Shown: positions 1 to 64,000 of the stretch, piece by piece
How the letters are laid out: each line of letters begins with the position of its first letter
How positions within the stretch are numbered: the stretch's first letter is position 1
Notes under the pieces: model-generated
Told to the model about the DNA's origin: nothing
Database searches by the model: none
What the model saw: only the letters and a program-made list of their open reading frames with translations
Made by a program: the position numbers and the translations under genes
Assembly: GCA_973895155.1 (NCBI GenBank)
Contig: OZ316897.1
Coordinates: forward strand, 20,922,260-20,986,259
DNA length: 64,000 nucleotides
Direction of reading: 5' to 3'
Source: Marsupella aquatica
Lineage: Eukaryota; Plantae; Marchantiophyta

Positions 1-485
1 TGTTATTCAACTGATTGCCCCCCCCCTATCCGTGGGGTTTTCACGCTATCAAAATTTATAAAAAATCCATCCAAGGAAAGTTGCAAATATTTGATGGTGG
101 ATGTGAGCCTGACAGTTTCAGAAATAGAATGGCTTAGTGCTCAAGCAATTAACATGACAGTGGTAATGAAGAAGCATATATCCAACCGTGCATCCTAGAC
201 TTGTTACCTTGAAACTAGCTCTTATGTTCAAGGCAAAATCTTTAGGACACCTATAATAATATTAGCTACTTTCACGGACTTGATTTTTGCAAAGATGGTC
301 CTTTGGTGTTGGGGTTTTTTGCTTTCCCTTGGAAAATTGGCCTATCATGCATGTTAAAAGTGTCCTTTCCACAAATTGGAGACTTTGTGCACTCAACATC
401 AATTTAACATTCAAAGGTTTCCAACTGCAATTCTTGAGAATACTATGGATCATCTCAATGCATTCAAATTGAACTTCATTCCTAT

Positions 486-3400
486 CTAGTAAACTGTTGT
501 TAAATTAGCGTTGGTCACTATGCTAGGAAGTCCCGCCTCTAATCTACTTGGCTCATCTGAAGTTGCTTGCTGTGATTCTCCCAAGATTGAGTCATTCCCA
601 TCACTCGAGTTTGTCCCTTGACTCTTGAAACTACTATCCAAGCCCTGTACAAGTTTAATTACAGAACTTTGTTCGTCTGTCAGCTCCACACTAACACGTC
701 CTTCCAAAACTTTCTTAACTGTCCCAATCTCTGAAAAAGGATGTGAAGGACATTTCTCAACCTCTCCATCAGATGGAAAATCCACTTCTTTTTTTGTCTC
801 AACGTCTGGGGGCATTGAGCCTTCTCCCTTAATCCCCTTGGCATTTCCATCTTCCTTTGATCCATCAAAGTTTAGGAATTTCACACCATGTTCTTTTATG
901 AGAAACCGTCTATACAGACATGATGCACACATGCAGATGTCTATATTTTCTGAAAGCCCTAGACCTTTAAATAATGGTTCCGTCTCAACCTTCTCACAAG
1001 CCCTGTCATTAGAAGAAACATGCACCGGCCTTGTCTCCCCTAACATCACTCTATTACTCACCCTCAATTCTTGGTCTTGAAGCCCATGCCCCTTGAAGAA
1101 AGGCTCTCCTGTCTGGTCTCCCTCCTCCTTTGCGAGACCTCCCTTTTCTACTCCTTGTGCTTCAGGACTACCAAACGCTCCAACAACACGTTGCTCCCCA
1201 CCTAGCTCCTCTCCTCCGCCCCCAATTTCCATGCTTGCAAGGTCCTCTGCTGCTGGTGCCAATGCCTCCAAGGGCAGCTCAAATTCCCTCGGTGCGGTGG
1301 CAGGTGCTGCTTCCACTGCGGGCTCCTTGGGTGGAACCTCATCCTCCACCACGGGCTCCTTGGGAGCAGCCTCATCCTCCATCAGGGGTGCCACAGGCTC
1401 CTCAAGGATATCCTTTTGTTCCTGCTCAATCTCTGGTTCCCCTTCAAGTGGATCCACTGGGGCAGCCAACTTCTCCACGGCTGCTGGTTCCACCGCTGGT
1501 TCCTCCTTTGTAGGTTCTAGTTCTGGTGCTGCTCCTACAGACGTAGGTGTCACCTCTTCCTCTGTGGAGGGCACGGCAGGGCTGGGCTCCTCCTCCGCTG
1601 CAAGTTCCTCTGCTGCAGGTGGCAATGCCTCCAATGGGAGGTCAAATTCCCTGGTTGAGATAGCAGGTGCTGCTTCCACCGTGGGCTCCTTGGGAGCAAC
1701 CTCATCCTCCATCGGGGGTGCCACTGGCTCCTCAGGGACAGCCTTGAGCTCCTGCTCAACCTCTAGAGGTACCTCAAGTAGCTCCTCTGGGGCAGCCAAC
1801 TCCTCCACGGCTGCTGGTTCCTCCTTTGTGGGTTCAAGTTCAGGTGCTGCTCCTTCAGACGTAGGTCCCACCCCTTCCTCTGTAGAGGGCACGGCTGGGC
1901 TGGGCTCCTCCTCCGCTGCAAGGTCCTCTACTGCTGGTGGTGATGCCTCCAAGGGGAGCTCAAATTCCCTGGGTGCCGTGGCAGGTGCTGCTTCCACGGC
2001 GGGCTCCTTGGGAGCAACCTCATCCTCCACCACGGGCGCCACACGCTCCTCAGGGACGGCCTCAAGCTTCCGCTCAACTTCTAGAGGTACCTCAAGTCGC
2101 TCCTCCGGGGCAGCCAACTTCTCCACGGCTGCTGGTTCCTCCACCAAAGGGAGGTCAAATTCCCTCGTTGCAGGGGCTGGTGCTGCTTCCACCGCGGGCT
2201 CCTTGAAAGCAACCTCATCCTCCACCACGGGTGCCACAGGCTCCTCAGGGACAGCCTCATGCTCCTGCTCAACCTCTGGTGCCACCTCAACAGGCTCCTT
2301 CGGGGCAGCCAACTCCTCCACGGCTGCTGGTTCCTCCTTTGTGGGTTCTAGTTCTGGTGCTGCTCCTTCAGACGTAGGTGCCACCCCTTCCTCTGTGGAG
2401 GGCACGGCTGGGCTGGGCTCCTTCTCGGCTGCAAGGTCCTCTATTGCTGGTGGCAACGCCTCCAAGGGGAGCTCAAATACCCTGGTTGCAGTGGCTGGTG
2501 CTGCTTCCACTGCGGGCTCTTTGGGAGCAACCTCATCCTCCACCACGGGTGCCACAAGCTCCTCTTGGACAGCCTCATGGTCCTGCTCAACATCTGGTGC
2601 CACCTCAAGTGTCTCCTCCGGGGCAGCCAACTTCTCCAAGGGTGGTGGTTCCTCCTCTTTAGGTTCTAGTTCTGATGCAGCTTCTTCAGACGGAGGTCCC
2701 ACCTCTTCCTCTCTGGAGGGCACGGCTGGACTGGGCTCATCCTCCGCTGCACGGTCCTCTACTGCTGGTGATGATGCCTCCAAGAGGAGGTCAAATTCCC
2801 TGGTTGTGGTGGCAGGTGCTGCTTCCACCGCGGGCTCCTTGGGAGCAACCTCATCCTCCACCAAGGGCGCCAATGGCTCCTCTGGGACAGCCTCATGCTC
2901 CTGCTGAACCTCTGGTGCCACCTCAACTGGCTCCTCCGGGGTAGCCAGCTTCTCCACGGCTGCTGGTTCCTTGTCTGTGGGTACGAGTTCTGGTGCTGCA
3001 ACTTCAGACGTAGGTGCCACCTCTTGCACTGTTGAGGGCACGGCTGCGCTGGGCTCCTCCTTGACTGCAAGGTCCTCTGCTGCTGGTGGCAATGCCTGCA
3101 AGGGGACGTAGAATTCCCTGGTTGCGGTGGCAGCTGCTGTTTCCACCACGGGATCCTTGGGAGTAACCACATCTTCCACAAAGGGTGCCACTGGCTCCTC
3201 AAGGACAGCCTCATGCTCTGGCTCAACCTCTGGTCCCACCTCAACTGGCTCCTCTGGGGCAGCCAACTTCTCCACGGCTACTGGTTCCTCCTCTGTGGGT
3301 TCGAGTTCTGGTGCTGCTACTTCAGACGTAGGTGCCACCTCTTCCTCTCTTGAGGGCACGGCTGGAAAGGGCTCCTCCTCCGCTGCAAGGTCCTTTACTG

Positions 3401-6400
3401 CTGGTGATGATGCCTCCAAGGGGAGGTCAAATTCCCTGGTTGCGGTGGCAGGTACTCCTTCCACCGCGGGCTCCTCGGGAGCAACCTCATCCTCCACCAT
3501 GGGTGCCACTGGCTCCTCAGGGACAGCCTCATGCTCCTGCTCAACCTCTGGTGCCACTTCAACAGGCTCCTCCGGGGCAGCCAACTTCTCCACGGCTGTT
3601 GGTTCCTCCTCTGTAGGTTCTAGTTCTCTTGCTGCTACTTCAGACGTAGGTGCCACCTCTTCCTCTGAGGAGAGCACAGCTAGGCTGGGCTCCTCCTCCG
3701 CTGCAAGGTCCTCAGCTGCCGGTCCCGATGCCTCCAAGGGGAGGTCAAATTCCCTGGGTGCCGTGGCAGGTGCTGCTTCTACCGCGGGGTCCTTGGGAGC
3801 AACCTGATCCTCCACCACGGGTGCCACTGCCTCCTCAGGGACAGCCGCATGCTCCTGCTCAACCTCTGGGGCCACCTCAAGTGGCTCCTCATGGGCAGCC
3901 AACTTCTCCATGGCTGCTGGTTCCTCCTCCAAAGGGAAGGAAAATTCCCTCGTTGAGGGAGCTAGTGCTGCTTCCACCGTGGGCCCCTTGGGAGCAAATT
4001 CATCCTCCACCACGGGTGCCATTGGCTCCTCAGAGACAGCATCATGCTCCTGCTCAACCTCTTGTGCCACCTCAACAGGCTCCTCCGGGGCAGCCAACTT
4101 CTCCACGGCTGTTGGTTCCTCCTCTGTGGGTTCTAGTTCTGGTGATGCTACTTCAAACGTGGCTTCAACCTCTTCCTCTGTTGAGGGCAAAGCTAGGCAA
4201 GGCTCCTTCTTGGCTGCAAGGTCCTCTACTACTGGTGGCGATGCCTCCAAGGGGAGGTCAAATTCCCTGGTTGCGGTGGCAGGTACTCCTTCCACCGCGG
4301 GCTCCTCGGGAGCAACCTCATCCTCCACCACGGGTGCCACTGGCTCCTCAGGGACAGCCACATGCTCCTGCTCAACCTCTGGTGCCACTTCAACAGGCTC
4401 CTCCGGGGCAGCCAACTTCTCCACGGCTGTTGGTTCCTCCTCTGTAGGTTCTAGTTCTCTTGCTGCTACTTCAGACGTAGGTGCCACCTCTTCCTCTGAG
4501 GAGAGCACAGCTAGGCTGGGCTCCTCCTCCGCTGCAAGGTCCTCAGCTGCCGGTCCCGATGCCTCCAAGGGGAGGTCAAATTCCCTGGGTGCCGTGGCAG
4601 GTGCTGCTTCTACCGCGGGGTCCTTGGGAGCAACCTGATCCTCCACCACGGGTGCCACTGCCTCCTCAGGGACAGCCGCATGCTCCTGCTCAACCTCTGG
4701 GGCCACCTCAAGTGGCTCCTCATGGGCAGCCAACTTCTCCATGGCTGCTGGTTCCTCCTCCAAAGGGAGGGAAAATTCCCTCGTTGAGGGAGCTAGTGCT
4801 GCTTCCACCGTGGGCCCCTTGGGAGCAAATTCATCCTCCACCACGGGTGCCATTGGCTCCTCAGAGACAGCATCATGCTCCTGCTCAACCTCTTGTGCCA
4901 CCTCAACAGGCTCCTCCGGGGCAGCCAACTTCTCCACGGCTGTTGGTTCCTCCTCTGTGGGTTCTAGTTCTGGTGATGCTACTTCAAACGTGGCTTCAAC
5001 CTCTTCCTCTGTTGAGGGCAAAGCTAGGCAAGGCTCCTTCTTGGCTGCAAGGTCCTCTACTACTGGTGGCGATGCCTCCAAGGGGAGGTCAAATTCCCTG
5101 GTTGGGGTGGCAGGTGCTGTTTCCACCGCGGGCTCCTTGGGAGCAACCTCATCCTCCGCCACGGGTGCCACAAGCCCCTCCGCTGCAAGGTCCACTACTG
5201 CTGGTGATGATGCCTCCAAGAGGAGGTCAAATTCCCTGGTTGTGGTGGCAGGTGCTGCTTCCACCGCGGGCTCCTTCGGAGCAACCTCAACGTCCACCAC
5301 GGGTGCCACTGGCTCCTCAGGGACAGCGTGATGCTCCTGCTCAACCTGTGGTGCCACCTCAACTGGTTCCTCTGGGGCAGCCAACTTCTCCATGCCTACT
5401 GGTTCCTCCTCTGTGGGTTCTAGTTCTGGTGCTGCTACTTCAGACGTAGGTGCCACCTCTTCTTCTGAGGAGGGCACAGCTGGGCTGGGCTCCTCCTCCG
5501 CTGCAAGGTCCTCAGCTGCCGGTCCCGATGCCTCCAAGGGGAGGTCAAATTCCCTGGGTGCCGTGGCAGGTGCTGCTTCTACCACGGGGTCCTTGGGAGC
5601 AACCTGATCCTCCACCACGGGTGCCACTGCCTCCTCAGGGACAGCCGCATGCTCCTGCTCAACCTCTGGGGCTACCTCAAGTGGCTCCTCATGGGCAGCC
5701 AACTTCTCCATGGTTGCTGGTTCCTCCTCCAAAGGGAGGGAAAATTCCCTCGTTGAGGGAGCTAGTGCTGCTTCCACCGTGGGCTCCTTGGGAGCAAATT
5801 CATCCTCCACCACGGGTGCCATTGGCTCCTCAGAGACAGCATCATGCTCCTGCTCAACCTCTGGTGCCACCTCAACAGGCTCCTCCGGGGCAGCCAACTT
5901 CTCCACGGCTGTTGGTTCCTCCTCTGTGGGTTCTAGTTCTGGTGATGCTACTTCAAACGTGGCTTCAACCGCTTCGTCTGTTGAGGGCAAAGCTAGGCAA
6001 GGCTCCTTCTTGGCTGCAAGGTCCTCTACTACTGGTGGCGATGCCTCCAAGGGGAGGTCAAATTCCCTGGTTGCGGTGGCAGGTGCTGTTTCCACCTCGG
6101 GCTCCTTGGGAGCAACCTCATCCTCCGCCACGGGTGCCACAAGCCCCTCCGCTGCAAGGTCCTCTACTGCTGGTGATGATTCCTCCAAGAGGAGGTCAAA
6201 TTCCCTGGGTGCCGTGGCAGGTGCTGCTTCTACCACGGGGTCCTTGGGAGCAACCTGATCCTCCACCACGGGTGCCACTGCCTCCTCAGGGACAGCCGCA
6301 TGCTCCTGCTCAACCTCTGGGGCCACCTCAAGTGGCTCCTCATGGGCAGCCAACTTCTCCATGGTTGCTGGTTCCTCCTCCAAAGGGAGGGAAAATTCCC

Positions 6401-9400
6401 TCGTTGAGGGAGCTAGTGCTGCTTCCACCGCGGGCTCCTTGGGAGCAACCTCATCCTCCACCACGGGCGCCACTGGCTCCTCAGGGACAGCCTCATGCTC
6501 CTGCTCAACCTCTGGTGCTACCTCAACTGGTTCCTCTGGGGCAGCCAACTTCTCCATGCCTACTGGTTCCTCCTCTGTGGGTTCTAGTTCAGGTGCTGCT
6601 AGTTCAGACGTAGGTGCCACCTGTTCCTCTTTTGAGGGCACAGCTGGGATGGGCTTCTCCTCCGCTGCAAGGTCCTCAGCTTCTGGTCCCGATGCCTCCA
6701 AGGGGAGGTCAAATTCCCTGGTTGCTGTGGCAGGTGCTGCTTCTACCGCGGGGTCCTTGGGAGCAACCTCATCCTCTCCCACGAATGCCACTGGCTCCTC
6801 TAGGACAGCCTCATGCTCCTGCTCAACCTCTGGTGCCACCTCAACAGGCTCCTCCGGGGCAGCCAACTTCTCCACGGCTGTTGGTTCCTCCTCTGTGGGT
6901 TCTAGTTCTGGTGATGCTACTTCAGACATGGGTGCAACCTCTTTCTTTGTTGAGGGCACACCTAAGCTGGGCTCCTTCTCGGCTGCAAGGTCCTCTGCTA
7001 CTGGTGGCGATGCCTCTAAGGGGAGGTCAAATTCCCTGGTTGGGGTGGCAGGTGCTGTTTCCACCGCGGGCTCCTTGGGAGCAACCTCATCCTCCGCCAC
7101 GGGTGCCACAAGCCCCTCTGGAACAGCCGCATCCTCGTGCTCAACCTCTGGTGCCACCTCAACTGGCTCCTCTGGGGCAGCCAACTTCTCCAACACGGGT
7201 GCCACTAGCTCCTCAGGGATAGCCTCATGCTCCTGCTCAACCTCTGGTGCCAAATCAAGTGGCACCTCTGGGGCAGCCAACTTCTCCACGGCTGCTGGTT
7301 CCTCCTCCAAAGGGAGGTCAAATTCCCTCGTTGCGGGGGCCGGTGCTTTTTCCACCGCGGGCTCCTTGCGAGCAACCTGATCCTCCACCACGGGTGCCAC
7401 AGGCTCCTCAGGGACAGCATCATGCTCCTGCTGAACCACTGGTACCACCTCAACTGGCTCCTCTAGGGCAGCCACCTTCTCCACGGCTACTGGTTCCTCC
7501 TGTGTGGGTTCTAGTTCTGGTGCTGCTAGTTCAGACGTAGGTGCGACCTCTTCCTCTGTTGAGGGCACAGTTGGGCTGGGATCCTCCTCCCCTGCAAGGT
7601 CCTCAGCTGCTGGGCCCGATGCCTCCAAGGGGAGGTCAAATTCCCTGGTTGCCGTGGCAGGTGCTGCCTCTACCGCGGGGTGCTTGGGAGCAACCTCATC
7701 CTCCACCACGGGTGCCACTTGCTCCTCTCGGACAGCCTCATGCCCCTGCTCAACCTCTGGTGCCACCTCAACAGGCTCCTCCGGGGCAGCCAACTTCTCC
7801 ACGGCTGTGGGTTCCTCCTCTGTGGGTTCTAGTTTTGGTGATGCTACTTCAGACATGGGTGCAACCTCTTCCTCTGTTGAGGGCACAGCTAGGCTGGGCT
7901 CCTTCTCGGCAACAAGGTCCTCTGCTACTGTTGGCGATGCCTCCAAGTGGAGGTCAAATTCCCTGGTTGCGGTGGCAGGTGTTGTTTCCACCACGGGCTC
8001 CTTGGGAGCAACCTCATCCTCCGCCACGGGTGCCACAATCCCCTCTGGGACAGCCGCATCCTCGTGCTCAACCTCTGGTGCCACCTCAAGTGGCTCCTCT
8101 GGGGCAGCCAACTTCTCCAACACGGGTGCCACTAGCTCCTCAGGGATAGCCTCATGCTCCTGCTCAACCTCTGGTCCCACCTCAAGTGGCTCCTCTCGGG
8201 CAGCCAACTTCTCCACGGCTGCTGGTTCCTCCTCCAATGGGAGGTCAAATTCCCTAGTTGCAGGGGCTGGTGCTGCTTCCACCGCGGGCTCCTTGGGAGC
8301 AACCTCATCCTCCACCACGGGTGCCATTGGCTCCTTAGGGACAGCCTCATGCTCGTGCTCAACCTCTGGTAACACCTCAACTGGCTCCTCTAGGGCAGCC
8401 AACTTCTCCACGTCTGTTGGTTCCTGCTCTGTGGGTTGCAGGTCTGGTGCTGCTAGTTCAGACGTAGGTGCCATCTCTTCCTCTGTTGAGGGCACAGCTG
8501 GGCTGGGCTCCTTCTCCGCTGCAAGGTCCTCAATTGCTGGTCCCACTGCCTCCAAGGGGAGGTCAAATTCCCTGGTTGCTGTGGCAGGTGCTGTTTCCAC
8601 CCCGGGCTGCTTGGGAGCAACCTCATCCTCCGCCACGAGTGCCACAAGCTCCTGTGGGACAGCCACATGCTCCTGCTCCACCTCTGGTGCCACCTCAAGT
8701 GGCTCCTCTTGGTCAGCCAACTTCTCCACGGCTGGTGGTTCCTCCTCCAAAGGGAGGTCAAATTCCCTCGTTGCTGGGGCTGGTGCTGCTTCCACCGCGG
8801 GAACCTTGGGAGCAACCTCATCCTCCACCACGGGTGCCACGGGATCCTCAAGGACAGCCTCATGCTCCTGCTTAACCTCTGCTCCCACCTCAACAGGCTC
8901 CTCCGGGATAGCCGACTTCTCCAGGGCTGTTGGTTCCTCCTCTGTGGGTTCGAGTTCTGGTGATGCTCCTTCAGGCGTGGGTGCAACGTCTTCCTCTTTT
9001 GAGGGCACAACTAGGCTGGGCTCCTGCTTGGCTGCAAGGTCCTCTGCTACTGGTGGCGATGCCTCTAAGGGGAGGTCAAATTCCCTGGTTGCGGTGGCAG
9101 GTGCTGTTTCCACCGTGAGCTCCTTGGGAGCAACCTCATCCTCCGGCACGGGTGCCACAAGCTCCTCTGGCACAGCCGCATCCTCGTACTCAACCTCTCG
9201 TGCCACCTCAACTGGCTCCTGTGCGGCAGCCAACTTCTCCACCACGGGTGCCACTGGCTCCTGTGGGACATGCTCCTGCTCAACCTCTGGTGCCACCTCA
9301 ACAGGCTTCTCCGAGGCAGCCAACTTCTCCATGGCTGTTGGTTCCTCCTCTGTGGGTCCTAGTTCTGGTGATGCTACTTCAGACGTGGCTTTAACCTCTT

Positions 9401-12400
9401 CCTCTGTTGAGGGCAAAGCTAGGCTGGGCTCCTTCTTGGCTGCAAGGTTCTCTGCTACTGGTGGCGATGCCTGCAAGGGAAGGTCAAATTCTCTGGTTGC
9501 GGTGGCAGGTGATATTTCCACCCCGGGCTCCTTGGGAGCAACCTCATCCTCCGCCACGAGTGCCACAAGCTCCTGTGAGACAGCCACATGCTCCTGCTCC
9601 ACCTCTGGTGCCACCTCAAGTGGCTCCTTTGGGGCAGCCAACTTCTCCACGGCTGCTGGTTCCTCCTCCAAAGGGAGGTCAAATTCCCTCGTTGCAGGGG
9701 CTGGTGCTGCTTCCACCGCCGGCTCCTTGGGAGCAACCTCATACTCCACCACGAGTGCCATTGGCTCCTTAGGGACAGCCTCATGCTCGTGCTCAACCTC
9801 TGGTACCACCTCAACTGGCTGCTCTAGGGTAGCCGACTTCTCCACGGCTACTACTTCCTCCTCTGTGGGTTCTAGTTCTGGTGCTGCTAGTTCAGACGTA
9901 GGTGCCATCTCTTCCTGTGTTGAGGGGACAGCTGGGCTGGGCTTCTCCTCCGCTGCAACGTCCTCAGCTGCTGGTCCCGATGCCTCCAAGGGGAGGTCAA
10001 ATTCTCTGGTTGCGGTGGCAGGTGCTGTTTCCACCTCGGGCTCCTTGGGAGCAACCTCATCCTCCGCCACGGGTGCCACAAGACCCTCTGGGACAGCCGC
10101 ATCCTCGTGCTCAACCTCTGGTGCCACCTCAACTGGCTCCTCTGGGGCAGCCAACTTGTCCAGCACGGGTGCCACTAGCTCCTCAGGGATAGCCTCATGC
10201 TCCTGCTCAACCTTTGGTGCCACCTCAAGTGGCTCCTCTAGGGCAGCCAACTTCTCCACGGCTGCTGGTTCCTCCTCCAAAGGGAGGTCAAATTCCCTCG
10301 TTCCGGCGGCGGGTGCTTCTTCCACCGCGGGCTGCTTGCGAGCAACCTCATCCTCCACCACAGGTGCCACTTGCTCCTCTGGGACAGCCTCATGCCCCTG
10401 CTCAACCTCTGGTGCCACCTCAAGAGGCTCCTCGGGGGTAGCCAAGTTCTCCACGGCTGTGGGTTCCTCCTCAGTGGGTTCTAGTTCTGGTGATGCCACC
10501 TCAGACATGGGTGCAACCTCTTCCTCTGTTGAGGGCATAGCTAGGCTGGGCTCCTTCTCGGCTGCAAGGTCCTCTGCTACTGGTGGCGATGCCTCCAAGG
10601 GGAGGTCAAATTCCCTGGTTGCGGTGGCAAGTGCTGTTTCCACCTCGGGCTCCTTGGGAGCAACCTCATCCTCCGCCACGGGTGCCACAAGCCCCTCTGG
10701 GACAGCCGCATCGTCGTGCTCAACCTCTGGTGCCACCTCAACTGGCTCCTCTGGCGCAGCCAACTTCTCCAGCACGGGTGCCACTAGCTCCTCAGGGATA
10801 GCCTCATGCTCCTGCTCAACCTGTGGAGCCACCTCAAGTGGCTCCTCTGGGGCAGCCAACTTCTCCACGGCTGCTGGTTCCACTTCCAAAGGGAGGTCAA
10901 ATTCCCTCGTTGCAGGGGCTGGTGCTGCTTCCACCGCCGGCTCCTTGGGAGCAACCTCATCCTCCACCACGGGTGCCATTGGCTCCTCAGGGACAGCCTC
11001 ATGCTCGTGCTCAACCTCTGGTACCACCTCAACTGGCTGCTCTAGGGTAGCTGACTTCTCCACGGCTACTACTTCCTCCTCTGTGGGTTCTAGTTCTGGT
11101 GCTGCTAGTTCAGACGTAGGTGCCATCTCTTCCTGTGTTGAGGGGACAGCTGGGCTGGGCTTCTCCTCCGCTGCAAGGTCCTCAGCTGCTGGTCCCGATG
11201 CCTCCAAGGGGAGGTCAAATTCCCTGGTTGCCATGGCAGATGCTGCTTCTACCGCGGGGTCCTTGGGAGCAACCTCATCCTCCAGCACGGGTGCCACTTC
11301 CTCCTCTGGGACAGCCTCATGCTCCTGCTCAACCTCTGTTGCCACCTCAACAGGCTCCTCCGGGGCAGCCAACTTCTCCAGGGCTGTTGGTTCCTCCTCT
11401 GTGGGTCCTAGTTCTGGTGATGCTACTTCAGGCGTGGGTGCAACGTCTTCCTCTTTTGAGGGCACAGCTAGGCTGGGCTCCTTCTCGGCTGCAAGGTCCT
11501 CTGCTACTGGTGGCGATGCCTCCAAGGGGAGGTCAAATTCCCTGGTTGCGGGGGCAGGTGCTGTTTCCACCGCGGGCTCCTTGGGAGCAACCTTATCCTC
11601 CCCCCCGGGTGCCACAAGCTCCTCAGGGACAGCCGCATGCTCCTGCTCAACCTCTGGTGCCACCTCAAGTGGCTCCTCTGGGGCAGCTAACTTCTCCACG
11701 GCTGCTGGTTCCTCCTCCAAAGGGAGCTCAAATTCCCTCGTTGCGGGGGCTGGTGTTGCTTCTACCGCGGGCTCCTTGGGAGCAACCTCATCCTCCACCA
11801 CGGGCGCCACAGGCTCCTCAGGGACAGCCTCATGCTCCTGCTCAACCTCTGGTACCACCTGAACTGGCTCTAGGGCAGCCAAGTTCTCCACGGCTACTGG
11901 TTCCTCCTCTGTGGGTTCTGGTTCTGGTGCTGCTAGTTCAGACGTAGGTGCCATCTCTTCCTGTGTTGACGGGACAGCTGGGCTGGGCTCCTCCTTGGCT
12001 GCAAGGTCCTCAGCTGCTGGTCCCGATGCCTCCAAGGGGAGGTCAAATTCCCTGGTTGCCGTGGCAGGTGCTGCCTCTACCGCGGGGTCGTTGGGAGCAA
12101 CCTCATCCTCCACCACGGGTGCCACTTGCTCCTCTCGGACAGCCTCATGCTCCTGCTCAACCGCTGGTGCCACCTCAACAGGCTCCTCCGGGGCAGCCGA
12201 CTTCTCCAGGGCTGTTGGTTCCTCCTCAGTGGGTTCGAGTTCTAGTGATCCTACTTCCGACATGGGTGCAACCTCTTCCTCTGTTGAGGGCACAGCTAGG
12301 CTGGGCTCCTTCTCGGGTGCAAGGTCCTCTGCTACTGGTGGCGATGCCTCCAAGGGGAGGTCAAATTCCCTGGTTGCGGTGGCAGGTGCTGTTTCCACCT

Positions 12401-15400
12401 CGGGCTCCTTGGGAGCAACCTCATCCTCCGCCACGGGTGCCACAAGACCCTCTGGGACAGCCGCATCCTCGTGCTCAACCTCTGGTGCCACCTCAACTGG
12501 CTCCTCTGGGGCAGCCAACTTGTCCAGCACGGGTGCCACTAGCTCCTCAGGGATAGCCTCATGCTCCTGCTCAACCTCTGGTGCCACCTCAAGTGGCTCC
12601 TCTAGGGCAGCCAACTTCTCCACGGCTGCTGGTTCCTCCTCCAAAGGGAGGTCACATTCCCTCGTTGCGGGAGCGGGTGCTTCTTCCACCGCGGGCTGCT
12701 TGCGAGCAACCTCATCCTCCACCACGGGTGCCACTTGCTCCTCTGGGACAGCCTCATGCCCCTGCTCAACCTCTGGTGCCACCTCAAGAGGCTCCTCGGG
12801 GGTAGCCAAGTTCTCCACGGCTGTGGGTTCCTCCTCAGTGGGTTCTAGTTCTGGTGATGCCACCTCAGACATGGGTGCAACCTCTTCCTCTGTTGAGGGC
12901 ATAGCTAGGCTGGGCTCCTTCTCGGCTGCAAGATCCTCTGCTACTGGTGGCGATGCCTCCAAGGGGAGGTCAAATTCCCTGGTTGCGGTGGCAAGTGTTG
13001 TTTCCACCTCGGGCTCCTTGGGAGCAACCTCATCCTCCGCCACGGGTGCCACAAGCCCCTCTGGGACAGCCGCATCCTCGTGCTCAACCTCTGGTGCCAC
13101 CTCAACTGGCTCCTCTGGCGCAGCCAACTTCTCCAGCACGGGTGCCACTAGCTCCTCAGGGATAGCCTCATGCTCCTGCTCAACCTGTGGAGCCACCTCA
13201 AGTGGCTCCTCTGGGGCAGCCAACTTCTCCACGGCTGCTGGTTCCACTTCCAAAGGGAGGACAAATTCCCTGGTTGCTGGGGCTGGTGCTGCTTCCACCG
13301 CGGGAACCTTGGGAGCAACCTGATCCTCCACCACGGGTGCCATTGGCTCCTCAGGGACAGCCTCATGCTCCTGCTCAACCTCTCGTGCCACCTCAACAGG
13401 CTCCTCCGGGGCAGCCAACTTCTCCACGGCTGTTGGTTCCTCCTCTGTGGGTTCTAGTTCTGGTGATGCTACCTCAGACGCGGCTTGAACCTCTTCTTCT
13501 CTTGAGGGCAAAGCTAGGCTGGGCTCCTTCTGGGCTGCAAGGTCCTCCGCTACTGGTGGCGATGGCTCCAAGGGGAGGTCAAATTCCCTGGTTGTGGTGG
13601 CAGGTACTGTTTCCACCCCAGGCTCCTTGGGAGCAACGTCATCCTCCGCCACGAGTGCCACAAGCTCCTCTGTGACAGCCACATGCTCCTGCTCCACCTC
13701 TGGTGCCACCTCAAGTGGCTCCTTTGGGGCAGCCAACTTCTCCAGGGCTGTTAGCTCCTCCTCTGTGGGTTTGAGTTTTGGTGATGCTACTTCAGGCGTG
13801 GGTGCAACCTCTTCCTCTTTTGAGGGCACAACTAGGTTGGGCTCCTGCTCGGCTGCAAGGTCCTCTGCTACTGGTGGCGATGCCTCCAAGGGGAGGTCAA
13901 ATTCCCTGGTTGCAGTGGCAGGTGCTGTTTCCACCATGGGCTCCTTGGGAGCAACCTTTTCCTCCGCCACGGGTGCCACAAGCTCCTCTGGGACAGCCGC
14001 ATCCTCGTGCTCAACCTCTGGTGCCACCTCAACTGGCTCCTGTGGGGCAGCCAACTTCTCCACGACGGGTGCCAATGGCTCCTGTGGGACATGCTCCTGC
14101 TCAACCTCTGGTGCCACCTCAACAGGCTTCTCCGGGGCAGCCAACTTCTCCACGTCTGTTGGTTCCTCCTCTGTGGGTTGTAGTTCTGGTGCTGCTAGTT
14201 CAGATGTAGGTGCCATCTCTTCCTCTGTTGAGGGCACAGCTGGGCTGGGCTCCTCCTCCGCTGCAAGGTCCTTAGCTGCTGGTCCCGATGCCTCCAAGGG
14301 GAGGTGAAATTCCCTGGTTGCCCGGGCAGGTGCTGCTTCTACTGTGGGGTCCTTGGGAGCAACCTCATCCTCCAACACGGGGGAAACTTGCTCCTCTGGG
14401 ACAGCCTCATGCTCCTCTGGGGCAGCCAACTTCTCCAGCATGGGTGCCAGTAGCTCCTCAGGGATAGCATCATGCTCCTGCTCAACCTCTGGTGCCACCT
14501 CAAGTGGCTCCTCTGGGGCAGCCAACTTCTCCACGGCTGCTGGTTCTTCCTCTCTGGGTTCTAGTTTTGGTGCTGGTAGTACAGACATAGGTGCCACCTC
14601 TTCCTCTGTTGAGGGCAGAGCTGGGTTGGGCTCCTCCTCCACTGCAAGGTCCTGAGCTGCTGGTCCCGATGCGTCCAAGGGGAGGTCAAATTCCTTGGTG
14701 GCCGTGGCAGGTGCTGCTTCCAAAGCGGGGTCCTTGGGAGCAACCTCATCCTCCACCACGGTTGCCACTTGCTCCTCTGGGACAGCCTCATCCTCCTGCT
14801 CAACCTCTAGTGCCACCTCAACAGGCTCCTCCGGGGCAGCCAACTTCTCCACGGCTGTTGGTTCCTCCTCCAAAGGGAGGTCAAATTGCCTCGTTGCGGC
14901 GGCTCGTGCTGCTTCCACCGCGGGCTCCTTGGGAGCAACCTGATCCTCCACCATGGGTGCCACTGGCTCCTCAAGAACAGCCACATGCTCCTGCTCAACC
15001 TCAGGTGCCACCTCAAGTGGTTCCTTTGGGGCAGCCAATTTCTCCACGGCTGGTGGCGATGCCTCCAAGGGGAGGTCAAATTCCCTGATTGCCGTGGCAG
15101 GTGCTGCTTCTACTGCGGTGTTCTTGGGAGGAACCTCATCCTCCACCACGGGTGCCACTGGCTCCTCTGGGACATCCACATGCTCCTGCTCAACCTCTGG
15201 TGCCACCTCCAGTGGCTCCTCTGGGACAGCGACATGCTCCTGCTCAACGTCAAGCGCCACCTCAACTGGCTCCTCTGCGGCAGCCAACTTCTCCACGGCT
15301 GCTGGTTCCTCCTCCAAAGGGAGGTCAAATTCCCTCGTTGCTGGGGCTGGTGCTGCTTCCACCGCGGGCACCTTTTGAGCAACCTCATCCTCCACCACGG

Positions 15401-18400
15401 GTGCCACTGGCTCCTCAGGGACAGCCTCATGCTCCTGCTCAACCTCTGGTGCCACCTCAACAGCCTCCTCTGGGGCAGCCAATTTCTCCACAGATGCTAG
15501 TTCCTCCTCCAAAGGGAGTTCAAATTCCCTCGTTGAGGGGGCTGCTGCTGCTTCCACCGCGGGCTCCTGGGGAGCAACGTCATCCTCCACCACGGGTGCC
15601 ACTGGCAGCTCAGGGACAGCCTCATGCTCCTGCTCAACCTCTGGTGCCACCTGAACAGGATCCTCCGGGACACCCAACTTCTCCACGGCTGTTGGTTCCT
15701 CCTCTGTGGGTTCTAGTTCGGGTGATGCTACTTCAGACATGGGTGCAACCTCTTCCTCTGTTGAGGGCACACCTAGACTGGGCTCCTTCTCGGCTGCAAG
15801 GTCCTCTACTACTGGTGGCGATGCCTCCAAGTGGAGGTCAAATTCGCTGGTTGCGGTGGCAGGTACTGTTTCCATCGCGGGCTCCTTGGGAGCAACCTCA
15901 TCCTCCGCCACGGGTGCCACAAGGTCCTCTAGGACAGCCAAATCCTCCTGCTCAACCTCTGGTGCCACCTCAACTGGCTCCTCTGGAGCAGCGAACTTGT
16001 CCACGGCTGCTGGTTCCTCCTCCAAACGGAGGTCAAATTCCCTCGTTGCTGGGGCTGGTGCTGTTTCCACCACGGGCACCTTGGGACCAACCTCACCCTC
16101 CACCACGGGTGCCACTAGCTCCTCAGGGAAAGCCTCATGCTCCTGCTCAACCTGTGGTGCCACCTCAAGAGGCTCCTCTAGGGTAGCCAACTTCTCCACG
16201 GGTGTTGGTTCCTCCTCTGTGGGTTCTAGTTCGGGTGATGCTACTTCAGACATGGGTACAACCTCTTCCTCTGTTGAGGGCACACCTAGACTGGGCTGCT
16301 TCTCGGCTGCAAGGTCCTCTGCTACTGGTGGCGATGCCTCCAAGTGGAGGTCAAATTCCCTGGTTGCAGTGGCAGGTACTGTTTCCACCGCGGGCACCTT
16401 GGGAGCAACCTCATCCTCCGCCACGGGTGCCACAAGGTCCTCTAGGACAGCCAAATCCACCTCCTCAACCTCTGATGCCACCTCAACTGGCTCCTCTGGG
16501 GCAGCGAACTTCTCCACGGCTGCTGGTTCCTCCTCCAAACGGAGGTCACATTCCCTCGTTGCTCGGGCTGCTGCTGCTTCCACCACGGGCACCTTGGGAG
16601 CAACCTCATCCTCCACCACGGGTGCCATTGGCTCCTCAGGGACAGCCTCATGCTCCTGCTCAACCTCTGGTGCCACCTGAAGAGGCTCCTCTGGGGCAGC
16701 CAACTTCTCCACGGCTGCTGGTTCCTCCTCCAAACGGAGGTCAAATTCCCTCGTTGCTGGGGCTGGTGCTACTTCCACCACGGGCACCTTGGGAGCAACC
16801 TCATCCTCCACCATGGGTGCCACTGGCTCCTCAGGGACAGCCTCATGCTCCTGCTCAACCTCTGGTGCCACCTCAAGTGGCTCCTCTGGGGCAGCCAACT
16901 TCTCCACGGCTGCTGGTTCCTCCTCCGAAGGGAGGTCAAATTCCCTTGGTGCGGGGGCTGGTGCTGCTTCCACCGCGGGCTCCTTGGGAGCAACCTCAAA
17001 TTCCACCACGGGTCCAACTGGCTCCTCAGGCACAGCCTCATGCTCCTCCTCACCCTCTGGTACCACCTCAACTGGCTCCTCTAGGGCACCCACCTTCTCC
17101 ATGACTACTGGTTCTTCCTCTCTGGGTTCTAGTTTTGGTGCTGGTAGTACAGACGGAGGTGCCACCTCTTCCTCTGTTGAGGGCAGAGCTGGGCTGGGCT
17201 CCTCCTCCACTGCAAGGTCCTGAGCTGCTGGTCCCGATGCGTCCAAGGGGAGCTCAAATTCCTTGGTGGCCATGGCAGGTGCTCTTTCCAAAGCGGGGTC
17301 CTTGGGAGCAACCTCATCCTCCACCACGGGTGCCACTCGCTCCTCTGGGACAGCCTCATCCTCCTGCTCAACCTCTAGTGCCACCTCAACAGGCTCCTCC
17401 TGGGCAGCCAACTTCTCCACGGCTGTTGGTTCCTCCTCCAAAGGGAGGTCAAATTGCCTCGTTGAAGCGGCTGGTGCTGCTTCCACCGCGGGCTCCTTGG
17501 GAGCAACCTGATCCTCCACCACGGGTGCCACTGGCTCCTCAGGGACAGCCTCATGCTCCTGCTCAACCTCTGCTGCCACCTGAACAGGCTCCTCCGGGGC
17601 ACCCAACTTCTCCACGGGTGTTGGTTCCTCCTCTGTGGGTTCTAGTTCGGGTGATGCTACTTCAGACATGGGTACAACCTCTTCCTCTGTTGAGGGCACA
17701 CCTAGACTGGGCTGCTTCTTGGCTGCAAGGTCCTCTGCTACTGGTGGCGATGCCTCCAAGTGGAGGTCAAATTCCCTGGTTGGGGTGGTAGGTGCTGTTT
17801 CCACCGCGGGCTCCTTGGGAGCAACCTCATCCTCCGCCACGGGTGCCACAAGGTCCTCTAGGACAGCCAAATCCTCCTTCCCAACCTCTGGTGCCACCTC
17901 AACTGGCTCCTCTGGGGCAGCAAACTTCTCCATGGCTGCTGGTTCCTCGTCCAAACGGAGGTCAAATTGCCTCGTTGCTGGGGCTGGTGCTGCTTCCACC
18001 ACGGGCACCTTGGGAGCAACCTCATCCTCCACCACGGGTGCCACTGGCTCCTCAGGGACAGCCTCATGCTCCTGCTCAACCTCTGGTGCCACCTGAAGAG
18101 GCTCCTCTGGGGCAGCCAACTTCTCCACGGCTGCTGGTTCCTCCACCAAAGGGAGGTCAAATTCCCTCGTTGCGGGGGCTTGTGTTGCTTCCACCGCGGG
18201 CTCCTTGGGAGCAGCCTCATCCTCTACCACTGGTGCCACTGGCTCCTCAGGGACAGCCTCATGCTCCTGCTCAACCTCTGGTGCCACCTCAAGAGGCTGC
18301 TCTGGGGCAGCCAACTTCTCTGCGGCTGCTGGTTCCTCCTCCAAACGGAGGTCAAATTCCCTTGTTGCTAGGGCAGGTGTTGCTTCCATCACAGGCACCT

Positions 18401-21400
18401 TGGGAGGAACCTCATCCTCCACCACGGGTGCCACTGGCTCCTCAGGGACAGCCTCATGCTCCTGCTCAACCTCTGGTGCCACCTCAAGAGGCTCCTCCGG
18501 GGCAGCCAACTTCTCCACAACTGTTGGTTCCTCCTCTGTGGGTTCTAGTTCTGGTGATGCTACTTCAGACGTGGCTTCAACCTCTTCCTCTGTTGAGGGC
18601 AAACCTAGGCTGGGCTCCTTCTGGGCTGCAAGGTCCTCTGCTACTGGTGGCGATGCCTGCAAGGGGAAGTCAAATTCCCTCGTTGCGGTGGCAGGTGCTG
18701 TTTCCACCGCGGGCTCCTTGGGAGCAACCTCATCCTCCGCCACGGGTGCCACAAGCTCCCCTGGGACAGCCAAATGCTCTTGCTCAACCTCTGGTGCCAC
18801 CTCAAGTGGCTCCTCTGGGGCAGCCAACTTCTCCACGGCTGCTGGTTCCTCCACCAAAGGGAGGTCAAATTCCCTCGTTGCGGGGGCTTGTGCTTCTTCC
18901 ACCGCGGGCTCCTTGGGAGCAGCCTCATCCTCCACCACGGGTGCCACTGGCTCCTCAGGGACAGCCTCAGGCTCCTCCTCAACCTCTGGTGCCACCTCAA
19001 CAGGTTCCTCCGGGGCAGCCAACTTCTCCACGGCTGTTGGTTCCTCCTCTGTGGGTTTGAGTTCTTGTGATGCTACTTCGGACATGGATGCCACCTCTTG
19101 CTCTGTTGAGGGCACAGCTAGGCTGGGCTCCTCCTCCGCTGCAAGCTCCTCAGCTGCTGGTCCTGATGCCCCCAAGGGGAGGTGAAATTCCCTGGTTGCG
19201 GTGGCAAGTGTTGTTTCCACCGCGGGCTCCTTGGGAGCAACCTCATCCTCCGCCACCGGTGCCACAAGCTCCTCGGGGACAGCCACATGCTCCTGGTCAA
19301 CCTCTGGTGCCACCTCAAGTGGCTCCTGTGGGACAGCCAACTTCTCCACGGCTACTGGTTCCACCTCCAAAGGGAGCTCAAATTCCCTCGTTGCGAGGGC
19401 TGGTGCTGCTTCCAACGCGGGGTCCTTGGGAGCAACCTCATCCTCCACCACGGGTGCCACTGCCTCCTCAGGGACAGACTCATCCTCGTGCTCAACCTCT
19501 GGTGCCACCTCAACAGGGTCCTCCAGGCCAGCCAACTTCTCCACGGCTGTTGGCTCCTCCTCTGAGGGTTCGAGTTCTGGTGATGCTACTTCAGACATAG
19601 GTGCAACCTCTTCCTTTGTTGAGGGCCAACCTAGGCTGGGCTCCTTCTCGGCTGCAAGGTCCTCTGCTACTCGTGGCGATGCCTCCAAGTGGAGGTCAAA
19701 TTCCCTGGTTGCGGTGGTAGGTCCTGTTTCCACCGTGGGCTCCTTGGGAGCAACCTCATTCTCCGCCACGGGTGCCACAAGCTCCCCTTGGACAGCCGCA
19801 TGCTCCTGCTCAACCTCTGGTGCCACCTCAACTGTCTCCTTTGGGGCAGCCAACTTCTCCACGGCTGCTGGTTCCTCCTCCAAAGGGAGGTCAAATTCCC
19901 TCGTTGCGGGGGCTGGTGCTGCTTCCACCGCGGGGTCCTTGGGAGCAACCTCATCCTCCACCATGGGTGCCACTGGCTCCTCAAGGACAGCCTCATGCTC
20001 CTGCTCAACCTCTGGGGCCACCTCAACAGGGTCCTCCGGGCCAGTCAACTTCTCCACGGCTATTGGTTCCTCCTCTGAGGGTTCGAGTTCTGGTGATGCT
20101 ACTTCAGACATAGGTGCAACCTCTTCCTCTGTTGAGGGCCAACCTAGGCTGGGCTCCTTCTCGGCTGCAAGGTCCTCTGCTACTCGTGGCGATGCCTCCA
20201 AGTGGAGGTCAAATTTCCTGGTTGCGGTGGTAGGTCCTGTTTCCACCGCGGGCTCCTTGGGAGCAACCTCATCCTCCGCCACGGGTGCCACAAGCTCCCC
20301 TTGGACAGCCGCATGCTCCTGCTCAACCTCTGGTGCCACCTCAACTGGCTCCTCTGGGGCAGCCAACTTCTCCACGGCTGCTGGTTCCTCCTCCAAAGGG
20401 AGGTCAAATTCCCTCGTTGCGGGGGCTGGTGCTGCTTCCACCGTGGGGTCCTTGGGAGCAACCTCATCCTCCACCATGGGTGCCACTGGCTCCTCAGGGA
20501 CAGCCTCATGCTCCTGCTCAACCTCTGGGGCCACCTCAACAGGGTCCTCCGGGCCAGTCAACTTCTCCACGGCTGTTGGTTCCTCCTCTGAGGGTTTGAG
20601 TTCTGGTGATGCTACTTCAGACATGGGTGCAACCTCTTCCTCTATTGAGGGCACAGCTGGGCTGGGCTCCTCCTCCACTGCAAGGTCCTCAGCTGCTGGT
20701 CCCGATGCCTCCAAAGGGAGGTCAAATTCCCTGGTTGCCATGGTAGGTGCTGCTTCTACCGCTGGGTCCTTGGGAGCAACCTCATCCTCCACCACGGGTG
20801 CCATTGGCTCCTCAGGGACAGCCACATGCTCCTCCTCAACCTGTGGTGTCAACTCAAGTGGCTCCTCTGGGGAAGCCAACTTCTCCACGGCTGCTGGTTC
20901 CTCCTCCAAAGGGAGGTCAAATTCCCTCGTTGCTGGGGCTGGTGGTGCTTCCACCGCGGGCACCTTGGGAGCAACCTCATCCTCCACCACGGGTGCCACT
21001 GGCTCCTCAGGGACAGCCTCATGCTCCTGCTCAACCTCTGCTGCCACCTGAACAGGCTCCTCCGGGGCACCCAACTTCTCCACGGGTGTTGGTTCCTCCT
21101 CTGTGGGTTCTAGTTCGGGTGATGCTACTTCAGACATGGGTACAACCTCTTCCTCTATTGAGGGCACACCTAGACTGGGCTGCTTCTTGGCTGCAAGGTC
21201 CTCTACTACTGGTGGTGATGCCTCCAAGTGGAGGTCAAATTCCCTGGTTGCGGTGGCAGGTGCTGTTTCCACCGCGGGCTCCTTGGGAGCAACCTCATCC
21301 TCCGCCACGGGTGCCACAAGGTCCTCTAGGACAGCCAAATCCTCCTTCCCAACCTCTGGTGCCACCTCAACTGGCTCCTCTGGGGCAGCAAACTTCTCCA

Positions 21401-24400
21401 CGGCTGCTGGTTCCTCCTCCAAACGGAGGTCAAATTCCCTCATTGCTGGGGCTGGTGCTGCTTCCACCACGGGCACCTTGGGAGCAACCTCATCCTCCAC
21501 CACGGGTGCCACTGGCTCCTCAGGGACAGCCTCATGCTCCTGCTCAACCTGTGGTGCCACCTGAAGAGGCTCCTGTGGGGCAGCCAACTTCTCCGCGGCT
21601 GCTGGTTCCTCCTCCAAACGGAGGTCAAATTCCCTCGTTGCTAGGGCTGGTGCTGCTTCCACCACGGGCACCTTGTGAGGAACCTCATCCTCCACCACGG
21701 GTGCCACTTGCTCCTGAGGGACAGCCTCATGCTCCTGCTCAACCTCTGGTGCCACCTCAAGAGGCTCCTCCGGGGCAGCCAACTTCTCCACAACTGTTGG
21801 TTCCTCCTCTGTGGGTTCTAGTTCTGGTGATGCTACTTCAGACATGGGTGCAACCTCTTCCTCTATTGAGGGCACAACTGGGCTGGGCTCCTCCTCCGCT
21901 GCAAGGTCCTCAGCTGCTGGTCCCGATGCCTCCAAAGGGAGGTCAAATTCCCTGGTTGCCGTGGTAGGTGCTGCTTCTACCGCTGGGTCCTTGGGAGCAA
22001 CCTCATCCTCCACCACGGGTGCCACTGGCTCCTCAGGGACAGCCACATGCTCCTCCTCAACCTGTGGTGCCACCTCAAGTGGCTCCTCTGGGGAAGCCAA
22101 CTTCTCCACGGCTGCTGGTTCCTCCTCCAAAGGGAGGTCAAATTCCCTCGTTGCGGGGGCTGGTGTTGCTTCCACCGCGGGCTCCTTGGGAGCAGCCTCA
22201 TCCTCCACCATGGGTGCCACTGGCTCCTCAGGGACAGCCTCAGGCTCCTCCTCAACCCCTGGGGCCACCTCAACAGGCTCCTCCGGGGCAGCCAACTTCT
22301 CCACAGCTGTTGGTTCCTCCTCTGTGGGTTTGAGTTCTTGTGATGCTACTTCAGACGTGGGTGCCACCTCTTCCTCTGTTGAGGGCACAGCTAGGCTGGG
22401 CTCCTCCTCTGCTGCAAGGTCCTCAGCTGCTGGTCCTGATGCGTTCAAGGGGAGGTCAAATTCCCTGGTTGTGGTGGCAGGTGCTGTTTCCACCGGGGGC
22501 TCCTTGGGAGCAACCTCATCCTCCGCCACGGGTGCCACAAGCTCCTCGGGGACAGCCACATGCTCCTGGTCAACCTCTGGTGCCACCTCAAGTGGCTCCT
22601 GTGGGACAGGCAACTTCTCCACGGCTGCTGGTTCCTCCTCCAAAGGGAGGTCAAATTCCCTCGTTGCGGGGGCTGGTGCTGCTTCCACTGGGGGCTCCTT
22701 GCGAGCAACCTTATCCTCCATCACGGGTGCTACTGGCTCCTGAGGGACAGCCTCATGCTCCTGCTCAACCTCTGGTGCGACCTCAACTGGCTCCTCTGGG
22801 GCAGCCAACTGCTCCACGGCTACTGGTTCCTCCTGTGTGGGTTCTAGTTCTGGTTTTGTGAGTTCAGACGTAGGTGCCACCTCTTCCTCTGTTGAGGGCA
22901 CAGCTGGGCTGGGCTCCTCCTCCGCTGCAAGGTCCTCAGCTGCTGGTGGCGATGCCTCTAAGGGGAGGTCAAATTCCCTGGTTGCGGTGGCAGGTGCTGC
23001 TTCTACCGCGGGGTCCTTGGGAGGAACCTCATCCTCCACCACGGGTGCCACTGGCTCCTCTGGGACAGTCTCATGCTCCTGCTCAACCTTTGGTGCCACC
23101 TCAACAGGCTCCTCCGGGGTAGCGAACTTCTCCACGGTTGTTGGTTCCTGCTCCGTGGGTTCTAGTTCTGGTGATGCTACTTCAGACATGGGTGCAAACT
23201 CTTCCTCTGTTGAGGGCACACCTAGGCTGGGCTCCTTCTTGGCTGCAAGGTCCTCTGCTACTGGTGGCAATCCCTCCAAGGGGAGGTCAAATTCCCTGGT
23301 TGCGGTGGCAGGTGCTGTTTCCACCGTGGGGTCCTTGGGAGCAACGTCATCCTCCGCCACCGGTGCCACAAGCTCCTGTGGGACAGCCGCATGCTCCTGC
23401 TGAACCTTTGGTGCCACCTCAACTGGCTCCTCTAGGGCAGTGAACTTCTCCACGGGTGCTGGTTCCTCCTCCAAAGGGAGGTCAAATTCCCTCGTTGCGG
23501 GGGCTGCTGCTGCTTCCACCACGGGCTCCTTGGGAGCAACCTCATCCTCCACCAGAGGTGCCACTGGCTTCTCACGAACAGCCTCATGCTCCTGCTCAAC
23601 CTCTGGTGCCACCTCAACAGGCTCCTCCGAGGCAGCCAACTTCTCCACGGCTGTTGGTTCCTGCTCTGTGGGTTCTAGTTCTGGTGATGCTACTTCAGAC
23701 GTGGGTGCAACCTCTTCCTCTGTTGAGGGCACAGCTAGGGTGGGCTCCTTCTCGGCAGCAAGGTCCTCTGCTAGTGGTGGCGATGCCTGCAAGGGGAGGT
23801 CAAATTCCCTGGTTGCGGTGGCAGGTGCTGTTTCCATCGTGGGCTCCTTGGGAGCAACCTCATCCTCCGCCACGGGTGCCACAAGCTCCTCTGGGACAGC
23901 CACATGCTCCTGCTCAACCTCTGGTGCCACCTCAAGTGGTTCCTCTGGGGCAGCCAATTTCTCCACGGCTGCTGGTTCCTCCTCCAAAGGGAGGTCAAAT
24001 TCCCTCGTTGCGGGGGCTGGTGCTGCTTCCACCGCGGGTTCCTTGGGAGCAACCTCATCCTCCACCACGGGTGCCACTGGCTCCTCAGGGACAGCCTCAT
24101 GCTCCTGCTCAACCTCTGGTGCCACCTCAACAAGCTCCTCCGCGGCAGCCAACTTCTCCAGGGCTGTTGGTTCCTCCTCTATGGGTTCTAGTTTTGGTGT
24201 TGCTACTTCAGACGTGGGTGCCACCTCTTCCTCTGTTGAGGGCACAGCTAGGCTGGGCTCCTCCTCCGCTGCAAGGTCCTCAGCTGCTGGTCCTGATGCC
24301 TCGAAGGGGAGGTCAAATTCCCTGGTTGCCGTGGCAGGTGCTACCTCTGCAGGCTCCTTGGGAGCAACCTCATCCTCCACCACGGGTGCCACTGGCTCCT

Positions 24401-26114
24401 CTGGGACAGCCTCATGCTCCTGCTCAACTTCTGGTGCCACCTCAAGTGGGTCCTCCGGGGCAGCCAACTTCTCCACGGGTGCTGGTTCCTCCTGTGTGGG
24501 TTGTTGTTCTGGTGATGCTACTTCAGACGTAGGTGCCACCTCTTCCTCCGTGGACGGCACGGCCTGGCTGGGCTCCTCTTCCACTGCAAGGTCCTCTACT
24601 GCTGGTGGTGATGTCTGCAAGGGGAGGTGGAATGCCCTGGTTGCATTGGCCGGTGCTGCTTCCACCGTGGGGTGCTTGGGAGCAACCTCATCCTCTACCA
24701 CGGGTTTCACAGGCTCCTCTGGGAGAGCCTCATGCTCTTGCTCAACCTCTGGTGTTACCTCAAGTGGCTTGCCCGGGGTAGCGAACTTCTCCAGAACTGG
24801 TGGTTCCTGCTCTGTGGGTTCTAGTTCTGGGGCTGGTAATTCAGACATAGGTGCCACCTCTTTGTCCGTTGGGAGCTTGGCGGGGCTGGGCTCCTCCTGC
24901 CGTGGATGGTCCCGTGCTTTTGGTGCTGATGGGTCGAAGGGGAGCTGAAATTCCCTTGCTGCTCTGGCTGGTGCTTCTTCCATCACTGGATCCTTTGGAG
25001 CAACCTCATCCTTCATCACGGGTGCCACAGGCTCCTCGGGGACAGCTTCATGCTGGTGCTCAACCTCTGGTGGTACCTGAAGTTCCTCCTCTGGTGCACC
25101 CAACTTCTCTACTGCTGCTGGTTCCTCCTTTGTGGGCTGTAGTTCTGTTGGTACTATTTTAGACCCTAGGGACACCTCTTTGTCTGTTGGGAGCACAGCC
25201 GGGTTGGGCTCCTCCTCTACTTCAAGGTGGTTTGCTGCTGGTGGTGATGCGTCCAAGGGGAGCTCTGATTCCCTTGTTGCTGGGGCCGGTGCTGCTTCCA
25301 CTGCCGGTTGCTTTGGGGCAACCTCATCGTCCACTACAGGTGTCACCGGATCCTTGGGGACAGCATGGGGCTCATGCTCAACCTGTGGTGGTCCTTCAAG
25401 TGGCTCCTTTGGCACAGCCAACTTCTCCAGCGCTGATGGCTCCTCCTTTGCTGCCTCAAGTTCTGGTGTGGCAGCTTCTGACGGAGGTGCCACTTCTTCC
25501 TCTGCTGGTAGCAGAGCCTGGATGGGCTCTTCCTGCACTGCAAGGTCCAGGTCCTTTGCTGTTGGTGCAGATGCCTCCATGGGAAGTGCATATTCCCTAG
25601 TTGCTGGGGCTGCTTCCACCACCGGCTCCTTTTGAGCCACAGCAAGGTCCGATTCAGCGGGTGCTATGTCTTCTGAATTCTTGGGAGTATCCTGGTCGAT
25701 GACTGGGGCCTCTACTCTGTACACTGGCTGCTCTGGAAGAGCCCCGGGCTCATTCTGCACCGCTGGTGTTACCCCAAATGGTTTCTGAGGTGCAGTGTAG
25801 TCGGTTGCTTTCTGGGCCGTTGGTGTTGCAAGTTCTTTGAGTGTTTGTGTGTCGTTAGGCCGGGCTGGAGATGAATCGATTGGGTCTGCTATGTGGAGAG
25901 TGCCGTGTTTTCGCGAAGGTGGAGGCCTTTCCGCCTGAAGTGCTTTCGTTTTAGCTGCCTCGAATAGAGTACCAGCTTCTATCTCGTCGACAATTTGTTT
26001 GACAGATTTTTGGCGTTTGTATTCGATGTCTTGGGTCGCCGTGTTTTCTGATTCCAATGCTGTCGTCGAGTCCTTTGGAATTGCTATGTGCTGTCCCGGT
26101 TGTGCTGCAGGTGT
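486..26114 (-). CDS. Giant terminal coding exon (25,629 nt) of the repeat protein
   Basis: The stop-free 8,523-aa ORF in the track extends 19 codons upstream to the acceptor cccacag|ACA at 26114. All repeat indels preserve the frame. Confidence 0.9.
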   Translation of the reverse strand, partial: TPAAQPGQHIAIPKDSTTALESENTATQDIEYKRQKSVKQIVDEIEAGTLFEAAKTKALQAERPPPSRKHGTLHIADPIDSSPARPNDTQTLKELATPTAQKATDYTAPQKPFGVTPAVQNEPGALPEQPVYRVEAPVIDQDTPKNSEDIAPAESDLAVAQKEPVVEAAPATREYALPMEASAPTAKDLDLAVQEEPIQALLPAEEEVAPPSEAATPELEAAKEEPSALEKLAVPKEPLEGPPQVEHEPHAVPKDPVTPVVDDEVAPKQPAVEAAPAPATRESELPLDASPPAANHLEVEEEPNPAVLPTDKEVSLGSKIVPTELQPTKEEPAAVEKLGAPEEELQVPPEVEHQHEAVPEEPVAPVMKDEVAPKDPVMEEAPARAAREFQLPFDPSAPKARDHPRQEEPSPAKLPTDKEVAPMSELPAPELEPTEQEPPVLEKFATPGKPLEVTPEVEQEHEALPEEPVKPVVEDEVAPKHPTVEAAPANATRAFHLPLQTSPPAVEDLAVEEEPSQAVPSTEEEVAPTSEVASPEQQPTQEEPAPVEKLAAPEDPLEVAPEVEQEHEAVPEEPVAPVVEDEVAPKEPAEVAPATATREFDLPFEASGPAAEDLAAEEEPSLAVPSTEEEVAPTSEVATPKLEPIEEEPTALEKLAAAEELVEVAPEVEQEHEAVPEEPVAPVVEDEVAPKEPAVEAAPAPATREFDLPLEEEPAAVEKLAAPEEPLEVAPEVEQEHVAVPEELVAPVAEDEVAPKEPTMETAPATATREFDLPLQASPPLAEDLAAEKEPTLAVPSTEEEVAPTSEVASPELEPTEQEPTAVEKLAASEEPVEVAPEVEQEHEAVREKPVAPLVEDEVAPKEPVVEAAAAPATREFDLPLEEEPAPVEKFTALEEPVEVAPKVQQEHAAVPQELVAPVAEDDVAPKDPTVETAPATATREFDLPLEGLPPVAEDLAAKKEPSLGVPSTEEEFAPMSEVASPELEPTEQEPTTVEKFATPEEPVEVAPKVEQEHETVPEEPVAPVVEDEVPPKDPAVEAAPATATREFDLPLEASPPAAEDLAAEEEPSPAVPSTEEEVAPTSELTKPELEPTQEEPVAVEQLAAPEEPVEVAPEVEQEHEAVPQEPVAPVMEDKVARKEPPVEAAPAPATREFDLPLEEEPAAVEKLPVPQEPLEVAPEVDQEHVAVPEELVAPVAEDEVAPKEPPVETAPATTTREFDLPLNASGPAAEDLAAEEEPSLAVPSTEEEVAPTSEVASQELKPTEEEPTAVEKLAAPEEPVEVAPGVEEEPEAVPEEPVAPMVEDEAAPKEPAVEATPAPATREFDLPLEEEPAAVEKLASPEEPLEVAPQVEEEHVAVPEEPVAPVVEDEVAPKDPAVEAAPTTATREFDLPLEASGPAAEDLAAEEEPSPVVPSIEEEVAPMSEVASPELEPTEEEPTVVEKLAAPEEPLEVAPEVEQEHEAVPQEQVAPVVEDEVPHKVPVVEAAPALATREFDLRLEEEPAAAEKLAAPQEPLQVAPQVEQEHEAVPEEPVAPVVEDEVAPKVPVVEAAPAPAMREFDLRLEEEPAAVEKFAAPEEPVEVAPEVGKEDLAVLEDLVAPVAEDEVAPKEPAVETAPATATREFDLHLEASPPVVEDLAAKKQPSLGVPSIEEEVVPMSEVASPELEPTEEEPTPVEKLGAPEEPVQVAAEVEQEHEAVPEEPVAPVVEDEVAPKVPAVEAPPAPATREFDLPLEEEPAAVEKLASPEEPLELTPQVEEEHVAVPEEPMAPVVEDEVAPKDPAVEAAPTMATREFDLPLEASGPAAEDLAVEEEPSPAVPSIEEEVAPMSEVASPELKPSEEEPTAVEKLTGPEDPVEVAPEVEQEHEAVPEEPVAPMVEDEVAPKDPTVEAAPAPATREFDLPLEEEPAAVEKLAAPEEPVEVAPEVEQEHAAVQGELVAPVAEDEVAPKEPAVETGPTTATRKFDLHLEASPRVAEDLAAEKEPSLGWPSTEEEVAPMSEVASPELEPSEEEPIAVEKLTGPEDPVEVAPEVEQEHEAVLEEPVAPMVEDEVAPKDPAVEAAPAPATREFDLPLEEEPAAVEKLAAPKETVEVAPEVEQEHAAVQGELVAPVAENEVAPKEPTVETGPTTATREFDLHLEASPRVAEDLAAEKEPSLGWPSTKEEVAPMSEVASPELEPSEEEPTAVEKLAGLEDPVEVAPEVEHEDESVPEEAVAPVVEDEVAPKDPALEAAPALATREFELPLEVEPVAVEKLAVPQEPLEVAPEVDQEHVAVPEELVAPVAEDEVAPKEPAVETTLATATREFHLPLGASGPAAEELAAEEEPSLAVPSTEQEVASMSEVASQELKPTEEEPTAVEKLAAPEEPVEVAPEVEEEPEAVPEEPVAPVVEDEAAPKEPAVEEAQAPATREFDLPLVEEPAAVEKLAAPEEPLEVAPEVEQEHLAVPGELVAPVAEDEVAPKEPAVETAPATATREFDFPLQASPPVAEDLAAQKEPSLGLPSTEEEVEATSEVASPELEPTEEEPTVVEKLAAPEEPLEVAPEVEQEHEAVPEEPVAPVVEDEVPPKVPVMEATPALATREFDLRLEEEPAAAEKLAAPEQPLEVAPEVEQEHEAVPEEPVAPVVEDEAAPKEPAVEATQAPATREFDLPLVEEPAAVEKLAAPEEPLQVAPEVEQEHEAVPEEPVAPVVEDEVAPKVPVVEAAPAPATRQFDLRLDEEPAAMEKFAAPEEPVEVAPEVGKEDLAVLEDLVAPVAEDEVAPKEPAVETAPTTPTREFDLHLEASPPVAEDLAAKKQPSLGVPSTEEEVVPMSEVASPELEPTEEEPTPVEKLGAPEEPVQVAAEVEQEHEAVPEEPVAPVVEDQVAPKEPAVEAAPAASTRQFDLPLEEEPTAVEKLAAQEEPVEVALEVEQEDEAVPEERVAPVVEDEVAPKDPALERAPAMATKEFELPLDASGPAAQDLAVEEEPSPALPSTEEEVAPPSVLPAPKLEPREEEPVVMEKVGALEEPVEVVPEGEEEHEAVPEEPVGPVVEFEVAPKEPAVEAAPAPAPREFDLPSEEEPAAVEKLAAPEEPLEVAPEVEQEHEAVPEEPVAPMVEDEVAPKVPVVEVAPAPATREFDLRLEEEPAAVEKLAAPEEPLQVAPEVEQEHEAVPEEPMAPVVEDEVAPKVPVVEAAAARATRECDLRLEEEPAAVEKFAAPEEPVEVASEVEEVDLAVLEDLVAPVAEDEVAPKVPAVETVPATATREFDLHLEASPPVAEDLAAEKQPSLGVPSTEEEVVPMSEVASPELEPTEEEPTPVEKLATLEEPLEVAPQVEQEHEAFPEELVAPVVEGEVGPKVPVVETAPAPATREFDLRLEEEPAAVDKFAAPEEPVEVAPEVEQEDLAVLEDLVAPVAEDEVAPKEPAMETVPATATSEFDLHLEASPPVVEDLAAEKEPSLGVPSTEEEVAPMSEVASPELEPTEEEPTAVEKLGVPEDPVQVAPEVEQEHEAVPELPVAPVVEDDVAPQEPAVEAAAAPSTREFELPLEEELASVEKLAAPEEAVEVAPEVEQEHEAVPEEPVAPVVEDEVAQKVPAVEAAPAPATREFDLPLEEEPAAVEKLAAAEEPVEVALDVEQEHVAVPEEPLEVAPEVEQEHVDVPEEPVAPVVEDEVPPKNTAVEAAPATAIREFDLPLEASPPAVEKLAAPKEPLEVAPEVEQEHVAVLEEPVAPMVEDQVAPKEPAVEAARAAATRQFDLPLEEEPTAVEKLAAPEEPVEVALEVEQEDEAVPEEQVATVVEDEVAPKDPALEAAPATATKEFDLPLDASGPAAQDLAVEEEPNPALPSTEEEVAPMSVLPAPKLEPREEEPAAVEKLAAPEEPLEVAPEVEQEHDAIPEELLAPMLEKLAAPEEHEAVPEEQVSPVLEDEVAPKDPTVEAAPARATREFHLPLEASGPAAKDLAAEEEPSPAVPSTEEEMAPTSELAAPELQPTEEEPTDVEKLAAPEKPVEVAPEVEQEHVPQEPLAPVVEKLAAPQEPVEVAPEVEHEDAAVPEELVAPVAEEKVAPKEPMVETAPATATREFDLPLEASPPVAEDLAAEQEPNLVVPSKEEEVAPTPEVASPKLKPTEEELTALEKLAAPKEPLEVAPEVEQEHVAVTEELVALVAEDDVAPKEPGVETVPATTTREFDLPLEPSPPVAEDLAAQKEPSLALPSREEEVQAASEVASPELEPTEEEPTAVEKLAAPEEPVEVAREVEQEHEAVPEEPMAPVVEDQVAPKVPAVEAAPAPATREFVLPLEVEPAAVEKLAAPEEPLEVAPQVEQEHEAIPEELVAPVLEKLAAPEEPVEVAPEVEHEDAAVPEGLVAPVAEDEVAPKEPEVETTLATATREFDLPLEASPPVAEDLAAEKEPSLAMPSTEEEVAPMSEVASPELEPTEEEPTAVENLATPEEPLEVAPEVEQGHEAVPEEQVAPVVEDEVARKQPAVEEAPAPATRECDLPLEEEPAAVEKLAALEEPLEVAPEVEQEHEAIPEELVAPVLDKLAAPEEPVEVAPEVEHEDAAVPEGLVAPVAEDEVAPKEPEVETAPATATREFDLPLEASPPVAEDLAPEKEPSLAVPSTEEEVAPMSEVGSLELEPTEEEPTALEKSAAPEEPVEVAPAVEQEHEAVREEQVAPVVEDEVAPNDPAVEAAPATATREFDLPLEASGPAAEDLAAKEEPSPAVPSTQEEMAPTSELAAPEPEPTEEEPVAVENLAALEPVQVVPEVEQEHEAVPEEPVAPVVEDEVAPKEPAVEATPAPATREFELPLEEEPAAVEKLAAPEEPLEVAPEVEQEHAAVPEELVAPGGEDKVAPKEPAVETAPAPATREFDLPLEASPPVAEDLAAEKEPSLAVPSKEEDVAPTPEVASPELGPTEEEPTALEKLAAPEEPVEVATEVEQEHEAVPEEEVAPVLEDEVAPKDPAVEAASAMATREFDLPLEASGPAAEDLAAEEKPSPAVPSTQEEMAPTSELAAPELEPTEEEVVAVEKSATLEQPVEVVPEVEHEHEAVPEEPMAPVVEDEVAPKEPAVEAAPAPATREFDLPLEVEPAAVEKLAAPEEPLEVAPQVEQEHEAIPEELVAPVLEKLAAPEEPVEVAPEVEHDDAAVPEGLVAPVAEDEVAPKEPEVETALATATREFDLPLEASPPVAEDLAAEKEPSLAMPSTEEEVAPMSEVASPELEPTEEEPTAVENLATPEEPLEVAPEVEQGHEAVPEEQVAPVVEDEVARKQPAVEEAPAAGTREFDLPLEEEPAAVEKLAALEEPLEVAPKVEQEHEAIPEELVAPVLDKLAAPEEPVEVAPEVEHEDAAVPEGLVAPVAEDEVAPKEPEVETAPATATREFDLPLEASGPAAEDVAAEEKPSPAVPSTQEEMAPTSELAAPELEPTEEEVVAVEKSATLEQPVEVVPEVEHEHEAVPKEPMALVVEYEVAPKEPAVEAAPAPATREFDLPLEEEPAAVEKLAAPKEPLEVAPEVEQEHVAVSQELVALVAEDEVAPKEPGVEISPATATREFDLPLQASPPVAENLAAKKEPSLALPSTEEEVKATSEVASPELGPTEEEPTAMEKLAASEKPVEVAPEVEQEHVPQEPVAPVVEKLAAAQEPVEVAREVEYEDAAVPEELVAPVPEDEVAPKELTVETAPATATREFDLPLEASPPVAEDLAAKQEPSLVVPSKEEDVAPTPEGASPELEPTEEEPTALEKSAIPEEPVEVGAEVKQEHEAVLEDPVAPVVEDEVAPKVPAVEAAPAPATREFDLPLEEEPPAVEKLADQEEPLEVAPEVEQEHVAVPQELVALVAEDEVAPKQPGVETAPATATREFDLPLEAVGPAIEDLAAEKEPSPAVPSTEEEMAPTSELAAPDLQPTEQEPTDVEKLAALEEPVEVLPEVEHEHEAVPKEPMAPVVEDEVAPKEPAVEAAPAPATREFDLPLEEEPAAVEKLAAREEPLEVGPEVEQEHEAIPEELVAPVLEKLAAPEEPLEVAPEVEHEDAAVPEGIVAPVAEDEVAPKEPVVETTPATATREFDLHLEASPTVAEDLVAEKEPSLAVPSTEEEVAPMSEVASPKLEPTEEEPTAVEKLAAPEEPVEVAPEVEQGHEAVREEQVAPVVEDEVAPKHPAVEAAPATATREFDLPLEASGPAAEDLAGEEDPSPTVPSTEEEVAPTSELAAPELEPTQEEPVAVEKVAALEEPVEVVPVVQQEHDAVPEEPVAPVVEDQVARKEPAVEKAPAPATREFDLPLEEEPAAVEKLAAPEVPLDLAPEVEQEHEAIPEELVAPVLEKLAAPEEPVEVAPEVEHEDAAVPEGLVAPVAEDEVAPKEPAVETAPATPTREFDLPLEASPPVAEDLAAEKEPSLGVPSTKKEVAPMSEVASPELEPTEEEPTAVEKLAAPEEPVEVAPEVEQEHEAVLEEPVAFVGEDEVAPKDPAVEAAPATATREFDLPLEASGPEAEDLAAEEKPIPAVPSKEEQVAPTSELAAPELEPTEEEPVGMEKLAAPEEPVEVAPEVEQEHEAVPEEPVAPVVEDEVAPKEPAVEAALAPSTREFSLPLEEEPATMEKLAAHEEPLEVAPEVEQEHAAVPEEAVAPVVEDQVAPKDPVVEAAPATAPREFDLLLEESSPAVEDLAAEGLVAPVAEDEVAPKEPEVETAPATATREFDLPLEASPPVVEDLAAKKEPCLALPSTDEAVEATFEVASPELEPTEEEPTAVEKLAAPEEPVEVAPEVEQEHDAVSEEPMAPVVEDEFAPKEPTVEAALAPSTREFSLPLEEEPATMEKLAAHEEPLEVAPEVEQEHAAVPEEAVAPVVEDQVAPKDPVVEAAPATAPREFDLPLEASGPAAEDLAAEEEPSPAVPSSEEEVAPTSEVAAPELEPTEEEPVGMEKLAAPEEPVEVAPQVEQEHHAVPEEPVAPVVDVEVAPKEPAVEAAPATTTREFDLLLEASSPAVVDLAAEGLVAPVAEDEVAPKEPAVETAPATPTREFDLPLEASPPVVEDLAAKKEPCLALPSTEEEVEATFEVASPELEPTEEEPTAVEKLAAPEEPVEVAQEVEQEHDAVSEEPMAPVVEDEFAPKGPTVEAALAPSTREFSLPLEEEPAAMEKLAAHEEPLEVAPEVEQEHAAVPEEAVAPVVEDQVAPKDPAVEAAPATAPREFDLPLEASGPAAEDLAAEEEPSLAVLSSEEEVAPTSEVAARELEPTEEEPTAVEKLAAPEEPVEVAPEVEQEHVAVPEEPVAPVVEDEVAPEEPAVEGVPATATREFDLPLEASPPVVEDLAAKKEPCLALPSTEEEVEATFEVASPELEPTEEEPTAVEKLAAPEEPVEVAQEVEQEHDAVSEEPMAPVVEDEFAPKGPTVEAALAPSTREFSFPLEEEPAAMEKLAAHEEPLEVAPEVEQEHAAVPEEAVAPVVEDQVAPKDPAVEAAPATAPREFDLPLEASGPAAEDLAAEEEPSLAVLSSEEEVAPTSEVAARELEPTEEEPTAVEKLAAPEEPVEVAPEVEQEHEAVPEEPVAPMVEDEVAPEEPAVEGVPATATREFDLPLEASSPAVKDLAAEEEPFPAVPSREEEVAPTSEVAAPELEPTEEEPVAVEKLAAPEEPVEVGPEVEPEHEAVLEEPVAPFVEDVVTPKDPVVETAAATATREFYVPLQALPPAAEDLAVKEEPSAAVPSTVQEVAPTSEVAAPELVPTDKEPAAVEKLATPEEPVEVAPEVQQEHEAVPEEPLAPLVEDEVAPKEPAVEAAPATTTREFDLLLEASSPAVEDRAAEDEPSPAVPSREEEVGPPSEEAASELEPKEEEPPPLEKLAAPEETLEVAPDVEQDHEAVQEELVAPVVEDEVAPKEPAVEAAPATATRVFELPLEALPPAIEDLAAEKEPSPAVPSTEEGVAPTSEGAAPELEPTKEEPAAVEELAAPKEPVEVAPEVEQEHEAVPEEPVAPVVEDEVAFKEPAVEAAPAPATREFDLPLVEEPAAVEKLAAPEERLEVPLEVERKLEAVPEERVAPVVEDEVAPKEPAVEAAPATAPREFELPLEASPPAVEDLAAEEEPSPAVPSTEEGVGPTSEGAAPELEPTKEEPAAVEELAAPEELLEVPLEVEQELKAVPEEPVAPPMEDEVAPKEPTVEAAPAISTREFDLPLEALPPAAEELAAEEEPSPAVPSTEEEVTPTSVGAAPELEPTKEEPAVEPAAVEKLAAPVDPLEGEPEIEQEQKDILEEPVAPLMEDEAAPKEPVVEDEVPPKEPAVEAAPATAPREFELPLEALAPAAEDLASMEIGGGGEELGGEQRVVGAFGSPEAQGVEKGGLAKEEGDQTGEPFFKGHGLQDQELRVSNRVMLGETRPVHVSSNDRACEKVETEPLFKGLGLSENIDICMCASCLYRRFLIKEHGVKFLNFDGSKEDGNAKGIKGEGSMPPDVETKKEVDFPSDGEVEKCPSHPFSEIGTVKKVLEGRVSVELTDEQSSVIKLVQGLDSSFKSQGTNSSDGNDSILGESQQATSDEPSRLEAGLPSIVTNANLTTVY

Positions 26115-29100
26115 CTGTGGGGTGCACAGTACAGGAGTTAATCAACAGGGTGATGCAATTGAATGGGATTAATATTTCCGTAACTAGGATAACTAGACGG
26201 CGAGTTGTAGGAACCAAACGGACATTCGCTTGGTTTTGATTTGTTTTTCAGCTTCGTATGCCCAATTGTGTCTCGTGAGACCACCTTGTTCATGGTAGGA
26301 CCTTGCAATTCAAGTAAAAGAGAAAGAACGAGCAGCCGTATCGTGAGAAGGTTTCCTACCTAATCAGAGAAGGTTTCATATTTTCAGCTAGGCTTTTTTT
26401 AAATGTTTATAGATCATTTTTTTACCCGCTGCGTTGCTGCTTTGTCAACCAAGTTACAGCTATACTAATCTGTTTCCAATAACTTGACCTACAGACCAGA
26501 AATTTCAATCAATTTGGACAGAGACATGGAACAATGTCGATCCAGTTAGGTTCTTCAATTCATCAAAAGGTAAAGACACAAGTTCAGTGCTCAAGAGTAC
26601 TTGTGGTAGGGGTTAAGACTCTTATTGCTTAGCAATTGGCCGCAAGTTGCAATCAACGAAAACTACAGGAGGCAGGAAGATCTGCGATTGTCGGATCATG
26701 CACGAGGCACGAGAGAAACAGTCTTGCGTATACATTCGTGATAGCAACAGATCGAACGAGAATCCTGTCGTTCAATCATCACCTGGTGACGAACGGTGCT
26801 GTACTACTGGATTCAGTTATTTCAAAAAGTTAACAAGCACTCAACCAAGGGCAATGCTCAGTTAAGTTTCACGCTAATTATTTCTGCAGTTTTCTGAATT
26901 CAAGTTTCACCATCCTATGCATTACCGCTACTTTCTGCACAACTTGAGATAATATTTTATTAGCTTTGTACGAGTTTTCAAGGAATTCGATTACGTGTTT
27001 CTCATATTTTATATCATTTCCATCTCCGTTACGGCTCTAATTTTCAACTAGTAAGATGTATTGGAAGAGCTGGGTTAATATCATGTGAAGCGGCTTTTGG
27101 GAAGCTTTCACCTGACGTTTTTTCTTTGTTGAGATGAATGCTGAAGCTAAATACCTCATAGACTTCTTTGGTCGTGGTGGGCGTAAATTGCGGACGACCC
27201 TCCTCGTCAACTGCTGCTTGAATTTCACCGGCAGAGTCGACAATCTCAGGTTGGCTGGTTTCACTGATCTGTGGAGATGGTGATCTGGGCGTCGTTCTCT
27301 CATCTTCGGGGCCCCTGATGATTTCAAAATCACCACTGCCTGTAGAATCCGATCTTGAGCTGATAGAAGCTGGTTTGGCGACCTTGAGCTCCGTAGCCAG
27401 AGGTTCTTCTCGTGCAGTGTATCCCTCTCTCTGATACGAAACGAACGAAAGAATGATTGGTTAGAACAGTTAGAAGCCTATAAGCATGCTTACATGATTT
27501 TCATCAAAATTCATTTCATTTCCGTTTCGAAGGTCAGATTAACGTAAAGCTGGGGCTTCGAAGGCGAATGTCACGTACTTGGAAACCTTGTAGTAAAACA
27601 AGAGCTAAAATCTTAATTTACTAAATCAAAAATCGAGAAATGAAATCCAGAGTTCAAATACGTTACGAGCCAGAAGAATCATGCTGCCCTAAATTTCAAT
27701 CCTTAAGATCGTATGAGATCGCAAAAGTGTGCAGTTGAGAATATCTTGACAAGCAAGACGCCCGGTCCTCACTTCACATCTTCGACTTCCAATGACTCGA
27801 CCAGCCATTCCTGAAAAAGAAGCATGAATGAGACATGACTTGGGATCTGAATTCTGGTCTTACTCGCAGAAGGGTTGCTGGGCTCAAGGACCCGGAAGTC
27901 GCTTCTGATTCATCGGAAATTTCATGACCTAAAGTTCCTTCCTTCTTGTCGACTGGAAGTACTCGCTTCAGAGTTCCAATTTCTCTGTTCGCCGCATCAG
28001 TTGGAGAAATTCTGGATGCCGAATTATCCAACGCCACCTTCTTCTCAGCTTCTGTATCCAGTACCTTCAACTCTTGTTGAGCTGTGAAGGACTCCGATTT
28101 ACCTTTCTTCGAGGCTGCCTGGAGCGCGGATCGAGGGCTACGAGTGACCAGTTCCCAATTCTCACCTAGCTCAACAAAAGCTTTCATAGTCTCATGTTCC
28201 TTTGCTTCCAGGTCCTTCTTTGAGTCCACTTTACTAAGGTCTGCTTGTCGCAATGCCACTGGGGTATCTGGAATAACAACAGCAGCCGAAGACGGTGACA
28301 CATTGAACGGCTCGACGGGGACTGCTTCCTTGCCGACCTTTTGGCTGAAAGACGGTCGAAGAGTTGGGATTGGAGAATCTTTGGCGCTTCTGCTACGAGG
28401 CAGCATAGACGAGCTGCTCAATCTTAATCTGGAACGAGCTTGAAAGCTCGATTGTTCGCGTTCAGATCCAAATGCAGGCGGAGATGTGCCCGAGCTCGAA
28501 TCCTTGGATGGACTAAAGACGGGCGATTCATATCTAGACGACACCGGTGACTTTGTAGCAGGAGTGGCAGGCACAGAAGAGGGTCCAAGTTCCTCTGAAG
28601 CATCGTGAAACGTTTCAGCTCCTTCATCGTGTAGTTGAGAGGATGCAGGCGCTGTTTCGGTTGATGATTTCGAGCCCAGCCCTGTTCCCTTCAAATTTCT
28701 TTTCCTTAACAGACCAGACGATTCTGAAGAGGACTCTCCCGAGTGGAACGCTCCTTCCTGTTCGAAGACACCAACGTCTTCCAGCTACAATGCAGAATAC
28801 ACAAGACCGAACGACGAACGACAAAGATTAGAAGATGGTCATAATTTAATTTATGAACACATTACATGCATATTCTAGACAGACCGTATGTTTGACCTTT
28901 CAACATCGATCAGTTTAGGCATGCTCTTTCCTGTCTCTCTCTGAAGCTCAATGTGGTGGAACTGACGGTACGAAGGAACATTCCAAACATAAATTTCTGC
29001 CCATTGGAATTTTTGTGTTCAAGATGGAACAAGATAACATTTCATAGATCCATCACAAGCTGAATTACTGGAAGCAAGTGACGATTCTAAGGGATCCGAA

Positions 29101-29805
29101 CTGTAGAGATTTAGACTGCCACTTCGATACAAATTCCAAGAAATTCCTCAATTCTGGGATTCCTTTCATTTTACATACAGACGGTGTGGTAAAGCTCCAA
29201 CAACTTAGTTGTAGAGAAGTTTGATTCTCAGATAATCTTCTTCCAGACTACGCATTTGAATAATTATTAGCCTTTGGATGCATGCGCAAGACACGTGCGT
29301 GTCAAATCATCACAAATAGTTCTAACGTACAAAGCAAGAACTTCGGGACAGTACATAGCTGTTGACAGCTTCGACTTTTTGATTGATTTGGTTGATTTGA
29401 CTAGCGCTTTAGTTTCTGGTATCCATTGATGATTAATGGCCATGGTACTTGCATTCTGGAAGAGAACTAAGTCGGAGTGGCCCGACAACTCTTTCGTTCT
29501 ATTTCGTTGAGATCTGAAGGTGCAGAGCCTTCAGTTGTTGATTCACAGTGCTCGTCAACTAAACTTCACCAATTATACAGAGTTCATTTACTGATGGGAA
29601 GTGACCGATGAGGAATTAAAACTTCTGAAGGAAATTGCTTGATTAGAGATACATCAAACTGATCGCCTACCTTGTCTTTGGATGGCTGAGTAGACGGCGT
29701 GGGATCCCTGACTGAAGAAGATCTTGGTGTCGACGGCTTACTACCTCGAACGTGGAAAGAGGAGTCCGTGTCGGTCCGCTCGAGTTTGCTCGAGCATTTC
29801 CCCAT
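486..29805 (-). CDS. Giant (~8,986 aa) acidic Glu/Pro/Ala/Val-rich repeat protein with N-terminal MGxCxSK acylation motif; 4 coding exons
   Basis: Exons 29805-29671 (45 aa), 28784-27864 (307 aa), 27430-27155 (92 aa) and 26114-486 (8,542 aa + TAG). Junctions AAG|gtaggc..ttgtag|CTG, CGA|gtaaga..tatcag|AGA and GAG|gtattt..ccacag|ACA are all phase 0 and give one continuous reading frame. Confidence 0.8.
1250..25620 (-). repeat. Coding tandem array of 195-nt (65 aa) and 318-nt (106 aa) units with an occasional extra 96-nt (32 aa) module; core motif TREFDLPLE
   Basis: Motif spacing of 195 nt (16743 vs 16938). Higher-order offsets of 513 (=195+318), 831 (=195+2x318), 2364 and 3468 nt were checked directly in the sequence. 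Confidence 0.97.
27155..27430 (-). CDS. Exon 3 of giant protein (REGYTAREEPL...TTKEVYE)
   Basis: Pyrimidine tract + tatcag acceptor, open 92-codon frame, GAG|gtattt donor. Confidence 0.75.
27864..28784 (-). CDS. Exon 2 of giant protein (Ser/Pro-rich disordered head)
   Basis: Overlaps most of the 306-aa track ORF in the same frame; ttgtag acceptor and CGA|gtaaga donor; 921 nt. Confidence 0.8.
29671..29805 (-). CDS. First coding exon of giant protein, MGKCSSK...
   Basis: ATG at 29805, MG-x-C-x-S-K motif, AAG|gtaggc donor at 29670. Confidence 0.75.
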
Positions 29806-29876
29806 CTTGGGAGGATGATTTTTGAGTACTAGATGATATTAAATGCAGTAACAAAGAGATCACGAACCCAAATTCT

Positions 29877-30283
29877 CTGCACAGGTAAAATATTAGAGTT
29901 CGCCGGGTAAAAAATTGTCGGACTCTGTCAAACAATCAATAAATCAAAGAAGTCAGCTGAAGGATATTTTCGAACTTAGATCTGCATTACAGTAAAAAAT
30001 AATCTTGCAATAAATACACCACACCCGCCGACTAGATAATGAAAATGCTTGATTATCCGAAAGCAATTCACCAAGGAGGAACGACAAGTCACCTACCGTA
30101 GCTCCAAATTGTAGAACACAGACAGATTTTTGTAGGAAAATACTTACAAAATTGCCCAATTAAGATCGCCTTCATCCAATAACTGATAAAAGTCAGGATC
30201 CTAACTACTGCGTTAAGGGAAATGACTTCGAGAAGACGAGCGTACACAATCCAAAGCCAAAAGGCGAATGAACGGCAGCGTAC
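29877..30283 (-). other. Possible 5'-UTR intron of the giant gene
   Basis: CAG|gtacgc donor at 30283 and ttttacctgtgcag| acceptor at 29877; no transcript evidence. Confidence 0.4.
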
Positions 30284-30564
30284 CTGTGACTGGTGATTTG
30301 CTGAGCAAGATCTCCGATGTCAACTTTTAACAATTTTTTGAGATGCAACCAGGCTGTCTATATGTGAAGATTTCAATGCATATGATGTTATCCGGTATTC
30401 AATGGCTGGTAAGTGTACGAGCTTGGCACGTCAAAAATATGTGCAATGTTCAAACACCAAAGCAGAATATGCTGAAATAGCGCAGGGATTGTTTTCTTGC
30501 TCGAAAAAGCGCAAAAAATCAACCCAAACGTATATTAAAAGCCTCAGTCTACCGAACGGGCTAC

Positions 30565-30711
30565 CGAAAGCTTCCACTTAGTACAGATCTGACATACACA
30601 AGTAACTCGGAACTGCTTGACCACTAAAAATGCAAGCGAAAGCTTCAACTTAGTACAGATCTGACATACACAAGTAACTTGGAACTGCTTGACCACTAAA
30701 AATGCAAGCGA
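30565..30711. repeat. Tandem duplication, 2 x 72 bp
   Basis: cgaaagctt(c/a)..agtacagatctgacatacacaagtaact..aaaaatgcaagc repeated at 30565 and 30637 with ~2 mismatches. Confidence 0.95.
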
Positions 30712-32004
30712 GTCCTACGAGTGACGATAACTTTCGCAATAACGATGAAAACTTTGCCAGATATATTGAACTTGCAAGCCACTCACAGAGTAACTCGGTG
30801 CCAATATTGTGCGCTTTGTGAGCGATTCTGAATTCGCTTCAACGAAGGATCGCGCCCCTCCTTTGTTGGGCTTACACAGCTCGGCGTCGCAAGCTGTGAG
30901 CTAGCTCCTGCATTCAGAGCTGAAAATCCTCCTCTAGTTTTGAGCTCCAATCAAAACTCTAAAAACTCGAGTTGGAGTCTATGGCAGTTGGTGTGTGGCG
31001 AATGCTGTGATGTCGAGCTGTCGATCGATTGATCGATCGGCTGGTCTATTGATCGCTCGTAAGAGTGTCTTAAGATTAAATTTGAATGCCTATTGGATAT
31101 CCGCAAAGCTGTCTGTCAGACTTGGGAGACCTAGCTAACTAGGATAAGTCTATGAGCGATCTGTCAATTTTGATCGAAGAATTGAAGATTTGGGCGATAT
31201 CAATCGACCGGCTTTGAGTGCGGGAGCACCTATGCCTGGTGAGGGAGAAGCAAGCGGTCGAGCGTATGCGACTGCTGGCAGAGCCTGCCTTTCACAGTTA
31301 CAATTCAGAGAACCAAAGACGATTCCGGATGCTTAAAAGGAAGAGGCCACAAGTGCGTAATAATAGGTTGCTACCCTACGTCCCTTCCTACAGAAGACAC
31401 AATGTGCCTTCCCTGCTTTCCTAGAGTCCCAAAAGAGGCAACCTGCTTTAATTACTTTTATGATTGTAGAAAGTAAAAGTTTAGATGCTTCAAATGTTGG
31501 TTATTTTTTCTGCCCCACGACAGTTTTATTGTATCAAAAATTATGAGATCTTGAAAATGGGATATATGGAGATAGCACAATTTTAAAGAATACATTCCGC
31601 TGAATTATTTTTCGATGGTCCAGCGAAGCACGCGTCAGTTAAGACACCGAGTGTGGCTGGACTGGTTCGGACCGACCTTTTCCACTTTCAGTAAAGCGTT
31701 TTCTGAAGGGCCTACAGTAGTTCTGCTGGTTGAGTACTTTGAATGTACAACCTCGTGCACAAGACCTTGGACCACACAATGATCCAGGCCAAGCCAAGTT
31801 TGTTTGCCGTTGCCGTGCGTTGCAATTAATAATAACTTGCTCCAGGTTCAAATCAAAGGTTAATAGAGAGCTCAATATAACAAATACAAAGACGTAAATC
31901 TCTCATGTAATTGCTACCCGGCCTCAAACTGAATTTCGAGCATCCTTATGCCCTCAGCGAATACCAATCATCCCCTCGCAATTTAAAGATATCAGTGAAT
32001 TGAA

Positions 32005-35000
32005 GTCCTTCCTTGGCTTTTCAAGACATCTGCTAATACAAGTAATCCCTTTTGGATTTAAGTATGCATGGTGGAATTGGAACTCTATGTTGAAAGTCCG
32101 ACATTAGGCTTCATTTCTGTGACAAACGGACCCATATCAGCACGACGTTTTTTCTTAGTTTTTGTTTCCGAGGACAAGTGATTGGATTAGAATTCACCAT
32201 AATCACAAGAATGGCAGTGCCAAGGTTTAGGTCCTGCTCTTGATTGGGGTGAGGAGTCACGATATGGGGCCAGGGTTCTCATGTGCCTGGACCTGGACCT
32301 GGCCCAAGGTACTTCCGCAATGGCAGTTGGGGTGGTGGTGGACGAGCAGGAGGGTGAGAACTGAGAAGGGTCGGCTGGGCGGGCTGCGAGCATGGGTCAG
32401 AACCATTTCAAAGGCCTGGCCCGGACAGATTGATTTTGGACGAGGATTTCGTTGCTGTACTGACACTAGAGGGGTGGTGGACTGGTGGGGGTTGGAGGGC
32501 GGCCGGGTGGGCTCAGGGCATGGGCCCAGGGATTTGAAAGAAGAGCTCGCCAGACAGCAGGGCATGATGTACGTACTGTACCACTGATACGTACGTACAT
32601 CAATGAAATTGAATCGGAACCTGAAGAAGAGACGTAAACGTGTTGAGGTCGACTGGCAAGTATTCCGAAAGTAACCCAAATTAATCTTTCCCATCGCGTG
32701 CATCGAAGCAAAAATTATTCAAATTTCTTTGACCGCTACGTCGAAAATAGACAGCAACTCTTGCCTCTGCAACATTTCAATTCCGGGGAATAAAAATTAC
32801 AAGTAAATGACATTTAAGAGCTACAAGAATCGGTCAGCGCTAATGGTGCATACTCAAGAGATCCAGGACGATCGATCGTTTCTAAATTCAGCGAAATGCT
32901 CAATAAATTCTCATAAGTTACTCTGGACTACTACTACTACAGTCATACGGGATCGCTGGAGTTGGGCAGGAGAGGCTACGCATTTTGATCTAGTAGGCTA
33001 GCTAGCGGTTTACAAGCGAGACCAAACTTTTCCTGTCCAAATTCATGGCATGGTGCTCTGGGAGTTTTCTCATTACTGGCCGTGGCCCACCTTTGAGAAC
33101 AATGACCGTCTTCTGCCTCTCGGCAAGTAATAATTAATTGCTTAGCTGTTATTCCTTCACCTGTGATTGCTTTTCCATCAACCCCAGACTCCCGACAGAT
33201 TGACTGGGTTCATATGACATATTATAGTTGGTAGGAGTTCTCTCTCGATTGACGATAACGAATCGGTGTTCCCAGTGCGCCAGATTTGGCCGATAGTACC
33301 TGAGGACACCTCTTTTGAAAAGCGGGCCGAGTCATGCAAAGCCGGTGTGGCACTAGCCAGAAAAAGAATGGGCGGTCGCGCTAGCTACGATCTATGCACA
33401 ACTTGTGGCCCAGGCAGCTACTGCTAGACAAGAATCCTGCAAATAGTGGCCTGTCCGCCACACGAGGCCCTGGATATGTAGGAATCCTAACGTCAACTTC
33501 CTGTATAAGTTTTCGTCGTAAGTACGTCTTTGGGGCGTCTACGATAATTGAATGCCTTTCCTAAAGGTGTTTGAACTGGTTTTGACCAGCAGAACACGGT
33601 CCTCCTTTCATCTCAATCGCCAATCCTCTGCCTTATGCTCTCACAAGCAAAAAAACTTATAGCTTACGTCCCTGCGATTGGAACCCAGTAAAGTATTGAG
33701 CTTCTTTCAACCCCAAGTGATAACTAAGGCTGATGCATTTTCACATAACGTTACTTACCTACAATAAAAGTTTATAGGCAGTAGCCCGTTGCGCTTTACC
33801 GATCCTTCTTACCGCGATCGTCGTTTATTTGGGGCTACAAATGCATGTACTCTTATTCTGACCTCGCAGTCCTCCAAAAGGATACAATCGTTGACACGAA
33901 TACAATTTCAGTATCCATGGGTTTGCCTCGAAGCAGCTCAATAGCTACTTTGTCTTGTTATGGTGCAGTCAGCTTGGGAATTAAGTCGGTCTATTTTTCC
34001 CTACAGCAATTCATTCGGGGGAATCAATCTACAAGTTTTCATATGTCAGATGCGAAATTCATGTGGAATTTTTCCTTACTTTCGTTAATGATTATAAGGA
34101 GTGGACTTCAGTTGGAGGAAATAGGTACACCTGCCAACACTTCGCACTGTGGCGCTAGACACAGTGTAGTCTGCACGGTGCTTTATACTGCAATCCGTTT
34201 CGTCTGTCCGTGCCCCGCACATGATGAAATAGATGATAGCAGCAACAGGCGTGTCTACTTTCTGGATTGGCCGAATCGCCCCATCCAATTAGGCAGACAT
34301 ACTCTTATGACGACTTTGACCCAAATCTCAGGTAAGAACTAGGCACTCGTTGTATGACGTATTTTTTGTGTTCCAAGCGCCCCCTCACCCCACAAGTAGA
34401 AGAAGAAGAAGTAAAGTCGACTAGCTCTTTTGTCGCTACGCTGAGCTCAGCTCATCTCACCTTCTTCTCGAGTCTCCGAGCAATCCAAAGTGCCCCCCCA
34501 GAGCGAACTTGAGGAGTTGAATACCGCGACCGAGAGGAATCCAGGGAGGATCGAGGCTTTACAGCAGAGTATCAGCAGAACCACTGGCGGGTTAGGAGTT
34601 AGACCCCACTGCCGACGTAAAAGGCATGAGCTCCCTAGGCAAACTAGGAGCGGGACTAGGAGAGCTAGATAACTAGGGCTGTCACCACATTCTAGCAGTG
34701 AAGCTTTCTCCTCTAATTGTCATGAGTTTGACTTAGTAGACAGTATTTCTATTTCTATACTCGGTATTTCCCTACTGTTCTTTTGTTGGATTGTTTTTGC
34801 GCGGTCCCGAATCCTGTGCGAGACTCCTCCTGCCCTCCCAAGTTCTAGTCTTCAGTCTACGATGTAGACATTACGCGGGAGGTTGCAACTTATCTGTGTA
34901 TAAGCAAATTTCTGATTTTGCGGTACGTCTCACTAACTACAGACTGATCAATTGACGTGAATGTCATCCTACGAGTTCTCAATTTGTCACGTAAGCGGAG

Positions 35001-37038
35001 AGGTCCATTATGTTGGTGATAACAAGTTTCCTACTCGAAAAGTTCCGTTCAGAAAAGGACTTCTGGGAACTGCGTCTTCTTTCATTTTCCGTGAGGTCGG
35101 TTGGCGAAGGCTCAGCATCTTGACTAAATTGAATGAATCATCGATGAAAACAGTGACAAGCCCAAAGTACGTACCAACCGTCACCATCGTTTGGTGGTCG
35201 AGTAAACTAAATGGTTTTCGAGTATATATACTCTCCCTTTTTTTTAGTGTAATATGTAATCTCTTCTTTTCTTTCTGGTGGCCTATGTCAGTCTAGCGGG
35301 AAGCCTTCCTAGCCTTCTATTATGGTGAGCTTTTCCCTAACCTCAAGCGGTCACCCTCCAGCAACTTGCAACACCTTGAAATCCAGTTATTCCAAACTCA
35401 GTGACTCCCCGCAATATCCGACTTATTGACCATCCCATATATGCTTGGCAACACTGCCTGTCAGTATCACTTACTATCTACAACTCAACATAATTTACTA
35501 TCAGCAATGAGGGCATAGGACTAATGACTTTTCAAAATGTGTTTCAAATTAGATCGACAGTTAGTTGAAACCATGGTGTAAAACGTGTTGGAGCTTATAG
35601 ATCTAATATTGAGGACTAAAGTTTGTCCACGTTCTCTTATCAAGCAATTCCCTCCAGGCAATCTCGATCACGTTGCTCGTCAAAATATTTTCCATAAATT
35701 AACATCTCTCCCTACACTGTACAGGCATGCACGGAAGACCAATGTGCAACGTACTGGCGGATCGCAGTCAGCTTTACAAATGCTTGCCTGCTCGTTTGGC
35801 GAGATGGATAGTTCATTGGAAGGAATTTATGGCAGAACGGGATCCGAGTGACAGCAATCCAGCAGACACCAGGCTGACAATCGAACGCAAACGCAGGCAG
35901 GCAAGCAGAGCGGTGGGGCCGAGGCTCCAGCCCCACAGCACCTTTTATGTATGTGCTATTGCATTCTTCTCACCACCCACCGGCTTGCATACCCCTCCCC
36001 CTGTGATGGGTGGGAACGACACTCTTGTTGAGATTACGATACTGTACTACGATACGTTTCTCAGCAGAATGATCAAATTCGCGTTGGTTACAGTGGCCAA
36101 GTAGTGTACGTCCTGCATCCTGGCTAGCTGGGCACATCAGAATTGTAGGTTTCCGAAAGAGGCAGGACCATGTTCTACTCCATGTTCCTCACCGATCGAT
36201 TCAGATGTACGTGATCAAGGGCCACCTTCCACACGCAAGGTTTTGTGGGATATGAAAACGAGATTTCACACTCTACTAGCTCCGTCTTAGAAAGACATCC
36301 AAGTAAAAATATCAGTCTCGTCGAGTGATGATAAATGGCGTGAATATTTAAATACAAATTAAAACTTGCCTGTCAGCATATTGAGTGAGCCGTTTGTTCT
36401 TGCCAACACGGAAGGTGCCTGATTGGGATAATCTGCTCATTTATGCGCGAACGCACTTGATAAATTCGAGACACTGTTAGACATGAGCTCCTGTTGGCAG
36501 ATTGATTGCATTGTGAAGAAAACTACTAATCAAGCAGATTGAAGAGTTTGGATCTGACCTCTCATCACCAAAGCTTCAATGCTTTGCACGGGGGCCTGAC
36601 CAATTGCATTTTCATGAGACGATGAAACGAAAGAAGTGAGAAGGACTTGAAAGGTTGCGAAGGGACGCATCTAGCTACAGTTCCGGCTATAGCCCAGCTC
36701 TGGAAGTAGTGCCTGGCCTAGAATCCACATAAACTTACTCATAGAGTATATAATCTGGAAACCGGAACATATTATGGCTCCCCTATCTTAGTGTCTACTC
36801 CTACGGTGGTCCAGACCAGATCCAAATGGAAGTTGTCGTACGTCAGGGAACGATTTATAAGTCAGATTTGAGTGTGGTCCATCCTGAAACGATGCGGCCA
36901 AATCAACGATGTCGCTGTGTCACACTGGACGTGATTGTGTGACACTAAGGCACGTACTCTAGTTTGGATATTCTTAAGTTGCCGTTCAGCAATTTGCTAT
37001 GATATGTCATTGATACCCTCACGAGCCAGGCTCGTGGT
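32005..37038 (+). repeat. Segmental duplication, copy A (direct repeat of 39675-43691)
   Basis: Colinear blocks shared with copy B, e.g. tgttgaaagtccgacatt, gagcatgggtcagaaccatttcaaaggcctggcccggacagat, tctcgattgacgataacgaatcggtgttcccagtgcgccagat, atgttggtgataacaagtttcctactcgaaaagt. Confidence 0.95.
32257..32565 (-). CDS. Putative small Pro-rich protein (102 aa, MPCCLA...HENPGPIS), copy A
   Basis: Start, stop and net frame are kept in copy B despite indels; synonymous changes TGC/TGT, CGG/CGA, TCA/TCG, ATA/ATC; conserved downstream GT-AG intron 32197-32117. Confidence 0.4.
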   Translation of the reverse strand: MPCCLASSSFKSLGPCPEPTRPPSNPHQSTTPLVSVQQRNPRPKSICPGQAFEMVLTHARSPPSRPFSVLTLLLVHHHPNCHCGSTLGQVQVQAHENPGPIS

Positions 37039-37348
37039 GAGGGTCCACTCGACTTTTCAATCTCTCATCTGTGTCATTCGATTCGGTATTGTGCTTTGGT
37101 CCCTCCCTCTGATCACAAATTTGGTAAAATAAGTAAGAAATTTGAACGAAATGTTATATGTGGGTACGAAATGATTTTGAAGATCTCATCCTCCAAATGT
37201 TTTGGCTTTATACTATTGTAAACGGTTTGGTCAGCCACTCTTTACGTCCTAGCCAGGTTTCACGAAATTTTCTACTTAGTTTGTCCTCCACAAATTTGGA
37301 CAATAGCCAGACTGCTTGTTCTTTGAATGTGGGGAGACGTGAGTAGTA

Positions 37349-37573
37349 AGAAAGTTCTGTAAAAACATAGATTTCTTGTAAGAATAGTTACACTCTAGAG
37401 CCAGAAAGTTATGTAAAAACACAGATTTATTGTAAGAATATAGTAAGTTACACTCTAGAGCCAGAAAGGTATGGAAAAAAATAGATTTATTGTAAGAATA
37501 GTTACTCTCTAGAGCCAAAAAGTAATGTAAGAACATAGATTTCTTGTAAGTTAGAATAGTTACACTCTAGAGC
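37349..37573. repeat. Minisatellite, ~4 x 54-58 bp
   Basis: Unit agaaagtt(c/a)tgtaaaaacatagattt(c/a)ttgtaagaatagttacactctagagcc. Confidence 0.95.
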
Positions 37574-37795
37574 CGTCACTCTAGACCATAGCTTGTGCCT
37601 AGCTTCTCTTCTCCAATATATTATTAGTTTAAAGAAAAGGAATTACAATTTTGATCTCAAATGTTAATCGCAGAAGGCCGGACCCTGTTTGTTAGTTCAT
37701 CAAATACTTACTGTAGGAATTATGTGAGACAACCCCTCCACTCCCTGTGACCCAGTGAAGAGACCTTCGCAGACTGACGACAACACTACTATCGA

Positions 37796-38241
37796 TCTGT
37801 CTAGAGCCCTCACTTCGCTCACGTAACTTGGTGCACAGTAAGATATCCTGAAATAGGATTTCCATCCAGACTTTTGAGATTGGGTAGTATCCCAGATCAA
37901 ATACTACAGTATTGGAAGCATACTTGGACTCAATCAGTATCCAGTTCCCTTTCATGGTCACCTTTCTCTGGTCTGGAGAGTCCCCCTGCTGGTACTGTCC
38001 AGACCACACTAATCTCTGTCTAGAGCCCTCGCTTCACTCTAAAAAACTTGGTACACAGTACATATGACATATATCCTCGATTAGGATCTCTCTATCCAAA
38101 CATTTGAACTTGTATAGACTAGTAAAATTGATTTAAGATTTGAGTGTGAAGCATACTTGGAGGTCAATCAGCCAGGATGCCTTTTCCTTTATGGTCATCT
38201 TTCTCAGGCCTAGATAGTCCGGCCTCCTTATGGTACTGTCC
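37796..38241. repeat. Old degenerate tandem duplication, 2 x ~220 bp
   Basis: tctgtctagagccctc..aacttggt(g/a)cacagta..gaagcatacttgga..atggtca..tggtactgtcc at 37796 and 38015. Confidence 0.8.
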
Positions 38242-38803
38242 TTCCCTCTCTCAGAGGTCATGGCTGGTAGGATCAGGGTACCCTGGGACAACCTTTCTAT
38301 TCTAACTTGGGAACGAGGTAAGGTCCTATACACGGAAGTAGATTCTTTCATTTTTCTGTCGATAGCAGTGTAATAAGAACCCTCAGATTTTCCTATGTCT
38401 TTTAAGGAGGACGGTTAGATATAGTCACTCAGTCTTTCAACCAGGTAAGTGTCTGGGTCTAGGTTTATTAGCCTGATTACTTGTATCACTCGTTACTTGA
38501 ATGGAAATAGAGTTAGGGTCAAAAAGTATCTTACAAAAAAAAGATTCCTGCCTGGTTTTGTACATCTCCCCTCTCTGTGGTTTTTGTCTATATCTTTACT
38601 TTCAATTATGCCTTGAGTTAGAGTCTTGAACTTCACTCTATACTGTAGGCCTGGATAGCTTATTACTAGTAAAACATCCTTCTGTCTGGGTACCCCAAAA
38701 CACAACCAAAAAACCCCCCCAAATCCAAAAGTTCTTTGAAGAAAATGTTCAGTGCCCAGGACAAAAGCACAATTAAGCCTTTGGCAGTTTCTCTGCTTAC
38801 ACT

Positions 38804-39391
38804 CCCGGGGTTCTCGGTCACTTATTTTCTTCTAAACCATCATGTGCAAATAAGTATAGTGTGTTTTTATTGGGTTTAGTGAAATACTTTTGAATTTTAT
38901 CCAATTTTGAGAATTATAAGAATCATAGAGTTTTTTAAATCAAATTTGGGAAAATTCTTGAAATATTCCACTAAATTAGGGGTAAGAAAATTACTAAAAA
39001 AAACTTTATTGATTTAAGTTTTAAGGTGTTTATTCTTCCAAACTTCGCTCGTGATATGGGACACTCTCGGGGATTTCATTTCCACAAAAATGACACATCA
39101 CGTGTGACGAAGTATGAGACCATTTTAATGGTTCGAAGGGAAGAATTAATAATTTTATGAGAAGAATAATAGGGTATTTTAAATCCATTTTTGAGATTTA
39201 TAAGAACATTAGGGTACTTATAACCAATTTTTTGGAGTATTCCAAGAATATTCCAACTTTATAGGGATTGAATTTATTTTTTATTTTTTTACATTTTAGG
39301 GGATTTACGATCTACAAACTTCGTAGGTGATGAAGAGACATCCATATAGTGAGACCCCCAAGGGGACACCCCTTGGATTGAGGCCCTCAAG
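38804..39391 (+). mobile_element. Older MITE copy interrupted by a younger copy of the same family
   Basis: Degenerate termini cccggggttctcg / tgaggccctcaag; flanks cttacact / cttacata; internal sequence parallels the inner element. Confidence 0.65.
39066..39362 (+). mobile_element. MITE (297 bp), nested
   Basis: TIRs ctcggggatttca / tgagacccccaag; TSD gggacact / gggacacc; reverse complement of 45861-46156. Confidence 0.85.
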
Positions 39392-39918
39392 CTTACATAG
39401 ATGGCAAGACATTGCCTACCATCATAGATGCTCCAAATGACAGATTGAAACCAACTTCAATTGCCCCAGACGTCCATACTTGTGCACATACATGCACATA
39501 ATACTGGCAGGACCTGACAAAGACATGCATAAGTGTACCCAGGCAATAGAACATGTATCTTTTTGTGTCAACTACTTGTTTGTTTTATGGTCATGTGCAT
39601 GGAGATAGTGTCTTCGCACAACATCTGGTAAGACAGGCCAGAAAGAAAGAGGATACTTGGATCTGAGGGTCCATAGTCATCCCTTTGGATTTTAAGACAT
39701 ATACAAGTCATCCCTTTGGGTTTCAAGTATACATGATCTGGAATCGAAAATCATTGTTGAAAGTCCGACATTACGCTTCATTTCTGTAACAAGCGGACCG
39801 ATATTAGCACGTCGTTATTTTGTCTTTTTTCTAAGGACAAGTGATCGGAGTAAACTGACCATAATCACAAGAATGGCAGTGCCAAGATTTAGGTCCTGCC
39901 ATTGATTGGGCTGAGGAG

Positions 39919-40206
39919 TCACAAGATGGGGCCAGGGTTCTCATGGACCTGGACCCTGGAGGTACTTTCGGAATCATGGCTGGTGATGGTGGTGGTGGTG
40001 GTGGTGGACGGTGCCAAGGGTCGGCTGGGTGTGCTGTGAGCATGGGTCAGAACCATTTCAAAGGCCTGGCCCGGACAGATCGATTTTGGACGAGGATTTC
40101 GTTGCTGTACTGACACTTTAGGGGTGGTAGGGGTGGAGGGCGGTCGGGTGGGCTCAGGACATGGGCCCAGGGATTTGAAAGACGGCATCGCCAGACAGCA
40201 GGGCAT
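39919..40206 (-). CDS. Putative small Pro-rich protein (95 aa, MPCCLA...HENPGPIL), copy B
   Basis: Paralogue of 32257-32565; conserved downstream intron 39859-39784 with gctaat branch site and tgttacag acceptor. Confidence 0.4.
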   Translation of the reverse strand: MPCCLAMPSFKSLGPCPEPTRPPSTPTTPKVSVQQRNPRPKSICPGQAFEMVLTHAHSTPSRPLAPSTTTTTTITSHDSESTSRVQVHENPGPIL

Positions 40207-41837
40207 GGTGTACGTACCGTACCACTGATGTATCCAAAGATGGCTGGCAGAGAACACTATTGAAATTGAATCGGCACCTGATGGATTAGAGAAGTGAACG
40301 TCGTGAGGTTGAGTGGCGAGTATTCTGAAAGTAACCCACATTAATCTTTCTGATCGACGTGTGAGTCGAGTCAAATTGTTCAATTTCTTTGACCGCTGCG
40401 TCGAAATAGTCCGCAACAAAAGTGTTACCTGGGCAAATTAGCTTGCCTCCACAGCATTTCAATACCAGGGAGAAAGAAAATTACAAGTAAACGACATTTA
40501 AGAGGTAAACAATCGGTCAATCGGTCAGCGCGAACAGTGCAAATTAAGGAGATCCAGAACGAGCGACCGTCTTTAAGTGAGCGAAATCCTCACAAAATTA
40601 TCATGAGTTACTCCGGAATACTACTGTCATATATACGGAATCTCTAGAGTTCGTCAGGAGGGACTACTAGGCATTTTGATCTAGTAGGCTAGCGGTTTAC
40701 AAGCGAGACCGAACTTTTCCTGTTTAAAATTCATGGCAGTGCACTCTGGGAGTTTTCTAGCACTGACCGTGGCCCACCTTGGACAACACTGACCGCTTAG
40801 CTGTCATCCCTTCACCTGTTATTGCTTTTCGATCAGCTCCGGACTCCCGAAAGATCAACTGGGTCCCTGATTCGCTCCAATAATATATTACAAAATGCAG
40901 AACAAATATTAGTTCAGTAACTTCAGTAACTGGATATCTCCGACGGTCTTTACGTCAATCTTGTGTGCTCAGATGAAGATAACACCTGGACAATACATGT
41001 AGTGTCACACTCTATCGTTGGTGGGAGCTCTGTCTCGATTGACGATAACGAATCGGTGTTCCCAGTGCGCCAGATCTGGCCGCTATAACAGGGTACCTCT
41101 TTCGAAAAGCGGACCAAGTCATGCAGGCCGGGGCGGCACTAGCTTGAAAAGGAATGGGCGGTTGCGCTAGCTAGGATCAATGCACAACTTGTGGTCCAGG
41201 CAGCTATCGCTAGACAAGAATCCTGCAAATAGTGGCCTGTCCGCAACACGAGACCCTGGATATGTAGTAATACTAACGTCAACTCCCTGTGTACACGTCT
41301 GTCGTACGTACCTCCTTAGGTCTTCCATGACAATCGAATTGTTTGAACGGATTTGACCTACAGAACGCTCCTTCCATTTCGTTCGCCAAGCCTCTGCCTG
41401 ATACTCTCACAAGTAACAAATTAAGTTCGTCCTTGCGATTGGAGCTCGGTAAAGTCTTGAGCTTCACTGAGATCCAAACGGAAAATTAAGAGCTGAGGTT
41501 TCAGACTGAGACCGCTGCATATCACATACCCTTGCTGCCCACCTACAATGAAGATCTATAGGCCGTAGCCCGTTGCAGTTTACCGTCTTACCGCATTCTC
41601 CGTTATTTGGGGTTATAAATGTACTCTTATGCTGACCTCGTGGTCCGTCAAAAGCGATGGCATCTGATGCAATCAATGCCACGAATACAATTTTAGTATC
41701 GATGGGTTTGCCAGACCTAAGGCTCTAATTCACCAGCTCATTTGCCAATTTGCCTTGTTATGGTGCAGTTAGCTTTGGCAATTAAGTCCGTCTATTTTTC
41801 CCGACGTACAGCAATTTATTCTGGGGAATCATCTACA

Positions 41838-42001
41838 TATATCACAATGCCAATAAGACAGGATCGCCGGGAGACATGATACCAAAGGCAAAGGCAAAAG
41901 AACCCAATAAAGGGGGGAAAGAACCCAATAAAGGGGGGAAGGGAAAGACCCCAAGAATACCAAAGAGGGCCATCAGTCAAAGAGTATCCCACAAAAACAA
42001 A
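41838..42001. mobile_element. 164-bp insertion with 7-bp target-site duplication (possible truncated non-LTR retroelement or SINE-like)
   Basis: Absent from copy A; flanked by ATCTACA at 41831-41837 and 42002-42008; A-rich end; internal 2x aaagaacccaataaagggggg. Confidence 0.65.
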
Positions 42002-42127
42002 ATCTACAAGTTTTCATATGCTAGATACTAACTTCCTCTGTAATTTCTCCTTACTATGGTAATTGATTGTAAGTAGTGGAATTCAGTTGACGGAAGTTAG
42101 ACAGTACGCCTGCCAACAATTCGAACT

Positions 42128-42629
42128 GTGGCGCTGTGCACTCACTCGGCTGTGCACAGGGTAGTCTGCATGGTGCTTTATTCTCCGATCTGTATCGTCT
42201 GTCCGTGCCTCGCACACGATGAAATAGATGATGGCAGCAATGCCGTGCCCACTTTCTGGACTGGCGGCATTGTCCCCATCCAAGGCAGACAAACTCTTGT
42301 GACGAATTTGACCCAAGGCTCAGGTAAGGACTACTGTAGTCACTCGTTGTCTAATGTATTTTTTTATGTTCCAAGCGCCCCCCTCCACCCCACAACAAGA
42401 AGAAAAAGTAAAGTCGATTAGCTCTTCTGTTGCTACGCTCAGCTCAGCTCAGCTCATCTCACCTTCTTCTCCAGTCTCCGAGCAATCCAAAGTGGACTCA
42501 GAGAGCAAACCTGAGGAGTTGGATACCGTGACCCAGAGGAATCGAGGGAGGAGGCTTTTGGCGGCAATACAGCATAATATCAGCAGAATCACGGGTGGGT
42601 TAGGAGTTAGGACCCCACTGCCAACGTAA
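42128..42629 (+). pseudogene. Possible degenerate two-exon gene remnant (paralogous region 34125-34620 is frameshifted)
   Basis: Protein-like segments VLYxxIxxVCPCxAHDEIDD and PEELDTVT..ISRITGGLGV occur in both copies, with a conserved CAG|GTAAG; compensating frameshifts in copy A. Confidence 0.25.
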
Positions 42630-44159
42630 CAGGCGTGAGTTCCCTAGGCAAACGAGGAGAGCTAGACACCTTGTAGGGCTGTCCCCGGCCACATTCTAGA
42701 AGTGAAAGCGTTCTCCTCGAATTGTCTTGAGATTAGACTGAGTAGACAGTATTTCTATTTCTGTACTAGGGAATATCTCTACTGTTAATCTCTACTTGGG
42801 ATTGTTTCTGTGCTAGACTCCTCCTGCCCTCCAATGTTCTAGCCCTCAGCCTACGATCGATGAAGAAATTACGCGAGAAGTTGCCACTTACATATGTATA
42901 AGCTTCTGATTTTGCGGTACATGGCACTAACTACAGACTGATCAATTGATGCGAATGTCAGCCTACGAGTAGTCAATTTGTCACGTAAGCAGAGAGGTCC
43001 ATCATGTTGGTGATAACAAGTTTCCTACTCGAAAAGTCTCGTTCAGAAAAGGACTTCCGAAAATTGAGTCTTGTTTCACTTTCCGTAAGGTCGGTCGGTA
43101 ATCATCGATGAAACAGTGACAAGCCACTATTACCAACGGTCACCGTCGTTTGTGGGTGAAGTAACTTAAATGACTTCTGAGTTGGATATGTAAATCCACC
43201 TCTTACAGTCCTTGCGTCTTCAAATCTAAACAATGTGTAATGATATCTCACTTTTTCTTCAGTGTACCATGTAATCTCACTTTTTCTTCCCACGGCCCGT
43301 TTACTATATGTCAGTCTAACCCGAGGCCTCCCTAGCTACAGCCCAGCCCTGCAAGTAGTGCCTGGCCTGGAATCGATCTTCACAAACTTACTCCTACTAT
43401 ACATAATCTGGAAACTGGAACATAATGGCTTCCCGTATCTTAGTGTCTACTCCTATGGTGGTCCAGGCCTGATCAAAATGGAGGGTTGTTGTACGTCTTT
43501 CGGGGAACAGTTTATCAGTCAGATTTGAGTGCGGTCCATCCTGCAACGATGCTGCCAAATCAATGATATCGCTCTGTCACACTGGACTTGATTATGTGAC
43601 ACTAAGGCGCGTACACTAGACGTTTGGATCTTCTTAACTTGTCGTTCGCAATTTGCCATGATATAATACCTTCGGGAGCCAGACTCGTGGTGGGATCATG
43701 GTGGGATTAAAGATTAAACTACCACGACAGGAAACAGGGATGTTGGTAATGGGAAAAATGAGCGGAGCAGACAGGAAATGTTGTGCTCACCAAAAAAAAA
43801 GTATACAATTTTGGAGACACAAGTACCCAATGATTGTAAATGATACACCTTTTTAGTTTATCAGAAAACCCTTCATTAATCGGAAAAGGTTACGGGCCAT
43901 ATCTAAACTTCCATGACATGTCTTCGCATTAGTTGGCAGGGTTACCTTTCTGAAGCGACAGAATACCAAACACTTGTTGAATGAATACAAGGTTAACGCA
44001 ATGACTTCCTATAAACCATATATATTCTGTTCCCCTAAAATGTGATGCAGTTCTCCAAAATTGGTTGGCTTAGCAGGATCTAATCCAAGAGATCAAGCTT
44101 GAAAACAGATTTGTACGTATATCTAGTACAATTGCTTGCAGAGCATGAAAGGCCCTCCT

Positions 44160-44445
44160 CTCAGGGGTCTCACTGTATATGGAGACCTCTCCCATCACCT
44201 ACAACATTTTTGGGGCCTATGTGATAAATCCTAAAACTTCAAAAAACACGTTAGTCTTGGAGTATTCTTAAAATTGAGTTTTGAAATACTGTCCTTTCTT
44301 GTCTCAAAATTGGATTCAAATGGCCTAGCTAGCTTCATGTTCTTACACATAAAATTTCAGGTGGACAGGTCCCTTACAACCCATAAATTCACCTTCTGTT
44401 TTGTAGCACATCATGTGCCATGTTTGCGGAAGTGAAACCCCTGAG
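44160..44445 (-). mobile_element. MITE (286 bp), diverged copy
   Basis: TIRs ctcaggggtctcac / gtgaaacccctgag; flanks gccctcct / gccatact. Confidence 0.8.
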
Positions 44446-45860
44446 GCCATACTCAAGAATATCTGCAATAAAAACACTCACAAGAACAAGGGGAAGATGC
44501 ATATCTCGACCCAATCAGTATTCACTGTCCTGAGATGTGCATGTGTTTGAATCTTGATTTTTTTCCCGTAAGAGATGCGAGAGGGAACATCCAATTCTGC
44601 AACCAATGTCATTGTTTCTTTCTAAACAGATTCAATTCTCTTATGATGTCCTTGACTGAGATTTGATCTTGAGATTATTGTGCGCCCAAGCTTGGTTTCA
44701 TGAAATGAATGTTAACCTGTCCCAAGTTGATATTTTCAGGGAATCAGAATGTTAATTCTAAGCTCAAAAGTAGAGGGGAACTCTGGACACTGTGCAATCC
44801 TTTCAAAAAAGGCACATTCTTTTCTTCAAGGGATGTTAACTCCAAGTCTGAATCATTTGTGCCTTTAGGTACAAGCAATAAGTCTGGGGATGGACGAGGG
44901 GAAAGTTGAAGGTCACTATGCATGACTTGGCACAATGAAACAATTCTTGAAACAGGTGGTATTGAGGCACAACCACACAAATTTAGCATGAGGTTTGTTG
45001 AGCAAAGATGACATTCATAGCAACAAGTCCAAGATCACCCAACTCACAAGTAGTTGACACAAAGAGATATGTGATTCACCTCAGCTGAGGTTACGTCCAA
45101 TCATGGGAAGTAACACACTAGAGCTTTACTCCACTCTAGACCCGTCAGCCATTTTGAGTCTCTGCAATTATACAAGTTCTCCCAATTTGTCACCTAGCTC
45201 CGTAACAATGAGCTTGAGTACCTCCTATCCAAGAAAATATTGCTCAAGTGGAGATATAGTGTGCAACATGACAAACTTAACCGAGCCTGCAACTAAGGTT
45301 AGCTCTTACTACGGTTACAATCGAAACTCCTAGACCTAAGACTAAATGCCTAACAAGATTTGCCTCTAAATAAGCAATGCCATTTGACAACAATTCTCAC
45401 AACACCCACATTGAAAAGATATTCAACTTCTTAATATGATTGTGACATTGATCTTGATCAAACCTTCCGCACAACATCTTGTTGCATTGTGGTCCTGCCC
45501 AATGTCTCCAAATTTGTCAAAGATGCCAAGACCCTGGTTTAACGTCCCGTGTAACGCTCACCTCTAAAAGCGAGGTGTCTAGGAGAGTGGATCAGAGGAA
45601 TGCTTAATAAGCACTTTGTGGAGCTGAATGTGAAAGATCATGTTGCTTTCCGCCAAGGTGGTGTGTCACATATATAATTAATCAGTCCTCTATCACTTTC
45701 AGACCTATATATTACTATACTTGTACTAAGAATTAATTCCAACTAAGTAAGGGAATGTGTGCAAACTTAGTGGAGTTCAGATTCTTTGAGTGCATTGTGA
45801 TCAGAAGGGTATCATGTCCTCTTGGAGACATTCTCATTTGCAGGTCCCTTTTGTTTCGTA

Positions 45861-46156
45861 CTCGGGGGTCTCATTATATGGGGACCTCCCCATTGCCTGC
45901 GACGTGTTTAGGCCTCGGACCCCCTAAAATGTAAGAATTTTTTTTAATTTTTTAACCCTATAAAGTTGGAATATTCTTGGAATATTCTAAAAATTGGATT
46001 AAAAAGACCCTAATGTTCTTATAAGTCTCAAAATTGAATTTAAAAGACCCTATTGTTCTTCTACAAAAATTCTTAAGTCTTCACTTAGAACCAATAAAAT
46101 GACCCTATCTTTCGTCGCACGTGATATGTTATTTTTGTGGAAGTGAAACCCCCGAG
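45861..46156 (-). mobile_element. MITE (296 bp) with perfect 8-bp TSD
   Basis: TIRs ctcgggggtctca / tgaaacccccgag (12/13 match); TSD GTTTCGTA at 45853-45860 and 46157-46164. Confidence 0.92.
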
Positions 46157-47915
46157 GTTTCGTACATATTGTCAAAACAAATCTTCATTTAATGCACTAA
46201 TCCTCTTTGTCACATTGTATAGGCTGGAGCATATGCTTCTTTGAACAAGCTTGAGGACCCTGCCTGGTCTGTCAAACAAAATGTCAAATGATTCCCACAT
46301 GGTTGGACCTCTACCTCTGTTTAGTCCTATTTGATATGCAATACATACTTAGGCAACAATTTATGACAGTGCTCCATTCTGGTCCATCTTGCAACCTTTG
46401 AAGACTAAGGGAAAACAATGCTTCATGTGCCATGCTTTCATGATGGCATGAGCAGACTCAGATCCTGTGCAATTAGGAATCATATATAGACTGACCCTTT
46501 CTGCGCAGGTTTGCTCTGCTAAAGATGAAATTTTAGATATTCAATACCATTTGCTATCTACACCTTGATGTTACTCACTGAAAATACTCATTGCTACTCC
46601 CCTTGCTAGTTAAAGCTACTGCTTGCTGCTAGAACTTGATGTTCAATGCTGCTACTGCTCAATGTTGCTTATGCTACTCCTGCTGTGATTTGCCCTGTTG
46701 TTGCTGGATCGATGCTCCTGGATGCCAAAACAAAAACATGATTGGTGACTTAGGTTTTTACAGTCCCAAAGTTTGTTTTGTTGTTTTGCCCTCTAAAGTA
46801 GTCTTGTGTATTTTACTGCCACGGGCCAAAAATTATCACATGTGTCATGAGTATACCTGCTTTTCACCCTGTGAAGCTAGTCATCCTGTAATCATTCATT
46901 TGCGGATTCACATAGAAAAAAGGACTGGTGTAGATTACAAGGAGTCAAGGGGGAGATTTTTAGGCATTATTTTACTCTTTGGTCTACTAGCAAAGTTACA
47001 ACTATTCCTGTAGTTAAGGTTAACCTTAGTTGCAAACTTGGTTAAGTTAGCCATGCCACACACTACATCCCAAATGGTGTTTGCTTGGATAGGAGGAGCT
47101 TAGGCTCATTGTGACGGAGCCAATTAAGAGATAAAGAGAGCTTGTATTGTGGAGACTCAATATGGCTAACAGACCTAGAGTGAAGTAAAGTTGTCATGTG
47201 TTTGCATGAAGGTAACCTCAGCTTAGGTGAACTACATATATCTCTTAATTGTGTCAACTGTTTGTGTGTTAGATGATCATGGGCTTGTCATTGGGAATGT
47301 TGTCTTTGCTCAACAAGATGAAACTTGAATGTACCTTCACTCAATAATTTTTTTGGTTAATATTGTTTAAATCCCAAAATTAAAGAGTTGAATATACTCA
47401 TTTTGGAGTTTCATAAGGATTTATGGTGGACAATGGACTATTAAACAAATGGAGGGCTCATATATCAGTCTTGTAATTTTAGGGTTTATATCTCAAAGTG
47501 TGCACATAAGGATGTCTTACAAGAAGTAGTGGGTCCATTGTCTTGTTTTTATTCTGGACCATCCAATGGGCAGAAACTTGTGTTTACAAGAACTAAGGGG
47601 CAATTGAAGAGTGGTGTCTATAGTTTGGACATGGCAAGTAGTCGCCCAAAGTACATTACAAAGCACATGCTATCATGGAGTACTAAGTTTGTCTAAATGT
47701 TTTTACCACATCTATATAACTATTCACCATGAGAAGCTAGAATTGGGGTCTAGGCTTCTAAAGTGAAGGGTTTAGGGTAAATTCTCAGCCTCCACAATCA
47801 TGACTCTAAGGCCCCACCACAACTTATGAAAAGAGTATGTGATATTGTGTATGTCAAATGATGATCAGGCATGATAATTTTTGTCATTAGTTCTATGAAG
47901 AATGAACATTCAGGC

Positions 47916-47975
47916 CTGTCCCCAAAGGAATCCAAACATTTCCAACTGTCCCCAAAGGAATCCAAACATTTCCAA
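47916..47975. repeat. Tandem duplication, 2 x 30 bp
   Basis: ctgtccccaaaggaatccaaacatttccaa twice. Confidence 0.9.
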
Positions 47976-49073
47976 ACTTTGGCTCCTTCGTTCAACTCTA
48001 TTTGTATTTATCTCAACTTCATTTCAATTATTTGTTAGTCTCTAGTCTACCTTTAATAACTTCATTTCAAATTTCTAGTCTATCTTTACAGCACGAAGAT
48101 ACTCTCGAGTTTGCTTTGGGGAACAAATGTCACAAGAGCCCCATGCTTCTAGCAAGCCGACCCAACTTCAGAACATGCTCAAATCTGTGCTCTCGCTGCT
48201 CCACACAAATTGGACTACGACTCAATTTGAAAACCGAGGGTCAGCCATTACCACGTTGGGAGCACAGAACAAATTGAGGCGTGTCCAAAGTGCTGTAATA
48301 CAGTGCATCCTACAAATCATACACAAGATTGAAACCTTGGAGAACATCGTAATGCAGGGTATGTGCGCTGCCGTGTCTTCACTTAACGCTGGCCAGAGCC
48401 TAAATATGTGAGCAAACAAAATCTTGGTAAAACGACTCCAATTCTGCGCGTTTTACCTTAATCAATTCGACTGTGAGCATTTTCTTGGGCCACAGTAGAA
48501 CTGCTTGGATACAGGCATGGAAAATCAGACGAAGCTTCAAGTAAAAATCAACTATTCCTGCTATCCTCCGCTCTTTGCGCTACGCTCTGTATCTTTCTTG
48601 CCAGATCACAACATACAGGGTGGTCTAGATGCTTTCATAGAACTACGAATTACTGTAAGTAGTCTTCTGAAGGCTGACATAATGCCGAACACCCACGGTT
48701 GCTAGCTATGCTAATAACAAATTACAATACCTCAATTTTCCAATTTTGGGCACGATCCGCCATCCTGCAAATTGTCCTTATCCGTGTAAAACGGACACGA
48801 CAACAATGCCTATGATATATGTGATATCCTCATGCCCATTCTCAAGTAAGCCAGATGACCCCGGTCAGAACTTTCCCTTTTTCCAGCTCCTTATGCTATC
48901 TACACCGCACCACGATGACTAGAATGACTCCTGCAAAACTTTCCTATTGTCCCTCTTCGTCTACGTTTTTTCCTTTGAATTTTTTCTTTCCTTCTTTGTC
49001 AAAATAGTTATAGCCTGACCCTAATTGCAAAAAGTAGTCTGTATCGAGACCGTTGTGACAGAGTGACAGAGCA

Positions 49074-52000
49074 TCAGGCCTTGTGCAAATTAGCAAATTT
49101 TTCATACGCATTAAAGGTCATGGATATGACTGCCCATAGGAGCACCGCGTACACCCATTTGTCTCCACCAAATGGCGATGCATGGGTATTAACTTCAGGG
49201 AAACTCTTCAATGGTCCATAGGTGGAGAGAATCCTGGCTTTCAACACTCTGCAGCCAATTAAAACCATGTTAGGCACGTATCACCTCGAAGAGTAGTACT
49301 AGAAGATTCATATGATAAAGGTACTTCTCAAACTGAGGGAGTGAAGACTTCCAAAAGAAAAATGAGGGACAAAATTGAAACTCATCTGTCAACTTGTTGC
49401 AAGAAGTATAAACTCAAGGAAGGTATCGATTGTACCTCCTGGAGGAGTAAACCAGAGTTGCAGGTATGATGAACATAATACAGCATCCTGCAAAGCCTCC
49501 TGTAAAGCCTACTAATTCATCCACCGAGAATCCCAAATGCTGCCATCCAAATTTCGCTCAATCTCAATTAACATATGCAAGCTCTTAATAGGACAACACA
49601 GTTCTTGGTAATATCTAGCAAATCGTCAGTAGACGACTACCTCACTATTCTCCTCTTTCTCGGCTCCTATAGCATGGTTTACTTCCTGTTGAAGCGAACA
49701 CTCTACTAGAAAGCAATCTAGTTCAATCGGCAACAATTGGTGGCTTATGGGTCTTACTCGCAAACGCATGTAATTGTTGCGAACAATGGCTATTGATTCA
49801 AGAAACGAAGCATGAAGGAAAGTAGTGAGTTTAAGGCTCAGTAGCTCGTACCTGTGCCACGAAGGCACACAATATTGTAGGCACAACCGCGACGAGGGTG
49901 AGGACCGTGCGCCGCTGCAATGCCCGCTCTGGTTCTCGAACCCTTCTGGGTGCCACCCTAGCTAGTGCCCACGCCGATGTAAGGAAGAGAATGTTAGATA
50001 CCAGACCGATACAAATCAACTGCAACTAGACGACAAGGTAAGAAAGAACAATTTACCACAAAAACTTGAATTTGGTCGATGCACCTAAATGTCATCATGA
50101 CTCAAGCGAGAGCTCCAAGAAACATGGAGAAAGGAAAGGTGTGCATTAAAATAACCTTTGTGAATAAGCTGAAATAGATTGTCGAGATTGTTTCGAAGAG
50201 TGATGAGGAGCATTGGGTAATTCGATGAGAGCGTAAACACTGCAAAGCAGCAGCAACAATGCAATTGATTAGTGCCAATTCAGTCCACGAGACCGTTATC
50301 ATTTCTCACAATATGAAACAACACGCAGGACGTTCCAGGATGTTTTGTCAGGCTTCTTCTGGAGATCTTTTTCCATATTGAGCGTGTGTAGATCAGTAGA
50401 AGCTAGAGCCAAGACGCATTACAACCTGTGCAGTGGGTATTTTCTGGTACTTGTTGATGCCCAGAGATGTGAAGAAAAACGATTCTTAGTTATAGGCATC
50501 TTACCTGGAAAGAGAATGAGGGCATCTCCGACGTATCCGTATGCTATAGTTCGTCAAGGAAAGTAGCATCGATTGCTATGATTCATTTCAAGTGCAAAGA
50601 GTACTGTGGTGGTTTTGAACTTTTTCTTTCCATTTTTCTTCCACTGGAATTTTTACTTCAGCACCCAACCTTTATGTTATTTTTAAACTGGATAAGCTAG
50701 ATGGTCTGCTCACGCGAAGACGACAGGTAGTCAATGGAGCAGAATAGATACATCGCAGAAAATTCACTCCTCCAAATCCCAAGGTTTGATCTATCCAAAT
50801 ATGCATAAGGCGGCTTAAAACTCTGGATTCAAGAGAAAAATGAAACACTAGCTTCTTCTGTCAGCTAATTCAATCACCAACGCGTATATACATCTCCGGT
50901 TGGATACTGTTAGCGGGAAAGTTGAAAGTGATGGGATCGAGTACATTCATCCCTGCCAATATATCCGAGAAAAGAACAGTTTAGAAAAGATACTAAAGTT
51001 TACCTTTTGCAATTGAATTGAAGATGAAAATATCAGCGATATATAATACGGAAGAGTCAAGAAGGGAAGCTGATTAACGGGCATACCAAACGCAAATAGG
51101 CATGCGACGAACAGCAGGATGTATATTATCAACACGAGCGCGAAAGCGATTGAAGTCAGCTTGATGAGACGTGATTTGTCCTTCATTGGCGTGATAATGC
51201 TCGGCAAACTACAAAACCCAGAAACGAAGTCCACATCATCTGAACGAATGTTAATAACAGTACCCAGTGTTTTGCTAAGACTACCCAAGTAAAGAACGAA
51301 ACTGAAAAGCCTACCGAGTTCTAGAGTTAAACTAAAAAGTTCCATCCACCTGCACATTCCAAAATCTAGAACCAAAGGACAGCCCCGTTTAGATTTTAAG
51401 CACTGTTACACGCACCTGTGATGACACATGAATGAGTACACTGCACCTCCAAATAAGTTTGGTAAAGATCTGAATCAATTGAAACAACGGGTCACACACT
51501 AGTTTATCAATCCAACTGCCTGCCTCGCGTCCTTGGTGTTTACAAGCGCCGGGAATCAACTACCAGCATGAAGCTTGCTGTGCAGAGAATTTGTGGATAA
51601 GACAAAACATAGAAGACATAAATGACCATTGGAACAATAACTTATCGTTGATGTGCAGTTCTTCCAAACCTCTAAAGGTTGTAGGAACCTCAGAATCTTA
51701 CTACGAGGCACAAAATGTCCTTACCTAATATCGAAAAGTGGTACCTCCCGTATCTTGTTTTCCCCTTTCAGAGCCTCTCGGAATGCCAAAACAATTATTC
51801 TGAGCAGGAAACAGCAGATTAAAATTAGGATAGGTCTGACATGTATATATACAATTTGTGCTGTTCTGATCGAACACCTACTTGACAACACGACTCTGTT
51901 TCCCCTGTCTTTCAGACAAACACCGCCCACTACCCACTATAGTCTCGTTTAGATCTCGAAAATCTACCCATCAGTGGTTCATCTGCTTGCGCTTCCAATT

Positions 52001-55000
52001 TTTAATGCACACACCATTAAACCATTTGAGAGGTTATTCACCCTCACTGAGATCATCTGTGAAATTGGATATACTTACGAGAATAGCGATACATTCCGAA
52101 TGACCTGAAATTCCAAAAGTAACGACATAGTCAGTGCTCAAAGCTTGTGGAAAGAAATACAGGATTCCATTCTCGTCACATACCACTAATATAGCTAATT
52201 CTAACTATTTGTCCTAGGTAGGACTGGCTTTCGTGGGCAGGTCCAACCTCCTGCGGGACACAAAGTAAACACGAAGTGTACGATTCTGGACTTGAAAGAA
52301 CAGAAAAACATCAACAATGATACGATTAGAACTACGGTATCCATTATTCAGATAGCAATTCAATGATATAAACTATCATATCTTCGGCCGAGAAAAAGGC
52401 TAGATCCCCCTTCTTCCATCAGTCGAGCTACTGTTAAAAAAGGGTGGAAGTTGCATTGTGCTATTTGGTAAAACCAGCTGCCATCTGCTTACCATTGTGA
52501 CCATCTGGAGCAACTTTGTCTTTTGGAAATCGAAGAAACTGCGCAGTCAGTGAAACAATATCAGAAGAGTCACGAATCACGTCTAGTCCACAGTTGGCTC
52601 AAGGCTTATTACAGAGTGCCTCGTTCGCTACTTCTGCGTCAATTGGAGACGCCTAGCAAGATTGTCCTTTTATAATAATATACCATAATTCATTCACTGT
52701 TTCGTCTACCTTGCCCTCGAAGTTGAATTAGATCAGTGATCTGAATTCTGTCAAGGGTCGCCTCTCTCTAGAATTCATCATGATGAATCTGGGAAGAGTC
52801 CTGATTGAAAAATTGTTTTGCGAACAAATGGACCGGAGTACAGCGCAATTACCATAAAGGTAATATGAAGACGGAAAAAATGCACAGAAACAGGTCGAAA
52901 CCCCAATAGGGCACATCGTCGCCATAAGTAAAGCTCAACAAGGACCGCACAACGACGGTAGAATAAATCACTCCGTCTCCGAACAAATAAACCTGTGTTC
53001 ACCAAAAGCCACAAATTTGTCACGAAAAGCTCTAATCCTTAGAATACGGTTGACACTCAGCTATCAGGGAATGAAAAGCTTGACATATTGCCAACGATTA
53101 TCAGCAACGTTTACTGCAGGTTTTTCACACGTCGACTCGTCTTACAACCCCTGACTGCTTCATTTCCCATGACACGTCAAGTGTCCTGCTTTCGCCGTAA
53201 GATTTTGCAATTGAAAATGTGTTGTGTCCATCAGATCAACTCGTGTACATAGTGTGGTCATTGGTTGAGGAGTGTTGGGTGTACGTGAAAAATGAGGTTC
53301 TAAAGACGACGATTGGGGTGGTCTCAACAACCAGTCCTTGATCTAACAAGTTCAGGCCTCTATTTGGTAAAGTAAACAGGTAAAGCAGTCTATCCATTAG
53401 GAATATGATACACATCATGCTGGCTTGAAGGTTTGAACTTAAATAAACACAGAAGTGTCAATCAAAGCCAATTACACTTGATTTGGGAAGATCTGATCAG
53501 GCTAGGACCAATCATGTTGACTGCAGAGTATTTTTCAGCATTGTTTATGGAGGAATTGACTTACAATAAGAACTGAGAAGAATACGATCAAACCCGCTCT
53601 GTTGTAATATAAATTCTGCACATGATTGAATAAAAGTTCAGTACAGTTATTGATATCCGTTAGACATAAGGACAGAATCCAGGAGGACTGAAGAAATCAT
53701 GTTAGAGGATTTAAGTTGCAAACCAAGAAACTTTGTCAGATCAAAGGATTTAAAGAACAAATTAGACTCAAACTCACAGCCATTTGACCAAGCTCGGTCT
53801 TCTCGGTGATATCATAAGGATCTTTATCCAAAGTAGATTCCCCGTGAGGTAGCAAATGTGAACGCTCTGTAGAACCGTTATCAGGCAGCAACTCCTGAGA
53901 TGCAGCACATTCTTCAACTATGATCCTTGAACATTGCAGCATCATTATAAAGACTTCGAGAGCGGCGAAGCTCAAACTAATTAAAACTTTGATCCAGAAT
54001 CTCACCATGGGTACCTCGATAAGGTTACTCTGAGTCACAAAAGCAAATTTCAATCATATGAAATCACAGTCAACGTGTTCAGGCTTACAAATAGAACCTT
54101 TTTTTCCAGCCGAATGAGAGCATTGGTGGTAGCCATTGACTCCAGCGTAAACGTGACAGTGACATAACTGCAACGGCACGAGCAATTGTAAGCTCAAAGT
54201 GTCAATTTGGGTTTATAAATTGACATCTCAATGAGCACCTTCATCAATTTCCCCAATTGCGAAAACTTTCAACAGCTGAGGTCCTCGTCAAGACACAGAC
54301 AAAAATGATTACCTTAGAACCGAAACTAGGAGAATGAAAATGCCACCCAAAAGCTGCAACGCGAACAATTATGACCACCTCAGTTCTTCGGCGTCTAAGT
54401 CATTCTTGGCTACAACAACGTAATTCTTCAACATCCTAGTCAGGTTGATCTTGATTATAAACAGTGATCTCAAAACTCACTTGCAGGCATGGCATTTGCA
54501 AACTGAAAGAGAGTACGTTACAACGAGACAAAATTGCAAATTCGGAGACAGAATCTGCAAGAGCATGTCCCGTCGCGGGCAAAAGAAAACGTGGCCCGCA
54601 CTAATCCATTCTACTCAATTTAGGGGCGAACGAGAAGCGAGATGGTTTTGACCCGCTCTAAAGAATCCGCGAATGTTCTCCATGAGTAACAATTTAAAAA
54701 TCTGGGGATAGTTCATGATTGGCTAACCCTGTTTTACCTCCTGATTGTTGTATAGTTTAATTTTCCAAACTCCTCCGAGGCAAATAGAAAAAAAAAAACA
54801 CAAAATCCCCGAAGGTGATGTTTGGAGAGATAAAATACTTTCTGTCTTGAAAGACTTTCGTTAAATACGTACCCAGCCTCCAAAAATGAGCACGGATGGA
54901 AGTGCGAGGACGCCCGTTCCAATCACCAAGTTGAAAATGTAGCTGCATCAACCATCAATGTCTGTTGCTTTTGAGAGCTGAATTGACAGCCTACTTATCC

Positions 55001-55868
55001 GATTAGAAGAGAAACATTGGCAGCTTCCACAAGTACGTGAGAAGAGGCATTAACTTGTGACATGGAATTAAAATCAGGTCTAGTCTCCAGCATTCTGGAG
55101 CTTGAAATGACGGATTTTGACTTCTAATCCTTGGTGGCATAAAGGATCATCATAAATTATCATCTTTACTGCGGTCAGTAATTTATGATGATTTTGACTT
55201 CTAATCCTTGGTTCAATCATCATAAATTACTGACCGCAGTGAAGAGAGTGTGCAGTCAGTAACTCACAGAACAAACCACAAAAAAGTCGCTTAACAAAAA
55301 ATGTTTCGTACTTTCAATTAGTTTGATGTGATGATTTTATCTCAAAGTCAGTTTCACACGTAGTTTTCATCGTCCGATACTTGAAAGACAATATGTCCTC
55401 TCCTCTATCCCGTTTCGGGCCATCTCAAGTGCTGGATAGCGAAAGCTGTTGCGACAATTCATAGCAACTTCCTATTTCTTCAAAAAGAAGGACAATTAAA
55501 TTCTGCTCATCGCGGAGACACTCTAGGCGTTTAAGTTCCTCTTCCTGCCAGGTTTGATGCAAGATAACAGCAGCATCAGTGGTTTCTTTATTTGAGAGTG
55601 CAATTCGTCGACTCTACCTCCCAACGCACTTGGCATGCACTTTAAATGATTTGGACACCTCGTTGTGAGAAAGCATTTCCAGCGCGTTTAGCACGCATCA
55701 AAACACGATACTACTCCGTTGTTCCCAAAGATTGGAATCAGGAAGAAATTTCTTATCACATATCGCAAAGGAAGAGACACAAGGCAAGCGCTAGATATGG
55801 TCCAGAGAGGCAACATACATGAAAGCAATGCCGGACGAGTACTGAGATGAGGCTGGTAACCCTGCCAT
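49074..55868 (-). CDS. TMEM104: TMEM104-like (Aa_trans / AAAP-SLC38 superfamily) transmembrane amino-acid transporter, 18 coding exons
   Basis: Spliced translation reads MAGLPASSQYSSGIAFIYIFNLVIGTGVLALP..YVTVTFTLESMATTNA..PYDITEKTELGQMA..VYLFGD..FFDFQKTKLLQ..LPNLFGGAVYSFMCHHSLPSIITP..FPVFTLSSNYPMLLITLRNN..LVGFTGGFAGCCIMFIIPA..HASPFGGDKWVYAVLLW, colinear with recalled animal TMEM104 motifs. Approximate exons: 55868-55819, 54942-54873, 54353-54313, 54167-54098, 53934-53779, 53616-53566, 52991-52852, 52539-52494, 52103-52078, 51799-51726, 51470-51417, 51208-51087, 50952-50908, 50543-50505, 50240-50156, 49958-49851, 49541-49437, 49248-49074. An in-frame upstream ATG exists near 56003. Confidence 0.9.
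55163..55245. repeat. Inverted repeat: 31-bp stem (30/31), 21-nt loop, in transporter intron 1
   Basis: tctttactgcggtcagtaatttatgatgatt (55163-55193) vs aatcatcataaattactgaccgcagtgaaga (55215-55245). Confidence 0.95.
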
Positions 55869-56213
55869 TTTGCCCGAACAGCTTCCTCCCTTTCGCGCTG
55901 TCAGTTTTAACCAAGAGAATCGCGTTAAGTTTGAATTCGACAGCCGACCTTGACCATTTTGACTGTTCATTTCCAATTGCGATATTCTCTTGCTCAAGTC
56001 CATCAAGCTGCAATATGCATCTAGGCAGCATTCTAACTTCCAGAGCTCGCCTCAACGTCGCATGAAATGCAGAGTTCACAGGGCGAAAAACACTTTCTTC
56101 GAATCACTGGCAACAGAAGCTGTATTTGAGCTGCCTTCAACATGTTCATTTGCGACAAATTAGAGCACTAGTCGTACGAGTTATCTATTCGAGCACCTAA
56201 AAATAATCGACCA

Positions 56214-56289
56214 AAACTTAAATAATTGTCAATTCCTTCCGCGACGAAACTTAAATGATTGTCAATTCCTTCCGCGACGAAACTTAAAT
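56214..56289. repeat. Tandem repeat, 2.3 x 33 bp
   Basis: aaacttaaat(a/g)attgtcaattccttccgcgacg. Confidence 0.9.
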
Positions 56290-57741
56290 TTATTCTAATG
56301 GTGGCAATGTCTATTTTAATCCTTCTCTTCGGTTTCCTTGGACCGTTCTATGCGTGAAAGTCTGCGCATACCTTAATCTTGAAGGGCGACCGGCCGCAAT
56401 AAACAACAAGCTCGCAATATTTCAGCGAATAATTCCGTGACCGTGATTAAAAGACCTGCAAAGTGGAGAGTCTAAACTTCCCTCTTTCCGTCTGGCCACT
56501 CAATTTCGTATCATTCTGCAGTCCGAGCATCGGTAATGCATACACGATCCTTTCGCACTCCGAAAGTTTGACTACAACAACAGGACAAAGCGGGGAATTT
56601 CCTGCTGTCAGAGTGCTGCATTTTCAATTCCTAGATCTCCAGGGCGTACAATCCTACGCATTCTCGCAACAGACAATAATGATCCATCCCGGATAAAAAT
56701 CTGCAACTTCCTCGAGTTGACCAAAGCCGTGCTAATTCTTGATCAGACATCATGCACACAACAACTGAGCGAAAAGCAACCTTGCCAACTAATTTCCCCG
56801 AAAGCCAAACACCGCGCAACCACACGAAGTCCTCATCGCTGACTCCTTTTCACTGGATTGGGTTGATGCTTGCCAGCCGGTATAAGGTAACAGGGAAGGA
56901 CAGAATAATGAGCATAATTCCCTACACCTACAACCGCAGCAGGTAGGAAACTAACCGCCTAGTTTAAGTTCGTGCTTTCTGACCGCTGGATGAAGGAAAT
57001 GCAACGGGACATCATTCCATCCTACGCACCACTCCAGACTACAACAACACGTCGCAGGACTTCCGTTTTGAGAACCGCGCACCTCGTCGATCTCTGCCAG
57101 GTCGTGGGTGGTATGTGGCGAGACCACACGACGACGAATTCGCGCAATCCTCCCCCGTCCACAACGAGAGCACGTCGAAATTGAACCAAAAGCAGAAGTC
57201 CCCCGTCACAACGAGAGCACGTCAAAACATATGTACTACTCCTACCTCAAGTCGACTCCAGTCAGCGCACGATCCATCCCCGCTTCGCCACTCAATCAGA
57301 CCCTTCAAACATCATGCAGCCAGAAACGCAACGAGAAGCCGAGGTACCAATCAGCGCTACAAATTCCACAACCCCGCATTCAACATGACTCTGCCGGAAG
57401 CGCATCGAGAAACCGAGCAGTCATCAACTGTGCTCCAGAGCAATTCCACCGCCAACTGCAGCGCGACAAATGAGCAGCACACGCGATTCGCGTTGATGCG
57501 CCGACCGAGCAATTTTCGGCATGCGCAAACGACGATTGTAGGAATTGTAGGTGCCGAAAACATCCCCCTCCACAATAATAATTCACACCCACCTCCACAG
57601 AAACGAACACACGACAACGGATCGAATGTTGGAAAGAACATTATTTCATCATCGGCTTTCGGCGTCGAGTTTCTCCGAGCAGCCGTCAATTATCGATACG
57701 AATACTGTACACGACATTTTCACGCCCCCACGCCTTCGAGG

Positions 57742-57780
57742 GTGGGGCCCGGCACTGGTGGGGCCCGGCACTCGTGGGGC
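57742..57780. promoter_or_regulatory. 16-bp tandem repeat of GTGGGGCCC (class I TCP-type GTGGGNCC sites) upstream of the transporter
   Basis: gtggggcccggcactg gtggggcccggcactc gtggggc in a GC-rich segment upstream of the minus-strand gene. Confidence 0.4.
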
Positions 57781-57935
57781 AGAAACTGCCCCATGGAACC
57801 CGAAGGGACATGAAGGTGGCCCTGGACAACCCTCCGCGACCCGCGCTGTTCCCACCCACTCCGATGATGAAGCTGACAGCTTGCTCCCTGTGACACGTTA
57901 TTACACTACTTTAAGGATCGCAGTCAAGGATTGGG

Positions 57936-58085
57936 CTTGGAGGTCATCGACGACTCTCGTAGTGTTTCCAGCATCTGCGGGAATACGGGCCGTGGATTCT
58001 CCTGGGCGGAGCCTTGGAGGTCATCGACGACTCTTATAATGTTTCTACCGTCAGCGGTGATACAGGCCGTTGATTCTCCAGCCCG
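57936..58085. repeat. Tandem duplication, 2 x ~77 bp
   Basis: cttggaggtcatcgacgactct..tgtttc..ggccgt(g/t)gattctcc at ~57936 and ~58013. Confidence 0.85.
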
Positions 58086-58240
58086 GGGGGTGTTAACCCC
58101 TTTTCCCACTTCTTTTTGTGTCGGTCTTGTGAAGGAAACGTAAGGGAGATCCTTCCGACCGAGACCCTCTGGTACTCCAGGCAGCCTTGTTCGTCACTCT
58201 GTCCCTTTCCTTTGTATGTACTCTGTACCAGCCTGAATAC

Positions 58241-58325
58241 CCATCCTTGACCCAAAAGAGAGGTGACAACAAAATAGTACCTCCATTCCTTGACCCAAAA
58301 GAGAGGTGACAACAAAATAGTACCT
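58241..58325. repeat. Tandem duplication, 2 x ~42 bp
   Basis: tccttgacccaaaagagaggtgacaacaaaatagtacct twice. Confidence 0.92.
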
Positions 58326-59547
58326 TGCAGAAACTGGATTCCAGGCTGTTTCCCTTCAGCTCTACCCCTCTCTGTTTTTAGTCTCCACCCTCGTTTTAGT
58401 TATGCCCTTAGTTAGAGGAGCTGTTTCTCTGTCATCTCTTTCCTCTCTGTCATCTCTCCCCACCAGGTATTCTATGTTGCAAGCAAACAGGAGATTTTGA
58501 TAGCTAAGAGATTTTGATAGCGAGACAATAATGGCCAAATATCAGTTGCTTTTTGTTACCCATTACATTTTTTGTGTTTTTTTAAGGATTCCAGATTGCT
58601 AGCTAGCTTGCTAGCAAAAAAGGAGTCCCCAAAAGGGATGTTACCAACCAGGGAGTTGATAGCAAGGCAGTTGCATGTAGAAAAATAGGGGTCATGCAGG
58701 GATTTTTTTTGCTCATGCGAGTAAAATTTTTACTGTTTGCTCGCCCACTCTGTTTTTAGTCTCCACTTCACTTTTAGTTATGGCCTAGTTAGAGCAGTTG
58801 TTGCCCATTCATTTTCCCCTCTCTCTTTTCTTCTCTTTTGTATTATAGTTAGAGTAATGGCCTAGAGGCTCCACTCTATAGGCCTTTAACAGAGCTTTCC
58901 ATTGCTAATTACTAATAAGATTTAATAGAAAGATTCTAGTGGAATAGTTCAATGCCAGCGCATTGCACCAAAGGTTGCCAATGCGGAATATAAAATGGTG
59001 GGTCTAAGTAATAATTCACTATTAAAAGGTACACGTAGGGTGCCTATGGTATACACTGAAACTTCTAGACCATGACTCTAGGTCTGTTTTGCTCAGGCGT
59101 TCAGACTAGTATGAAATGAAGAAATGAATATGGTGGGCCTCTGAGATTGCAGGCGGGAAAGAAGGCGAAAACACATGCCCTGGTGTTCAGAGAGCGGTGG
59201 GGCAAAGCATGGGAAAGGCAAGGATGGGAAACAAGTGAGGGCCAGAGCCATGGTCCAGGTGCAAAAGAGTGATGGCTGCCGCAAGGTGGGGCAAGGCCCC
59301 AGGCTGGGAGGCGGGCAAGAGCTGATTTTTAGAGGCCCTCGAATACCTCCCAAAAACTGTTCCCTTACCAACCCTTCTCACAAACAAATCCCCCTCCCAC
59401 CAGAAAAAAAATGAATCTCCGCTCCCCACTTCATCCAGGTTCTCCCAGCAAATAAAATTTCACTTGCTTTCCCCCTCCATGTCCTTCCCTCACTCACACG
59501 TTCCCCTCCCCCTCTTACATGTTCCGACAGCCCGGCATCCTCAATGG

Positions 59548-59770
59548 ACTGACCAGAGAAGCAACCAAGTCAACACTAAAGAGCCCCGTGATTGCCTGAC
59601 TTGATCCTTTGTTAATATGGTAATCCTTTCGTAGCTACTGTATATGGCTGATCTGTAAGGCTGGCAGCTCAATCCACTATGCGTACAGGCTGAACAGCTT
59701 AGACGCACTGACCAGAGAAGCAATCCAGTCAACACTCAAGACCCCCGATTCCAGACTTGACATCCCAGAT
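59548..59770. repeat. Degenerate direct repeat of ~60 bp, spaced ~159 bp
   Basis: actgaccagagaagcaa..agtcaacact.aaga.cccc..gatt..gacttga at 59548 and 59707. Confidence 0.8.
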
Positions 59771-61068
59771 ACGAAACTGCGAAGGTCCTGCAGCTGAGCC
59801 TGCTTAAATTTCACGTTCTTAAGAATCAAACCACCACACCACTTAGTAAAGGTCTTCAGCCAGTAAAACCATCCGCTGTGCCATTTCCTCCAATTTCCGA
59901 ACAGGAATCTTTCGTAACCATACAGGAAACTGATATTCAAAACTTTTTAACTGTTCGTCTACCAGGTAATGGTAATGAGAGTAAGTGCAAATGAATCTTA
60001 AAATGCAGAGCCACAGTAATCATTGCACTGCGTGTAGTATTCCAAACATCGGCCCAACAGCTAGGATACAAGGAACTAAGATACGGATGGGATTGAGATA
60101 CACAAATAGGGAAGGGAAAAACCCTAGACCCGAAACATAAAGCATACAGATCAATAACGGTATCAGATAGACCATCAGGCTTGTCATCTACGCAGGACTA
60201 GAGCTAAAGCTGATGGAGCCATGCACTACAAAAAAGGAATGTCTTTTCGTGACTGGCGATTTGACCAAACAACAGATTCGTTAGACAATATGATGTGTCA
60301 AACTGTGGGGGACAGCTGCTTACTATTACAGTGAGTGGCACAACTGGTCAAAGAATTAGTTTGCACCGTATTTGCTTCCAGTGCAAACAATTACATCTCC
60401 AAAACCGACGCCTATATTTTATATATTAGTCACTGCTAGCAATAAGATGACCTCGTGGTACAACATGTGCATGTGAATTACAGACGGACCATTATATATC
60501 GAACCAAATGATATAAGGGACATTCAATTCCTCAACCATATGGCAAATGTTGCTAGGACTCCGACTCCAGCTGCGTTTTGGTGGACAAAATGTTGGGGTA
60601 GCCGAAGATTACACCTCATGTAGGGCACCCTAACATATATCTTACAGATATTTGGCCAGAAAACCTGTCGGGAAGAATGAATGCAAGAGCGTATCCTCAA
60701 AACTGCTGCTCCAAGACTTGACTTCCTCTCGGAACCTGCCCTATTTCTAGAATGATGACTGGAGCTTTGAGTCCTAAGAAAGCTTGGAAAGCAAGGACAA
60801 ACTTCCGACAGAATCACCAACCTTATATTTACAAATGAAGATTGACCTGAACCCCAGCAGTTGCACTTCCTTCACGTCATCTCCTCCCTGAGGAATTCAA
60901 GGACATGCCCATAATTGCAATATGTGGACTCTTGGCTCTTAAAAACGTTGTTAACACATACACTTACTCACGAGAATGTTCAGCAATTGGCAAGGATGTC
61001 CATCCATTTCTATATGCACGCTTGGATGGAAAGGAATGGACATACACCTCTGTTCACAAATCCCTTTC

Positions 61069-62740
61069 TTAGGAAGCCATCAGCCGAGCTATATCTTCTC
61101 TGAAAACACTGTCTCGTTGTTGGCGAGGTCCGGTCTGGAGCACACGTAGAGATGGCAGGTATTCAGTTGTAAATGATCTCGTTGTAAATGATCTCGACGG
61201 AAAACCGGTGAGTGGGGTTGAATACAGACTTCCGGACTGCTGTCTCACTGGTTGCCACCACAAGCCAAAGGTAGTTAACGCAGGAAGGGGTCTCATCACA
61301 GGCCTTGTCCTGAGTTTCAATCCATTTGTGATCCGACTCCTTAACCCTGCCCCAATAGGTCCTCGCACATGGGTTGTTTGAGAGGAAAGGCCAGTATCCA
61401 CAGAGTCCCCTAGTCGCACTGCTTTAGCTCGTTTAGACTGACTGTTCTTATTATCGATCTTGGGTGGTGACGGTCTTCCTGGTCCAGATTGACTGCTGGG
61501 AGGACATGCCCCTCGAATATTGGCTTGGGGTCGAGCTCGGTCAAGCATTCTTAGTAACCAATTGCCAACACTTCGTCCAACAGAAATATCCCGGCGTTGA
61601 ATCTCCTTGTGCACATTCAAAGCCACTGTAAATATGCTTTTTGTCCTCCTGCAGAACGAACGAGAAAAGAGATAAATGACATGGCCGGGTCACATAGCTG
61701 AAACACTGATGCACAGGGGGACCAGAAACCTTGTCGTCAATTTAGGGTTCTAAAACCCTAAAACTCTTGATTGGTCAGATTTATCGACAGATGAGAAATG
61801 AAGCACCACCACTGGCATAGAAAGCACCGCGGACCCTCCAAAACCTTGTTGACAAGTATCGCTTTTTTTCTACGATCTCCAGCCTTTACACAGAACGAAA
61901 ACTACTGTTTCTTAGCGATCTAGTAAAGAGAGGACACAGGAATCCTTTCCGGAAATATGCACAAGCACAATGCAAGTTTAGTTCCATTGAAATGACTTAT
62001 GTTTCAGTGTAGTCTCGGAGGATGCCAGATTCACCCACTTCACGGAATTTCTAGAGGATGGAAAAATAAACCCATCAAGGAGTAAAACGAGAGGGGGGTG
62101 GAGACGAGTTAAAAGCCCGGAATCATTGGAAGGCACGACTATATGACAACCATAAGACTGACATTGCGGCTTTCTATGAACTAAAGCTGATCCAACCCCC
62201 TGGTATACTCTCCCATTTTGCGACAAACACCCAGATGCATGGCGAGTAACATCCACAACCAACCGATCTACAGCTTTCCAAATGGGGAGATACAGCACTA
62301 CCAGTAAGTGCTTTATCGAACATGCCACGAGTTCTCGTCATGCGTCCCGAGTTCAGTGAAGACAACTGACGGACAAAGAACCTAAAGCTGGCTCTCCATT
62401 TTCGCTTTTAAATTCACGATTAGGGCAAAGATCTTCACCTCAGCAGCTACATGAAGCTATCACAACAACATATAAGGCCACCAACAGCTGCGAAACTGTT
62501 GTCCGAGAGAATTAAAGACACTCCATGAATCCTTCTAACAGTTCCAATCGAGAAGCTTTTACAGTGCCCAAACGAAATCTAATCACATCAACAAAGGGGA
62601 AAGGCTCACCGTTCAGTGAAATCTCGGATTCTAGGGTACTTTGTTCCCAGAACCCGTCTCTGCGTCCGCAGAGCTAAGCGGTAGGTTCGCTTCAGGCCGA
62701 GCACGTAAGCAGTCACCAAAGTGAGCTCCCATAGCACCAT
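61069..62740 (-). CDS. Conserved land-plant protein of unknown function (236 aa, two exons 62740-62610 and 61648-61069)
   Basis: MVLWELTLVTAYVLGLKRTYRLALRTQRRVLGTKYPRIRDFTER|RTKSIFTVALNVHKEIQRRDISVGRSVGNWLLRMLDRARPQANIRG matches a recalled plant family (MVLWEITLxTAYFLGLKRTYRLAL..GNWILRWLDR). Phase-2 intron CG|gtgagc..ctgcag|G; C-terminus VFREDIARLMAS. Confidence 0.88.
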
Positions 62741-64000
62741 AGCTCCGTTCCAATCCGCTTCTCGTCCTCGTCCTCCCCGATCCGACAGTTGCCTCGAAGA
62801 GTGTGGTACACGCTACGGCAATGTTCCTACTCTGGCGATCTCTCTGTCGATCTTTGCCCTGTTTGCCTGCCTGCCGTCTCTCCTGTCCTCCCCACTTACA
62901 TAATCATCGAGCACGATCAAGAGATTGGGAAAATCGTCTTGAGGTCTACTCTCGTCTACGTTTCTGTCCAGGCCTGAGCTCCGATCCTGTCACCCGAATT
63001 ATTGTCGACTAAAGTGGGACTTCGAACAAGTACCAGGCATTTTAGTTTTCCCCCAGGAGGGTTTTCGTTGGGTTCTCGTTTGCTGGGTTTGACTTCTTTC
63101 TTAGATGGGAGTCTGTCTGTCTGAATGGGCTCTTTGGTTTCATGGGTTTTTCAATTTTGGTATTTTTGTGATTTTTACTCTTTGTATTTTTGAGGCATTC
63201 AATTTACATGGCTAGAGTGGAATATGTGAAACACCATAAATGTAGTAAATGTAACACCTAAATTTATTTTCATCATACAAAACATAATAAGATATTGTAT
63301 CAAAGATCACAAAATTTGTTTTTATCTTCTTTCATATTTTTAGCCAATTGCATAGCAGCCACTTCTTGCATGGCCTTTTAATTTCAATTTTCTATTTCAG
63401 AGATTCACTTTGTCTTGTCTATTAATCACTCAAGTTTTTATGTATCATAATGTTCTAATTATGGGCATTTTGATAAATGTCTGAATACCCTCTAATCAGG
63501 ACCAGTACATTATCCTATTCGTAAAATGCCTTTGTGGTTTTTCCATTTGTAAATTTCAAGGCATTGGTGGAGAAGAATGCACACTCAAGATTTGGATCAG
63601 CTTGCCTTTAAGGTACTAAAGTCCTGTTACCATAGCATTATGGACAATAATAGTCTCTCAAGATTTGGAGCCTACTCTCATTTTGGGGGGCAACAAACAG
63701 GGTGTGCTTAAGGTATAAAGTGGAAATTGTAAGAGTTAAGTTAAAAAGGAGACATTTCTAAAATTTTATTTAACTCCTTATATGATGGGAAGTTATGAAG
63801 GAGACCTTTAAAACTACTAATGGCACCACTTCCAACTTTTTCCCAACTTGGCCGAGGGCACGGTAGATTTGCAGTGGTCCCAACCAATTTGACTCAATTG
63901 AAGGCACTTTGTAGCAGATTGAAGGTGATGAGATTAGAAGAATTGTTCCGAGTCCTTGGGCTCTGGCCCATTCCAGTTTGATTTAAGATTTTATATCTGC

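What the first reader, a model, noticed from the sequence alone, without database searches (positions are those of the whole stretch)
486..29805. A ~9,000-aa membrane-anchored, PEVK/calphotin-like giant protein in a plant genome
Seen: four in-phase exons give ~8,986 aa, of which ~8,100 aa are E/P/A/V repeats almost free of Trp, Tyr, Cys and Asn. The 25.6-kb exon has no stop or frameshift despite many substitutions and indels, which points to purifying selection. Known: MG-x-C-x-S-K N-termini are typical of N-myristoylated plus S-acylated plant membrane proteins. Pro/Glu-rich disordered chains act as entropic springs (titin PEVK) or Ca2+ buffers (Drosophila calphotin, plant PCaP/DREPP proteins). 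Inference: this is a lipid-anchored, strongly acidic disordered polymer with a contour length of about 3 micrometres (~0.36 nm per residue). It could serve as an elastic tether, spacer or cation sponge. I know of no described plant protein with this architecture.
Basis: partly seen in the sequence, partly recalled or inferred. Interest (0 to 1): 0.93.

Follow-up and report, generated by a model that had tools for sequence, protein, structure and literature searches.

The report
Giant acidic floppy plant protein gene
This stretch holds an unbroken 25.6-kb reading frame of 88 acidic repeats in which stop mutations are absent while amino-acid changes are common, so it likely encodes a roughly 9,000-residue floppy plant protein, predicted to be lipid-anchored and likely acting as a spacer on a membrane, similar in size and charge to unstudied giants already predicted in other plants.

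Summary
Four minus-strand exons with phase-0 GT-AG introns give 8,986 aa (953 kDa, pI 4.05). About 8,000 aa are 88 diverged E/A/P/V repeats. The frame is under selection: 0 of 39 possible stop alleles appear among 73 aligned units, against 70 of 165 in the other five frames. Amino-acid changes are nearly neutral (dN/dS 0.77-0.89). A related organism's copy has only in-frame indels in coding parts (3 of 3 listed, against 2 of 19 in non-coding parts), and a paralogue looks decayed. No RNA data were available, so splicing and expression are unshown. No homologue or Pfam domain was found, but proteins over 4,697 aa were outside the word searches. The claim of no plant precedent is too strong: predicted acidic giants of the same size and pI are catalogued in Sphagnum (9,126 aa, pI 4.05), Selaginella, pomegranate and cotton, and small myristoylated PEVK-rich PCaP2 is known. 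Best reading (0.45): a predicted myristoylated/S-acylated polyanionic entropic spacer, selected for an open frame rather than for sequence. It is not titin, calphotin or DREPP by membership. The 3 µm figure is contour length; a relaxed coil would span about 50-110 nm.

The parts
29785..29805 (-). Start codon and predicted N-myristoylation (Gly2) / S-acylation (Cys4) motif, with Ser6 and Lys7
   Evidence: Sequence. In-frame stop 12 codons upstream. The motif's meaning is recalled, not from a call.
29671..29805 (-). Exon 1, 45 codons, S/T/P-rich; residues 2-30 hold 6 K/R and 3 D/E
   Evidence: also present in a paralogue contig (X1 record 2)
28785..29670 (-). Intron 1 (886 nt, phase 0, GT-AG)
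   Evidence: listed indels of 5, 1, 1 and 3 nt in the organism B copy
27864..28784 (-). Exon 2, 307 codons, Ser-rich and low in complexity, with short amphipathic patches; symmetric (0-0); no counterpart laid in the paralogue contig
   Evidence: table 5 (joint 27458-29121)
27431..27863 (-). Intron 2 (433 nt, phase 0)
   Evidence: a contig of run X3 skips 27694-27785, which removes a rival donor at 27777
27155..27430 (-). Exon 3, 92 codons, S/E/P-rich
   Evidence: a second frame is also open here, so the frame is inferred
26115..27154 (-). Intron 3 (1,040 nt, phase 0)
   Evidence: listed indels of 4, 1 and 1 nt in the organism B copy
486..26114 (-). Exon 4, 25,629 nt, a single stop-free exon
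25281..26114 (-). Unique start of exon 4 (278 codons) with one amphipathic patch and a degenerate first repeat
   Evidence: 6-nt in-frame deletion in the organism B copy
1296..25280 (-). Tandem array, 7,995 codons, 88 units built from a 106-aa long form and a 65-aa short form (the long form minus 41 aa); net charge about -1,800
486..1295 (-). Last partial repeat and unique tail of about 250 aa with a CxCxxC stretch; no CaaX end, no transmembrane segment
   Evidence: indels of 3 and 15 nt in the organism B copy
29910..29985 (-). Candidate 5' UTR exon piece shared with the paralogue, next to an acceptor-like site
   Evidence: tables 5 and 7; inferred

Best explanation
The gene likely encodes a ~950-kDa disordered, strongly acidic chain that is predicted to hang from the cytosolic face of a membrane by a myristate plus an S-acyl group and would act as an entropic spacer or brush, whose size and charge matter more than its sequence. 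Shown: an open 25.6-kb frame, stop alleles purged, near-neutral amino-acid change, no hydrophobic segment. Inferred: splicing of the head to the array, expression and lipidation. Also inferred: the chain forms a swollen coil of about 30-40 nm radius (50-110 nm end to end; 2.9-3.2 µm only if fully stretched) that keeps membranes, organelles or cytoskeleton apart, and salt, pH or Ca2+ would shrink or swell it by screening about 2,200 carboxylates. The array grew by in-frame duplication of 65- and 106-residue modules. The CG/CHG mutation footprint suggests it is methylated like a repeat, which would fit restricted, stage-specific expression (inference).
For: Stop alleles: 0 of 39 in the coding frame against 70 of 165 in the five other frames, Fisher p 9e-9. 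Missense alleles appear as often as synonymous ones (transitions 106/207 vs 56/110; transversions 174/467 vs 45/131); dN/dS is 0.77 over all pairs and 0.89 for nearest neighbours. Organism B copy: 3 of 3 listed coding indels are multiples of 3, against 2 of 19 listed non-coding ones, p 0.006; 0 stops among 27 listed changed codons. The paralogue gains a stop in the modelled frame of exon 3 and lacks exon 2, while this copy is intact. No globular fold is predicted for the unit and no hydrophobic segment is present. Mean allele frequency is lower for loss of Pro (0.012), loss of one negative or gain of one positive charge (0.014) and changes in the REFDLPL motif (0.009) than for synonymous change (0.030) (not corrected for mutation type). 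Predicted proteins of 7,200-11,200 aa with pI 3.9-4.2 recur in Sphagnum, Selaginella, Punica and Gossypium (PMC6681478 section 5). PCaP1 is anchored by Gly2 myristoylation plus a basic cluster (PMC8457133 passage).
Against: No transcript or protein evidence was obtained. The junctions are modelled, and many alternative GT-AG choices keep the frame. Composition is only weakly policed: charge-reversing acid-to-base alleles were seen at 21 of 28 opportunities. Head and tail also change fast (tail 15 missense to 7 synonymous codons among listed rows), so no conserved functional module was found. The indel and substitution tables were cut by the tool (16 + 17 indel rows and 234 + 46 substitution rows not shown). 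The start motif was not verified in organism B. An open frame shows selection against truncation, not a function for length.
Confidence: 0.45

Rival explanations
1. The function sits in the head and/or tail, and the array is a tolerated coding minisatellite that expanded by unequal crossover. It stays stop-free only because a premature stop would remove the tail or trigger nonsense-mediated decay through a long 3' UTR (plant NMD rule, recalled).
For: Near-neutral dN/dS of 0.77-0.89; nested recent duplications, with nearest-neighbour identity up to 99.7%; a repeat-like CG/CHG mutation footprint; tail indels in frame in organism B.
Against: A 27-kb mRNA and a 953-kDa product are costly (inference). 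Giants of the same size and pI recur in distant plants. Losses of Pro and of charge are rarer than synonymous changes (uncorrected).
Confidence: 0.25
2. A membrane-bound cation or Ca2+ sponge, or a stress-protective polymer, working like calphotin, radish RVCaB or PCaP2 at 50 times the size.
For: 2,204 acidic against 393 basic residues in the array; pI 4.05. PCaP2 is a possibly myristoylated PEVK-rich Ca2+ binder (PMC4838777 passages). RVCaB is described as a disordered cryoprotective Ca2+ binder (reference title in PMC10358736). The A/P/V/E composition resembles calphotin (recalled).
Against: A buffer does not need one giant chain. No VEEKK motif and no DREPP or EF-hand Pfam hit. Acid-to-base changes are tolerated.
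Confidence: 0.15
3. A two-ended elastic tether or ruler like titin: the head is on a membrane, the tail binds a distant structure, and the array is stretched under load.
For: Unique sequence at both ends; the tail is kept in frame in organism B; Pro/Glu-rich extended chain; P+E+V+K = 56%.
Against: No folded or known binding domain in the tail (mean pLDDT 34.7 from a single sequence; no Pfam hit at cutoff). The tail evolves fast. A 9-residue motif shared by head and tail is within chance: 229 of 1,000 shuffles reach the best head-tail score. No PPAK motif.
Confidence: 0.1
4. The array is not translated, or it is an assembly artefact or a recent pseudogene.
For: No expression data are in hand, and no piece listed or 28 spans the array.
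Against: Stop alleles are purged only in one frame. No two of the 73 compared units are identical. Both ends match X1 contigs exactly, and repeat-derived contigs pile up on the last unit in all four runs laid.
Confidence: 0.05

Closest known systems
Uncharacterised giant acidic 'titin-like/unknown' predicted plant proteins: Sphagnum fallax Sphfalx0133s0012.1 (9,126 aa, pI 4.05), Selaginella XP_002985373.1 (8,462 aa, pI 4.02), Punica PKI66547.1 (11,234 aa, pI 3.87), Gossypium XP_017639830.1 (7,209 aa, pI 4.21), Marchantia OAE35580.1 (7,651 aa, pI 4.83) (PMC6681478 section 5)
   Same: Size class and very low pI; no known function; listed only as gene predictions (the accessions occur in this one paper).
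   Different: Homology is untested: their sequences were not in hand and they exceed the length range. Whether they carry a myristoylation start or regular repeats is unknown to me. Here there is direct evidence of selection on the frame.
PCaP1/PCaP2 (DREPP family; PCaP2 has a PEVK-rich domain)
   Same: Gly2 myristoylation-type start followed by a hydrophilic acidic Pro/Glu/Val-rich chain.
   Different: PCaP2 is an 18-kDa protein. No DREPP Pfam hit, no VEEKK motif, little Lys.
Arabidopsis RBB1 (At5g40450)
   Same: Very large plant-specific protein (2,890 aa; relatives up to 3,715 aa) without known domains; it affects vacuolar membrane shape (PMC4411111 section 15).
   Different: RBB1 relatives share a 75-aa C-terminal region. 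The tail here found no relative among proteins of 30-4,697 aa (a weak word search). This protein is three times longer.
Titin PEVK segment
   Same: Pro/Glu/Val-rich disordered repeats able to act as an entropic chain (recalled).
   Different: No Ig/Fn3 or kinase domains, no PPAK motif, Lys 3.4% and Ala 17%.
Drosophila calphotin
   Same: Composition dominated by Ala, Pro, Val and Glu (recalled; one search listed no calphotin paper).
   Different: About ten times shorter and not built with a lipid-anchor start (recalled); no sequence hit.
Plasmodium Pf11.1
   Same: Megadalton Glu-rich repeat protein of sexual stages (PMC11737873 passages).
   Different: Its repeats are of the EE-xx-EE type; that pattern occurs 0 times here. 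The organism is unrelated.

Membership tests
DREPP/PCaP | DREPP domain (Pfam) | tested here: not met
   No Pfam hit on exons 1-3, start of exon 4, repeats or tail
DREPP/PCaP | Gly2 myristoylation motif with nearby basic residues | tested here: inconclusive
   Gly2/Cys4/Ser6/Lys7 present; 6 K/R against 3 D/E in residues 2-30, so not strongly polybasic. Modification untested.
DREPP/PCaP | VEEKK motifs (recalled for PCaP2) | tested here: not met
   0 occurrences
DREPP/PCaP | Ca2+, calmodulin and phosphoinositide binding | not testable with these tools
   needs biochemistry
Titin | Ig/Fn3 arrays and kinase domain | tested here: not met
   No Pfam hit (the array was sampled, not scanned whole); no PDB hit with the repeat profile
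Titin | PEVK segment with PPAK repeats (recalled) | tested here: not met
   PPAK 0; P+E+V+K 56%; K 3.4%
Titin | Entropic elasticity under load | not testable with these tools
   needs AFM or tweezers
Calphotin | Sequence homology | tested here: not met
   0 hits at E <= 0.001 among 1.84 billion representatives with the first 300 aa of exon 4
RBB1 family | Conserved ~75-aa C-terminal region | tested here: inconclusive
   Tail word search: 0 of 4,697 candidates scored. RBB1's sequence was not in hand for a direct comparison.
Giant acidic 'titin-like' predicted plant proteins (a descriptive class) | >7,000 aa, pI about 4, no known domain | tested here: met
   8,986 aa, pI 4.05, no Pfam hit compared with the list
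Giant acidic 'titin-like' predicted plant proteins (a descriptive class) | Common ancestry with the Sphagnum, Selaginella or Marchantia giants | not tested
   Sequences could not be fetched; word searches stopped at 4,697 aa

The most novel reading that the evidence does not exclude
Land plants repeatedly build megadalton, lipid-anchored, acidic disordered polymers that act as titin-scale elastic tethers or membrane spacers inside cells. This gene and the unstudied Sphagnum, Selaginella, Marchantia, cotton and pomegranate giants would be one overlooked class of cytomechanical element, with array length setting a cellular distance.
Probability: 0.2. Interest if true: 0.9.

Novelty: new variant of a known kind. 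Interest (0 to 1): 0.6.

Why it matters
Predicted acidic giants in plant proteomes are often set aside as 'titin-like' or unknown; the six accessions I searched appear in only one cataloguing paper. This locus gives quantitative evidence that such a giant frame is kept open by selection while its sequence drifts, which is the expected signature of a physical polymer function. At 953 kDa it would rank fifth among the land-plant proteins named in that paper's list. If the lipid anchor and expression are confirmed, it gives a testable model for how plant cells use very long charged disordered chains at membranes.

Tried and rejected
No whole genome is held for this window. No RNA holder was listed among 5 runs; this is no evidence on expression. 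All laid runs were contigs that keep the introns. Word searches found no homologue for exon 2 (537-2,000 aa), the first 450 aa of exon 4 (30-4,697 aa) or the tail (30-4,697 aa). HMMER over 1.84 billion representatives with the first 300 aa of exon 4 gave 0 hits. Metagenome scans with the repeat alignment (372 pattern matches) and exon 2 (191) confirmed none. The ESM Atlas gave no usable hit for exon 2 and only scores of 0.80 or less for the array. The PDB profile search gave 0 hits. The tail fold from a single sequence was uninformative, so no fold search was run. Pfam on 264 ORFs of 52 aa or more in 30-64 kb gave two sub-cutoff hits, HTH_5 and IFT57; I saw no further IFT57-like exons on reading the region and rejected it as a lineage marker. 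Rfam found nothing in 26-64 kb. The head/tail 9-residue motif (E 0.012) was rejected by shuffling. The CHG excess could not be confirmed at synonymous sites (only 3 sites, p 0.25). Paper searches for a described plant protein of this architecture listed none; the library lacks most subscription papers. Two of three supplements of PMC6681478 were seen only as search rows. No complex prediction was run because no partner is proposed.
Full report
Observation. The minus strand carries one stop-free frame of 8,551 codons, 26141 to 489. Exons 29805-29671, 28784-27864, 27430-27155 and 26114-486 give 8,986 aa, 953 kDa, pI 4.05. All introns are phase 0, GT-AG and 39-40% GC, against 50-55% in the head exons. 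Many other splice choices also keep the frame, and exon 3 has a second open frame, so the junctions are a model. Two things favour it: a contig of run X3 deletes a rival exon-2 donor, and the GC steps fall at the modelled borders.

Anatomy. The head (722 aa) is Ser/Glu/Pro-rich with a few amphipathic patches. The array has 88 units, mostly a 106-aa long form (43) and a 65-aa short form (30) that lacks 41 residues. It is E 24%, A 17%, P 16%, V 13% and K 3%, with W 2, Y 4, C 5 and N 13, and holds 2,204 acidic and 393 basic residues. The tail (about 250 aa) has a CxCxxC stretch and no CaaX end. No 19-residue window exceeds hydropathy 1.3. The start has Gly2, Cys4, Ser6 and Lys7, which fits the myristoylation plus S-acylation pattern as I recall it. 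An in-frame stop lies 12 codons upstream.

Real, and selected? I compared the 73 of 88 units that are exactly 106 or 65 aa; the other 15 were left out. Mean identity is 86.5%, none of 2,628 pairs is identical, and the longest exact repeat in the array is 408 nt. This argues against an assembler loop. Among single-base neighbours of the majority codons, missense alleles were seen as often as synonymous ones (51% vs 51% of transitions, 37% vs 34% of transversions). Stop alleles were 0 of 39, where 11-14 were expected. In the other five frames 70 of 165 stop alleles were seen (p 9e-9). dN/dS is 0.77-0.89. Selection therefore guards the frame and hardly the sequence. Mean allele frequencies hint at weak selection for Pro, for negative charge and for the REFDLPL motif, but acid-to-base alleles are common (21 of 28), and these figures are not corrected for mutation type.

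Other genomes. Five runs hold the head, and none is on record as RNA. X1 matches both ends exactly and may be the assembly's source. X3 and X4 (organism B) hold an identical copy and a copy diverged by several per cent at similar depth; X5 shows only diverged pieces. In the diverged copy the listed coding indels are 6, 3 and 15 nt, while only 2 of 19 listed non-coding indels are multiples of 3 (p 0.006; 33 indel rows were not shown). Listed codon changes were 19 missense, 8 synonymous and 0 stop (280 rows not shown). The diverged copy runs on into repeats, but its array length is unknown. A paralogous contig of X1 shares exon 1, parts of intron 1 and exon 3, and has no laid counterpart of exon 2. 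It carries a stop in the modelled frame and another in the next frame, so it is likely a decayed partial duplicate.

Is it a plant? This is not shown directly, since no neighbouring gene was identifiable. Transition alleles in the array rank CG 0.106 > CHG 0.064 > CHH 0.028 (CHG vs CHH p 6e-7). CWG is lower in three of four CpG-poor patches than in the flanks. CHG methylation is a plant trait (recalled). The synonymous-only test had 3 CHG sites and was not significant.

Structure. AlphaFold on a 43-unit alignment gave pLDDT 68 and pTM 0.14, and listed no helix or strand (DSSP returned nothing), which fits an extended non-globular chain. The tail alone was uninformative. Polymer estimates from recalled scaling laws give a contour length of 2.9-3.2 µm, a radius of gyration of 28-42 nm and an end-to-end distance of 50-110 nm.

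Homologues. None were found by word search, HMMER, Pfam, PDB, metagenome scans or the ESM Atlas. The word searches excluded proteins over 4,697 aa, and HMMER saw only 300 aa of exon 4, so kinship with other giants is open.

Mechanism. I commit to a lipid-anchored polyanionic entropic spacer or brush (0.45). The rivals are a tolerated neutral expansion kept open by the tail or by NMD (0.25), a cation sponge (0.15), a two-ended spring (0.10) and an untranslated or artefactual array (0.05). Open frame, purged stops, composition and lack of hydrophobic segments are shown. Splicing, expression, lipidation, location and role are inferred.

Comparison with what is known. PMC6681478 (passages, section 5 part 1 and supplement search rows) lists predicted acidic giants in Sphagnum (9,126 aa, pI 4.05), Selaginella (8,462 aa, pI 4.02), Punica (11,234 aa, pI 3.87), Gossypium (7,209 aa, pI 4.21) and Marchantia (7,651 aa, pI 4.83). 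Their accessions occur in no other paper of the library. PCaP1 and PCaP2 show the myristoyl-plus-acidic-chain design in miniature (passages of PMC4838777 and PMC8457133). RBB1 is a 2,890-aa plant-specific protein that affects vacuole shape (PMC4411111 passages and section 15). Pf11.1 is a megadalton Glu-rich repeat protein (PMC11737873 passages). RVCaB was seen only as a reference title. Titin PEVK and calphotin features are recalled. Membership in DREPP, titin or calphotin fails on tested features. Searches listed no paper describing a lipid-anchored plant giant of this kind.

Verdict. This is a real, selected, very likely translated giant repeat gene, less unprecedented than first thought. 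It is a new variant of a known but unstudied kind, with no expression evidence yet. Interest 0.6.

Noticed in passing
window 32004-37039 and 39675-43692: A local duplication of about 4.5 kb at 75-83% identity with many gaps; no Pfam hit above cutoff and no Rfam hit. It may be a non-coding or short-exon gene pair.
   Followed up: partly
run X1 record 2, matching window 26998-29985: A single-copy-depth paralogue of the head, lacking exon 2 and carrying a stop in exon 3. Some loose-end repeat variants differ from the window's array by 3-5 of 18 letters, hinting at a second, diverged array elsewhere.
   Followed up: partly
runs X3 and X4: These runs hold both a window-identical copy and a diverged copy at about equal depth, as a hybrid, an allopolyploid or a mixed sample would.
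   Followed up: no
window 27957-27983 and 705-731: A similar 9-residue motif lies once in exon 2 and once in the tail, with different synonymous codons; it is not significant against shuffles.
   Followed up: yes
window 37000-39600, 44000-48000, 58300-59000, 63100-64000: CpG-poor, AT-richer patches; the first two hold inverted-repeat pairs (39066-39362 with 45861-46156; 44995-45312 with 47010-47316). Likely methylated transposon remnants.
   Followed up: no
window 1-96: Contigs pile up here at high depth in all four runs laid: the edge of a multi-copy element 3' of the gene.
   Followed up: no
window 26114 to 1296: CpG observed/expected falls from 1.1 in exon 1 to 0.31 in the array: an unmethylated 5' end and a methylated body are inferred.
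   Followed up: partly

Follow-up and report, generated by a model that had tools for sequence, protein, structure and literature searches.

The giant frame and its four-exon model

The window (the whole stretch of Marsupella aquatica DNA analysed here, 64,000 nucleotides) carries one giant open frame. It is listed on the minus strand at 26057-486, from a TTG that the earlier note had reported as its start and that we confirm at 26057. No other giant frame is present in the window. The frame already opens at 26115, at an AG acceptor that lies 19 codons ahead of the TTG, and its first 178 codons contain no ATG. Either an upstream exon must supply the start, then, or translation begins within the repeats.

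The predicted model consists of four open frames and three GT-AG introns, all of them in phase 0. Together they encode 8,986 amino acids (953 kDa, pI 4.05; Table 1). The GC content is 50-55% in the exons and 39-40% in the introns. The stretch is contained in four assembled runs (X1-X4) from two studies. None of these runs is on record as RNA, so the splice junctions of the four-exon model are predicted ones. No contig of the four runs joins exons.

Table 1. Features of the gene for the giant chain (positions in the window)
Feature	Positions	Strand	Description
Codons 1-7, MGKCSSK	29785..29805	-	Predicted N-myristoylation site (Gly2, Ser6, Lys7); candidate S-acylation Cys4
Coding exon 1	29671..29805	-	45 aa, rich in S/T, weakly basic; phase-0 donor at its end (AAG, then GTAGGC)
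Intron 1, predicted	28785..29670	-	886 nt, GT-AG, phase 0; frameshifting indels in organism B
Coding exon 2	27864..28784	-	307 aa, rich in Ser, looks disordered; 3' end uncertain; absent from the second copy
Intron 2, predicted	27431..27863	-	433 nt, GT-AG, phase 0
Coding exon 3	27155..27430	-	92 aa; open frame, acceptor rank 3/295, frame score +18.8
Intron 3, predicted	26115..27154	-	1,040 nt, GT-AG, phase 0; three frameshifting indels in organism B
Coding exon 4	486..26114	-	8,542 codons and stop; helical element, repeats, unique C-terminus
Two-helix element, candidate binding motif	25929..26066	-	Exon 4 residues 17-62, AlphaFold2 single-sequence model
C-terminal cysteine cluster	750..998	-	Cys 8817, 8838, 8840, 8843, 8899; CxCxxC

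At the start of the model, the minus strand reads ATG GGG AAA TGC TCG AGC AAA (29805-29785). It encodes MGKCSSK, as previously claimed for this site. The start had been placed 3.7 kb upstream of the giant frame, and the distance measured from ATG 29805 to TTG 26057 is 3,748 bases. The extent given to exon 1 (45 amino acids) is also exact. The spliced MGKCSSK start holds, with predicted junctions and with comparative support from organism B.

ATG 29805 sits in the context ccaagATGG; position -3 is A and position +4 is G. There is a stop in frame 12 codons upstream, and the next ATG in frame is codon 172, in a poor context. ATG 29805 is likely the initiator, and Gly2 would directly follow the initiator Met. 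The GC of exon 1 is 0.548, compared with about 0.40 for the introns. Its donor ranks first among 206 GT sites, by a score taken from a hand-weighted consensus. An alternative donor near 29741-29744 was rejected (score of 4.0-4.5, against 7.0 for the chosen one).

The codon-position score, trained on both ends of exon 4, identifies the correct frame of exons 2 and 3. For exon 1, it is flat over the three frames (-5.6/-4.4/-4.5), yet above its flanks. The exon 2 frame scores +39.5, against -145 and -83 in the other frames. By a crude hand-weighted score, the acceptors of exons 2, 3, and 4 come 9th, 3rd, and 28th among 295, and the donors that close exons 2 and 3 come 18th and 19th among the 206 GT sites. 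Exon 2 also has earlier phase-0 donors at 28337, 28064, and 28037, each of which keeps the frame.

The strongest acceptor of the region lies within intron 2, at 27811 on the minus strand. It leads into 11 codons that end at a GT (27778-27811), a possible mini-exon. The intron upstream of it would measure 53 bases, and one organism B haplotype lacks the 3' end of the mini-exon, owing to a deletion of 92 nt. Upstream of the gene, there is a 72-base direct duplication (30565-30711). The minus-strand stretch 29910-29985 is retained in a second gene copy between diverged flanks. It lies 30 bases below a TATA-like sequence, has an acceptor-like site at 29982, and may be the core promoter or the start of a 5' UTR exon.

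Elsewhere in the window, open frames at 61069-61689 and 50947-51405 (minus strand), the second of them hydrophobic, look like exons of one or two neighbouring genes. They have no Pfam, Atlas, or homologue match (one neighbour exon was compared with proteins of 325-2,000 aa). The 17 and 148 neighbouring ORFs searched against Pfam gave sub-threshold matches only, and Rfam gave no match. A local duplication of 75-83% identity comprises 32004-35213 and 39675-43172, plus 36686-37039 and 43335-43692. Both copies have a small Pro-rich frame on the minus strand that starts with MPCCL, near 32565 in one and near 40210 in the other, and a QQRNPRPKSICPGQAFEMVL stretch is common to the two. These frames have no Pfam match. 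A 54-base array of four copies occupies 37349-37574. The GC-rich island at 56983-58079 shows overlapping plus-strand frames and short tandem repeats, with no Pfam match.

Comparison with organism B and the second gene copy

Run X1 equals the stretch without any difference. It may be the source of the window and hence is not independent. Runs X3 and X4 represent organism B, a close relative, with two haplotypes assigned by depth. We considered 12 indel events in organism B (12 of 32, less one at 27167 from the second copy, plus one deletion from the joint table). Among them, all nine non-triplet indels fall outside the four exons, which make up 35.8% of the stretch (P=0.019). The sole exonic indel among the events considered measures 6 nt. 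The substitutions available for organism B are 40 of 304. Gap-free contigs of this organism extend over 27787-28398 and 28456-28812 for exon 2, and another one covers exon 3.

Codons 1-29 are identical to the window in both haplotypes. A 92-base contig (29719-29810) carries the summed depth of both, and it shows no difference. The 50 bases directly upstream of this contig differ at five places. The first 21 bases would stay unchanged by chance in 34-71% of cases at 5-1.6% divergence, which is weak for the seven codons alone. Conservation, proposed earlier as a check, stands for the beginning of exon 1 in organism B. However, no distant homologue was found that shows it, and the second copy is without the motif.

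All four runs contain this diverged copy, which is about 88-90% identical and absent from the window. Its contigs match window 29661-29802 and 26998-27458. They cover exons 1 and 3 together with parts of intron 1, and they leave no room for exon 2. The two phase-0 ends would permit this layout of exon 1 followed by exon 3. The ATG of the copy has the same upstream context, one base closer. Four inserted bases at 29762-29764 restore its frame, and the first 14 codons read differently. It starts with MKN... in X3. In X1, it starts with MGN..., provided that its three terminal bases are matches, to which the number of differences points.

The exon 3 of the copy has a net change of -82 bases in X1, counting one further gap in 27291-27349. 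A G>A at 27412 likely makes its codon 7 a TGA, unless a neighbouring change alters it. Frame preservation in this exon was dropped as support for these two reasons. The second copy looks decayed. Its lack of the MGKCSSK frame counts mildly against the conservation of the motif.

We also estimated how often chance alone could produce such a start. In its six frames, the window has a single occurrence of the pattern MG-x-C-x-S/T-K/R, and 0.03 occurrences are expected per 38 kb (100 shuffles). We then shuffled the 5 kb that precede the giant exon 2,000 times and read the strand of that exon. A start with Gly2, Cys at 3-5, and Ser/Thr6 appears in 3.2% of these shuffles. None of the 2,000 has this start open to a strong phase-0 donor, with patterns that were selected after the site was seen and a donor score that is a hand-weighted consensus. 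A plain MGxxx(S/T) start open to such a donor appears in 3 of 2,000 (5 kb upstream). Between 26001 and 64000, the loose dual-acylation pattern is observed 4 times, against 0.77 expected from base shuffles. The MGxxxS/T pattern is observed 15 times, against 7.6. The shuffle chances for MGKCSSK are optimistic because the patterns are post hoc and the shuffles under-count real starts two- to five-fold. A coincidental start plus donor seems unlikely.

The acidic repeat chain and similar proteins

About 8,100 amino acids of exon 4 are arranged in repeat units of 106 and 65 residues, rich in E, A, P, and V. The 89 repeat anchors define 88 intervals: 43 of 106 residues and 30 of 65. Exon 4 consists of Glu (23%), Ala (17%), Pro (15%), and Val (13%) for the most part. 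At the DNA level, identity between units is 86-88%; the longest perfect repeat measures 408 bases, and there is no frameshift. The dN/dS among the repeats is 0.80-0.90. The giant frame has no stops, against about 45 expected if the 1,544 substitutions were neutral, an upper estimate since the units share ancestry. Selection seems to hold the frame open more than the exact sequence, as expected of a spacer.

The net charge of the repeat region is -0.225 per residue over 8,100 aa. By polymer scaling, the coil radius would be about 29-45 nm and the contour about 3.3 micrometres. The earlier note had stated that there is no signal peptide or membrane helix, and this holds on Kyte-Doolittle hydropathy, the one measure used. 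The best 19-residue window is 1.30 in the whole chain and -0.78 in the first 60 residues. The best 8-residue value in these 60 is 0.51, with no signal peptide by hydropathy. The C-terminus is hydrophilic, with no GPI-type hydrophobic tail, and the chain has no SPPP motif. These features of extensins and AGPs are absent, and the claim that it is not a cell-wall glycoprotein is probably right.

The two-helix element has a pLDDT of 90-94 over residues 31-50 of exon 4. It is the only confident structure seen. The rest of the first 200 residues of exon 4 is modelled as coil (AlphaFold2, single sequence). The AlphaFold2 model of the last 299 residues is uninformative (pLDDT 37.7), with no confident fold. 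There are 11 Cys in 8,986 residues, and six are at the ends: Cys4 and five at 8817-8899. The C-terminal cluster is a candidate second anchor or metal site. The chain had been described as anchored by one end. This description overlooks the cluster as a possible second attachment.

The searches of the large protein set covered proteins of up to 4,697 aa, with N-terminal parts of the chain as queries. Exon 1 gave two matches among 1.84 billion representatives; both are internal low-complexity repeats and were rejected. Exon 2 matched none of 7,987 candidates among longer proteins, and residues 1-130 of exon 4 none of 1,631 among shorter ones. The metagenome contigs gave none by DNA pattern and none of 514 candidates by exon 3. 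There was no match in the PDB sequences, C-terminal stretch included. Each of these blanks is weak evidence. At E<=1, Pfam has no family for exons 1-3 or for either 500-aa end of exon 4. The repeat stretch of exon 4 (500 aa) had one unrelated, sub-threshold match. No report of such a protein was found in the literature searched, and its absence is not thereby proven.

Some known proteins have a similar design. GAP43, MARCKS, and BASP1 have N-terminal acylation (Gly2 myristate or Cys3/4 palmitate), a pI near 4, and an unstructured chain at the inner leaflet (PMC6478813). However, their size is 23-32 kDa, compared with 953 kDa here, and their basic effector domain binds PIP2, calmodulin, and actin (PMC6478813). 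The present chain is acidic and disordered like them, its two modelled stretches are mostly coil, and its acylation is predicted. No sequence match with them was found. DREPP/PCaP1 is far smaller than the 953-kDa chain, and the DREPP Pfam profile has no match in exons 1-3 or in three 500-aa stretches of exon 4. It is a hydrophilic plant protein with a Gly2 myristate anchor, but it uses a polybasic cluster as second signal (PMC8457133), and the present chain has no such cluster near its N-terminus. The chain may work like MARCKS/BASP1 or DREPP, at about 30-40 times the size of MARCKS/BASP1. We claim membership of neither family.

RBB1 from Arabidopsis (At5g40450) is also very large, has no conserved domains, and is cytosolic. 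It may bind membranes, and it is poorly conserved beyond close relatives (PMC4411111). It has 2,890 aa, and the word "myristoyl" does not occur in the text of that paper. Its family has a common C-terminal region of 75 aa (PMC4411111), compared here by description only. CBL1 and SOS3/CBL4 present Gly2, a nearby Cys, Ser6, and Lys7. Nevertheless, their Cys is at position 3 instead of 4, and they are folded EF-hand proteins with no repeat chain (PMC8494787).

Predicted lipidation of the N-terminus and its alternatives

MGKCSSK has the MGxxx(S/T) pattern, small polar residues, and Lys7, in agreement with the N-myristoyltransferase (NMT) consensus invoked before. Lys3 is not known to be tolerated by NMT except alongside Ser6 and Lys7, and no confirmation of this rule was found in PMC2940729. 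Most NMT substrates have the MGxxx(S/T) consensus (PMC8494787). In the human enzyme, Lys7 makes the sole specific contact at that position, a salt bridge. The Lys3 substrates Arf6 and hippocalcins carry the Gly2 myristate (PMC7048800).

S-acylation has no consensus (PMC8494787, PMC3927097). Its best-supported predictive position is Cys3 beside Gly2, not Cys4 (PMC8494787). The cysteine had been called adjacent to the myristoylation site. It is near Gly2, but at position 4, one residue apart. Cys4 is within the first few residues after Gly2, as in dually acylated proteins. The net charge is 0 over residues 1-15, and residues 2-30 have 6 K/R and 3 D/E. With a neutral stretch 1-15, Cys4 is the only evident second membrane signal. 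Its S-acylation is plausible, not predictable. In a plant h-type thioredoxin, myristate alone leads to the ER/Golgi, and myristate with S-acylation leads to the plasma membrane (PMC3927097). S-acylation can also alter the destination of SOS3 (PMC8494787).

We consider it probable, with moderate confidence, that MGKCSSK is the true N-terminus of the 8,986-residue polyanion. The protein would be dually acylated and form a brush or spacer on the cytosolic face. The four predicted exons would be spliced into one acidic protein. The initiator Met would be removed, and Gly2 would be myristoylated during translation. S-acylation of Cys4 would supply the second signal for stable binding, the N-terminus being weakly basic. 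The protein would then be transported to the plasma membrane, on its cytosolic face. One end of the disordered chain would be held at the membrane, and the rest would be a polyanionic spacer or brush. This brush might fill the cell cortex and buffer cations. Any specific binding would fall to the Ser-rich head and the short helical element.

Exon 1 could instead be myristoylated but stand at the head of a gene that ends with exon 3, with or without exon 2, which we find rather unlikely. The giant frame would be a separate unit or minor isoform from an internal ATG, soluble and similar to RBB1. The four-exon junctions are predicted ones, the exon 4 acceptor is the one ranked 28, and the exon 3 frame reads on into intron 3, where it meets a stop after 35 codons. 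The second copy, with its matches to exons 1 and 3, has no exon 4 match at 85% within the 1,365 bases downstream on its contig. However, the exon 4 frame opens at an AG acceptor, and its 178 codons without ATG include the only confident helices. The junctions are all in phase 0, and the composition grades smoothly from exon 3 into exon 4.

We also hold it unlikely that Gly2 is myristoylated and Cys4 is not acylated. The single lipid would bind weakly, and most of the protein would be soluble. The lack of an S-acylation consensus agrees with this, as does the lack of a basic second signal over residues 1-15. The huge anionic chain would also repel anionic lipids. Conversely, a Cys two residues from a myristoylated Gly is the usual layout of dual acylation, as with Cys3/4 of GAP43 (PMC6478813), and Cys is rare in the chain (11 of 8,986).

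A further reading, quite doubtful, extends the anchor to a near-megadalton, lineage-specific tether. The N-terminal lipid would hold one end and the C-terminal CxCxxC attachment the other, with the repeats as an entropic spring or spacer similar to titin PEVK. The roughly 8,100 acidic residues, up to about 3 micrometres in contour, could link the plasma membrane to another membrane or to the cytoskeleton. The length would be set by the repeat number and kept in frame by selection while the sequence drifts.

It is very unlikely that MGKCSSK is internal. A 26-codon segment (ATG 30175, donor 30096, phase 1) would join an acceptor at 29829 and bury Gly2. Myristoylation would be lost, perhaps with a weak targeting peptide instead. 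The phases match, the join is open through MGKCSSK, the donor reaches 6 of 7, and the upstream peptide has an 8-residue window with a hydropathy of 2.0. However, segment 30175-30097 has an intron-like GC of 35%, and one organism B haplotype has a 2-base deletion at 30125, within it. Four other acceptors were tested, and each join meets a stop before MGKCSSK. The alignment of the second copy stops at 29985, with nothing aligned upstream. More likely, the segment is untranslated.

Export of the chain with the same dual acylation, without a signal peptide and onto the outside of the plasma membrane or into the wall, is highly improbable. Ala/Ser/Thr-Pro dipeptides are typical of wall glycoproteins, and 578 of these pairs were counted in the chain. 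Leishmania HASPB, likened here by description and not by sequence, has an acylation signal at the N-terminus, hydrophilic repeats, and no signal peptide (PMC3491706). It needs N-terminal acylation for surface exposure (PMC3491706, PMC2946902). However, HASPB is parasite-specific and exported to the outer surface (PMC3491706). Here, a 953-kDa chain must cross the bilayer and would miss ER/Golgi glycosylation. It has 7 N-sequons besides the absence of SPPP, and 23% Glu. The plant analogues DREPP/PCaP1 and RBB1 face the cytosol (PMC8457133, PMC4411111). The cytosolic location given in the earlier note is likely, with no signal peptide. Nevertheless, it is not forced: HASPB is acylated yet exported, and S-acylation changes the destination of SOS3.

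The reading as a dually acylated polyanion on the cytosolic face changes the gene model, as ORF callers miss the anchor and 463 residues. MGKCSSK alone is a textbook signal and probably real. What is unusual is how large a chain it would anchor. The 45-residue N-terminus offers cheap experimental access to a protein that is intractable otherwise. How the 25.6-kb frame is read depends on this tag: the frame would encode a lipid-anchored intracellular polyanion, not a secreted wall glycoprotein.
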